Origin: Nemertoderma westbladi
Taxonomy: Eukaryota > Animalia > Xenacoelomorpha
Direction of reading: 5' to 3'
Assembly: GCA_032718475.1 (NCBI GenBank)
Contig: JAUCBJ010006616.1
Location: 27,891-91,890 of the forward strand
Length of the DNA stretch: 64,000 bases
Each line of letters starts with the position of its first letter. Position 1 is the stretch's first letter. The notes under the pieces are model-generated. The model was given only the letters and a program-made list of their open reading frames with translations, ran no database searches and was not told where the DNA came from. This document shows, in pieces, positions 1 to 64,000 of the stretch. A program made the position numbers and the translations under genes.

Positions 1-3000
1 GTTCCTTTAGAACAAGAAACTTCTCTGTACCCTGAAACGAAAACTATTTCTTCAGAATTAGACATTGCTGACAGATTTGAAATTCCAGTTGTGAAAGGTG
101 ACGCGTTAGAGACAACTTTACTTGAAGAAGAAACTGAACCAATTTCGGATTTGGAAAGTTGCATAGAAAAAGCACCTGTAACAGAACCTATTTCTCCCAC
201 TGAAGGGGCAATTTCCACCGGAGTTCCTACAATTGAAACACATGATGTTGAATCTGTGGTTGACATTGACGAAGTTGATGTGTGTGAAGCTGATGAAACA
301 GTAATTGACAAGACTTTACCAATGTATGAAGAATCAATGATGACCCCTATGTATTCAGAGATAGAAGTTGATACAAAACATGTTTCACAAGATGTTTCAA
401 CTGTCTCTGTTGTAATTAAGGAAGATATTGATATATTTGCAGAACAGTCAGAGTCTGTAGAGTACACTATTGATGTGAAAGATGACCAAATGTCTATGGA
501 GCAGGAGTCATCAATCATTAGATTACCTGAAGAAACTCAAATTGAGATTAAAGATGAATCAGTGTCTGAACTTCCTTTAGAAAAAGAAACTTCTCTGTAC
601 CCTGAAACGAAAACCATTTCTTCAGAATTAGACACTGCTGACAGATTTGAAATTCCAGTTGTGAAAGGTGACGCGTTAGAGACAACTTTACCTGAAGAAG
701 AAACTGAAACAATTTCTGATTTGGAAACTTACTTAGAAAAAGCTCCTGTAACTGAACCCATATCTTTCACTGAAGGTGTAATTTCATCCGGAGTTCCTAC
801 TGTCGAAACACATGATGTTGAATCTGTTGTTGACATTGACGAAGTTGATGTGTGTGAAGCTGATGAAACAGTAATTGACAAGACTTTACCAATGTATGAA
901 GAATCAATGATGACCCCTATGTATTCAGAGATAGAAGTTGATACAAAACATGTTTCACAAGATGTTTCAACTGTCTCTGTTGTAATTAAGGAAGATATTG
1001 ATATATTTGCAGAACAGTCAGAGTCTGTAGAGTACACTATTGATGTGAAAGATGACCAAATGTCTATGGAGCAGGAGTCATCAATCATTAGATTACCTGA
1101 AGAAACTCAAATTGAGATTAAAGATGAATCAGTGTCTGAACTTCCTTTAGAAAAAGAAACTTCTCTGTACCCTGAAACGAAAACCATTTCTTCAGAATTA
1201 GACACTGCTGACAGATTTGAAATTCCAGTTGTGAAAGGTGACGCGTTAGAGACAACTTTACCTGAAGAAGAAACTGAAACAATTTCTGATTTGGAAACTT
1301 ACTTAGAAAAAGCTCCTGTAACTGAACCCATATCTTTCACTGAAGGTGTAATTTCATCCGGAGTTCCTACTGTCGAAACACATGATGTTGAATCTGTTGT
1401 TGACATTGACGAAGTTGATGTGTGTGAAGCTGATGAAACAGTAATTGACAAGACTTTACCAATGTATGAAGAATCAACGGAGATCCCTATGTATTCAGAG
1501 GTAGAAGTTGATTCAAAAATAGTTTCAGAAGATGTATCAACTTTCTCTGTTGACATTAAGGAAGATATTGATATATTTGCAGAACAGTCAGAGTCTGTAG
1601 AGTACACAGTTGATGTGAAAGATGACCAAATGTCCATGGAGCAGGAGTCATCGATCATCAGATTACCCACTCAGTCTCAAATTGATATGAAGGATGAATC
1701 AGTGTCTGATATTCCTTTAGAACAAGAAACTTCTCTGTACCCTGAAACGAAAACTATTTCTTCAGAATTAGATGCTGCTGACAGATTTGAAATTCCAGTT
1801 GTGAAAGGTGACGCGTTAGAGACAACTTTACCTGAAGAAGAAACTGAAACAATTTCTGATTTGGAAACTTACTTAGAAAAAGCTCCTGTAACTGAACCCA
1901 TATCTTTCACTGAAGGTGTAATTTCATCCGGAGTTCCTACTGTCGAAACACATGATGTTGAATCTGTTGTTGACATTAACGAAGTTGATGTGTGTGAAGC
2001 TGATGAAACAGTAATTGACAAGACTTTACCAATGTATGAAGAATCAATGATGACCCCTATGTATTCAGAGATAGAAGTTGATACAAAACATGTTTCACAA
2101 GATGTTTCAACTGTCTCTGTTGTAATTAAGGAAGATATTGATATATTTGCAGAACAGTCAGAGTCTGTAGAGTACACAATTAATGTAAAAGATGACCAAA
2201 TGTCCATTGAGCAGGAGTCATCAATCATTAGATTACCCACTCAATCTCAAATTGATATGAAGGATGAATCATTGTCTGATGTTCCTTTAGAACAAGAAAC
2301 TTCTCTGTACCCTGAAACGAAAACTATTTCTTCAGAATTAGACATTGCTGACAGATTTGAAATTCCAGTTGTAAAAGGTGACGCGTTAGAGACAACTTTG
2401 CCTGAAGAAGAAACTGAACCAATTTCGGATTTGGAAAGTTACATAGAAAAAGCACCTGTAACAGAACCTATTTCTGCCACGGAAGGGGCAATTTCCACTG
2501 GAGTTCCTACAATTGAAACACATGATGTTGAATCTGTTGTTGACATTGACGAAGTTGATGTGTGTGAAGCTGATGAAACAGTAACTGACAAGACTTTACC
2601 AATGTATGAAGAATCAATGATGACCCTTATGTATTCAGAAGTAGAAGTTGATACAAAACATGTTTCACAAGATGTTTCAACTGTCTCTGTTGTAATTAAG
2701 GAAGATATTGATATATTTGCAGAACAGTCCGAGTCTGTAGAGTACACTATTGATGTGAAAGATGACCTAATGTCTATGGAGCAGGAGTCATCAATCATTA
2801 GATTACCTGAAGAAACTCAAATTGAGATTAAAGATGAATCACTGTCTGAACTTCCTTTAGAAAAAGAAACTTCTATGTATCCTGAATTGAAAACTATTTC
2901 TTCAGAATTAGATACTACTGACGGATTTGAAATACCAGTTGTGAAAGGTGATGCCCTAGAGACAACTTTATCTGAAGAAGGAACTGAAACAATTTCTGAT

Positions 3001-6000
3001 TTGGAAACTTACTTAGAAAAAGCACCTGTAACTGAACCCATATCTTTCACTGAAGGTGTAATTTCATCCGGAGTTCCTACTGTCGAAACACATGATGTTG
3101 AATCTGTTGTTGACATTGACAAAGTTGATGTGTGTGAAGCAGATGAAACAGTAACTGACAAGACTTTACAAATGTATGAAGAATCAACGGCGACCCCTAT
3201 GTATTCAGAGATAGAAGTTGATTCAAAAATAGTTTCAGAAGATGTATCAACTTTCTCTGTTGACATTAAGGAAGATATTGATATATTTGCAGAACAGTCA
3301 GAGTCTGTAGAGTACACAGTTGATGTGAAAGATGACCAAATGTCCATGGAGCAGGAGTCATCGATCATCAGATTACCCACTCAGTCTCAAATTGATATGA
3401 AGGATGAATCAGTGTCTGATGTTCCTTTAGAACAAGAAACTTCTGTGTACCCTGAAACGAAAACTATTTCTTCAGAATTAGACATTGCTGACAGATTTGA
3501 AATTCCAGTTGTAAAAGGTGACGCGTTAGAGACAACTTTACCTGAAGAAGAAACTGAACCAATTTCGGATTTGGAAAGTTACATAGAAAAAGCACCTGTA
3601 ACAGAACCTATTTCTGCCACTGAAGGGGCAATTTCCACTGGAGTTCCTACAATTGAAACACATGATGTTGAATCTGTTGTTGACATTGACAAAGTTGATG
3701 TGTGTGAAGCTGATGAAACAGTAACTGACAAGACTTTACCAATCTATGAAGAATCAATGATGACCCCTATGTATTCAGAGATAGAAGTTGATACAAAACA
3801 TGTTTCACAAGATGTTTCAACTGTCTCTGTTGTTATTAAGGAAGATATTGAAATATTTGCAGAACAGTCCGAGTCTGTAGAGTACACTATTGATGTGAAA
3901 GATGACCAAATGTCCATGGAGCAGGAGTCATCAATCATTAGATTACCCACTCAGTCTCAAATTGATATAAAGGATGAATCAGTGTCTGATGTTCCTTTAG
4001 AACAAGAAACTTCTCTGTACCCTGAAACGAAAACTATTTCTTCAGAATTAGACACTGCTTACAGATTTGAAATTCCAGTTGTAAAAGGTGACGCGTTAGA
4101 GATAACTTTACCTGAAGAAGAAACTGAACCAATTTCGGATTTGGAAAGTTACATAGAAAAAGCACCTGTAACAGAACCTATTTCTACCTCTGAAGGGGCA
4201 ATTTCCACTGGAGTTCCTACAATTGAAACACATGATGTTGAATCTGTTGTTGACATTGACGAAGTTGATGTGTGTGAAGCTGATGAAACAGTAACTGACA
4301 AGACTTTACCAATGTATGAAGAATCAATGATGACCCCTATGTATTCAGAGATAGAAGTTGATACAAAACATGTTTCACAAGATGTTTCAACTGTCTCTGT
4401 TGACATTAAGGAAGATATTGATATATTTGCAGAACAGTCAGAGTCTGTAGAGTACACAATTGATGTGAAAGATGACCAAATGTCCATGGAGCAGGATTCA
4501 TCAATCATTAGATTACCCACTCAGTCTCAAATTGATATGAAGGATGAATCAGTGTCTGGTGTTCCTTTAGAACAAGAAACTTCTCTGTACCCTGAAACGA
4601 AAACTATTTCTTCAGAATTAGACACTGCTGACAGATTTGAAATTCCAGTTGTGAAAGGTGACGCGTTAGAGACAACTTTACCTGAAGAAGAAACTGAACC
4701 AATTTCGGATTTGGAAAGTTACATAGAAAAAGCACCTGTAACTGAACCTATTTCTGCCACTGAAGGGGCAATTTCCACTGGAGTTCCTACAATTGAAACA
4801 CATGATGTTGAATCTGTTGTTGACATTGACGAAGTTGATGTGTGTGAAGCTGATGAAACAGTAACTGACAAGACTTTACCAATGTATGAAGAATCAATGA
4901 TGACCCCTATGTATTCAGAGATAGAAGTTGATACAAAACATGTTTCACAAGATGTTTCAACTGTCTCTGTTGTAATTAAGGAAGATATTGATATATTTGC
5001 AGAACAGTCAGAGTCTGTAGAGTACACAATTGATGTAAAAGATGACCAAATGTCCATGGAGCAGGAGGAGTCATCAATCATTAGATTACCCACTCAGTCT
5101 CTAATTGATATGAAGGATGAATCAGTGTCTGATGTTCCTTTAGAAGCAGAAACTTCTCTGTACCCTGAAACGAAAACTATTTCTTCAGAATTAGACATTG
5201 CTGACAGATTTGAAATTCCAGTTGTGAAAGGTGACGCGTTAGAGACAACTTTACCTGAAGAAGAAACTGAACCAATTTCGGATTTGGAAAGTTACATAGA
5301 AAAAGCACCTGTAACAGAACCTATTTCTGCCACTGAAGGGGCAATTTCCACTGGAGTTCCTACAATTGAAACACATGATGTTGAATCTGTTGTTGACATT
5401 GACGAAGTTGATGTGTGTGAAGCTGATGCAACAGTAACTGACAAGACTTTACCAATGTATGAAGAATCAATGATGACCCCTATGTATTCAGAGATAGAAG
5501 TTGATACAAAACATGTTTCACAAGATGTTTCAACTGTCTCTGTTGTAATTAAGGAAGATATTGATATATTTGCAGAACAGTCAGAGTCTGTAGAGTACAC
5601 AATTGATGTAAAAGATGACCAAATGTCCATGGAGCAGGAGTCATCAATCATTCGATTACCCACTCAGTCTCAAATTGATATGAAGGATGAATCAGTGTCT
5701 GATGTTCCTTTAGAACAAGAAACTTCTCTGTACCCTGAAACGAAAACTATTTCTTCAGAATTAGACATTGCTGACAGATTTGAAATTCCAGTTGTAAAAG
5801 GTGACGCGTTAGAGACAACTTTACCTGAAGAAGAAACTGAACCAATTTCGGATTTGGAAAGTTACATAGAAAAAGCACCTGTAACAGAACCTATTTCTGC
5901 CACTGAAGGGGCAATTTCCACTGGAGTTCCTACAATTGAAACACATGATGTTGAATCTGTTGTTGACATTGACGAAGTTGATGTGTGTGAAGCTGATGCA

Positions 6001-8877
6001 ACAGTAACTGACAAGACTTTACCAATGTATGAAGAATCAATGATGACCCCTATGTATTCAGAGATAGAAGTTGATACAAAACATGTTTCACAAGATGTTT
6101 CAACTGTCTCTGTTGTAATTAAGGAAGATATTGATATATTTGCAGAACAGTCAGAGTCTGTAGAGTACACAATTGATGTAAAAGATGACCAAATGTCCAT
6201 GGAGCAGGAGTCATCAATCATTCGATTACCCACTCAGTCTCAAATTGATATGAAGGATGAATCAGTGTCTGATGTTCCTTTAGAACAAGAAACTTCTCTG
6301 TACCCTGAAACGAAAACTATTTCTTCAGAATTAGACATTGCTGACAGATTTGAAATTCCAGTTGTGAAAGGTGACGCGTTAGAGACAACTTTACCTGAAG
6401 AAGAAACTGAACCAATTTCGGATTTGGAAAGTTACATAGAAAAAGCACCTGTAACAGAACCTATTTCTGCCACTGAAGGGGCAATTTCCACTGGAGTTCC
6501 TACAATTGAAACACATGATGTTGAATCTGTTGTTGACATTGACGAAGTTGATGTGTGTGAAGCTGATGAAACAGTAACTGACAAGACTTTACCAATGTAT
6601 GAAGAATCAATGATGACCCCTATGTATTCAGAGATAGAAGTTGATACAAAACATGTTTCACAAGATGTTTCAACTGTCTCTGTTGTTATTAAGGAAGATA
6701 TTGATATATTTGCAGAACAGTCAGAGTCTGTAGAGTACACAATTGATGTGAAAGATGACCAAATGTCCATGGAGCAGGAGTCATCAATCATTAGATTACC
6801 CACTCAGTCTCAAATTGATATGAAGGATGAATCAGTGTCTGATGTTCCTTTAGAACAAGAAACTTCTCTGTACCCTGAAACGAAAACTATTTCTTCAGAA
6901 TTAGACATTGCTGACAGATTTGAAATTCCAGTTGTGAAAGGTGACGCGTTAGAGACAACTTTACCTGAAGAAGAAACTGAACCAATTTCGGATTTGGAAA
7001 GTTACATAGAAAAAGCACCTGTAACAGAACCTATTTCTGCCACTGAAGGGGCAATTTCCACTGGAGTTCCTACAATTGAAACACATGATGTTGAATCTGT
7101 TGTTGACATTGACGAAGTTGATGTGTGTGAAGCTGATGAAACAGTAACTGACAAGACTTTACCAATCTATGAAGAATCAATGATGACCCCTATGTATTCA
7201 GAGATAGAAGTTGATACAAAACATGTTTCACAAGATGTTTCAACTGTCTCTGTTGTAATTAAGGAAGATATTGATATATTTGCAGAACAGTCAGAGTCTG
7301 TAGAGTACACAATTGATGTAAAAGATGACCAAATGTCCATGGAGCAGGAGTCATCAATCATTAGATTACCCACTCAGTCTCAAATTGATATGAAGGATGA
7401 ATCAGTGTCTGATGTTCCTTTAGAACAAGAAACTTCTCTGTACCCTGAAACGAAAACTATTTCTTCAGAATTAGACACTGCTGACAGATTTGAAATTCCA
7501 GTTGTAAAAGGTGACGCGTTAGAGATAACTTTACCTGAAGAAGAAACTGAACCAATTTCGGATTTGGAAAGTTACATAGAAAAAGCACCTGTAACAGAAC
7601 CTATTTCTACCTCTGAAGGGGCAATTTCCACTGGAGTTCCTACAATTGAAACACATGATGTTGAATCTGTTGTTGACATTGACGAAGTTGATGTGTGTGA
7701 AGCTGATGAAACAGTAACTGACAAGACTTTACCAATGTATGAAGAATCAATGATGACCCCTATGTATTCAGAGATAGAAGTTGATACAAAACATGTTTCA
7801 CAAGATGTTTCAACTGTCTCTGTTGTAATTAAGGAAGATATTGATATATTTGCAGAACAGTCAGAGTCTGTAGAGTACACAATTGATGTAAAAGATGACC
7901 AAATGTCCATGGAGCAGGAGTCATCAATCATTAGATTACCCACTCAGTCTCAAATTGATATGAAGGATGAATCAGTGTCTGATGTTCCTTTAGAACAAGA
8001 AACTTCTCTGTACCCTGAAACGAAAACTATTTCTTCAGAATTAGACACTGCTGACAGATTTGAAATTCCAGTTGTAAAAGGTGACGCGTTAGAGACAACT
8101 TTACCTGAAGAAGAAACTGAACCAATTTCGGATTTGGAAAGTTACATAGAAAAAGCACCTGTAACAGAACCTATTTCTGCCACTGAAGGGGCAATTTCCA
8201 CTGGAGTTCCTACAATTGAAACACATGATGTTGAATCTGTTGTTGACATTGACGAAGTTGATGTGTGTGAAGCTGATGAAACAGTAACTGACAAGACTTT
8301 ACCAATGTATGAAGAATCAATGATGACCCCTATGTATTCAGAGATAGAAGTTGATACAAAACATGTTTCACAAGATGTTTCAACTGTCTCTGTTGTAATT
8401 AAGGAAGATATTGATATATTTGCAGAACAGTCAGAGTCTGTAGAGTACACAATTGATGTAAAAGATGACCAAATGTCCATGGAGCAGGAGTCATCAATCA
8501 TTAGATTACCCACTCAGTCTCAAATTGATATGAAGGATGAATCAGTGTCTGATGTTCCTTTAGAACAAGAAACTTCTCTGTACCCTGAAACGAAAACTAT
8601 TTCTTCAGAATTAGACACTGCTGACAGATTTGAAATTCCAGTTGTGAAAGGTGACGCGTTAGAGACAACTTTACCTGAAGAAGAAACTGAACCAATTTCG
8701 GATTTGGAAAGTTACATAGAAAAAGCACCTGTAACAGAACCTATTTCTACCATTGAAGGGGCAATTTCCACTGGAGTTCCTACAATTGAAACACATGATG
8801 TTGAATCTGTTGTTGACATTGACGAAGTTGATGTGTGTGAAGCTGATGAAACAGTAACTGACAAGACTTTACAAATG
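1..8877 (+). CDS. Giant exon, segment 1 (5'-truncated): 190-aa acidic repeat region of a titin-like giant protein
   Basis: Frame 1 is open from base 1 (VPLEQETSLYPETK...); the listed start at 91 is a GTG inside a repeat. No stop occurs until the +1 insertion at about 8878. Confidence 0.9.
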
Positions 8878-9270
8878 ATATGAAGAATCAATGATGACCC
8901 CTATGTATTCAGAGATAGAAGGTGATACAAAACATGTTTCACAAGATGTATCAACTTTCTCTGTAGACATTAAGGAAGATATTGATATATTTGCAGAACA
9001 ATCAGAATCTGTAGAGTATACTATTGACATGAAAGATGACCAAATGTCAATAGAACAGGAGTCTACCGTCATCAGATTACCTGCAGAAGCAAAAACTGTC
9101 TTGGAGGATGATTCGGTTTTCGAACTTCCTCTAGAAACAGCAAATTTTATATTTCCTGAAACAAATATTATTTCCATTGCATTAAACACGGCTGATGAAC
9201 TTGGTCCTCCCATGGTAAAAGGGACTGGGCTGCAATTGAGTTTGTCTGATAGTGATACCGAGCCTATTCC
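1..9270 (+). repeat. Coding tandem array A1, 570-bp (190-aa) unit, about 16 copies
   Basis: The VKGDAL marker recurs at 91, 661, 1231 ... 4651, 5224 (+3 indel) ... 8644, with a diverged copy at 9215. Diagnostic motifs are LPTQSQIDMKDE and ETTLPEEE. Confidence 0.97.
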
Positions 9271-12200
9271 GCAATTGGGCTGTGTTCTTGAGGGAGCTAC
9301 TGCTGTGGGCCAGAAGTATTCTTCAGAAAGTTTTTTAACAAACCGCGTTGAGGTTGAAGGATTAGCATTAAATTCTGCTAGTGTTTTTAAAGATGCTCTT
9401 GTTTCAGTTTTGAATGACAAAACTTTCACATATTTAACCCTAAGTAGTGTGAGTGGAACCTATTTTGATCTTCCCACCGCCATCTCTGTGCCAGTGGAAG
9501 GAATTCCCATTCTATGTAGTATCATTGATAGTGGAGTAGATCATATACTAGAAGATAATGCAATGGCAGCTATTGTGACAGACGTTTGGCCTCTGGATAC
9601 ATACAATGTTATTGAAGATGTCTTGATACATCAGGAGTTGTTATATATTTTGCCTCAGGTTTTGGACGAATATATGTTTGAACTTACAAGTTTAGATGAT
9701 CAAGAAATTTTGCAAGAAACCTCAATAACTCGTGTAGCTAATATTCTTGCGTTGCAAAAGCAGTTGACTTGCATTGTTTATGGATTTCCTGAAGATAATT
9801 TTCCAGAATCATGTGACTCACCAATTGAAGTTTCATCTAGTCCCCTTATTGAAGCTGCCGATCTAATCGATTTTAAAACTTTGTCTTGTAATAAACTCAC
9901 AACTTCTTCCATTATTGAAGGTGTTGCCGAAAATATCCTGAATGCATGTGAAGACACGTTCTGTATAGATTATGAGATACTGCCATCTAATGTTGATGTA
10001 TCAATAGCTGATGCACCACAATTAACTGTAGAATCCTTTACACCTGTAGAACATGGCACAGGATTGGATACTCAAGTTGACGATGAAGACACAGTTTGCA
10101 AATTACCTGAAAACAATTATCAAGCTTCAGTATTGAATGTTGTCGGTGGTACTTGTAATGACATTTGTTCTGTATCTCCTGTTGTAGAAGGTACAGCCAT
10201 ACGTGATATCATAGAAGATAATAGTGTTGAAATGGATTCTGAAATTGTAGTTCCTATGGCCGCAACAACTATTGTTAATGTAGATATGCCAGTTGATGAT
10301 AGGTCTGTGCAAATAACAATTGTCAAAGGTGATGCCGTACAGTCAACTTTATCTGAAGAAGAAACTGAACCTATTTCCGATTTGGAACCTTCCATAGAAA
10401 AAGCACCCATAAGTGAACATATTTCTTCTACTGAGGGTGTAATTTTTACCAGTGCTCCTACAATTGAAACACATGATGTTGAATCTGTTGTTCAAATTGA
10501 CGAAGTTGATGTGTATGAAGCAGATGAAACAGTAACTGACAAGTTTTTACAAAAGTATGATGAATCAATCATAACCCCAATAGATTCAAACATAAATGTT
10601 GATACACAACTTGTATCTGAAGATGTATCAACTTTCTCTGTTGACATTAAAGAAGATATTGATGTATTTGCAAAACAGTCAGAATCTGTAGAGTACACAA
10701 TTGATGTGAAAGACGACCATATTTCAATCGAGCAGGAGTCATCAATCATTAGATTACCCGCAGAAAGTCAAATTGGGATTAAATATGAATCAATGTCTGA
10801 ACTTCCCTTAGAAGAAGATGCTTTGCTGTACCCTGAAGTGAAGACTATTTCTGCTGAATTAAACATTGCTGACAGATTTGATACTCCAGTTGTAAAAGGT
10901 GATGCGTTAGAGTCCACTTTATCTGAAGAAGAAACTGAACCAATTTCGGATTTGGAAAGTTACATAGAAAAAGCACCTGTAACTGAACCTATTTCTGCCA
11001 CTGAAGGGGCAATTTCCACTGGAGTTCCTACAATTGAAACACATGATATTGAATCTGTTGTTGACATTGACAAAGTTGATGGGTGTGAAGCTGATGAAAC
11101 AGTAACTGACAAGACTTTACAAATGTATGAAGAATCAACGGCGACCCCTATGTATTCAGATATAGAAGTTGATTCAAAAATAGTTTCACAAGATGTATCA
11201 AGTTTCTCTGTTGACATTAATGAAGATATTGATATATTTGCAGAACAGTCCGAGTCTATAGAGTACAATATTGATGTGAAGGATGATCAAATGTCTATAG
11301 AGCAGGTGTCATTAATTATCCAAATACCTGCAGAAACTCACAAAGCCATGAAGGATGAGTCAGTGTCTGCTCTTCCATTGGAAGAAGCACCATATTTGAG
11401 CCCAGAATCTGAGGCTATTTCTACAGAACTAGCTGAGGGAATTGATGCTCCGGTTGTAAAAGATGGTGACGCTTTACAATCAAAGCTATCTGAAGAAAAG
11501 ACTGAACCAATTTTGGATTTGGAAAATATCTTAGAACAAGCATCTAATACTGCACCTATTTCATTTTCTGAAAAGGTTATTTCCTCTGGTGTACCTACTA
11601 CTGGAACAGTTGGTGAAGAATCTGTTGTTGACATTGACGATGTTGAAATAAGTGAATCTGATGCCACAAAATTGGACAAGTCTTTACAGAGTTATGATGA
11701 ATCACCAACGTATCCTTTGGATTCTAAGATTGAATTTGAAACAAAACTTGTTTCGCAAGATGTTTCAACTGTCAATGTTGAGATTAAGGACGATATTGAC
11801 ACATTTGCAGAACAGTCCGAGTCTATAGAGTACACTATTGATGTGAAGGATGATCAAATGTCTATAGAGCAGGAGTCATTAATTATCCAAATACCTGCAG
11901 AAACACAAATAGACATGAAGGATGTGTCAGAGTCTGCTCTTCCATTGGAAGAAGCACCATATTTGAGCCCAGAATCTGAGACTATTTCTACAGAACTAGC
12001 TGAGGGAATTGAAACTCCAGTTGTAAAAGATGGTGAGGCTTTACAATCAAAGCTATCTGAAGAAAAGACTGAACCAATTTTAGATTTGGAAAATCTCTTA
12101 GAACAAGCATCTAATACTGCACCTATTTCATTTTCTGAAAAGGTTATTTCCTCTGGTGTACCTACTACTGGAACAGTTGGTGTAGAATCTGTTGTTGACA

Positions 12201-15200
12201 TCGACGATGTTGAAATAAGTGAAGCTGATGCCACAATATTGGACAAGTCTTTACAGAGTTATGAAGAATCAACAACTTCACCTTTGGATTCTAAGATTGA
12301 ATTTGAAACAAAACTTGTTTCGCAAGATGTTTCAACAGTCCATGTTGAGATTAAGGACGATATTGACACATTTGCTGAACAGTCCGAGTTTATAGAGTAC
12401 AATATTGATGTGAAGGATGATCAAATGTTTATAGAGCAGGATTCATTAATTATCCAAATACCTGCAGAAACTCAAATAGACATGAAGGATGAGTCAGAGT
12501 CTGCTCTTCCATTGAAAGAAGCACCGTGTTTGAGCCCAGAATCTGAGGCTATTTCAACAGAACTAGCTGAGGGAATTGAAACTCCAGTTGTAAAAGATGG
12601 TGACGCTTTACAATCAAAGCTATCTGAAGAAAAGTCTGAACCAATTTTAGATTTGGAAAATCTCTTAGAACAAGCATCTAATACTGCACCTATTTCATTT
12701 TCTGAAAAAGTTGTTTCCACTGAAGTTCCAACTGTTGGAACACTTGATGATGAATCTGTTGTTGACATTGACGATGTTGAAATATGTGAAGCTGATACCA
12801 CAAAATTGGACAAGTCTTTACAGAGTTATGAAGAATCAACAACTTCACCTTTGGATTCTAAGATTGAATTGGAAACAAAACTTGTTTCGCAAGATGTTTC
12901 AACAGTCCATGTTGAGATTAAGGACGATATTGACAAATTCGCAGAACAGTCCGAGTCTATAGAGTACAATATTGATGTGAAGGATGATCAAATGTCTATA
13001 GAGCAGGAGTCATTAATTATCCAAATACCTGCAGATACTCAAATAGACATGAAGGATGAGTCAGAGTTTGATCTTCCTTTGAAAGAAGCACCGTATTTGA
13101 GCCCAGAATCTGAGACTATTTCTACAGAACTAGCTGAGGGAATTGATGCTCCGGTTGTAAAAGATGGTGACGCTTTACAATCAAAGCTATCTGAAGAAAA
13201 GACTGAACCAATTTTAGATTTGGAAAATCTCTTAGAACAAGCACCTATCACTGAACCTATTTCATTTTCTGAAAAGGTTATTTCTTCTGGTGTACCTACT
13301 ACTGGAACAGTTGGTGTAGAATCTGTTGTTGACATCGACGATGTTGAAATAAGTGAAGCTGATGCCACAATATTGGACAAGAAGAGTTATGAAGAATCAA
13401 CAACTTATCCTTTGGATTCTAAGATTGAATTTGAAACAAAACGTGTTTCGCAAGATGTTTCAACAGTCCATGTTGAGATTAAGGACGATATTGACACATT
13501 TGCTGAACAGTCCGAGTCTATAGAGTACACTATTGATGTGAAGGATGATCAAATGTCTATAGAGCAGGAGTCATTAATTATCCAAATACCTGCAGATACT
13601 CAAATAGACACGAAGGATGAGTCAGTGTCTGCTCTTCCATTGGAAGAAGCACCATATTTGAGCCCAGAATCTGAGACTATTTCTACAGAACTATCTGATG
13701 GAATTGAAACTCCAGTTGTAAAAGATGGTGACGCTTTACAATCACAACTATCTGATGAAAAGACCGAATCAATTTTAGATTTGGAAAATCTCTTAGAACA
13801 AGCACCTATCACTGAACCTATTTCATTTTCTGAAAAAGTTGTTTCCACTGAAGTTCCAACTGTTGGAACACTTGATGATGAATCTGTTGTTGACATTGAC
13901 GATGTTGAAATATGTGAAGGTGATACCACAAAATTGGACAAGTCTTTACAGAGTTATGATGAATCAACAACTTCACCTTTGGATTCTAAGATTGAATTTG
14001 AAACAAAACTTGTTTCGCAAGATGTTTCAACAGTCCATATTGAGATTAAGGATGATATTGACAAATTTGCAGAACAGTCCGAGTCCATAGAGTACACTAT
14101 TGATGTGAAGGATGATCAAATGTCTATAGAGCAGGAGTCATTAATTATCCAAATACCTGCAGATACTCAAATAGACATGAAGGATGAGTCAGAGTCTGAT
14201 CTTCCATTGAAAGGAGCACCATATTTGAGCCCAGAATCTGAGACTATTTCTACAGAACTAGCTGTGGGAATTGAAACTCCAATTGTAAACGATGGTGACG
14301 CTTTACAATCACAGCTATCTGAAGAAAAGACTGAACCAATTTTAGATTTGGAAAATCTCTTAGAACAAGCACCTATCACTGAACCTATTTCATTTTCTGA
14401 AAAGGTTATTTCCTCTGGTGTACCTACTACTGGAACAGTTGGTGTAGAATCTGTTGTTGACATCGACGATGTTGAAATAAGTGAAGCTGATGCCACAATA
14501 TTGGACAAGAAGAGTTATGAAGAATCAACAACTTATCCTTTGGATTCTAAGATTGAATTTGAAACAAAACGTGTTTCGCAAGATGTTTCAACAGTCCATG
14601 TTGAGATTAAGGACGATATTGACACATTTGCTGAACAGTCCGAGTCTATAGAGTACACTATTGATGTGAAGGATGATCAAATGTCTATAGAGCAGGAGTC
14701 ATTAATTATCCAAATACCTGCAGATACTCAAATAGACACGAAGGATGAGTCAGTGTCTGCTCTTCCATTGGAAGAAGCACCATATTTGAGCCCAGAATCT
14801 GAGACTATTTCTACAGAACTATCTGATGGAATTGAAACTCCAGTTGTAAAAGATGGTGACGCTTTACAATCACAACTATCTGATGAAAAGACCGAATCAA
14901 TTTTAGATTTGGAAAATCTCTTAGAACAAGCACCTATCACTGAACCTATTTCATTTTCTGAAAAAGTTGTTTCCACTGAAGTTCCAACTGTTGGAACACT
15001 TGATGATGAATCTGTTGTTGACATTGACGATGTTGAAATATGTGAAGGTGATACCACAAAATTGGACAAGTCTTTACAGAGTTATGATGAATCAACAACT
15101 TCACCTTTGGATTCTAAGATTGAATTTGAAACAAAACTTGTTTCGCAAGATGTTTCAACAGTCCATATTGAGATTAAGGATGATATTGACAAATTTGCAG

Positions 15201-18200
15201 AACAGTCCGAGTCTATAGAGTACACTATTGATGTGAAGGATGATCAAATGTCTATAGAGCAGGAGTCATTAATTATCCAAATACCTGCAGATACTCAAAT
15301 AGACATGAAGGATGAGTCAGAGTCTGATCTTCCATTGAAAGGAGCACCATATTTGAGCCCAGAATCTGAGACTATTTCTACAGAACTAGCTGTGGGAATT
15401 GAAACTCCAATTGTAAACGATGGTGACGCTTTACAATCACAGCTATCTGAAGAAAAGACTGAACCAATTTTAGATTTGGAAAATCTCTTAGAACAAGCAC
15501 CTATCACTGAACCTATTTCATTTTCTGAAAAGGTTATTTCCTCTGGTGTACCTACTACTGGAACAGTTGGTGTAGAATCTGTTGTTGACATCGACGATGT
15601 TGAAATAAGTGAAGCTATTGCCACAATATTGGACAAGTCTTTACAGAGTTATGAAGAATCAACAACTTCACCTTTGGATTCTAAGATTGAATTTGAAACA
15701 AAACTTGTTTCGCAAGATGTTTCAACTGTCCATGTTGAGATTAAGGACGATATTGACACATTTGCAGAACAGTCCGAGTCTATAGAGTACACTATTGATG
15801 TGAAGGATGATCAAATGTCTATAGAGCAGGAGTCATTAATTATCCAAATACCTGCAGAAACACAAATAGACATGAAGGATGAGTCAGTGTCTGCTCTTCC
15901 ATTGGAAGAAGCACCATATTTGAGCCCAGAATCTGAGACTATTTCTACAGAACTAGCTGAGGGAATTGAAACTCCAGTTGTAAAAGATGGTGACGCTTTA
16001 CAATCAAAGCTATCTGAAGAAAAGACTGAACCAATTTTAGATTTGGAAAATCTCTTAGAACAGGCACCTATCACTGAACCTATTTCATTTTCTGAAAAGG
16101 TTATTTCCTCTGGTGTGCCTACTACTGGAACAGTTGGTGTAGAATCTGTTGTTGACATCGACGATGTTGAAATAAGTGAAGCTGATGCCACAATATTGGA
16201 CAAGTCTTTACAGAGTTATGAAGAATCAACAACTTCACCTTTGGATTCTAAGATTGAATTTGAAACAAAACTTGTTTCGCAAGATGTTTCAACTGTCCAT
16301 GTTGAGATTAAGGACGATATTGACACATTTGCAGAACAGTCCGAGTCTATAGAGTACACTATTGATGTGAAGGATGATCAAATGTCTATAGAGCAGGAGT
16401 CATTAATTATCCAAATACCTGCAGATACTCAAATAGACATGAAGGATGAGTCAGAGTCTGATCTTCCATTGAAAGGAGCACCATATTTGAGCCCAGAATC
16501 TGAGACTATTTCTACAGAACTAGCTGTGGGAATTGAAACTCCAATTGTAAACGATGGTGACGCTTTACAATCAAAGCTATCTGAAGAAAAGACTGAACCA
16601 ATTTTAGATTTGGAAAATCTCTTAGAACAAGCACCTATCACTGAACCTATTTCATTTTCTGAAAAGGTTATTTCCTCTGGTGTACCTACTACTGGAACAG
16701 TTGGTGTAGAATCTGTTGTTGACATCGACGATGTTGAAATAAGTGAAGCTAATGCCACAATATTGGACAAGTCTTTACAGAGTTATGAAGAATCAACAAC
16801 TTCACCTTTGGATTCTAAGATTGAATTTGAAACAAAACTTGTTTCGCAAGATGTTTCAACTGTCCATGTTGAGATTAAGGACGATATTGACACATTTGCT
16901 GAACAGTCCGAGTCTATAGAGTACACTATTGATGTGAAGGATGATCAAATGTCTATAGAGCAGGATTCATTAATTATCCAAATACCTGCAGATACTAAAA
17001 TAGACACGAAGGATGAGTCAGTGTCTGATCTTCCATTGGAAGAAGCACCATATTTGAGCCCAGAATCTGAGACTATTTCTACAGAACTAGCTGTGGGAAT
17101 TGAAACTCCAGTTGTAAACGATGGTGACGCTTTACAATCAAAGCTATCTGAAGAAAAGACTGAACCAATTTTAGATTTGGAAAATCTCTTAGAACAAGCA
17201 CCTATCACTGAACCTATTTCATTTTCTGAAAAAGTTGTTTCCACTGAAGTTCCAACTGTTGGAACACTTGATGATGAATCTGTTGTTGACATTGACGATA
17301 TTGAAATAAGTGAAGCTGATGCCACAAAATTGGACAAGTCTTTACAGAGTTATGAAGAATCAACAACTTCTCCTTTGGATTCTAAGATTGAATTTGAAAC
17401 AAAACTTGTTTCGCAAGATGTTTCAATTGTCCATGTTGAGATTAAGGATGATATTGACAAATTTGCAGAACAGTCAGAGTCTATAGAGTACACTATTGAT
17501 GTGAAGGATGATCAAATGTCTATAGAGCAGGAGTCATTAATTATCCAAATACCTGCAGATACTCAAATAGACATGAAGGATGAGTCAGAGTCTGATCTTC
17601 CATTGAAAGGAGCACCGTATTTGAGCCCAGAATCTGAGACTATTTCTACAGAACTAGCTGTGGGAATTGAAACTCCAGTTGTAAACGATGGTGACGCTTT
17701 ACAATCAAAGTTATCTGAAGAGAAGACTGAACCAATTTTAGATTTGGAAAATCTCTTAGAACAAGCACCTATAACTGAACCTATTTCATTTTCTGAAAAG
17801 GTTATTTCCTCTGGTGTACCTACTACTGGAACAGTTGGTGTAGAATCTGTTGTTGACATCGACGATGTTGAAATAAGTGAAGCTGATGCCACAATATTGG
17901 ACAAGTCTTTACAGAGTTATGAAGAATCAACAACTTCACCTTTGGATTCTAAGATTGAATTTGAAACAAAACTTGTTTCGCAAGATGTTTCAACTGTCCA
18001 TGTTGAGATTAAGGACGATATGGACACATTTGCAGAACAGTCCGAGTCTATAGAGTACACTATTGATTTTAAGGATGATCAAATGTCTATAGAGCAGGAG
18101 TCATTAATTATCCAAATACCTGCAGAAACACAAATAGACATGAAGGATGTGTCAGAGTCTGCTCTTCCATTGGAAGAAGCACCATATTTGAGCCCAGAAT

Positions 18201-19480
18201 CTGAGACTATTTCTACAGAACTAGCTGAGGGAATTGAAACTACAGTTGTAAAAGATGGTGACGCTTTACAATCAAAGCTATCTGAAGAAAAGACTGAACC
18301 AATTTTAGATTTGGAAAATCTCTTAGAACAAGCATCTAATACTGCACCTATTTCATTTTCTGAAAAGGTTATTTCCTCTGGTGTACCTACTACTGGAACA
18401 TTTGGTGTAGAATCTGTTGTTGACATCGACGATGTTGAAATAAGTGAAGCTGATGCCACAATATTGGACAAGTCTTTACAGAGTTATGAAGAATCAACAA
18501 CTTCACCTTTGGATTCTAAGATTGAATTTGAAACAAAACTTGTTTCGCAAGATGTTTCAACTGTCCATGTTGAGATTAAGGACGATATTGACACATTTGC
18601 AGAACAGTCCGAGTCTATAGAGTACACTATTGATGTGAAGGATGATCAAATGTCTATAGAGCAGGAGTCATTAATTATCCAAATACCTGCAGAAACACAA
18701 ATAGACATGAAGGATGAGTCAGAGTCTGCTCTTCCATTGGAAGAAGCACCATATTTGAGCCCAGAATCTGAGACTATTTCTACAGAACTAGCTGAGGGAA
18801 TTGAAACTCCAGTTGTAAAAGATGGTGACGCTTTACAATCAAAGCTATCTGAAGAAAAGACTGAACCAATTTTAGATTTGGAAAATCTCTTAGAACAAGC
18901 ATCTAATACTGCACCTATTTCATTTTCTGAAAAGGTTATTTCCTCTGGTGTACCTACTACTGGAACAGTTGGTGTAGAATCTGTTGTTGACATCGACGAT
19001 GTTGAAATAAGTGAAGCTGATGCCACAATATTGGACAAGTCTTTACAGAGTTATGAAGAATCAACAACTTCACCTTTGGATTCTAAGATTGAATTTGAAT
19101 CAAAACTTGTTTCGCAAGATGTTTCAACTGTCCATGTTGAGATTAAGGACGATATTGACACATTTGCAGAACAGTCCGAGTCTATAGAGTACAATATTGA
19201 TGTGAAGGATAATCAAATGTCCATAGAGCAGGAGTCATTAATTATCCAAATACCTGCAGATACTCAAATAGACATGAAGGATGAGTCAGAGTCTAATCTT
19301 CCATTGAAAGGAGCACCGTATTTGAGCCCAGAATCTGAGACTATTTTTACAGAACTAGCTGTGGGAATTGAAACTCCAGTTGTAAACGATGGTGACGCTT
19401 TACAATCAAAGCTATCTGAAGAAAAGACTGAACCAATTTTAGATTTGGAAAATCTCTTAGAACAAGCACCTATAACTGCA
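8879..19480 (+). CDS. Giant exon, segment 2: spacer block U, about 2 A-type units, then 189-aa B repeats
   Basis: Continues the repeat register exactly (TAT GAA GAA TCA = YEES) once one base is removed; corresponds to ORF 8891..19498. Confidence 0.9.
9061..10330 (+). repeat. Spacer block U, copy 1 (about 1.27 kb, about 420 aa)
   Basis: Collinear with 32039-33308 at a constant offset of 22,978 bp, checked at both ends. Confidence 0.93.
10330..11250 (+). repeat. About 1.6 A2-type 570-bp units grading into the B array
   Basis: Translation contains LPAESQIGIK...ESTLSEEETEPISDLESYIEKAP, the A2 subtype seen at 33.3-46.8 kb. Confidence 0.85.
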
Positions 19481-22400
19481 ACCTATTTCATTTTCTGAAA
19501 AGGTTATTTCCTCTGGTGTACCTACTACTGGAACAGTTGGTGTAGAATCTGTTGTTGACATCGACGATGTTGAAATAAGTGAAGCTGATGCCACAATATT
19601 GGACAAGTCTTTACAGAGTTATGAAGAATCAACAACTTCACCTTTGGATTCTAAGATTGAATTTGAAACAAAACTTGTTTCGCAAGATGTTTCAACTGTC
19701 CATGTTGAGATTAAGGACGATATGGACACATTTGCAGAACAGTCCGAGTCTATAGAGTACACTATTGATTTTAAGGATGATCAAATGTCTATAGAGCAGG
19801 AGTCATTAATTATCCAAATACCTGCAGAAACACAAATAGACATGAAGGATGTGTCAGAGTCTGCTCTTCCATTGGAAGAAGCACCATATTTGAGCCCAGA
19901 ATCTGAGACTATTTCTACAGAACTAGCTGAGGGAATTGAAACTACAGTTGTAAAAGATGGTGACGCTTTACAATCAAAGCTATCTGAAGAAAAGACTGAA
20001 CCAATTTTAGATTTGGAAAATCTCTTAGAACAAGCATCTAATACTGCACCTATTTCATTTTCTGAAAAGGTTATTTCCTCTGGTGTACCTACTACTGGAA
20101 CAGTTGGTGTAGAATCTGTTGTTGACATCGACGATGTTGAAATAAGTGAAGCTGATGCCACAATATTGGACAAGTCTTTACAGAGTTATGAAGAATCAAC
20201 AACTTCACCTTTGGATTCTAAGATTGAATTTGAATCAAAACTTGTTTCGCAAGATGTTTCAACTGTCCATGTTGAGATTAAGGACGATATTGACACATTT
20301 GCAGAACAGTCCGAGTCTATAGAGTACAATATTGATGTGAAGGATAATCAAATGTCCATAGAGCAGGAGTCATTAATTATCCAAATACCTGCAGATACTC
20401 AAATAGACATGAAGGATGAGTCAGAGTCTAATCTTCCATTGAAAGGAGCACCGTATTTGAGCCCAGAATCTGAGACTATTTTTACAGAACTAGCTGTGGG
20501 AATTGAAACTCCAGTTGTAAACGATGGTGACGCTTTACAATCAAAGCTATCTGAAGAAAAGACTGAACCAATTTTAGATTTGGAAAATCTCTTAGAACAA
20601 GCACCTATCACTGAACCTATTTCATTTTCTGAAAAGGTTATTTCCTCTGGTGTACCTACTACTGGAACAGTTGGTGTAGAATCTGTTGTTGACATCGACG
20701 ATGTTGAAATAAGTGAAGCTGATGCCACAATATTGGACAAGTCTTTACAGAGTTATGAAGAATCAACAACTTCACCTTTGGATTCTAAGATTGAATTTGA
20801 AACAAAACTTGTTTCGCAAGATGTTTCAACTGTCCATGTTGAGATTAAGGACGATATGGACACATTTGCAGAACAGTCCGAGTCTATAGAGTACACTATT
20901 GATTTTAAGGATGATCAAATGTCTATAGAGCAGGAGTCATTAATTATCCAAATACCTGCAGAAACACAAATAGACATGAAGGATGTGTCAGAGTCTGCTC
21001 TTCCATTGGAAGAAGCACCATATTTGAGCCCAGAATCTGAGACTATTTCTACAGAACTAGCTGAGGGAATTGAAACTACAGTTGTAAAAGATGGTGACGC
21101 TTTACAATCAAAGCTATCTGAAGAAAAGACTGAACCAATTTTAGATTTGGAAAATCTCTTAGAACAAGCATCTAATACTGCACCTATTTCATTTTCTGAA
21201 AAGGTTATTTCCTCTGGTGTACCTACTACTGGAACATTTGGTGTAGAATCTGTTGTTGACATCGACGATGTTGAAATAAGTGAAGCTGATGCCACAATAT
21301 TGGACAAGTCTTTACAGAGTTATGAAGAATCAACAACTTCACCTTTGGATTCTAAGATTGAATTTGAAACAAAACTTGTTTCGCAAGATGTTTCAACTGT
21401 CCATGTTGAGATTAAGGACGATATTGACACATTTGCAGAACAGTCCGAGTCTATAGAGTACACTATTGATGTGAAGGATGATCAAATGTCTATAGAGCAG
21501 GAGTCATTAATTATCCAAATACCTGCAGAAACACAAATAGACATGAAGGATGAGTCAGAGTCTGCTCTTCCATTGGAAGAAGCACCATATTTGAGCCCAG
21601 AATCTGAGACTATTTCTAAAGAACTAGCTGAGGGAATTGAAACTCCAGTTGTAAAAGATGGTGACGCTTTACAATCAAAGCTATCTGAAGAAAAGACTGA
21701 ACCAATTTTAGATTTGGAAAATCTCTTAGAACAAGCATCTAATACTGCACCTATTTCATTTTCTGAAAAGGTTATTTCCTCTGGTGTACCTACTACTGGA
21801 ACAGTTGGTGTAGAATCTGTTGTTGACATCGACGATGTTGAAATAAGTGAAGCTGATGCCACAATATTGGACAAGTCTTTACAGAGTTATGAAGAATCAA
21901 CAACTTCACCTTTGGATTCTAAGATTGAATTTGAATCAAAACTTGTTTCGCAAGATGTTTCAACTGTCCATGTTGAGATTAAGGACGATATTGACACATT
22001 TGCAGAACAGTCCGAGTCTATAGAGTACAATATTGATGTGAAGGATAATCAAATGTCCATAGAGCAGGAGTCATTAATTATCCAAATACCTGCAGATACT
22101 CAAATAGACATGAAGGATGAGTCAGAGTCTAATCTTCCATTGAAAGGAGCACCGTATTTGAGCCCAGAATCTGAGACTATTTTTACAGAACTAGCTGTGG
22201 GAATTGAAACTCCAGTTGTAAACGATGGTGACGCTTTAGAATCAAAGCTATCTGAAGAAAAGACTGAACCAATTTTAGATTTGGAAAATCTCTTAGAACA
22301 AGCACCTATAACTCAACCTATTTCATTTTCTGAAAAGGTTATTTCCTCTGGTGTACCTACTACTGGAACAGTTGGTGTAGAATCTGTTGTTGACATCGAC

Positions 22401-25400
22401 GATGTTGAAATAAGTGAAGCTGATGCCACAATATTGGACAAGTCTTTACAGAGTTATGAAGAATCAACAACTTCACCTTTGGATTCTAAGATTGAATTTG
22501 AAACAAAACTTGTTTCGCAAGATGTTTCAACAGTCCACTTTGAGATTAAGGACGATATTGACACATTTGCTGAACAGTCCGAGTCTATAGAGTACAATAT
22601 TGATGTGAAGGATGATCAAATGTCTATAGAGCAGGAGTCATTAATTATCCAAATACCTGCAGATACTCAAATAGACATGAAGGATGAGTCAGAGTCTGAT
22701 CTTCCATTGAAAGGAGCACCGTATTTGAACCCAGAATCTGAGACTATTTCTACAGAACTAGCTGTGGGAATTGAAACTCCAGTTGTAAACGATGGTGACG
22801 CTTTACAATCAAAGCTATCTGAAGAAAAGACTGAACCAATTTTAGATTTGGAAAATCTCTTAGAACAAGCACCTATCACTGAACCTATTTCATTTTCTGA
22901 AAAGGTTATTTCCTCTGGTGTACCTACTACTGGAACAGTTGGTGTAGAATCTGTTGTTGACATCGACGATGTTGAAATAAGTGAAGCTGATGCCACAATA
23001 TTGGACAAGTCTTTACAGAGTTATGAAGAATCAACAACTTCACCTTTGGATTCTAAGATTGAATTTGAAACAAAACTTGTTTCGCAAGATGTTTCAACTG
23101 TCCATGTTGAGATTAAGGACGATATTGACACATTTGCAGAACAGTCCGAGTCTATAGAGTACACTATTGATGTGAAGGATGATCAAATGTCTATAGAGCA
23201 GGAGTCATTAATTATCCAAATACCTGCAGAAACACAAATAGACATGAAGGATGTGTCAGAGTCTGCTCTTCCATTGGAAGAAGCACCATATTTGAGCCCA
23301 GAATCTGAGACTATTTCTACAGAACTAGCTGAGGGAATTGAAACTCCAGTTGTAAAAGATGGTGACGCTTTACAATCAAAGCTATCTGAAGAAAAGACTG
23401 AACCAATTTTAGATTTGGAAAATCTCTTAGAACAAGCATCTAATACTGCACCTATTTCATTTTCTGAAAAAGTTGTTTCCACTGAAGTTCCAACTGTTGG
23501 AACACTTGATGATGAATCTGTTGTTGACATTGACGATGTTGAAATATGTGAAGCTGATACCACAAAATTGGACAAGTCTTTACAGAGTTATGAAGAATCA
23601 ACAACTTCACCTTTGGATTCTAAGATTGAATTTGAAACAAAACTTGTTTCGCAAGATGTTTCAACTGTCCATGTTGAGATTAAGGACGATATTGACACAT
23701 TTGCAGAACAGTCCGAGTCTATAGAGTACACTATTGATGTGAAGGATGATCAAATGTCTATAGAGCAGGAGTCATTAATTATCCAAATACCTGCAGAAAC
23801 ACAAATAGACATGAAGGATGTGTCAGAGTCTGATCTTCCATTGAAAGGAGCACCGTATTTGAACCCAGAATCTGAGACTATTTCTACAGAACTAGCTGAG
23901 GGAATTGAAACTCCAGTTGTAAAAGATGGTGACGCTTTACAATCAAAGCTATCTGAAGAAAAGACTGAACCAATTTTAGATTTGGAAAATCTCTTAGAAC
24001 AAGCACCTATAACTGAACCTATTTCATTTTCTGAAAAGGTTATTTCCTCTGGTGTACCTACTACTGGAACAGGTGGTGTAGAATCTGTTGTTGACATCGA
24101 CGATGTTGAAATAAGTGAAGCTGATGCCACAATATTGGACAAGTCTTTACAGAGTTATGAAGAATCAACAACTTCACCTTTGGATTCTAAGATTGAATTT
24201 GAAACAAAACTTGTTTCGCAAGATGTTTCAACTGTCCATGTTGAGATTAAGGACGATATTGACACATTTGCAGAACAGTCCGAGTCTATAGAGTACAATA
24301 TTGATGTGAAGGATGATCAAATGTCTATAGAGCAGGAGTCATTAATTATCCAAATACCTGCAGATACTCAAATAGACATGAAGGATGAGTCAGAGTCTGA
24401 TCTTCCATTGAAAGGAGCACCGTATTTGAACCCAGAATCTGAGACTATTTCTACAGAACTAGCTGTGGGAATTGAAACTCCAGTTGTAAACGATGGTGAC
24501 GCTTTACAATCAAAGCTATCTGAAGAAAAGACTGAACCAATTTTAGATTTGGAAAATCTCTTAGAACAAGCACCTATCACTGAACCTATTTCATTTTCTG
24601 AAAAGGTTATTTCCTCTGGTGTACCTACTACTGGAACAGTTGGTGTAGAATCTGTTGTTGACATCGACGATGTTGAAATAAGTGAAGCTGATGCCACAAT
24701 ATTGGACAAGTCTTTACAGAGTTATGAAGAATCAACAACTTCACCTTTGGATTCTAAGATTGAATTTGAAACAAAACTTGTTTCGCAAGATGTTTCAACT
24801 GTCCATGTTGAGATTAAGGACGATATTGACACATTTGCAGAACAGTCCGAGTCTATAGAGTACACTATTGATGTGAAGGATGATCAAATGTCTATAGAGC
24901 AGGAGTCATTAATTATCCAAATACCTGCAGAAACACAAATAGACATGAAGGATGTTTCAGAGTCTGATCTTCCATTGGAAGAAGCACCATATTTGAGCCC
25001 AGAATCTGAGACTATTTCTACAGAACTAGCTGAGGGAATTGAAACTCCAGTTGTAAAAGATGGTGACGCTTTACAATCAAAGTTATCTGAAGAAAAGACT
25101 GAACCAATTTTAGATTTGGAAAATCTCTTAGAACAAGCACCTATAACTGAACCTATTTCATTTTCTGAAAAGGTTATTTCCTCTGGTGTACCTACTACTG
25201 GAACAGGTGGTGTAGAATCTGTTGTTGACATCGACGATGTTGAAATAAGTGAAGCTGATGCCACAATATTGGACAAGTCTTTACAGAGTTATGAAGAATC
25301 AACAACTTCACCTTTGGATTCTAAGATTGAATTTGAAACAAAACTTGTTTCGCAAGATGTTTCAACTGTCCATGTTGAGATTAAGGACGATATTGACACA

Positions 25401-28400
25401 TTTGCAGAACAGTCCGAGTCTATAGAGTACACTATTGATTTTAAGGATGATCAAATGTCTATAGAGCAGGAGTCATTAATTATCCAAATACCTGCAGAAA
25501 CACAAATAGACATGAAGGATGTGTCAGAGTCTGCTCTTCCATTGGAAGAAGCACCATATTTGAGCCCAGAATCTGAGACTATTTCTACAGAACAAGCTGA
25601 GGGAATTGAAACTCCAGTTGTAAAAGATGGTGACGCTTTACAATCAAAGCTATCTGAAGAAAAGACTGAACCAATTTTAGATTTGGAAAATCTCTTAGAA
25701 CAAGCACCTATCACTGCACCTATTTCATTTTCTGAAAAGGTTATTTTCTCTGGTGTACCTACTACTGGAACAGTTGGTGTAGAATCTGTTGTTGACATCG
25801 ACGATGTTGAAATAAGTGAAGCTGATGCCACAATATTGGACAAGTCTTTACAGAGTTATGAAGAATCAACAACTTCACCTTTGGATTCTAAGATTGAATT
25901 TGAAACAAAACTTGTTTCGCAAGATGTTTCAACTGTCCATGTTGAGATTAAGGACGATATTGACAAATTTGCAGAACAGTCCGAGTCTATAGAGTACACT
26001 ATTGATGTGAAGGATGATCAGATGTCTATAGAGCAGGAGTCATTAATTATCCAAATACCTGCAGAAACACAAATAGACATGAAGGATGAGTCAGTGTCTG
26101 CTCTTCCATTGGAAGAAGCACCATATTTGAGCCCAGAATCTGAGACTATTTCTGCAGAACTAGCTGAGGGAATTGAAACTCGAGTTGTAAAAGATGGTGA
26201 CGCTTTACAATCAAAGCTATCTGAAGAAAAGACTGAACCAATTTTAGATTTGGAAAATCTCTTAGAACAAGCATCTAATACTGCACCTATTTCATTTTCA
26301 GAAAAGGTTATTTCCTCTGGTGTACCTACTACTGGAACAGTTGGTGAAGAATCTGTTGTTGACATCGACGATGTTGAAATAAGTGAAGCTGATGCCACAA
26401 TATTGGACAAGTCTTTACAGAGTTATGAAGAATCAACAACTTCACCTTTGGATTCTAAGATTGAATTTGAAACAAAACTTGTTTCGCAAGATGTTTCATC
26501 AGTCCATGTTGAGATTAAGGACGATATTGACACATTTGCTGAACAGTCCGAGTCTATAGAGTACAATATTGATGTGAAGGATGATCAAATGTCTATAGAG
26601 CAGGAGTCATTAATTATCCAAATACCTGCAGATACTCAAATAGACATGAAGGATGAGTCAGAGTCTGATCTTCCATTGAAAGGAGCACCGTATTTGAACC
26701 CAGAATCTGAGACTATTTCTACAGAACTAGCTGTGGGAATTGAAACTCCAGTTGTAAACGATGGTGACGCTTTACAATCAAAGCTATCTGAAGAAAAGAC
26801 TGAACCAATTTTAGATTTGGAAAATCTCTTAGAACAAGCACCTATCACTGAACCTATTTCATTTTCTGAAAAGGTTATTTCCTCTGGTGTACCTACTACT
26901 GGAACAGTTGGTGTAGAATCTGTTGTTGACATCGACGATGTTGAAATAAGTGAAGCTGATGCCACAATATTGGACAAGTCTTTACAGAGTTATGAAGAAT
27001 CAACAACTTCACCTTTGGATTCTAAGATTGAATTTGAAACAAAACTTGTTTCGCAAGATGTTTCAACTGTCCATGTTGAGATTAAGGACGATATTGACAC
27101 ATTTGCAGAACAGTCCGAGTCTATAGAGTACACTATTGATGTGAAGGATGATCAAATGTCTATAGAGCAGGAGTCATTAATTATCCAAATACCTGCAGAT
27201 ACTCAAATAGACATGAAGGATGTGTCAGAGTCTGCTCTTCCATTGGAAGAAGCACCATATTTGAGCCCAGAATCTGAGACTATTTCTACAGAACTAGCTG
27301 AGGGAATTGAAACTCCAGTTGTAAAAGATGGTGACGCTTTACAATCAAAGCTATCTGAAGAAAAGACTGAACCAATTTTAGATTTGGAAAATCTCTTAGA
27401 ACAAGCATCTAATACTGCACCTATTTCATTTTCTGAAAAGGTTATTTCCTCTGGTGTACCTACTACTGGAACAGTTGGTGTAGAATCTGTTGTTGACATC
27501 GACGATGTTGAAATAAGTGAAGCTGATGCCACAATATTGGACAAGTCTTTACAGAGTTATGAAGAATCAACAACTTCACCTTTGGATTCTAAGATTGAAT
27601 TTGAAACAAAACTTGTTTGGCAAGATGTTTCAACAGTCCATGTTGAGATTAAGGACGATATTGACAAATTTGCAGAACAGTCCGAGTCTATAGAGTACAC
27701 TATTGATGTGAAGGATGATCAGATGTCTATAAAGCAGGAGTCATTAATTATCCAAATACCTGCAGAAATACAAATAGTCATGAAGGATGTGTCAGAGTCT
27801 GCTCTTCCATTGGAAGAAGCACCATATTTGAGCCCAGAATCTGAGACTATTTCTACAGAACTAGCTGAGGGAATTGAAACTCCAGTTGTAAAAGATGGTG
27901 ACGCTTTACAATCAAAGCTATCTGAAGAAAAGACTGAACCAATTTTAGATTTGGAAAATCTCTTAGAACAAGCACCTATCACTGAACCTATTTCATTTTC
28001 TGAAAAGGTTATTTCCTCTGGTGTACCTACTACTGGAACAGTTGGTGTAGAATCTGTTGTTGACATCGACGATGTTGAAATAAGTGAAGCTGATGCCACA
28101 ATATTGGACAAGTCTTTACAGAGTTATGAAGAATCAACAACTTCACCTTTGGATTCTAAGATTGAATTTGAAACAAAACTTGTTTCGCAAGATGTTTCAA
28201 CAGTCCATGTTGAGATTAAGGACGATATTGACACATTTGCTGAACAGTCCGAGTCTATAGAGTACAATATTGATGTGAAGGATGATCAAATGTCTATAGA
28301 GCAGGAGTCATTAATTATCCAAATACCTGCAGATACTCAAATAGACATGAAGGATGAGTCAGAGTCTGATCTTCCATTGAAAGGAGCACCGTATTTGAAC

Positions 28401-30200
28401 CCAGAATCTGAGACTATTTCTACAGAACTAGCTGTGGGAATTGAAACTCCAGTTGTAAACGATGGTGACGCTTTACAATCAAAGCTATCTGAAGAAAAGA
28501 CTGGACCAATTTTAGATTTGGAAAATCTCTTAGAACAAGCACCTATCACTGAACCTATTTCATTTTCTGAAAAGGTTATTTCCTCTGGTGTATCTACTAC
28601 TGGAACAGTTGGTGTAGAATCTGTTGTTGACATCGACGATGTTGAAATAAGTGAAGCTGATGCCACAATATTGGACAAGTTTTTACAGAGTTATGAAGAA
28701 TCAACAACTTATCCTTTGGATTCTAAGATTGAATTTGAAACAAAACTTGTTTCGCAAGATGTTTCAACAGTCCATGTTGAGATTAAGGACGATATTGACA
28801 CATTTGCTGAACAGTCCAAGTCTATAGAGTACACTATTGATGTGAAGGATGATCAAATATCTATAGAGCAGGAGTCATTAATTATCCAAATACCTGCAGA
28901 TATTCAAATAGACACGAAGGATGAGTCAATGTCTGTTCTTCCATTGGAAGAGGCACCATATTTGAGCCCAGAATCTGAGACTATTTCTACAGAGCTAGCT
29001 GAGGGAATTGAAACTCCAGTTGTAAAAGATGGTGACGCTTTACAATCACAACTATCTGATGAAAAGCCTGAATCAATTTTAGATGTGGAAAATCTCTTAG
29101 AACAAGCACCTATCACTGAACCTATTTCATTTTCTGAAAAAGTTGTTTCCACTGAAGTTCCAACTGTTGGAACACTTGATGATGAATCTGTTGTTGACAT
29201 TGACGATGTTGAAATATGTGAAGGTGATGCCACAATATTGGACATGTCTTTACAGAGTTATCATGAATCAACAACTTCTCCTTTGGATTCTGAGATTGAA
29301 TTTGAAACAAAACTTGTTTCGCAAGATGTTTCAACAGTCCGTGTTGAGATTAAGGACGATATTGACAAATTTGCAGAACAGTCCGAGTCTATAGAGTACA
29401 CTATTGATGTGAAGGATGATCAAATGTCTATAGAGCAGGAGTCATTAATTATCCAAATGCCTGCAGAAACTCAAATAGACATGAAGGATGAGTCAGTGTC
29501 TGCTCTTCCATTGGAAGAAGCACCATATTTGAGCCCAGAATCTGAGGCTATTTCTACAGAACTAGCTGAGGGAATTGAAACTCCTGTTGTAAAAGATGGT
29601 GACGCTTTGCAATCAAAACTATCTGAAGAAAGGACTGAACCAATTTTAGATTTGGAAGATCTCTTAGAACAAGCACCTATCACTGAACCTATTTCATTTT
29701 CTGAAAAGGTTATTTCCACAGAAGTTCCAACTGTTGGAACACTTGATGATGAATCTGTTGTTGACATTGACGATGTTAAATTCAGTGAAGCTGATGCCAC
29801 AATATTGGACAAGCCTTTACAGAGTTATGAAGAATCAACAACTTCTCCTTTGGATTCTAAGATTGAATTTGAAACAAAATTTGTTTCACATGAAGTTTCA
29901 AGTGTATCTGTTGAAATTAAAGAAGATATTAATGCATTTGTTGAACAGTCCGAGTCTTTGGGGTATGCCATTGATTTGGATGACAATCAAATGTCTATAG
30001 AGCATGACTCTTCAAGTATCCAAGTACCTTCAGAGATTCAAATTGATATGAAAGACGAATCAGTATCAGAACTTGCAATGGAAACAGGTACTTCTCTTTA
30101 TCTTGATATTGAGACTATTTCCATAGGTTTTAACACTGCAGATAGAGTAATGGCTCCTGTTGTAATAGGCGATGCTCTGCAATTATGTGTATCAGAAGAC
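11250..30200 (+). repeat. Coding tandem array B, 567-bp (189-aa) unit, 33 copies
   Basis: The VKDGDALQ/VNDGDALQ marker recurs every 567 bp from 11456 to 29589; two units are 561 bp. The unit is homologous to A (FAEQSES.EY.IDVKDDQMS.EQES). Confidence 0.97.
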
Positions 30201-33200
30201 GAGAAAGCTGTACAAATGGCTACTCGACCTCTACCTGGAATACATAAACTGTCCAGACAAAAATCTCTTTTATGTGCGAAACCTGAAACTGAAGATTTGA
30301 TTTTAGAATGTGTTCCAGAACAATCTGATCAACCAACTGAAGTGGTATCTGAAACTGCTGGAACTAATATATTGAAAAAGAATATACCATTGTCATCTGT
30401 TTTGAGTCCTGATGGAATTTTAGGTGGAATGGAATCTTATGCTGCTGGTGCATCCCTCTCTCATGGACTTGTTTCGGCTCCTTTACAAGATCTAGTGATG
30501 GAATCGGAGGGAATCACTATGTTATCTAGTGTTCCAGTTACTGGGTCGAGGTTAGATGTATCTATTGTTCACCCAGAAATAGCTGGTGTTGTTGTATCAC
30601 ATCTAACACCGATGTTTATAATTCCTTTACAAGAGTGTACATCGTTTTTAGTTGGTGAAGTGGCCATGTTAGCAATACAAGTAAGAGCATCCCCTCCTGT
30701 TAGTATTCAGTGGTTTAAAGATGATACAATGGTTGAAGGATCTAAGTTTAATGTTTTAACGGTACCTTTAGAGGAAGATTTTGTATTTACTAGTCATTTG
30801 TATATAGAAAATGTTTCTTATGATGATGCTGGTTCCTATTCTTGTCGGGCTTCCAATACATATGGGGAGGAGGAAACCATTACTTCGCTTATTATCTCTC
30901 ATACAAAGGCTCATATTGAGCACATTGATTCTATTGGTGAACCTTCCGCAGACTCTTCCAATATTGTAAATATTAAACCGGACGCAATTCCGGATGTTTC
31001 AGTAACTAAATCTCCTTTAGAAGAAGTAATGTCTAACCCCCCTAAAACTAAATCTATATCCTCAGAATTAGAAATAGTTGATGGAGTTGACAATGTAGTT
31101 GTAAAAGAAGATTCTGAACTTTCAACATTATCTGAAGAGGGAACTGAACTTATTTCTGCCACTGAAGGGGCAATTTCCACTGGAGTTCCTACTGTTGAAA
31201 CACATGGTATTGAATCTGTTGTTGACATTGACGAAGTTGATGTGTGTGAAGATGATAAAACAGTAACTGACAAGACTTTACAAATGCATGAAGAATCAAC
31301 GGCGACCCCTATGTATTCAGAGATAGAAGTTGATTCAAAAATAGTTTCAGAAGATGTATCAACTTTCTCTGTTGACATTAAGGAAGATATTGATATATTT
31401 GCAGAACAGTCAGAATCTGTAGAGTACACAATTGATGTAAAAGACGACCAAATCTCAATCGAGCAGGAGTCATCAATCATCAGATTACCCGCAGAAAGTC
31501 AAATTGAGATTAAAGATGAATCAATGACTGAACTGCCTTTAGAAGATGACACATCTCTGTACCCTGAAGTAAAGACCATTTCTGCAGAATTAAACATTGC
31601 TGACAGATTTGATACTCCAGTTGTAAAGGGTGATGCGTTAGAGTCCACTTTATCTGAAGAAGAAACTGAACCAATTTCGGATTTGGAAAGTTACATAGAA
31701 AAAGCACCTGTAACTGAACCTATTTCTGCCACAGAAGGTGTAATTTCTACCGGTGTTCCTACTGTTGAAACACATGATGTTGAATCTGTTGTTGACATTG
31801 ACGAAGTTGATGTGTGTGAAGCTGATAAAACAGTAACTGACAAGACTTTACAAAGATATGAAGAATCAACGACGACTCCTATGTATTCAGAGATAGATGT
31901 TGATACAAAACATGTTTCACAAATTGTTTCTACTGTCTCTGTTGAAATTAAGGAAGATATTGATATATTTGCAGAACAGTCAGAATCTGTAAAGGATACT
32001 ATTGAAGTGAAAGATGACCAAATGTCAATAGAACAGGAGTCTACCGTCATCAGAATACCTGCAGAAGCAAAAACTGTCGTGGAGGATGATTCGGTTTTCG
32101 AACTTCCTCTAGAAACAGAAAATTATATATTTCCCGAAACAAACATTATTTCCATTGCATTAAACACGGCTGATGAACTTGGTCCTCCCATGGCAAAAGG
32201 GACTGGGCTGCAATTGAGTTTGTCTGATAGTGATACCGAGCCTATTCCGCAATTGGGCTGTGTTCTTGAGAGAGCTATTGCTGTTGGGCAGAAGTATTCT
32301 TCAGAAAGTTTTTTAACAAACCGTGTTGAGGTTGAAGGGTTAGCATTAAATTCTGCTAGTGTTTTTCAAGATGCTCTTGTTTCAGTTTTGAATGACAAAA
32401 CTTTCATATATTTAACCTCAAGTAGTGTGAGTGGAACCTATTTTGACCATCCCACCGCCATCTCTGTGCCAGTGGAAGGAATTCCCATTCTATGTAGTAT
32501 CATTGATAGTGGAGTAGATCATATACTAGAAGATAATGCAATGGCAGCTATTGTGACAGACGTTTGGCCTCTGGATACATACAATGTTATTGAAGATGTC
32601 TTGATACATCAGGAGTTGTTATATATTTTACCTCAGGTTTTGGAAGAATGTATGTTTGAACTTACAAGTTTAGATGATCAAGAAATTTTGCAAGAAACCT
32701 CAATAACTCGTGTAGCTAATATTCTTGCTTTGCAAAAACAGTTGACTTGCATTGTTTATGGATTTCCTGAAGATAATTTTCCAGAATCATGTGACTCACC
32801 AATTGAAGTTTTATCTAGTCCCCTTATTGAAGCTGCCGATCTATTCGATTTTAAAACTTTGTCTTGTAATAAACTCACAACTTCTTCCATTATTGAAGGT
32901 GTTGCCGAAAATATCCTGAATGATTGTGAAGACACGTTCTGTATAGATTATGAGATACTGCCATCTAATGTAGATGTATCAATAGCTGATGCACCACAAT
33001 TAACTGTAGAATCCTTTACACCTGTAGAACATGGCACAGGATTGGATACTCAAATTGACGATGAAGACACTATTTGCAAATTACCTGAAAACACTTATCA
33101 AGCCTCAGTATTGAATGTTGTCGGTGGTACTTGTAATGACATTTGTTCCGTTACTCCTGTTGTGGAAGGTACAGCCATACGTGATATCATAGAAGATAAT

Positions 33201-36200
33201 AGTGTTGAAATGGATTCTGATATTGTAGTTCCTATGGCCGCAACAACTATTGTTAATGTAGATATGCCAGTTGATGATAGGTCTGTTCAAATAACAATTG
33301 TCAAAGGTGGTGCCATACAGTCAACTTTATCTGAAGAAGAAACTGAACCAATTTCCGATTTGGAAACTTATATCGAAAAAGCTCCTGTAACTGAACCTAT
33401 TTCTACCACTGATGAAGTAATTTCCACCAGAGTTCCTACAATTGAATCACATGATGTTGAATCTGTTGTTGACTTTGACGAAGTTGATGTGTGTGAAGCT
33501 GATGAAACAGAAACTGACAAGACTTTACAAATGTATGAAGAATTATCGTCGACCCCTATGTTTTCAGAGATAGAAGTTGATTCAAAAATAGTTTCAGAAG
33601 ATGTATCAAGTTTCTCTGTTGACATTAAGGAAGATATTTATATATTTGCAGATCAGTCAGAATCTGTAGAGTACACAATTGATGTGAAAGACGACCAAAT
33701 GTCCATGGAGCAGGAGTCATCAATCATTAGATTACCCGCAGAAAGTCAAATTGAGATTAAAGATGAATCAATGTCTGAACTTCCTTTAGATGAGGACACA
33801 TATCTGTACCCTGATGTGAAGACCATTTCTGCAGAATTAAACATTGCTGACAGATTTGATATGCCAGTTGTGAAAGGTGATGCGTTAGAGTCCACTTTAT
33901 CTGAAGAAGAAACTGAACCAATTTTGGATTTGGAAAGTTACATAGAAAAAGCACCTGTAACTGTACCTATTTCTGCCACTGAAGGGGCAATTTCCACCGC
34001 AGTTCCTACAATTGAAACACATGATGTTGAATCTGTTGTTGACATTGACGAAGTTGATGTGTGTGAAGCTGATGAAAGAAGAACTGACAAGACGTTACAA
34101 ATGTATGAAGAATCAACGGCGACCCCTATGTATTCAGAGATAGAAGTTGATTCAAAAATAGTTTCAGAAGATGTATCAAGTTTCTCTGTTGACATTAAGG
34201 AAGATATTGATATATTTGCAGAACAGTCAGAATCTGTAGAGTACACAATTGATGTAAAAGACGACCAAATCTCAATCGAGCAGGAGTCATCAATCATCAG
34301 ATTACCCGCAGAAAGTCAAATTGAGATTAAAGATGAATCAATGTCTGAACTTCCTTTAGAAGATGACACATCTCTGTACCCTGATGTGAAGACCATTTCT
34401 GCAGAATTAAACATTGCTGACAAATTTGATATGCCAGTTGTGAAAGGTGATGCGTTAGAGTCCACTTTATCTGAAGAAGAAACTGAACCAATTTCGGATT
34501 TGGAAAGTTACATAGAAAAAGCACCTGTAACTGTACCTATTTCTGCCACTGAAGGGGCAATTTCCACTGGAGTTCCTACAATTGAAACACATGATGTTGA
34601 ATCTGTTGTTGACATTGACGAAGTTGATGTGTGTGAAGCTGATGAAAGAAGAACTGACAAGACGTTACAAATGTATGAAGAATCAACGGCGACCCCTATG
34701 TATTCAGAGATAGAAGTTGATTCAAAAATAGTTTCAGAAGATGTATCAAGTTTCTCTGTTGACATTAAGGAAGATATTGATATATTTGCAGAACAGTCAG
34801 AATCTGTAGAGTACACAATTGATGTGAAAGACGACCAAATCTCAATCGAGCAGGAGTCATCAATCATCAGATTACCCGCAGAAAGTCAAATTGAGATTAA
34901 AGATGAATCAATGTCTGAACTTCCTTTAGATGAGGACACATCTCTGTACCCTGATGTGAAGACCATTTCTGCAGAATTAAACATTGCTGACAGATTTGAT
35001 ATGCCAGTTGTGAAAGGTGATGCGTTAGAGTCCACTTTATCTGAAGAAGAAACTGAACCAATTTTGGATTTGGAAAGTTACATAGAAAAAACACCTGTAA
35101 CTGTACCTATTTCTGCCACTGAAGGGGCAATTTCCACTGGAGTTCCTACAATTGAAACACATGATGTTGAATCTGTTGTTGACATTGACGAAGTTGATGT
35201 GTGTGAAGCTGATGAAACCGAAACTGACAAGACTTTACAAATGTATGAAGAATCAACGGCGACCCCTATGTATTCAGAGATAGAAGTTGATTCAAAAATA
35301 GTTTCAGAAGATGTATCAACTTTCTCTGTTGACATTAAGGAAGATATTGATATATTTGCAGAACAGTCAGAGTCTGTAGAGTACACAGTTGATGTAAAAG
35401 ATGACCAAATGTCCATGGAGCAGGAGTCATCAATCATTAGATTACCCACTCAGTCTCAAATTGATATGAAGGATGAATTAGTGTCTGATGTTCCTTTAGA
35501 ACAAGAAACTTCTCTGTACCCTGAAACGAAAACTATTTCTTCAGAATTAGACACTGCTGACAGATTTGATATGCCAGTTGTGAAAGGTGATGCGTTAGAG
35601 TCCACTTTATCTGAAGAAGAAACTGAACCAATTTTGGATTTGGAAAGATACATAGAAAAAGCACCTGTAACTGTACCTATTTCTGCCAGTGAAGGGGCAA
35701 TTTCCACCGCAGTTCCTACAATTGAAACACATGATGTTGAATCTGTTGTTGACATTGACGAAGTTGATGTGTGTGAAGCTGATGAAACAGTAACTGAGAT
35801 GGCTTTACAAATGTATGAAGAATCAACGGCGACCCCTATGTATTCGGAGATAGAAGTTGATTCAAAAATAGTTTCAAAAGATGTATCAACTTTCTCTGTG
35901 GACATTAAGGAAGATATTGATATATTTGCAGAACAGTCAGAATCTGTAGAGTACACAATTGATGTAAAAGACGGCCAAATCTCAATCGAGCAGGAGTCAT
36001 CAATCATCAGATTACCTGCAGAAAGTCAAATTGAGATCAAAGAAGAATCAATGTCTGAACTTCCTTTAGAAGATGACACATCTCTGTACCCTGAATTGAA
36101 GACCATTTCTGAAGAATTAAACATTGCTGACAGATTTGATACTCCAGTTGTGAAAGGTGATGCGTTAGAGTCCACTTTATCTGAAGAAGAAACTGAACCA

Positions 36201-39200
36201 ATTTCTAACTTGGAAAGTTACATAGAAAAAGCACCTGTAACTGAACCTATTTCTGCCACTGAAGGGTCAATTTCCACTGGAGTTCCTACAATTGAGTCAC
36301 ATGATGTTGAATCTGTTGTTGACATTGACGAAGTTTATGTGTGTGAAGCTGATGAAACAGTAACTGACAAGACTTTACAAATGTATGAAGAATCAACGTC
36401 GACCCCTATGTATTCAAAGATAGAAGTTGATTCAAAAATAGTTTCAAAAGATGTATCAACTTTCTCTGTAGACATTAAGGAAGATATTGACATATTTGCA
36501 GAACAGTCGGAATCTGTAGAGTACACAATTGATATAAAAGACGACCAAATCTCAATCGAGCAGGAGTCATCAATCATCAGATTACCTGCAGAAAGTCAAA
36601 TTGAGATCAAAGATGAATCAATGTCTGAACTTCCTTTAGAAGATGACGCATCTCTGTACCCTGAAGTGAAGACCATTTCTGAAGAATTAAACATTGCTGA
36701 CATATTTGATACTCCAGTTGTGAAAGGTGATGCGTTAGAGTTCACTTTATCTGAAGAAGAAACTGAACCAATTTCGGATTTGGAAAGTTACATAGAAAAA
36801 GCACCTGTAACTGTACCTATTTCTGCCACTGAAGGGGCAATTTCCACTGGAGTTCCTACAATTGAAACACATGATGTTGAATCTGTTGTTGACATTGACG
36901 AAGTTGATGTGTGTGAAGCTGATGAAAGAGTAACTGACAAGACTTTACAAATGTATGAAGAATCAACGGCGACCCCTATGTATTCAGAGATAGAGATAGA
37001 AGTTGATTCAAAAATAGTTTCAGAAGATGTATCAAGTTTCTCTGTTGACATTAAGGAAGATATTGATATATTTGCAGAACAGTCAGAATCTGTAGAGTAC
37101 ACAATTGATGTAAAAGACGACCAAATCTCAATCGAGCAGGAGTCATCAATCATCAGATTACCTGCAGAAAGTCAAATTGAGATCAAAGATGAATCAATGT
37201 CTGAACTTCCTTTAGAAGATGACACATCTCTGTACCCTGAAGTGAAGACCATTTCTGAAGAATTAAACATTGCTGACAGATTTGATACTCCAGTTGTGAA
37301 AGGTGATGCGTTAGAGTCCACTTTATCCGAAGAAGAAACTGAACCAATTTTGGATTTGGAAAGTTACACAGAAAAAGCACCTGTAACTGAACCTATTTCT
37401 GCCACTGAAGGAGCAATTTCCACCGGAATTCCTATAATTGAAACACATGATGTTGAATCTGTTGTTGACATTAACGAAGTTGATGTGTGTGAAGCTGATG
37501 AAACAGTAACTGAGATGCCTTTACAAATGTATGAAGAATCAAGGGCGACCCCTATGTATTCGGAGATAGAAGTTGATTCAAAAATAGTTTCAAAAGATGT
37601 ATCAACTTTCTCTGTGGACATTAAGGAAGATATTGATATATTTGCAGAACAGTCAGAATCTGTAGAGTACACAATTGATGTGAAAGACGACCAAATCTCA
37701 ATCGAGCAGGAGTCATCAATCATCAGATTACCTGCAGAAAGTCAAATTGAGATCAAAGATGAATCAATGTCTGAACTTCCTTTAGATGAGGACACATCTC
37801 TGTACCCTGATGTGAAGACCATTTCTGAAGAATTAAACATTGCTGACAGATTTGATACTCCAGTTGTGAAAGGTGATGCGTTAGAGTCCACTTTATCTGA
37901 AGAAGAAACTGAACCAATTTCGGATTTGGAAAGTTACATAGAAAAAGCACCTGTAACTGTACCTATTTCTGCCACTGAAGGGGCAATTTCCACTGGAGTT
38001 CCTACAATTGAAACACATGATGTTGAATCTGTTGTTGACATTGACGAAGTTGATGTGTGTGAAGCTGATGAAAGAGTAACTGACAAGACTTTACAAATGT
38101 ATGAAGAATCAACGGCGACCCCTATGTATTCAGAGATAGAAGTTGATTCAAAAATAGTTTCAGAAGATGTATCAACTTTCTCTGTTGACATTAAGGAAGA
38201 TATTGATATATTTGCAGAACAGTCAGAATCTGTAGAGTACACAATTGATGTAAAAGACGACCAAATCTCAATCGAACAGGAGTCATCAATCATCAGATTA
38301 CCCGCAGAAAGTCAAATTGAGATCAAAGATGAATCAATGTCTGAACTTCCTTTAGAAGATGACACATCTCTGTACCCTGAAGTGAAGACCATTTCTGAAG
38401 AATTAAACATTGCTGACAGATTTGATACTCCAGTTGTGAAAGGTGATGCGTTAGAGTCCACTTTATCTGAAGAAGAAACTGAACCAATTTTGGATTTGGA
38501 AAGTTACACAGAAAAAGCTCCAGTAACTGAACCTATTTCTGCCACTGAAGGAGCAATTTCCACCGGAATTCCTACAATTGAAACACATGATGTTGAATCT
38601 GTTGTTGACATTAACGAAGTTGATGTGTGTGAAGCTGATGAAACAGTAACTGAGATGCCTTTACAAATGTATGAAGAATCTACGGCGACCCCTATGTATT
38701 CGGAGATAGAAGTTGATTCAAAAATAGTATCAGAAGATGTATCAAGTTTCTCTGTTGACATTAAGGAAGATATTGATATATTTGCAGAACAGTCAGAATC
38801 TGTAGAGTACACAATTGATGTAAAAGACGACCAAATCTCAATCGAGCAGGAGTCATCAATCATCAGATTACCCGCAGAAAGTCAAATTGAGATCAAAGAT
38901 GAATCAATGACTGAACTTCCTTTAGAAGATGACGCATCTCTGTACCCTGAAGTGAAGACCATTTCTGAAGAATTAAACATTGCTGACATATTTGATACTC
39001 CAGTTGTGAAAGGTGATGCGTTAGAGTCCACTTTATCTGAAGAAGAAACTGAACCAATTTCGGATTTGGAAAGTTACATAGAAAAAGCACCTGTAACTGT
39101 ACCTATTTCTGCCACTGAAGGGGCAATTTCCACTGGAGTTCCTACAATTGAAACACATGATGTTGAATCTGTTGTTGACATTAACGAAGTTGATGTGTGT

Positions 39201-42200
39201 GAAGCTGATGAAACAGTAACTGAGATGCCTTTACAAATGTATGAAGAATCAACGGCGACCCCTATGTATTCGGAGATAGAAGTTGATTCAAAAATAGTTT
39301 CAAAAGATGTATCAACTTTCTCTGTGGACATTAAGGAAGATATTGATATATTTGCAGAACAGTCAGAATCTGTAGAGTACACAATTGATGTGAAAGACGA
39401 CCAAATCTCAATCGAGCAGGAGTCATCAATCATCAGATTACCTGCAGAAAGTCAAATTGAGATCAAAGATGAATCAATGTCTGAACTTCCTTTAGAAGAT
39501 GACACATCTCTGTACCCTGAAGTGAAGACCATTTCTGAAGAATTAAACATTGCTGACAGATTTGATACTCCAGTTGTGAAAGGTGATGCGTTAGAGTCCA
39601 CTTTATCTGAAGAAGAAACTGAACCAATTTTGGATTTGGAAAGTTACACAGAAAAAGCACCTGTAACTGAACCTATTTCTGCCACTGAAGGAGCAATTTC
39701 CACCGGAATTCCTACAATTGAAACACATGATGTTGAATCTGTTGTTGACATTAACGAAGTTGATGTGTGTGAAGCTGATGAAACAGTAACTGAGATGCCT
39801 TTACAAATGTATGAAGAATCAACGGCGACCCCTATGTATTCGGAGATAGAAGTTGATTCAAAAATAGTTTCAAAAGATGTATCAACTTTCTCTGTGGACA
39901 TTAAGGAAGATATTGATATATTTGCAGAACAGTCAGAATCTGTAGAGTACACAATTGATGTGAAAGACGACCAAATCTCAATCGAGCAGGAGTCATCAAT
40001 CATCAGATTACCTGCAGAAAGTCAAATTAAGATCAAAGATGAATCAATGTCTGAACTTCCTTTAGAAGATGACGCATCTCTGTACCCTGAAGTGAAGACC
40101 ATTTCTGAAGAATTAAACATTTATGACATATTTGATACTCCAGTTGTGAAAGGTGATGCGTTAGAGTCCACTTTATCTGAAGAAGAAACTGAACCAATTT
40201 CGGATTTGGAAAGTTACATAGAAAAAGCACCTGTAACAGAACCTATTTCTGCCACTGAAGGGGCAATTTCCACTGGAGTTCCTACAATTGAATCACATGA
40301 TGTTGAATCTGTTGTTGACATTGACGAAGTTGATGTGTGTGAAGCTGATGAAACAGTAACTGACAAGACTTTACAAATGTATGAAGAATCAACGTCGACC
40401 CCTATGTATTCAGAGATAGAAGTTGATACTAAACATGTTTCACAAGATGTTTCAACTGTCTCTGTTGTAATTAAGGAAGATATTGATATATTTGCAGAAC
40501 AGTCAGAATCTGTAGAGTACACAATTGATGTGAAAGACGACCAAATCTCAATCGAACAGGAGTCATCAATCATCAGATTACCCGCAGAAAGTCAAATTGA
40601 GATTAAAGATGAATCAATGTCTGAACTTCATTTAGAAGAAGACACATCTCTGTACCCTGAAGTCAAGACTCTTTCTGCAGAATTAAACATTGCTGAACGA
40701 TTTGATACTCCAGTTGTAAAAGGTGATGCGTTAGAGTCCACTTTATCTGAAGAAGAAACTGAACCAATTTCGGATTTGGAAAGTTACATAGAAAAAGCAC
40801 CTGTAACTGCACCTATTTCTGCCAGTGAAGGGGCAATTTCCACCGGAGTTCCTACAATTGAAACACATGATGTTGAATCTGTTGTTGACATTGACGAAGT
40901 TGATGTGTGTGAAGCTGATGAAACCGAAACTGACAAGACTTTACAAATGTATGAAGAATCAACGGCGACCCCTATGTATTCAGAGATAGAAGTTGATTCA
41001 AAAATAGTTTCAGAAGATGTATCAAGTTTCTCTGTTGACATTAAGGAAGATATTGATATATTTGCAGAACAGTCAGAATCTGTAGAGTACACAATTGATG
41101 TAAAAGACGACCAAATCTCAATCGAGCAGGAGTCATCAATCATCAGATTACCCGCAGAAAGTCAAATTGAGATCAAAGATGAATCAATGTCTGAACTTCC
41201 TTTAGAAGATGACGCATCTCTGTACCCTGAAGTGAAGACCATTTCTGAAGAATTAAACATTTATGACATATTTGATACTCCAGTTGTGAAAGGTGATGCG
41301 TTAGAGTCCACTTTATCTGAAGAAGAAACTGAACCAATTTCGGATTTGGAAAGTTACATAGAAAAAGCACCTGTAACAGAACCTATTTCTGCCACTGAAG
41401 GGGCAATTTCCACTGGAGTTCCTACAATTGAATCACATGATGTTGAATCTGTTGTTGACATTGACGAAGTTGATGTGTGTGAAGCTGATGAAACAGTAAC
41501 TGACAAGACTTTACAAATGTATGAAGAATCAACGTCGACCCCTATGTATTCAGAGATAGAAGTTGATACTAAACATGTTTCACAAGATGTTTCAACTGTC
41601 TCTGTTGTAATTAAGGAAGATATTGATATATTTGCAGAACAGTCAGAATCTGTAGAGTACACAATTGATGTGAAAGACGACCAAATCTCAATCGAACAGG
41701 AGTCATCAATCATCAGATTACCCGCAGAAAGTCAAATTGAGATTAAAGATGAATCAATGTCTGAACTTCATTTAGAAGAAGACACATCTCTGTACCCTGA
41801 AGTCAAGACTCTTTCTGCAGAATTAAACATTGCTGAACGATTTGATACTCCAGTTGTAAAAGGTGATGCGTTAGAGTCCACTTTATCTGAAGAAGAAACT
41901 GAACCAATTTCGGATTTGGAAAGTTACATAGAAAAAGCACCTGTAACTGCACCTATTTCTGCCAGTGAAGGGGCAATTTCCACCGGAGTTCCTACAATTG
42001 AAACACATGATGTTGAATCTGTTGTTGACATTGACGAAGTTGATGTGTGTGAAGCTGATGAAACCGAAACTGACAAGACTTTACAAATGTATGAAGAATC
42101 AACGGCGACCCCTATGTATTCAGAGATAGAAGTTGATTCAAAAATAGTTTCAGAAGATGTATCAAGTTTCTCTGTTGACATTAAGGAAGATATTGATATA

Positions 42201-45200
42201 TTTGCAGAACAGTCAGAATCTGTAGAGTACACAATTGATGTAAAAGACGACCAAATCTCAATCGAGCAGGAGTCATCAATCATCAGATTACCCGCAGAAA
42301 GTCAAATTGAGATTAAAGATGAATCAATGTCTGAACTTCCTTTAGATGAGGACACATCTCTGTACCCTGATGTGAAGACCATTTCTGCAGAATTAAACAT
42401 TGCTGACAAATTTGATATGCCAGTTGTGAAAGGTGATGCGTTAGAGTCCACTTTATCTGAAGAAGAAACTGAACCAATTTTGGATTTGGAAAGTTACATA
42501 GAAAAAGCACCTGTAACTGTACCTATTTCTGCCACTGAAGGGGCAATTTCCACTGGAGTTCCTACAATTGAAACACATGATGTTGAATCTGTTGTTGACA
42601 TTGACGAAGTTGATGTGTGTGAAGCTGATGAAACCGAAACTGACAAGACTTTACAAATGTATGAAGAATCAACGGCGACCCCTATGTATTCAGAGATAGA
42701 AGTTGATTCAAAAATAGTTTCAGAAGATGTATCAAGTTTCTCTGTTGACATTAAGGAAGATATTGATATATTTGCCGAACAGTCAGAATCTGTAGAGTAC
42801 ATAATTGATGTGAAAGACGACCAAATCTCAACGGAGCAGGAGTCATCAATCATCAGATTACCCGCAGAATGTCAAATTGAGATCAAAGATGAATCAATGA
42901 CTGAACTTCCTTTAGATGAAGACACTTCTCTGTACCCTGAAGTGAAGACCATTTCTGCAGAATTAAACATTGCTTACAGATTTGATACTCCAGTTGTAAA
43001 AGGTGATGCGTTAGAGTCCACTTTATCTGAAGAAGAAACTGAACCAATTTCTGATTTGGAAAGTTACATAGAAAAAGCACCTGTAACTGAACCTATTTCT
43101 GCCACTGAAGGGGCAATTTCCACTGGAGTTCCTACAATTGAAACACATGATGTTGAATCTGTTGTTGACATTGACGAAGTTTATGTATGTGAAGCTGATG
43201 AAACAGTAACTTCCAAGACTTTACAAATGTATGAAGAATCAACGGCGACCCCTATGTATTCGGAGATAGAAGTTGATACAAAAGTAGTTTCAAGAGATGT
43301 ATCAACTTTCTCTGTGGACATTAAGGAAGATATTGATATATTTGCAGAACAGTCAAAATCTGTAGAGTACACAATTGATGTGAAAGATGACCAAATGCCC
43401 ATGGAGCAGGAGTCATCAATCATTAGATTACCCGCAGAAAGTCAAATTGAGATCAAAGATGAATCAATGACTGAACTTCCTTTAGATGAAGACACATCTC
43501 TGTACCCTGAAGTGAAGACCATTTCTGCAGAATTAAACATGGCTGGCAGATTTGTTACTCCAGTTGTAAAAGGTGATGCGTTAGAGTCCACTTTATCTGA
43601 AGAAGAAACTGAACCAATTTCGGATTTGGAAAGTTACATAGAAAAAGCACCTGTAACAGAACCTATTTCTGCCACTGAAGGGGCAATTTCCACTGGAGTT
43701 CCTACAATTGAAACACATGATGTTGAATCTGTTGTTGACATTGACGAAGTTGATGTGTGTGAAGCTGATGAAAGAGTAACTGACAAGACTTTACAAATGT
43801 ATGAAGAATCAACGGCGACCCCTATGTATTCAGAGATAGAAGTTGATTCAAAAATAGTTTCAGAAGATGTATCAAGTTTCTCTGTTGACATTAAGGAAGA
43901 TATTGATATATTTGCAGAACAGTCAGAATCTGTAGAGTACACAATTGATGTAAAAGACGACCAAATCTCAATCGAGCAGGAGTCATCAATCATCAGATTA
44001 CCTGCAGAAAGTCAAATTGAGATCAAAGATGAATCAATGTCTGAACTTCCTTTAGAAGATGACACATCTCTGTACCCTGAAGTGAAGACCATTTCTGAAG
44101 AATTAAACATTGCTGACAGATTTGATACTCCAGTTGTGAAAGGTGATGCGTTAGAGTCCACTTTATCTGAAGAAGAAACTGAACCAATTTTGGATTTGGA
44201 AAGTTACACAGAAAAAGCACCTGTAACTGAACCTATTTCTGCCACTGAAGGAGCAATTTCCACCGGAATTCCTACAATTGAAACACATGATGTTGAATCT
44301 GTTGTTGACATTTTCGAAGTTGATGTGTGTGAAGCTGATGAAACAGTAACTTCCAAGACTTTACAAATGTATGAAGAATCAACGGCGACCCCTATGTATT
44401 CGGAGATAGAAGTTGATTCAAAAATAGTTTCAAAAGATGTATCAACTTTCTCTGTGGACATTAAGGAAGATATTGATATATTTGCAGAACAGTCAGAATC
44501 TGTAGAGTACACAATTGATGTGAAAGACGACCAAATCTCAATCGAACAGGAGTCATCAATCATCAGATTACCCGCAGAAAGTCAAATTGAGATTAAAGAT
44601 GAATCAATGTCTAAACTTCATTTAGAAGAAGACACATCTCTGTACCCTGAAGTCAAGACTCTTTCTGCAGAATTAAACATTGCTGAACGATTTGATACTC
44701 CAGTTGTAAAAGGTGATGCGTTAGAGTCCACTTTATCTGAAGAAGAAACTGAACCAATTTCGGATTTGGAAAGTTACATAGAAAAAGCACCTGTAACTGC
44801 ACCTATTTCTGCCAGTGAAGGGGCAATTTCCACCGGAGTTCCTACAATTGAAACACATGATGTTGAATCTGTTGTTGACATTGACGAAGTTGATGTGTGT
44901 GAAGCTGATGAAACAGAAACTGACAAGACTTTACAAATGTATGAAGAATCAACGTCGACCCCTATGTATTCAGAGATAGAAGTTGATACAAAACATGTTT
45001 CACAAGATGTTTCAACTGTCTCTGTTGTAATTAAGGAAGATATTGATATATTTGCAGAACAGTCAGAATCTGTAGAGTACACAATTGATGTGAAAGACGA
45101 CCAAATCTCAATCGAACATGAGTCATCAATCATCAGATTACCCGCAGAAAGTCAAATTGAGATTAAAGATGAATCAATGTCTGAACTTCCTTTAGAATAT

Positions 45201-48200
45201 GACACATCTCTGTTCCCTGAAGTGAAGACCATTTATGAAGAATTAAATATTGCTGACAGATTTTATACTCCAGTTGTGAAAGGTGATGCGTTAGAGTCCA
45301 CTTTATCTGAAGAAGAAACTGAACCAATTTCGGATTTGGAAAGTTACATAGAAAAAGCACCTGTAACTGTACCTATTTCTGCCACTGAAGGGGCAATTTC
45401 CACTGGAGTTCCTACAATTGAAACACATGATGTTGAATTTGTTGTTGACATTGGCAAAGTAGATGTGTGTGAAGCTGATGAAACAGAAACTGACAAGACT
45501 TTACAAATGTATGAAGAATCAACGGCGACCCCTATGTATTCGGAGATAGAAGTTGATACAAAAATAGTTTCAAGAGATGTATCAACTTTCTCTGTGGACA
45601 TTAAGGAAGATATTGATATATTTGCAGAACAGTCAAAATCTGTAGAGTACACAATTGATGTGAAAGACGACCAAATCTCAATGGAACAGGCGTCACCGAT
45701 CATCAGATTACCCGCAGAAAGTCAAATTGAGATTAAAGATGAATCAATGAATGAACTTCCTTTAGAAGAAGACACTTCTCTGTACCCTGAAGTGAAGACT
45801 ATTTCTGCAGATTTAAACATTGCTGACAGATTTGATACTCCAGTTGTAAAAGGTGATGCATTAGAGTCCACTTTATCTGAAGAAGAAACTGAACCAATTT
45901 CTGACTTGGAAAGTTACTTAGAAAAAGCACCTGTAACTGCACCTATTTCTGCCACTGTAGGGGCAATTTCCACTGGAGTTCCTACAATTGAAACACATGA
46001 TGTTGAATCTGTTGTTGACATTGACGAAGTTAATGTGTGTGAAGCTGATGAAACAGAAACTGCCAAGACTTTACAAATGTATGAAGAATTAACGTCGACC
46101 CCTATGTTTTCAGAGATAGAAGTTGATTCAAAAATAGTTTCAAAAGATGTATCAACTTTCTCTGTTGACATTAAGGAAGATATTGATATATTTGCAGAAC
46201 AGTCAGAGTCTGTAGAGTACACAATTGATGTGAAAGATGACCAAATGCCCATGGAGCAGGAGTCATCAATTATTAGATTACCCGCAGAAAGTCAAATTGA
46301 GATCAAAGATGAATCAATGACTGAACTTCCTTTAGATGAAGACACATCTCTGTACCCTGAAGTGAAGACCATTTCTGCAGAATTAAACATGGCTGGCAGA
46401 TTTGTTACTCCAGTTGTAAAAGGTGATGCGTTAGAGTCCACTTTATCTGAAGAAGAAACTGAACCAATTTCGGATTTGGAAAGTTACATAGAAAAAGCAC
46501 CTGTAACAGAACCTATTTCTGCCACTGAAGGGGCAATTTCCACTGGAGTTCCTACAATTGAATCACATGATGTTGAATGTGTTGTTGACATTGACGAAGT
46601 TGATGTGTGTGAAGCTGATGAAACAGAAACTGATAAGTCTTTACAAATGTATGAAGAATCAACGATGACCCCTATGTATTCAAATATAGAAGTTGAATCA
46701 AAACTTGTTTCAGAAGATGCATCAATTGTATCAGTTGAAATTAATGAAGACTTTGATATATTAGCAGATCAGTCCCAGTCAGTCGATATTACAGATGATA
46801 AATCATTTGATATATTTGATTTGAAGCATGTTCTTGAAACAGCTAATTGTGGTGTTTATGCTGTGGAAAATTTGACTGAAACGGATTGTGATATCGGGAT
46901 TGATTCTTATGAGTGGGTGTATTGCTCTAATCATGTTTTCAATGCTGCACTGATTTCAGAGCATACACCTCTTTATTTATGTCCTCCTACACATATTGAA
47001 TTACCTTGTGATATATTTTTTAATTACAATGACAGCATATATGCGATTCATAACAGCATTGCCTATGAAGAGATTATATCTGATGAAAATGTTAGAGATT
47101 TTTATGGAATTACTTATGAAAAATGTTTATTTGAAATAGTTGTAGGTTCTGTATTGGATAGTTTTTCAGTAAATAGTATTGATGCACCTGAGATATTGAC
47201 TCATTCTGAAATTGAAAATGGTATTATAATATCTGCTGGATCGGTTTCAAATGATCAGAATACTTTTGAGGTGGTTTTGGATAGTATACTGGATAATTTA
47301 TTATCAGAAGGCATGGTAGAAATGACCTGTGATGCTACAGAGGTTGTTACCCCATTTTCTTGTGAATTAGCTGCGACAGTCTCTTCTAAGGAGTCAATAC
47401 CACTTCAAATTGCCAATTTCGATACAACGGAAATATTGGGTTCATGCGATATTAAAGATTTTCCTGTGTTTGAAACTTTGACGGAATGTGGACCTTCACA
47501 AACCTGTACCCTTGAGTCTCATGATATGGATTCAAATCATATTGGGCTTGTATCTGTAGAAACTACTGAAATTCAAGGCATTGGTGTTGATGTTCATACT
47601 GTTGAAAGTGATACTGTTTTGCCACTTGAAATCGACATTGATTCTGGAAATATTTCTGAAATTAGATCATTTCTTCAAGCAGCTTTATCTGAAAAGCCTA
47701 TTATTAAAGGCTTCGGTTTGGCTAATCATTTATTTAGTACTACTGGTACAGGGTTGCTAATTAAGCCTTTAATCAATGAAGAGGCAATGATTTCTTCTGT
47801 TAGTGATGAAACGTTAGTTCCGATGGTTGAAGATAAAACTATTATTGGAGGTTTTGGAGCTGAATTGGAAACGGATGAATTTAACAATACCGTAAATTGG
47901 GATTTCCGTCAATGTAAAATGCAGCCCACTTTTAGGAACACTCGTAAAAGATTTCATATATCAACAGTCGAACCTGTACCAACCCATTGTGGAATGGCTC
48001 TGCAGCAACATATAATTATGCAACAGGCTGTTGATGATATTTCATCAATTCCATCTGCTGCAGAAACATCCTTAGAGGATATAATTTCACTACAACCTGA
48101 AATGGACTTTAAGACTATTGAAGAAACTTGTGTTAATGTTGAGCAAAGTGTACCACTGCATAAGTTGCATTTAGAACATGAAAGGAATCTTCAATTGTCA

Positions 48201-51200
48201 CCTACTGAAGCAACATGTGCGCAGACAACATGTGAACTTGTTCACTATATTGATGCTGAAGTATTGGATATTTTGGGTAATGTGCAACTTCATCGTACAC
48301 TTTCAGATGAAATTCATGATGAGGTGCAGTTTGCGGATAGTACCGGGGTATTTGTGGTTGAGGTTGGCTCCCCACAATTGGAAATGAAGCAAAAAAAGCC
48401 ACTTATTTCGATGGATATAGTTCCATATGAGCCTGAATATTATTCTTTGAATTTGTTAACTATTTATGACAAGATGATTAATGAAATTATTTATGATATT
48501 GCCATTACTGTTATTGAAGAATTGAAATATATTAGGCCACTTGTTGCTGAGATTGTTACAATTGAAGAGCCTCCCGACGAAGAACCAGATTTAATTAAGG
48601 ATGGTTTAAAATTGAATATTACAATTCTTGACAATATTAGTGTTGAATCTAGTATGTCACCAATTTCCTTACCAAATTCCCCAGAAAATGAATTTGAAGA
48701 TATTCCACTGGAAACTGTTATTATCCAAAGCTGCACACAGAATAACTATAGGGTGGAAGTATTATCACCAATATTGGTATCTAAGTTACAATCAATGAGA
48801 CGTGATAATGAGAGTTCAGGTACTGAATCTCCTTTCAGTATTAGCAGTATGGGAGAGTTAGCTGAGTATTTAAGTAATGGCATTTTGAGTGATGTTTTTT
48901 CACCTATATATCCACAATCATATGATAATATTATTGAAGAAACGGAAGATATACATTCTTGTAATGTTCAGGTAGTTTCGAGCGTTTCTCATGGCACTCC
49001 ATTACAGGGTATGGCAAAATGTTCTTCTACAACAACACAAGGATTTGGAAATCTCGAAGTTAGTAATATGGATGAGCATTCCAGCATCACCATTATAAAC
49101 CATCAGTTACAACATCCGTCTACAAGTTTCGAACTCAGCCAATTAGTGCATCACAAGACACATTTGCCATTCAAGGAAGGAGTGGCAACAGAACTAGTCA
49201 ATGTCGCGACTGTTCCTTCTCCAGAAGAGTTTGTTGATAACATACCCCTTTCTAAATGTTTCTGTAGAACAGAAGTAAATATGGCAGATAACCTACCATG
49301 TACGAACTCTGTGAAACAGATGGGTATGCCTGATGAATTGTATGAATCTATTGATGAAATGGCTGTCAATGTGAATGTTAAATCTGGTCATGTAACTTCT
49401 GCAATCAAGAGAAACAATTTAGATCAATGTACCCCGATTGTCCATACAAATGTTACTGAGGGCTTTGCTTGTGATGAGACACTATCATCTGATGAGGAAA
49501 CCGCGAATATCAGTTCGCTTGGTAATCGACCTGTAGTTTCGAGTCTTTCTCGGGAAGTATCATCTTTGGGTACTCAGCTGCAGCAAACATGTCCAATAGA
49601 GGGACTTCCTAAGTGTGAATCATATGAAATAGAGGATGCGCTTGAGACTCTTACAACAAGCAGTGAAGTTCTGCAGATGGCAAGCGAGTCTTTGGAGTAT
49701 GATAATATGTATCAATCTAGCTTGGCGAAAGCTGTTGCAGGTGGATTTCCAGAAGTTAATCAACAGGTATGGAGGGAAACGACCAAAATGCAATCATTTC
49801 CAACTCAATCTTTAATAGCTGGAGTGTCGTTAAACAAATCTTGTTTGCAGTCATCGAATTTAGAATATTGCACAACACACGGATTTGGTAAAGTAGACAG
49901 TGGTGAGCCGTGTGAAGTGATATTTGAAGATGAAAAAGGTTCAACTTCGCTTGCATCCTCAAATATTGAAGGTATCCATCTGGTAAGGCCATTGGTAAAC
50001 ACTGATGTGGTTAATGGCTTGGCAGAGATAGAGACAACGTCAGATGATTTTGTGACATGTGAAAAATCTATCCTGGAGGAAAGTTTATACTCAGCTAAAC
50101 AATGCAAGGAAGATCAGAGTACAATGAATGTGAAAGCACGCTCTGTATTAGTTGAAGGAAAGGGCGCTGTAGGGCTTCTGAATGCTCTTGATTCTGAAGC
50201 ACCTCCATTATTAGCAAGTGTAAGAAATCATTTTGCTCAACCTGCTGATATAGTAAGGTCAGAATTGAACTTTGCTAGAGCTATTGGTAACTGTATTTCT
50301 GGAATACCAAAATATGAACATTATTTGGCTACAGAAATGCCTATATATGGAATTCCTCATTTGAGAAAGGAGTATGCTTCTGTTGATAAACTCGCATTCC
50401 CTTCAAAGATGTCCATTACCACTGCCAACCCCATGACCCAAGAATGCATGGGAAGAGAAGATGTTACAGATTTGAACGACTCCATTAGTTATGTTTCTAA
50501 GATTAATGATGTTGTTTGTCAAAGTGTTTCTTCTAGCAACGTAACAGCCTTAAGAGAAAATGCCATCCAAGTTGCTCCTGTTGTGTCAGTTAGTAACAAG
50601 AGTTTTCACTCGATAATCAAACGTCAAGCTATACGCGAGAAACCAATTTTTATTAGTTACAAAGATCATAAATGGGAATTAAATGGTGAGTCATGTGCTG
50701 ATGATGTAAAGGAAGTAATGGGTCATGTGCCCGTCACAAAGCTAATTACACAGTATGAACACTTTCAGGCTCCTCCTATGTTTATTTCAGAACTTCCACA
50801 AGATCCTGTTGTAGTTGACATAGGTTCTCCTCTTGAAATCTCCGCCCATGTCATTGGCACTCCTGATACAAAGGTGGTTTGGATGAAAAAAGGAGAAATT
50901 GTCAAAAGTGGAGTTACTTGCGATGTCTCTCTTGAGTCATCAATACATACAAAATTGTTAATTAAAGATTCGGATGAATCTGATTCAGGTGAATATGAAT
51001 GTCATGCTTATTCATCGGAAGGTGAAGATGTGTTGTCCACTGTAATTCATATGGACCAGAGGCACCATGTCAAATCGGTGTCAGTTGGAGATTCTCCTAA
51101 AAAAGTACTTGTTGGTGAAGCCTTACCTAAAACAAAGGTTTTTAAAATGATTAGTAACCTATTCCATGTGTTAGTTGAAGAACAAAAGGTGATGAGGGCT

Positions 51201-54200
51201 GTATATGTTCCATCTGATGCTAGTAAAGATGATACAGACACCGAAGCGCACCCAAACAGGGCCAGGGAGCGATCTTCTCCAATAAGTGTACAAATTGTCG
51301 ATAGCATTGCTGATGTAATTTCACAAGGTATTCTTCACAGCTCATTGTTTCCGACCGATGTTGAAGTTCCAGTCTGGGAAACATTATCAACTTTAACGAA
51401 ACCCCTAACAAATGGACAACATAACATAATTCCATTGACACACAGCATGAAACAGTGGCTTCCATCATTAACAATACCTTTGAAACTCTGCTTTCAGGAA
51501 GTTGATAAATCAGATAGTGTCACTGACATGGTTGTTACTGAAGCAGGTCAACTACCTCAAACTGCGACTAATTATCAATATACAAATATCACAAGATTAG
51601 GCCCAACATTGCAGCATGGAGTAATTTCTCGATCTCTTTCACAATGTGGTGTTGGAAGAGAAGAGCTATGCGATACACCATCTTACTTTCAAACTGACGA
51701 AATTGATGATTTTTCAAAACCTGATAATTTAACATCATCTATTTCCCACATAGATAGTCTTAATGTTTCTAAAGATGTTAGGCCAACACAACAGTGCAAT
51801 GCATCACAGTTGTCCAGTGTAAGTGACTCATCCGCTGATGCAGAAGAATATATTGTTTATTACAATAACATTATTCCAAGACTAGTGGCTAACAATTGTA
51901 GGGAGCCGGAAATTGATGTGATGATTCCTAGCATAGCAGGAAAAGGACAGCAACAAATAGTCACGGAATATGATGATGATGTTTTACAGTTTCATTCAGA
52001 TGAAAAAGAATATAGTGCCAATGTAGACATTGAAAATAATTACTTTGGTATCCCTGACATCAGCAAGGACTTTCTTTTGGGATTGGGCTTACAAAGTGAA
52101 CAAATCGAGATGTTGGGTTCTACAGAAAAGTATATTGGGTCACGGGTTACTAAGATACAAAGCATCAAATGTGAAGAGGATGTTGAAATTAATAACTCAG
52201 TAGAAATGTCAACAGCACAAATGCATGGCACCTGCAACATTTCTCGATTATCTCCTAATCAGAATGAATTTACGGATATCAGTGATAAATTTCCTCTTGC
52301 TAATGTCGTACAATCCATTGAGAATGATTTGATGACTGAAGATAAAGTTATTAACATAACCCGAGCTATTGAAGCCATGCTTACAGAATGTGATGAGGTT
52401 AAACCCGAATTAGTAGAACTAAAAGGCTTTCAGATTCACTCCGCCATCGAAGAGAAACTAAGCTTACTAACGGTAGCGCAACAGCTTATGGATAAACAAT
52501 TGGATATTGAAAACTCTTTGAGGGATATCGAACAACAATTTGATGACAATCATAGTCAATCAGCGGATAGTTTGGAGGAGGAATATTGTGACCAACTTGA
52601 TGTAGAAGCTTTGGATTCTGAAGAATTTGACGAACTTGATAATATACTTTATTCAGATATTGGTAAAGCTGAACCTGTTTCACAATCTTTGAATAGCGTT
52701 GTCATTGATGATGGTGTTGTTGTTGACAGAAATATTGAATATGCGCACGAAGATACTATTCTATCCTTAGATTCACAGGAAGATATCACTAGTCCTCAAC
52801 CTGCATCTGTGACATCTGTTTCACTACAACCTCATCAAGACTTTTCTGTAGTGGAAATGCAAAAGGTTAGTTTGGTTTTCCTTACGCATTCAATTGACCC
52901 AGTCTGCTTTGCTGCAGATAAATGGACGCCTATTACCTCTGTCATTGAAGAATTTGGTGCAACGTTGTCGCAAAATATTTTAAATAGTATACTGCATGTC
53001 CCCGAAATAGAAAGCCACCTTGTTTCCACTGCTGTTGTATCTTCATTGGATGAGTTGGAACCTCATAGCGCGGAAATGACTCTTATTGTTCCGCATCCTC
53101 ATTTTGTTAAAGATGAGGAAGTCCTACAAATTGACATTGGAAGATGTGAAAAAGAAGTTAAGCACGTTGTAGAACAAACATTTATTTTTGGAGTTACATC
53201 CAGTGCAGAATTTGAACTAGAAAGGAAGATAATGCCCATCCGCACAATAATTGTGTCGGAATTACAAGATTATATTGATTTTAGAGCACCTTTTGAGATT
53301 GTAGTCTGTGCTTCTATCGTAGAAATTCAAGAGGAAGTTGGTCATCATAGTATTGTATTTGGTCCAACAATTAGTGAGTCATACAGCAAGATTATTCCAG
53401 AAATCTTAGAGTCATCAATGGGTGAAATATCTAGCAGCAGTTCTGATGCTGAAATAATTGAAACTGTAAATATTTGCACCATTACAAGTAATGATTGCCC
53501 TATAAATGATGAAGATGATCTATGTCATCCAATTATGGATATTACTGAATCACATATAGACGCAATGAAATTGCCTAAAGCTTTGTCTGTGTCAATTTCT
53601 TTACCGATTGATGAAGTATGTCCGTCGCCAAAAATGGTGGAGTTGTCATTTGAGGAGGGTGTTTCGGGAAGCCATATAGACTACCATTCTGTTGAAGAAA
53701 TGATGTGCTTAGACTCCACTACTACTGATGATTGTCTGTCATTCATTAATGTTAATGAGAACGTTTCAATTTTGAACATGGGTGGAGAAGAAGAGATTTT
53801 ACGTGAAGAATTATATCCTCAGAGTAGTTCACAATATATGACTGAAGAATTAGGCAAACCTTCTGAAATACCACCACTGCTTTCCGCAGAGTGCATTATT
53901 ACCACAGAATATTGCAAAGGAGAAGATGGGGATGACTATCCTCATGAGGACACACTTTGTGATGAGGGAGCTGGCCTACCAAGCGAAGATCATGCATATG
54001 TACTTCTAGAAGATACATGTGAACTCACTGCTATGTCTGCTAATGCATTGGTATGTGGGACTTACAAAAATGAAATTATTACAATAGAGGGAGATAATAC
54101 TTGCAATGATGATGGTAATATGATATTAGTTCCATGTACAACAGACGTTACGGAAGATATATTTGCTGATGCTTTAACTAGTGGAGACATATCTCAGGCA

Positions 54201-57200
54201 ACAATGCATGGGAGAAGTCAAACAGAAATTGTAGGTAACGATTGTGATTCCAATGAGCTTTTCCATGATGTTCATGATAAAGCGGGAAGGGCTCTGGGCA
54301 TTTCCCAAGAATTATTAACAACAGTGCCAGCTGAAACAGTTGTTTTAATGGCACCCAATGTTGAAGATAATATACCTCGAACAGATTTATTGCAAACCAC
54401 CATGGAATGGTCTGTTAGCAGCACAAAAGTATCTACTTGTATGGGTGTGGTAGATGAAGAAGGGCATGATATTGACTTGGGAGTTATTGAGCAGTTTGTA
54501 GCAGAAGCAGCTGTCCCCGTGTTGGAAACAATAAATGTTGTTTATGAGGAGAAATATTCTAATGTAGTTCTATGTCAACCAGTAGTTAGTGAAAGGGCCA
54601 TCGCCAGCAGTGAACCATCTGATTTGATACAACTGCCACATCTATTGCAAGTTGCAACATGCTATTATTTTCCAGATGACACTACCATAGAGTTAATCAA
54701 TACACACGGATGCAATGGCACATGTGTAGCAGCAACATCCACAGAGGAAGAATTTGTTCTTGCTATTACTTGTTCCGTTGTCTTATCGTTTTATGGTCTT
54801 GTTTTTGACGTTGATGACAGTAAACTTTCTGATGTTGGTGACACAGATGATGATAGTGATCATGAAGATAAACATGCAACCAAGGATGATACTCGAATTA
54901 TTTCTGAAGCAACATATAGGGACATCGATCGAATAGCGACGGATATATTGCATGTCGCTATGCAGGAAGTGGTAGAATATAGTCCTTCTGAGGGTCGGGA
55001 AGTAGACCATAAAGTTCCCCTTGATTCAACAGTCAATGTCGTTATGGTTATCGATGAAGAAATTATTCACGATTCGTCTGTCGCGGACAAAACAATTTCA
55101 TTGGAATTTTTTCCTCTCGATACCAGTATTGATAATGCTTTGAACTATGCTATGCTTAATGACATACCGGTTGAAAATGTAGCTGATAACATGCATGATA
55201 CTCGATATGAGGGTGAGTTTTGTTTTGAAGAAGATTTAGATATTGCTGTCATTACCATACCTCCGAACATTTTACTGTTACCAGTTATGGAGACATTACC
55301 AGAACTATCAGCTGTTATCCAAACTGATGTGCCACAACTAGTTGCTGAAACTGTGGAAATGGTATCGGATGAATTACTCACAGTTATTAATGACAAGGCT
55401 CTTGAGGATCTAGGACCGAAAGATTCAGAATTGGATGTAATTATGGTTGTTGATGAAGAAATTATTGAAGACAATGCGGTCTCTGATCAGAAAATTCCTT
55501 TGGAGTTTATTCCCATAGATAATATTGTTGATGTTGAACAAATTTATTTAAACTATGCTGTGCTTAATGACATACCGGTTGAAAATGTAGCTGATGACAT
55601 GCATGATACTCGATATGGGGGTGAGTTTTGTTTTGAAGATGATTTAGATATTGCTGTCATTACCATACCTCCGAATATTTTACTGTTACCAGATATGGAG
55701 ACATTACCAGAACTATCAGCTGTTATCCAAACTGATGTGCAACAACTAGTTTCTGATACTGCGGAGATGGTATCTGATGATTTACTCACAGTTATTAATG
55801 GCAAGACTCTAGAGGATCTAGAATCGAAAGATACAGTATTGGATGTAATTATGGTTGTTGATGAAGAAATTATTGAAGACAATGCGGTCTCTGATCAGAA
55901 AATTCCGTTGGAGTTTATTCCCATAGATAATATTGTTGATGTTGAACAAAGTTATTTAAACTATGCTGTGCTTAATGATATACCGGTTGAAAATGTAGCT
56001 GATAACATGCATGATACTCGATACGGGGGTGAGTTTTGTTTTGAAGAAGATTTAGATATTGCTGTCATTACCATACCTCCGAAAATTTTGATGTTACCAG
56101 ATATGGAGACATTACCAGAACTATCAGCTGTTATCCAAACTGATGTGCCACAACTAGTTGCTGATACTGTGGAGATGGTTTCGGATGAATTACTCACAGT
56201 TATTAATGACGAGGCTCTTGAGGATCTAGGACCGAAAGATTCAGAATTGGATGTAATTATGGTTGTTGATGAAGAAATTATTGAAGACAATGCGGTCTCT
56301 GATCAGAAAATTCCTTTGGAGTTTATTCCCATAGATAATATTGTTGATGTTGAACAAAGTTATTTAAACTATGCTATGCTTAATGACATACCAGTTGAAA
56401 ATGTAGCTGATAACATGCATGATACTCGATACGGGGGTGAGTTTTGTTTTGAAGAAGATTTAGATATTGCTGTCATTACCATACCTCCGAAAATGTTGAT
56501 GTTACCAGATATGGAGACATTACCAGAACTATCAGCTGTTATCCAAACTGATGTGCCACAACTAGTTGCTGAAACTGTGGAGATGGTTTCGGATGAATTA
56601 CTCACAGTTATTAATGACGAGGCTCTTGAGGATCTAGGACCGAAAGATTCAGAATTGGATGTAATTATGGTTGTTGATGAAGAAATTATTGAAGACAATG
56701 CGGTCTCTGATCAGAAAATTCCTTTGGAGTTTATTCCCATAGATAATATTGTTGATGTTGAACAAAGTTATTTAAACTATGCTGTGCTCAATGACATACC
56801 AGTTGAAAATGTAGCTGATAACATGCATGATACTCGATACGGGGGTGAGTTTTGTTTTGAAGAAGATTTAGATATTGCTGTCATTACCATACCTCCAAAT
56901 ATTTTGCTGTTACCAGATATGGAGACATTACCAGAACTATCAGCTGTTATCCAAACTGATGTGCCACAACTAGTTGCTGATACTGTGGAGATGGTTTCGG
57001 ATGAATTACTCACAGTTATTAATGACGAGGCTCTTGAGGATCTAGGACCGAAAGATTCAGAATTGGATGTAATTATGGTTGTTGATGAAGAAATTATTGA
57101 AGACAATGCGGTCTCTGATCAGAAAATTCCTTTGGAGTTTATCCCCATAGATAATATTGTTGATGTTGAACAAAGTTATTTAAACTATGCTATGCTTAAT

Positions 57201-60200
57201 GACATACCAGTTGAAAATGTAGCTGATAACATGCATGATACTCGATACGGGGGTGAGTTTTGTTTTGAAGAAGATTTAGATATTGCTGTCATTACCATAC
57301 CTCCGAAAATTTTGATGTTACCAGATATGGAGACATTACCAGAACTATCAGCTGTTATCCAAACTGATGTGCCACAACTAGTAGCTGATACTGTGGAGAT
57401 GGTTTCGGATGAATTACTCACAGTTATTAATGACGAGGCTCTTGAGGATCTAGGACCGAAAGATTCAGAATTGGATGTAATTATGGTTGTTGATGAAGAA
57501 ATTATTGAAGACAATGCGGTCTCTGATCAGAAAATTCCTTTGGAGTTTATTCCCATAGATAATATTGTTGATGTTGAACAAAGTTATTTAAACTATGCTG
57601 TGCTCAATGACATACCAGTTGAAAATGTAGCTGATAACATGCATGATACTCGATACGGGGGTGAGTTTTGTTTTGAAGAAGATTTAGATATTGCTGTCAT
57701 TACCATACCTCCAAATATTTTGCTGTTACCAGATATGGAGACATTACCAGAACTATCAGCTGTTATCCAAACTGATGTGCCACAACTAGTTGCTGATACT
57801 GTGGAGATGGTTTCGGATGAATTACTCACAGTTATTAATGACGAGGCTCTTCAGGATCTAGGACCGAAAGATTCAGAATTGGATGTAATTATGGTTGTTG
57901 ATGAAGAAATTATTGAAGACAATGCGGTCTCTGATCAGAATATCCCCTTGGAGTGTGTTCCAATCGACACTAGCGTTGATTTTGATCCATGTTATATTAA
58001 GTACGCTTTGATTAATGACATTTTGATTGAAAATGTGACGTATATTGACATGGTACGTGATATTCGGTACGGAATGGAACTTTCCATTACAGAAGATTTA
58101 GTTGCAGTTGCAATTCCTCCAATTGTTTTTCAATCGCTTTGTGTTTTTGATTCAGAAGCAAAAGATATTGGGGATGTTGTTTCTAGTGCGACATTCATTG
58201 ATTTAATAATAAATCCTGAATTAGTCTCTTTTGAAGATGAGTTACTTGAAGAAGTTCGTTCTGCACTAATTGTAGAACAAATTATGAAGTTTGCTTATGA
58301 AAGTTTGGCCGATACACCAGTAAGTGGAGTTTCTGATACTAATCTTAATGCGATAACAGAATATGCCAACAATCTTAGTGCTGCAATAATTCTCGTTGTT
58401 TACGAAGATATTGTTAAGATAACTGATAAGCTAACATTTCCGCATGTTGGAGACATTAGCTATATGGGCCATGTTTGGGAAAGTACAGATGATATTGAAT
58501 GCAATGTTGCGGAACAACCATTGGCCAATATTTCCGAAAATGAATTATCATTTGGAAAAACCTCACAAGAAGACATTCCTGTAACTTTTGGTTTCGGAAT
58601 TTCCGAATCAGTCCATTCATCTTCCATTAGCGATGACATTTATTGTGAAAATGAAGTGGCTGAAGTCACTTCCTTGCCAAACATCAATGTATTAGACGGT
58701 TTTTCTGAAGTTGTTTCTACTTCTTCTCTGGTCTGGTCTGGTCTTCCTGTTGAAAAGGTATTGAGTAGTGATGACGAGGCAAAGTCGCTACATTCTGTTG
58801 TGGTAGAATATCATACAGCATCATATACAGATGCTGTTAAAACAAAGTGCAGCGAAATGGCTACGGTATCACCGGGTATTCCGTTTGTAAAGGAGATGCC
58901 TTATGAGATAATCAAGACTAAAGTAGTTTCCCCATCTTGCGGTTATGATATAATAATTTTTGACGAAGTTGAAGAAATAGAAGTTTTGAGAGCAGCAGTC
59001 ACTCCTCCGAGGATCATCTTCCATGCAGTTGAGAGTTTTAATACAGATGAATTTGCTGTTCGTATACCATCCCCAGATGATGTTAAACAATTTACTTATG
59101 CAGATATTGCGCAATCTTTTATGGAAGATGAAATTGTCATTACGTCATTTGAGGAGGATGAACGTATCGAAGTCTTGCTGGAGATGGTACACCCCAGAAC
59201 GGAATTTGACAGGGTACAATATGGGAAACAGCCATTTGAAATTATTGAAGGCCCAATCACTGGAACCTCTGATACGGCTATTATAATGAAAGAGGCTGGT
59301 AGCCTTCTTGAAAGGGAAGTAATCAATTCCTTGCCTTTGTCAGTTTATGTAGAATCTGCTTTGTCACATTGCTCCGATGTGATCAACATTGCCATTGAAA
59401 AGGAACAGAAAACGATTGATTTATGCGAAAAGCTTGACTCCAATTCTATATTTTTAGAATTAGCCAGTACTGACTCAGAACCCTCAACTGAGCCTCATGC
59501 CATCAATCCCAATCAAACGTATAAGAATGTTTGTGATTCCCGCCAGTGTGTTTTGACTGATGCCGGATTTATTGGAAAATTGGGACAATTTCCTGAGCCC
59601 ATTACCGATGATATGGCTAAGTCCATGGTGAGCGATAGACTAGCTATTGACGGACAGACCAACTCCGATTCTGATGTTGAGTTTTATGTGGTTGACTCGG
59701 CATCACCTGATTCCGTATTGAGCACTGATTTCTCAGAAAACGAAGTCGAAATTATAAATATATCTCCCGTATTAGGACGTAGACCGAGATCTGATTCCGA
59801 ATCACAAGTTAAGCAACTACCCCATTTGGATTCTTCCGCCAATGATTCAGCACCAGGTTATCATGACTCACCTTTAACGAAATGGTCCGATAATGTTCCC
59901 ATGACATGTGCCGTGGATGCCCCACCTGCTATTGTAATCGGTTCCCCTTGTCCAGCCGCCATGGCCCTTCATAAGCGTTTCATTCCACTTAATTTAACAG
60001 AATCTGTTTTAAACAAAGCGATATATGCCCGGTCTACGAGGACTTCGAGACAGCGATACTACAGTCGTTCTCAAACTACAGCTTATTCATCTTCGTCAAG
60101 CTCCATGTCAAGCTCTCCTGAAACGAAAAAGAAATCGTTTGTTTCTGAGGTCGATTCAAGAAGGAAACCTCTTGATGACAGCGTATATTTAGGACCGTTT

Positions 60201-61223
60201 TCAACTGTGGAAAATACAATTCTTCAAAAGAGGAAAGATGTTCGAAGGCGATGCTCTACTGGACGATTGTCGATATGTTTGGATATGACTAAGACAGAGA
60301 GTATTGAAAGTCGAACTCAAAAACTAGGCCGTTTGACAGAAAATTTGTTACGAGACTTTGGCTCTGAAAAACCGCGCCTAAATTATGGTGCCACTGTTGT
60401 TATTCCACCATCGGCTGACATTGAGAATTTTGCATTCGAGGATTCCAAAGAGTCTCCAGTTACATGTCGAGTTTCATTACAACCACTGCATTCTACTGAT
60501 GGCCTCGTCGTTTTAAGTTACGACGAGATCAAGGAGTATAGGGTGCTCATCTGCGACGAGGATGCGGTTGAAGAAGCCTTGTGGCACAACTCCGTGATAA
60601 AGATGACACCGACGAGGAGACACAAGAACGTTGATGTTTGTTTGGACAACGAAACGGTAGTTGTTCGCCCAAAGATGAGAAAAAGGGTTCGTTTTAAGGA
60701 TGTGCATGAGGAACGGCCAATATCATTTTATGAAACAGACTTGAGCAGTTTACAATGGGTCGATGATGACACGGAATCGTCGCAGGATGAAAGCTTCCCG
60801 ATTTGGGAGCGGAGACTCGGAGGGTTTGAGGAAGTAGGCGAGCGACAGGAATATTATGTCGAGGATTTGTCCTCATCTTCTTCGGACAGCTCTCCTATGG
60901 GCTCCATCGATGACCTCAGTTCGATTCATGTCCCAAGATTCAGCGATGAGGATTCGAGTAGTTCCTCCTCGGTTCGGAGTATCGAGAGATTGCGCGCGGC
61001 GTCGACGACCACGGTATTCGAGATGTCGGACCGTCGATGCGAACCGGATCGCGTCGTCGAGGAGGAGGGCGAGGTCTGTCTCGAGATGGACGCAGTCACA
61101 GACGACACAAAGTGTCGGTACTGGAAGCCCGGACAACCGCGACACGTACAGATGACCTTCACTGTGGACGACTTCAAAACAACCAAGTCGATTGAGGACC
61201 AGATATTGGAGGAACTAAAAGAG
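19482..61223 (+). CDS. Giant exon, segment 3: B repeats, Ig1, U', A2 repeats, unique acidic region with Ig2, C repeats, basic tail; ends at a splice donor
   Basis: 41.7 kb without a stop, including more than 8 kb of non-repetitive AT-rich sequence. Ends AAA GAG|GTGGGT (phase 0); the listed stop at 61230-61232 lies inside the intron. Confidence 0.9.
30609..30897 (+). other. I-set immunoglobulin domain 1 (inside the giant exon)
   Basis: PMFIIPL...ASPPVSIQWFKDD...LYIENVSYDDAGSYSCRASNTYG carries the PxF, WxK, DxGxYxC and NxxG hallmarks of titin-type intracellular I-set domains. Confidence 0.92.
31000..32040 (+). repeat. About 2 A-type units (one with a 48-bp in-frame deletion) between Ig1 and U'
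   Basis: Markers at about 31101 and about 31623 are 522 bp apart (570 minus 48). Confidence 0.85.
32039..33308 (+). repeat. Spacer block U, copy 2
   Basis: Near-identical to 9061-10330 (e.g. TDVWPLDTYNVIEDVLIHQELLYILPQ), with scattered substitutions and no net indel. Confidence 0.93.
33300..46790 (+). repeat. Coding tandem array A2, 570-bp (190-aa) unit, about 24 copies
   Basis: Marker at 33300, 33870 ... 36720, 37296 (+6 indel) ... 46416. Diagnostic motifs are LPAESQIEIKDESM and ESTLSEEE. Confidence 0.97.
50772..51053 (+). other. I-set immunoglobulin domain 2 (inside the giant exon)
   Basis: PPMFISEL...AHVIGTPDTKVVWMKKG...LLIKDSDESDSGEYECHAYSSEG. Confidence 0.92.
55030..58060 (+). repeat. 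Coding tandem array C, 408-bp (136-aa) unit, about 7.4 copies
   Basis: The NYA(M/V)LNDIPVENVAD marker occurs at 55143, 55551, 55959, 56367, 56775, 57183 and 57591, with a diverged copy at about 57999. Confidence 0.96.
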
Positions 61224-62015
61224 GTGGGTTAGAATTTTCTTTAGAACAACTAGATGAGTGAGAGAAAGTAGAGAAAGTGAGAATTTTTAAAATTTGAATA
61301 ATTCTTTATAAGCGTTCTATGAGCGACAATAATTGAAAGGAACTGTAGTATATTATTTTGTAAGATAAATATTTAATGGTTGATATCATTTAGGCCTATA
61401 TCAATACCGTTAATTATTTGTTAACTATATATTTTATGTTATCTTTTTTTTTAATTTTGTTTTTAAATACATTATGTACATTTAATATCATCATTACGCA
61501 AACAAAGTTATTTTCTTTAATTTTATTTAATAAGTAACTTTTGATAAATTGGATGTTTTTAACAAATTTAATTCAATTTATCTGGAGGTCGGGTCCCGCC
61601 TCCACATCGCCCGCCACGCACGAACCCCGTTCCCACCAGTTTCTCCTGCAGCGCCTGGCTGTGGCGATTTTGGTGGGAGATGCTGCGTCAGTGATGGGAA
61701 CGGCCGACACTCCACACCACGGACTGTACGACGTTTAGTTTCCGGGTTATTCGCTCCATGATTAAAACTGAAAGTAACTAATATAAGATATACATACATT
61801 TGCGAGTTATATATTAATACCCGTATATAAGTTATTTGTCAGTCGTGTAATTTATACAGCAACTAATTTAATTTGTGCAGTTTCTATCACTTATAATAAA
61901 CCATTGTAATATAAATTTATAATTTATTCCCATTTATCTGTTTGTTTAATTAAATTTGTTTAAAAAAATTTCCGACGGACTTATTTTTTATGATATTTTG
62001 CGTATTTTATCTCAG
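61224..62015 (+). other. Intron (phase 0), GT-AG
   Basis: Donor GAG|GTGGGT, acceptor TATTTTATCTCAG|ATT. Very AT-rich. Joins ...LEELKE to IKDISGH... in frame. Confidence 0.85.
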
Positions 62016-62346
62016 ATTAAAGATATATCAGGACATGTTGTTGTCCTTCCACGCTTTATAAACTCCTTCCCGGAGACTTTCATTGATTACGGCGACCCCA
62101 TGCAGTTCGTCCTGCACTGCATCGCGCATCCCGACCCGGAGGTCGTCTGGATGAAGGACGGCCTGGAGATCGCCTCGATAACGCATTCTCGGGTTGTCAC
62201 GGAAACACGCACCACTGAGGATTACATTGTCACTATCCTGTCGGTCTCTGACGTCACGGGTGACGACGTAGGGGTATATACTTGCCGGTTGCTAACGTCA
62301 TCAGGCGTTGCATGGTACACAGTGCGGGTTGAACTCCATCATCAAG
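62016..62346 (+). CDS. Exon encoding I-set Ig domain 3
   Basis: LPRFINSF...CIAHPDPEVVWMKDG...LSVSDVTGDDVGVYTCRL. GC-rich, bounded by CAG| and AAG|GTTGGT (phase 0 to phase 1). Confidence 0.92.
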
Positions 62347-63205
62347 GTTGGTGGACACTTTATTACGATTGTAAACAGATGTTTTGTCTCAAAAAAAACA
62401 TTTTTGAACATAATTTTAGTTATTCTGAGCAATCAGAACATAAAACAATATTAAGAGGCGAAACCGAGGCTGTCTGTGATCATGATTAATAATAAAATTA
62501 CGTTTTTTTTTCAATATTCTCTCGACCCATTATTACCTCGTTGGCGCTCGGTAGATTAAATCCCCCGAGAATAGTGAAAAGTTCTATTTTTTTACCATGA
62601 AATTAATAATTATTTAGTATATTCATTACAATTTGAGATGAACTATAACGACAAATCTATAACTTTATTATATTTCGCATTTTGTATCAGATTTTATAGT
62701 TTTAACGTTTATCTCATTTTATGTATTTATTATCTTAGGTTGGCATGAATGATGGTTTATTAAGATGATTTGCATGATTTATAGTCTAAGAAACAAATGG
62801 AGTCGAATAATTTAATTGCATGGAAATCCAAACTCTATTATTCAGACGAGGACGACTAAACCATATCCTTTTCATATCTTACTAACTAATAAATATCTCA
62901 TAATAATAAACTAGTATCTTCAACAAAAACCAACTAACGACTGCTTTCAAACACTAACAATGTACCACTAACACATTCAGAATCTAATTTGTTTGTCTTC
63001 CATTTGACTTTGCCTAACTTTATAGAGTTTTCTCTTTGCCATGCGGTGGTGTTTCATTTGTTTTTGCCTAACTTTATAGAGTTTTCTCTTTGCCATGCGG
63101 TGGTGTTTCATTTGTTTTTGCCTAACTTTATAGAGTTTTCTCATTGCGCATGCGGTTTAGAAGTCCAATCACTGTATTCAACAAGTTGTTTTAATTATCC
63201 CACAG
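62347..63205 (+). other. Intron (phase 1), GT-AG
   Basis: Donor AAG|GTTGGT, acceptor TTTTAATTATCCCACAG|CC. The split codon G+CC = Ala keeps the frame. Confidence 0.85.
63001..63156. repeat. Intronic minisatellite, 54-bp unit, about 2.9 copies
   Basis: GCCTAACTTTATAGAGTTTTCTC starts at 63012, 63066 and 63120. Confidence 0.93.
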
Positions 63206-63498
63206 CCCCGTCCTTGGCCTCCGCTAGTTCCTGGTCTCGGCTCGACTTCGACGGGGATACCCCGCGAGAGTCCCCGTTACCACGGAGACGATCCTCTCTC
63301 CGCGCCCACACAGTGACTTCGGACTCCCGGGTGATTGGCCAATCAGCCTTCTCTACCGACTCAATGACCAGCACATCCCATGGCGACCCCCCGCGGTTCG
63401 CAACCACATTAAAGACCGTCGTTTCAGTTCGGGGGCTCCCCGCTGTCATTCAAGGCAGTATCACAGGGAACCCAGTACCAGATGTCACCTGGTATAAG
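63206..63498 (+). CDS. Exon encoding a Ser/Arg-rich linker and the N-terminal half of I-set Ig domain 4
   Basis: APSLASASSW...RRRSSL...DPPRFATTLK...GSITGNPVPDVTWYK, ending AAG|GTTAGT (phase 0). The rest of the Ig domain must lie downstream of the window. Confidence 0.9.
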
Positions 63499-64000
63499 GT
63501 TAGTCTTGTACACTGCGAGATTACATAGCCACCCTGCATAAAAGTATCAGGCAACTTTTCGAAATTTTTTGTTAATAAAATTTAATACTATTTATAAAAA
63601 ACCTAAAAATTTGCATAAATTTGCAGCGCCACCTAGCGGTGCAGAATTATTTTAACAAAATTTCGCCTGATAGTTATGTTGCCCCATCTTTGATCTATCA
63701 TATAAAAAAACTTTCATGTGATTAGGTTCAAAACTGTAAAAGCCTTAGGGTTTTAAGCGCAACCAAGTTTTTTTTGTTGTTAACTAGTATTAACTAATAT
63801 TAAATAGCGAAAAAAAAATATTTTCTGACCTGTCATGTAGAATAGCATCTTAGGCACCTATATGCCAAATTTTAGCCAAAATCAAACAATTTTGAAACGC
63901 TGAGAGTGATAAATCGAAGAGTTGTCCGAAAATGGTGTACCCCCCCCTTAATAATAAATTTATAAAAGGCCCCCACCCCGGGCCAAATAGGGTTAAGCAA
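63499..64000 (+). other. Intron (3'-truncated)
   Basis: Starts GTTAGT, is AT-rich, and no continuation of the Ig domain is seen. Confidence 0.75.
63626..63639 (-). promoter_or_regulatory. CTCF-like motif
   Basis: The minus strand reads CCGCTAGGTGGCGC, matching the CCRSYAGRKGGCRS core, in an AT-rich background. Motif match only. Confidence 0.4.

Follow-up and report, generated by a model that had tools for sequence, protein, structure and literature searches.

A coding stretch of at least 61 kb, probably a single alternatively used exon, in a gene for an Ig-domain protein of Nemertoderma westbladi

Architecture of the locus

We analysed a window of 64,000 nucleotides from the Nemertoderma westbladi assembly GCA_032718475.1 (contig JAUCBJ010006616.1, positions 27,891 to 91,890, forward strand; coordinates below are those of the window). 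On the plus strand, positions 1–61223 are open up to a splice donor (GTGGGT directly after 61223), save for two single extra bases at 8878 and 19479, in agreement with the first-pass annotation, which had described coding sequence from the first base to this donor (Table 1). Frame 3 comprises 13,918 codons without a stop as assembled, as expected from the previously noted 41.7-kb stop-free stretch. Neither the other plus-strand frames nor the minus strand contain an open stretch of at least 600 nt elsewhere. When 1–61223 was shuffled 20 times, the longest run without a stop reached 168 codons. The total of 20,407 codons corresponds to ~2.25 MDa, consistent with the proposed contribution of more than 2 MDa. 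Furthermore, codon-position composition is flat across 1–59 kb and differs from that of true introns, which contain 9–25 stops per frame.

About 75% of the stretch consists of arrays of acidic repeats with units of 189/190 and 136 residues. Mean identity is 96% within array B, which is ~76% identical to arrays A and C, and 95% within array C, which is 89% identical to array A, and the 136-aa unit of array D shows no similarity to the 190-aa unit. Spacer 1 is duplicated at about 32037–33308, with 97% identity and a pN/pS of 0.35. The longest exact internal repeat is 1,144 nt, and 60 of the 64 modal-length units are distinct (four identical pairs), with 197 singleton variants, all frame-compatible. 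Summed contig depth was dropped as an invalid measure of copy number, the ratios among X1, X2 and X3 being inconsistent. If the arrays are discounted, ~15 kb of non-array frame is left, 8.6 kb of which lies within one gap-free contig. A 14-mer self-comparison of the unique parts yielded 92 pairs, a slight excess over the 59–79 found in shuffles (score 30), and GC3 increases gradually from about 0.25 to 0.67 along the unique 3′ end.

Table 1. Features of the 64-kb window
Feature	Coordinates	Strand	Evidence and remarks
Giant coding stretch, probably a single exon	1..61223	+	5′ end upstream of window; 3′ donor used in run X5
Open frame, frame 1	1..8880	+	
Open frame, frame 2	8879..19495	+	
Open frame, frame 3	19476..61229	+	
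Array A, 570-nt (190-aa) acidic repeat	1..8992	+	15 complete inter-anchor units and a partial first one; mean identity 95%
Break 1, one extra A	8878..8878	+	Comparison with sister repeat units
Spacer 1, 424 aa	9059..10330	+	First 80 aa are decayed repeat
Array B, 567-nt (189-aa) repeat, preceded by two transitional units	10330..30062	+	32–33 units
Break 2, one extra C next to A	19479..19479	+	Comparison with sister repeat units
Ig1, I-set	30600..30899	+	Pfam PF07679, E 3.6e-14; in unique island 30201–31010
About 1.5 570-nt units plus spacer 2 (copy of spacer 1)	31140..33308	+	
Array C, 570-nt repeat	33295..46780	+	22 complete inter-anchor units and partial ends
Unique coding region, ~2,740 aa	46800..55022	+	One gap-free X1 DNA contig; long contigs of second sample
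Ig2, I-set	50766..51053	+	Pfam PF07679, E 4.5e-12
Array D, 408-nt (136-aa) repeat	55139..58021	+	7.1 copies, 96% matches
Unique 3′ end, 1,058 aa	58050..61223	+	59943–61223 within spliced X5 contig
Intron, 792 nt, GT..AG, phase 0	61224..62015	+	X5 joint
Exon encoding Ig3 (I-set)	62016..62346	+	Pfam PF07679, E 1e-10; X5 joints
Intron, 859 nt, GT..AG	62347..63205	+	X5 joint
Exon: Ser/Arg-rich linker plus first 36 residues of Ig4	63206..63498	+	Donor GTTAGT after

The encoded spacer is rich in Asp, Glu, Ser, Thr, Val and Ile, with a net charge of about −0.18 per residue over the whole stretch and about −0.2 in the repeats. True PEVK is ~70% P+E+V+K; here, these residues account for only 32–36% of the repeats (26–28% of the unique parts), and the spacer is therefore not PEVK. 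S+E amount to 24.5–27%, and S, E, T, D, K and P together to 55–57% of the 190-aa units and 41–46% of the unique parts, with P+T+S, at 24–27%, falling short of the Pro/Thr/Ser dominance of mucins. The charge-hydropathy line places the 190-aa units on its disordered side and the 136-aa unit and the unique parts on its compact side, so that the term ‘disordered’ fits best the 190-aa arrays. AlphaFold2 models of two-unit stretches reached mean pLDDT values of 30.3 (190-aa unit, 23 sequences) and 28.7 (136-aa unit, 6 sequences), which were obtained from shallow alignments and are uninformative. Overall, the acidic spacer is probably disordered or floppy.

Ig domains and gene identity

The window encodes only four Ig domains, not arranged in tandem, of which Ig1–3 are above the Pfam I-set cut-off. 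Among PDB structures, titin 3b43 took first place for both Ig1 and Ig2 and second place for Ig3, ranks that are inflated by multi-domain chains. Intracellular I-set domains often have no B-strand cysteine, and this residue is absent in three of the four domains. Matches to the Ig domains are only 23–41% identical, and the best summed Ig scores among 159 proteins, 10 of which were looked up for names, are nearly tied between titin-like, UNC-89 and unnamed proteins. We leave the gene unnamed because its four I-set domains resemble titin, obscurin and UNC-89 only generically. Thus, the earlier label ‘titin-like’ is apt for the titin-type I-set domains, but Ig scores do not separate titin from obscurin/UNC-89 or another Ig giant.

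No orthologue of the gene was found, and the non-Ig parts matched nothing in the searches: the last 477 aa had no homologue among 7,976 candidates, and neither this segment nor the 190-aa unit had a usable match in the ESM Atlas. The SH3-DH-PH cassette, the defining feature of the obscurin/UNC-89 family, is absent from the 64-kb window, no ankyrin-family Pfam match was obtained in the eight segments scanned, and mucin-type VWD, CysD and SEA domains gave no Pfam match. Pfam NOD and DUF matches on the repeats were rejected, with no stretch passing. The curated RII-binding profile of A-kinase anchoring proteins (AKAPs) gave no Pfam match in eight candidate 40-mers at E values up to 10, and no AKAP consensus was found in a literature search.

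Selection on the coding frame

The giant coding stretch is real and under selection, and its coding nature, as originally claimed, is evident from stop avoidance, synonymous excess and whole-codon length changes. For the unique parts alone, the log10 probabilities of being stop-free are −89.5, −29.4, −13.0 and −7.9. Across 70 repeat units, the 437 distinct variants include 135 synonymous ones against 94 expected (maximum of 122 in 2,000 permutations) and no real stops against ~26 expected (permutation minimum of 12), and repeat copies change length by whole codons. A single apparent stop among the repeat variants reads TAT in the copies carrying it. Additionally, alleles of the second sample in 46965–54813 contain no stop and are synonymous in 13 of 26 cases, against an expected fraction of 0.215 (p 0.0013). 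Amino-acid selection in the arrays is weak, with pN/pS values of 0.52, 0.79 and 0.74 for arrays A, B and C, respectively.

The two frame breaks

Each of the two insertions flagged as suspect in the first pass turned out to be one extra base relative to sister repeat copies. The A at 8878 lies outside a homopolymer and carries no error signature. None of 34 sister units has it, nor does the paralogous block located 22,978 nt downstream, and its unit shows 10 further differences from the nearest sister. At 19479, sister units have either A (18) or C (12), and the affected unit is 99.8% identical to another one, with polymorphic columns making up only 2.8%; judging from this alignment, two repeat variants were likely merged in the consensus to give the extra C. 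The same origin was rejected for 8878, where the A is not an allele of any sister unit. No GT..AG micro-intron that would remove either break was found. Of the nine anchor spacings off the mode, seven are multiples of 3 and the other two are the breaks themselves. Because stop avoidance is alike on both flanks of each break, a real break would have to be very recent. The two extra bases are probably either assembly errors or very recent mutations.

Splicing at the 3′ end

In the public run X5, for which the library is not on record and which is labelled ‘DNA?’, we identified GT..AG joints connecting 61223 to 62016, the junction anticipated in the first-pass annotation, and 62346 to 63206. The giant stretch and the two downstream exons join in frame with no stop. 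The spliced X5 contig reaches into the giant frame as far as 59943, so that continuous RNA covers 1.3 kb of the 61 kb, and DNA contigs of X1 and X2 read through the donor into the intron. The description of the flanking introns as ordinary, at ~0.8 kb, is correct for the two downstream introns; the 5′ flank lies beyond the window. Short X5 contigs also map to 50676–50891, to 59616–59929 and to the repeats at 44.7–46.2 kb; those in repeats are not counted as evidence since any of the copies, or carried-over DNA, could be their source. No X5 contigs cover 46669–50670 and 51338–59341, and such holes prove nothing; no RNA data set was listed for 46800–55100. A loose X5 contig end at 50942 was dismissed as a chance match: it lacks a preceding AG, and its letters contain a stop in frame. 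Acceptor-like sites equal in strength to the true acceptors are present within the frame at 60000, 59457, 52262 and 26301, which leaves internal splicing conceivable from the sequence.

The claim of a single exon of at least 61 kb stands as regards coding and selection throughout; its one-exon status we infer, RNA continuity being confined to 59943–61223. The giant stretch is probably one, alternatively used exon.

Interpretation and alternatives

We favour, with some confidence, a selected coding stretch that is spliced at its 3′ end to small I-set Ig exons. It is likely one exon, at least 61 kb long and included alternatively, which would insert a long, acidic and probably disordered spacer into a muscle protein of the titin/obscurin family. 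Such an exon could have grown by unequal crossing-over and conversion of the 190-aa unit, always in whole codons, with a contribution from one multi-kb block duplication. By analogy with PEVK in Sallimus and with the role proposed for the repeat array of Ank2-XL, the repeats, extended by their charge, might work as a spring or ruler that spans the distance between sparse Ig anchors, and inclusion or skipping of the exon would set tissue-specific filament length and stiffness. More tentatively, and with less than an even expectation, we consider that an uninterrupted exon of well over 61 kb may be both spliced and translated whole, as the longest coding exon of any cytoskeletal or muscle gene. 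It would provide a new non-PEVK acidic repeat spring of more than 2.2 MDa with several PKA-anchoring-like helices, in an obscurin/titin-family protein perhaps rivalling or exceeding vertebrate titin in mass, and would imply that exon definition has no practical limit near 30 kb.

The strongest competitor, which we nevertheless regard as unlikely, is that the sequence is all coding and is cut by internal splice sites or dropped blocks, with isoforms entering at internal acceptors, for instance around 59.4–60.0 kb or ahead of Ig2, such that the 61 kb are never contained in an mRNA as a single exon. Acceptor-like sites at 59343, 59457, 60000, 50589, 50790 and 30576 all share one phase, array D contains seven strong donor-like GTGAGT sites, and large exons are more often alternatively spliced, according to PMC3467050. 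Moreover, one X5 contig starts exactly at the 63206 exon with no X5 contig in the preceding intron, which weakly suggests that this exon has a second partner upstream. However, all intervals are stop-free and selected with no intron-like gap between them, so that no part can go untranslated in all isoforms; an X5 contig crosses the 60000 site unspliced, the X5 contig starts at 59616, 59943 and 50676 are not preceded by AG, and no internal joint is found among the 15 of 37 X5 joints listed. Less probable still is a truncating allele of the giant isoform, in which the assembled haplotype has a genuine extra base at one or both positions, with a stop at 8881 or 19496, tolerated because the exon is often skipped or because the other allele is intact. 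The non-homopolymer A at 8878, matched by no allele among the 34 sister units, and the 10 further sites separating its unit from the nearest sister are compatible with this possibility; the equal stop avoidance on both sides of each break argues against it, as does the second break, which sets both sister alleles side by side at a polymorphic column in a nearly identical unit.

We consider it very unlikely that the exon is real and its arrays were over-expanded by assembly, with a true length well under 61 kb. Although most of the stretch is a 95%-identical tandem repeat, with at least one consensus-type error in array B and a few identical units, the distinctness of nearly all modal-length units, the frame-fitting singletons and the limited length of the longest exact repeat all point the other way, and the ~15 kb of non-array frame would remain in any case. 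Finally, the arrays could be a non-coding macrosatellite in a large intron, open by chance, as might be suggested by pN/pS near 1 in arrays B and C and by the capacity of concerted evolution to keep a frame open. This explanation is close to refuted by the lack of real stops, by the whole-codon length changes and by the fact that the reading frame of the arrays carries on into unique sequence, where the Ig domains are intact and a donor is used.

Under exon-definition models, splicing of very long internal exons is expected to be difficult. With a selected coding exon of 42–61 kb or more beside 0.8-kb introns, one could test directly how dozens of acceptor-like sites spread over tens of kilobases are ignored by the spliceosome. 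The locus also points to megadalton isoforms overlooked by annotation, as one or two consensus errors in repeats suffice to split a gene and, in the PKZILLA case, poly(A) RNA-seq coverage fades about 10 kb from the 3′ end. For muscle biology, it might represent a spring or ruler sequence differing from PEVK.

Comparison with known giant proteins and exons

The invertebrate titins covered in PMC9886281, namely Drosophila Sallimus (longest form 2,100 kDa), C. elegans TTN-1 (2 MDa) and crayfish I-connectin, share with the present stretch I-set Ig domains, long acidic low-complexity spacers and the ~2-MDa scale; long spacers are omitted from some of their isoforms, as is probable here. They differ in that a single reading stretch accounts here for more than 2.2 MDa, its 20,407 residues including only two Ig domains, and in that the spacer is non-PEVK. 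Sparse Ig domains and long unique linkers, as found here, are also a feature of the obscurin/UNC-89 family, including the crinoid ‘unc-89-like’ proteins P0007/P0008, which rank with the better-scoring matches for Ig3 and Ig4. This family also shares an amphipathic-helix-like motif (by a pattern chosen post hoc), but Ig identity is only 29–39%, no better than for other titins among the 159 proteins.

Ank2-XL and other bilaterian giant ankyrins likewise have long lineage-specific coding exons (PMC5135030). These exons resemble the present one in their repeat arrays and Ser/Glu bias (S+E about 25%) and in their content of S, E, T, D, K and P (>55%, comparable to our 190-aa units). They average 8.1 kb with 36–228-bp units, against at least 41.7–61 kb and 408–570-bp units here, and the present host gene encodes I-set Ig domains, whereas a search of the scanned segments revealed neither ankyrin, ZU5 and UPA domains nor a death domain.

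Among record exons, the longest found in print is the 27.7-kb exon of Drosophila (PMC3563967), and the human TTN exon of 17,106 bp (PMC12198301) and MUC16 exon 3 of >21 kb (PMC3467050) are also shorter than the present stretch, as the first-pass annotation had held. The 42,270 bp of spider AgSp1 are split over two similar exons (PMC6553539). The error-free 41.7-kb frame exceeds the largest record exon by a factor of 1.5, and the 61-kb reading does so by a factor of 2.2. The record exons are single coding exons of tens of kilobases, most of them made up of tandem repeats, and the probable giant exon is an extreme form of this already known kind of long coding exon.

Open frames and repeat architecture

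We identified three successive stop-free frames on the forward strand, the third spanning 13,918 codons, compared with 168 codons for the longest stop-free run among 20 shuffles, and a scan of the whole window found no open stretch of at least 600 nt in the other frames or on the other strand. Comparison of each unit with its sister units showed that the frames are joined at single extra bases, an A at 8878 (break 1) and a C at 19479 (break 2), and reading through both yields 20,407 codons (~2.25 MDa) with a net charge of −0.17 to −0.21 per residue. The stretch begins upstream of the window. A donor lies directly after 61223; beyond it, introns of 792 and 859 nt alternate with exons of 331 and 293 nt, with the frame kept and stop-free; the true introns contain 9–25 stops per frame. 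Codon-position composition is level over 1 to 59 kb. GC3, ~0.25 through the first 59 kb, rises steadily to 0.67 at the donor (profile over 57600–63500) and is 0.60–0.64 in the two small exons. The second intron carries a 54-nt tandem repeat (2.9 copies, 63001–63156), whose copies all end with an acceptor-like site.

Features of the giant coding stretch and adjoining exons
Feature	Position	Strand	Basis or description
Open frame	1-8880	+	stop-free frame scan
Open frame	8879-19495	+	stop-free frame scan
Open frame, 13,918 codons	19476-61229	+	stop-free frame scan
Array A	1-9.0 kb	+	189/190-aa unit, ~95% identity internally
Array B	11.3-30.1 kb	+	189/190-aa unit, ~95% identity internally
Array C	33.3-46.8 kb	+	189/190-aa unit, ~95% identity internally
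Array D, 136-aa unit, 7.1 copies	55.1-58.0 kb	+	unrelated to 189/190-aa unit
Unique sequence	30.2-31.0, 46.8-55.0, 58.0-61.2 kb		
Ig1, I-set	30.6-30.9 kb	+	Pfam
Ig2, I-set	50.8-51.0 kb	+	Pfam
Ig3, I-set	62016 exon	+	Pfam
Ig4, first third only	63206 exon	+	Pfam, below cut-off

Repeats make up ~75% of the stretch. The 189/190-aa unit has 76 anchors in its three arrays, with 89% identity between A and C and ~76% between B and either. A ~3-kb block of repeat units plus a 424-aa spacer is present twice, 22,978 nt apart (8160–11300 and 31140–34300); thus, the stretch has grown by block duplication besides unit slippage. Each 408-nt unit of array D contains a strong donor-like GGTGAGT (7 copies, 55213–57661), nearer the consensus than the true donor at 61224.

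Coding selection

Among the 70 units of modal length, the only ones counted (13 from A, 30 from B, 21 from C, and 6 from D), 135 of 437 distinct variants are synonymous, with 94 expected, and none is a real stop, with ~26 expected. The synonymous excess gives P values of <0.001, 0.05, 0.006, and 0.03 for arrays A to D, which are approximate because units share variants by descent. Amino acid constraint in the arrays is weak (pN/pS 0.52, 0.79, and 0.74 for A, B, and C) and stronger in the duplicated spacer (0.35). Seven of nine non-modal anchor spacings are whole codons, the other two being the breaks.

Four public sequencing runs (X1, X2, X3, and X5) were compared with the assembly over 44001–64000. 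In the unique region, a second sample (X2 and X3) contributes 26 of the 40 differences listed, out of 189; 13 of these 26 alleles are synonymous against an expectation of 0.215 (p 0.0013), and none is a stop. An X3 joint skips 263 nt at 59202–59466 with 2 letters between, and this net loss of 261 nt (87 codons) is likely an in-frame deletion allele of that sample. Summed depth is very high, with many loose ends, in all runs at 61600–61900, 62500–62620, and 63500–64000, which are dispersed repeats inside introns, probably small transposons.

Exon structure and assembly accuracy

X5 is labelled "DNA?", its library is not on record, and it was included by species label only. Its 1,640-nt contig covers 59943–61223 and the 62016 exon and skips both introns, both GT..AG, while X1 and X2 contigs continue past the donor into the first intron; we therefore read X5 as RNA. 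The 61223–62016 junction predicted by the first-pass annotation is confirmed by this contig, from one study, which places at least 1.3 kb of the exon, at its 3′ end, in spliced RNA. The giant coding stretch is real, under selection, and spliced at its 3′ end. Another X5 contig begins exactly at the 5′ end of the 63206 exon (63204–63206), and because the contigs listed explain all X5 depth in this bin, the break does not come from intron sequence; this weakly hints that a second upstream exon also joins 63206, bypassing the giant exon and the 62016 exon.

Each interval lacks stops and shows selection and is therefore translated in some isoform, and no intron-like gap lies between any two parts; on this indirect argument, a single exon spanning at least 61 kb is the best reading and a fairly probable one. 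Its main rivals are internal splicing and a real extra base. Internal splicing could draw on acceptor-like sites inside the frame that equal the true acceptors in strength, several sharing one phase, but given the missing intron-like gaps we consider it unlikely. That an extra base is real and truncates the protein appears less likely still. Break 1, an A outside any homopolymer, matches no sister allele, so either an error or a recent, genuine mutation may account for it. At break 2, by contrast, both sister alleles stand adjacent in a column with A in 18 units and C in 12, a level of polymorphism reached by only 2.8% of columns, and the unit shares 99.8% identity with another two units away. 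Such a pattern would be expected if the consensus had been drawn from mixed repeat reads. A sequence scan at both breaks found no short GT..AG intron removing either.

Among modal-length A–C units, 60 of 64 are distinct, and the longest exact internal repeat is 1,144 nt. These figures speak against gross over-expansion, though they would be compatible with a few units more or less. A single X1 contig covers 46604–55193 with zero differences, although the assembly may itself derive from X1; the second, independent sample spans most of this interval, gap-free among the contigs listed. X1 contig depth is 31 over 57911–61709, half the 61 over 46604–55193, a drop that would be compatible with a pair of diverged haplotypes at the 3′ end of the exon.

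Ig domains and gene identity

Pfam was run on eight segments, the remainder being more copies of scanned units. Titin chains rank first or near first in the PDB for the Ig domains, three of the four of which lack the B-strand cysteine, a loss typical of intracellular I-sets. Homologue searches returned MLCK, obscurin, UNC-89, and titin-like proteins (25–36% identity); HMMER against 1.84 billion representatives gave 1,835 matches, the best 150 at 23–35% identity. Among 159 Ig proteins compared, single full domains reach up to ~41% identity, and the repeats and unique parts match none. Ten top proteins looked up, from nematodes, a hemichordate, a crinoid, a seisonid rotifer relative, a bat, and lampreys, have names that include titin, titin-like, UNC-89, and uncharacterised protein. 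Given this mixture, the earlier designation "titin-like gene" is a fair superfamily label, and does not extend to a subfamily.

Three 14-residue amphipathic-helix-like motifs (48858, 51306, and 52953) resemble PKA-anchoring (AKAP) helices; Pfam gives them no support. Their pattern, drawn by eye and post hoc from these motifs and the crinoid "unc-89-like" protein P0007, matches 3 times here versus 0.03 per shuffle and, among the 159 Ig giants, only in the two isoforms of one crinoid unc-89-like gene.

Comparison with known systems

On a charge-hydropathy plot, the 190-aa units, with 24–28% Asp+Glu, lie on the disordered side of the boundary, and the 136-aa unit and the unique parts lie on its compact side; folding predictions for the repeat units were uninformative. 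The stretch might form an extended polyanionic spacer separating sparse Ig anchors, whose inclusion, by analogy with Sallimus and Ank2-XL, could set filament length or stiffness. Sallimus isoforms of flight muscle lack its long PEVK stretches, which occur in softer muscles whose I-bands are long (PMC9886281), and the Ank2-XL array is proposed as a molecular spacer (PMC5135030). Composition here is unlike PEVK and like the long ankyrin exons (S+E 24.5–27% here).

The largest TTN exon is 17,106 bp (PMC12198301), MUC16 exon 3, at >21,000 nt, is the largest human internal exon (PMC3467050), and the longest known Drosophila exon was 27.7 kb as of 2012 (PMC3563967); AgSp1 splits 42,270 bp over two similar exons (PMC6553539), and PKZILLA-1 has 17 exons in a 137-kb locus, one of which could be large (bioRxiv 2024.01.29.577497). 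PMC12241362, PMC11378355, and bioRxiv 2025.08.07.669095 added nothing to this comparison. A search of the accessible literature, with subscription papers and annotation databases mostly outside its reach, found no coding exon >27.7 kb; given that reach, we do not claim the largest on record. The stretch is an extreme new form of the known giant repeat exon of cytoskeletal proteins.
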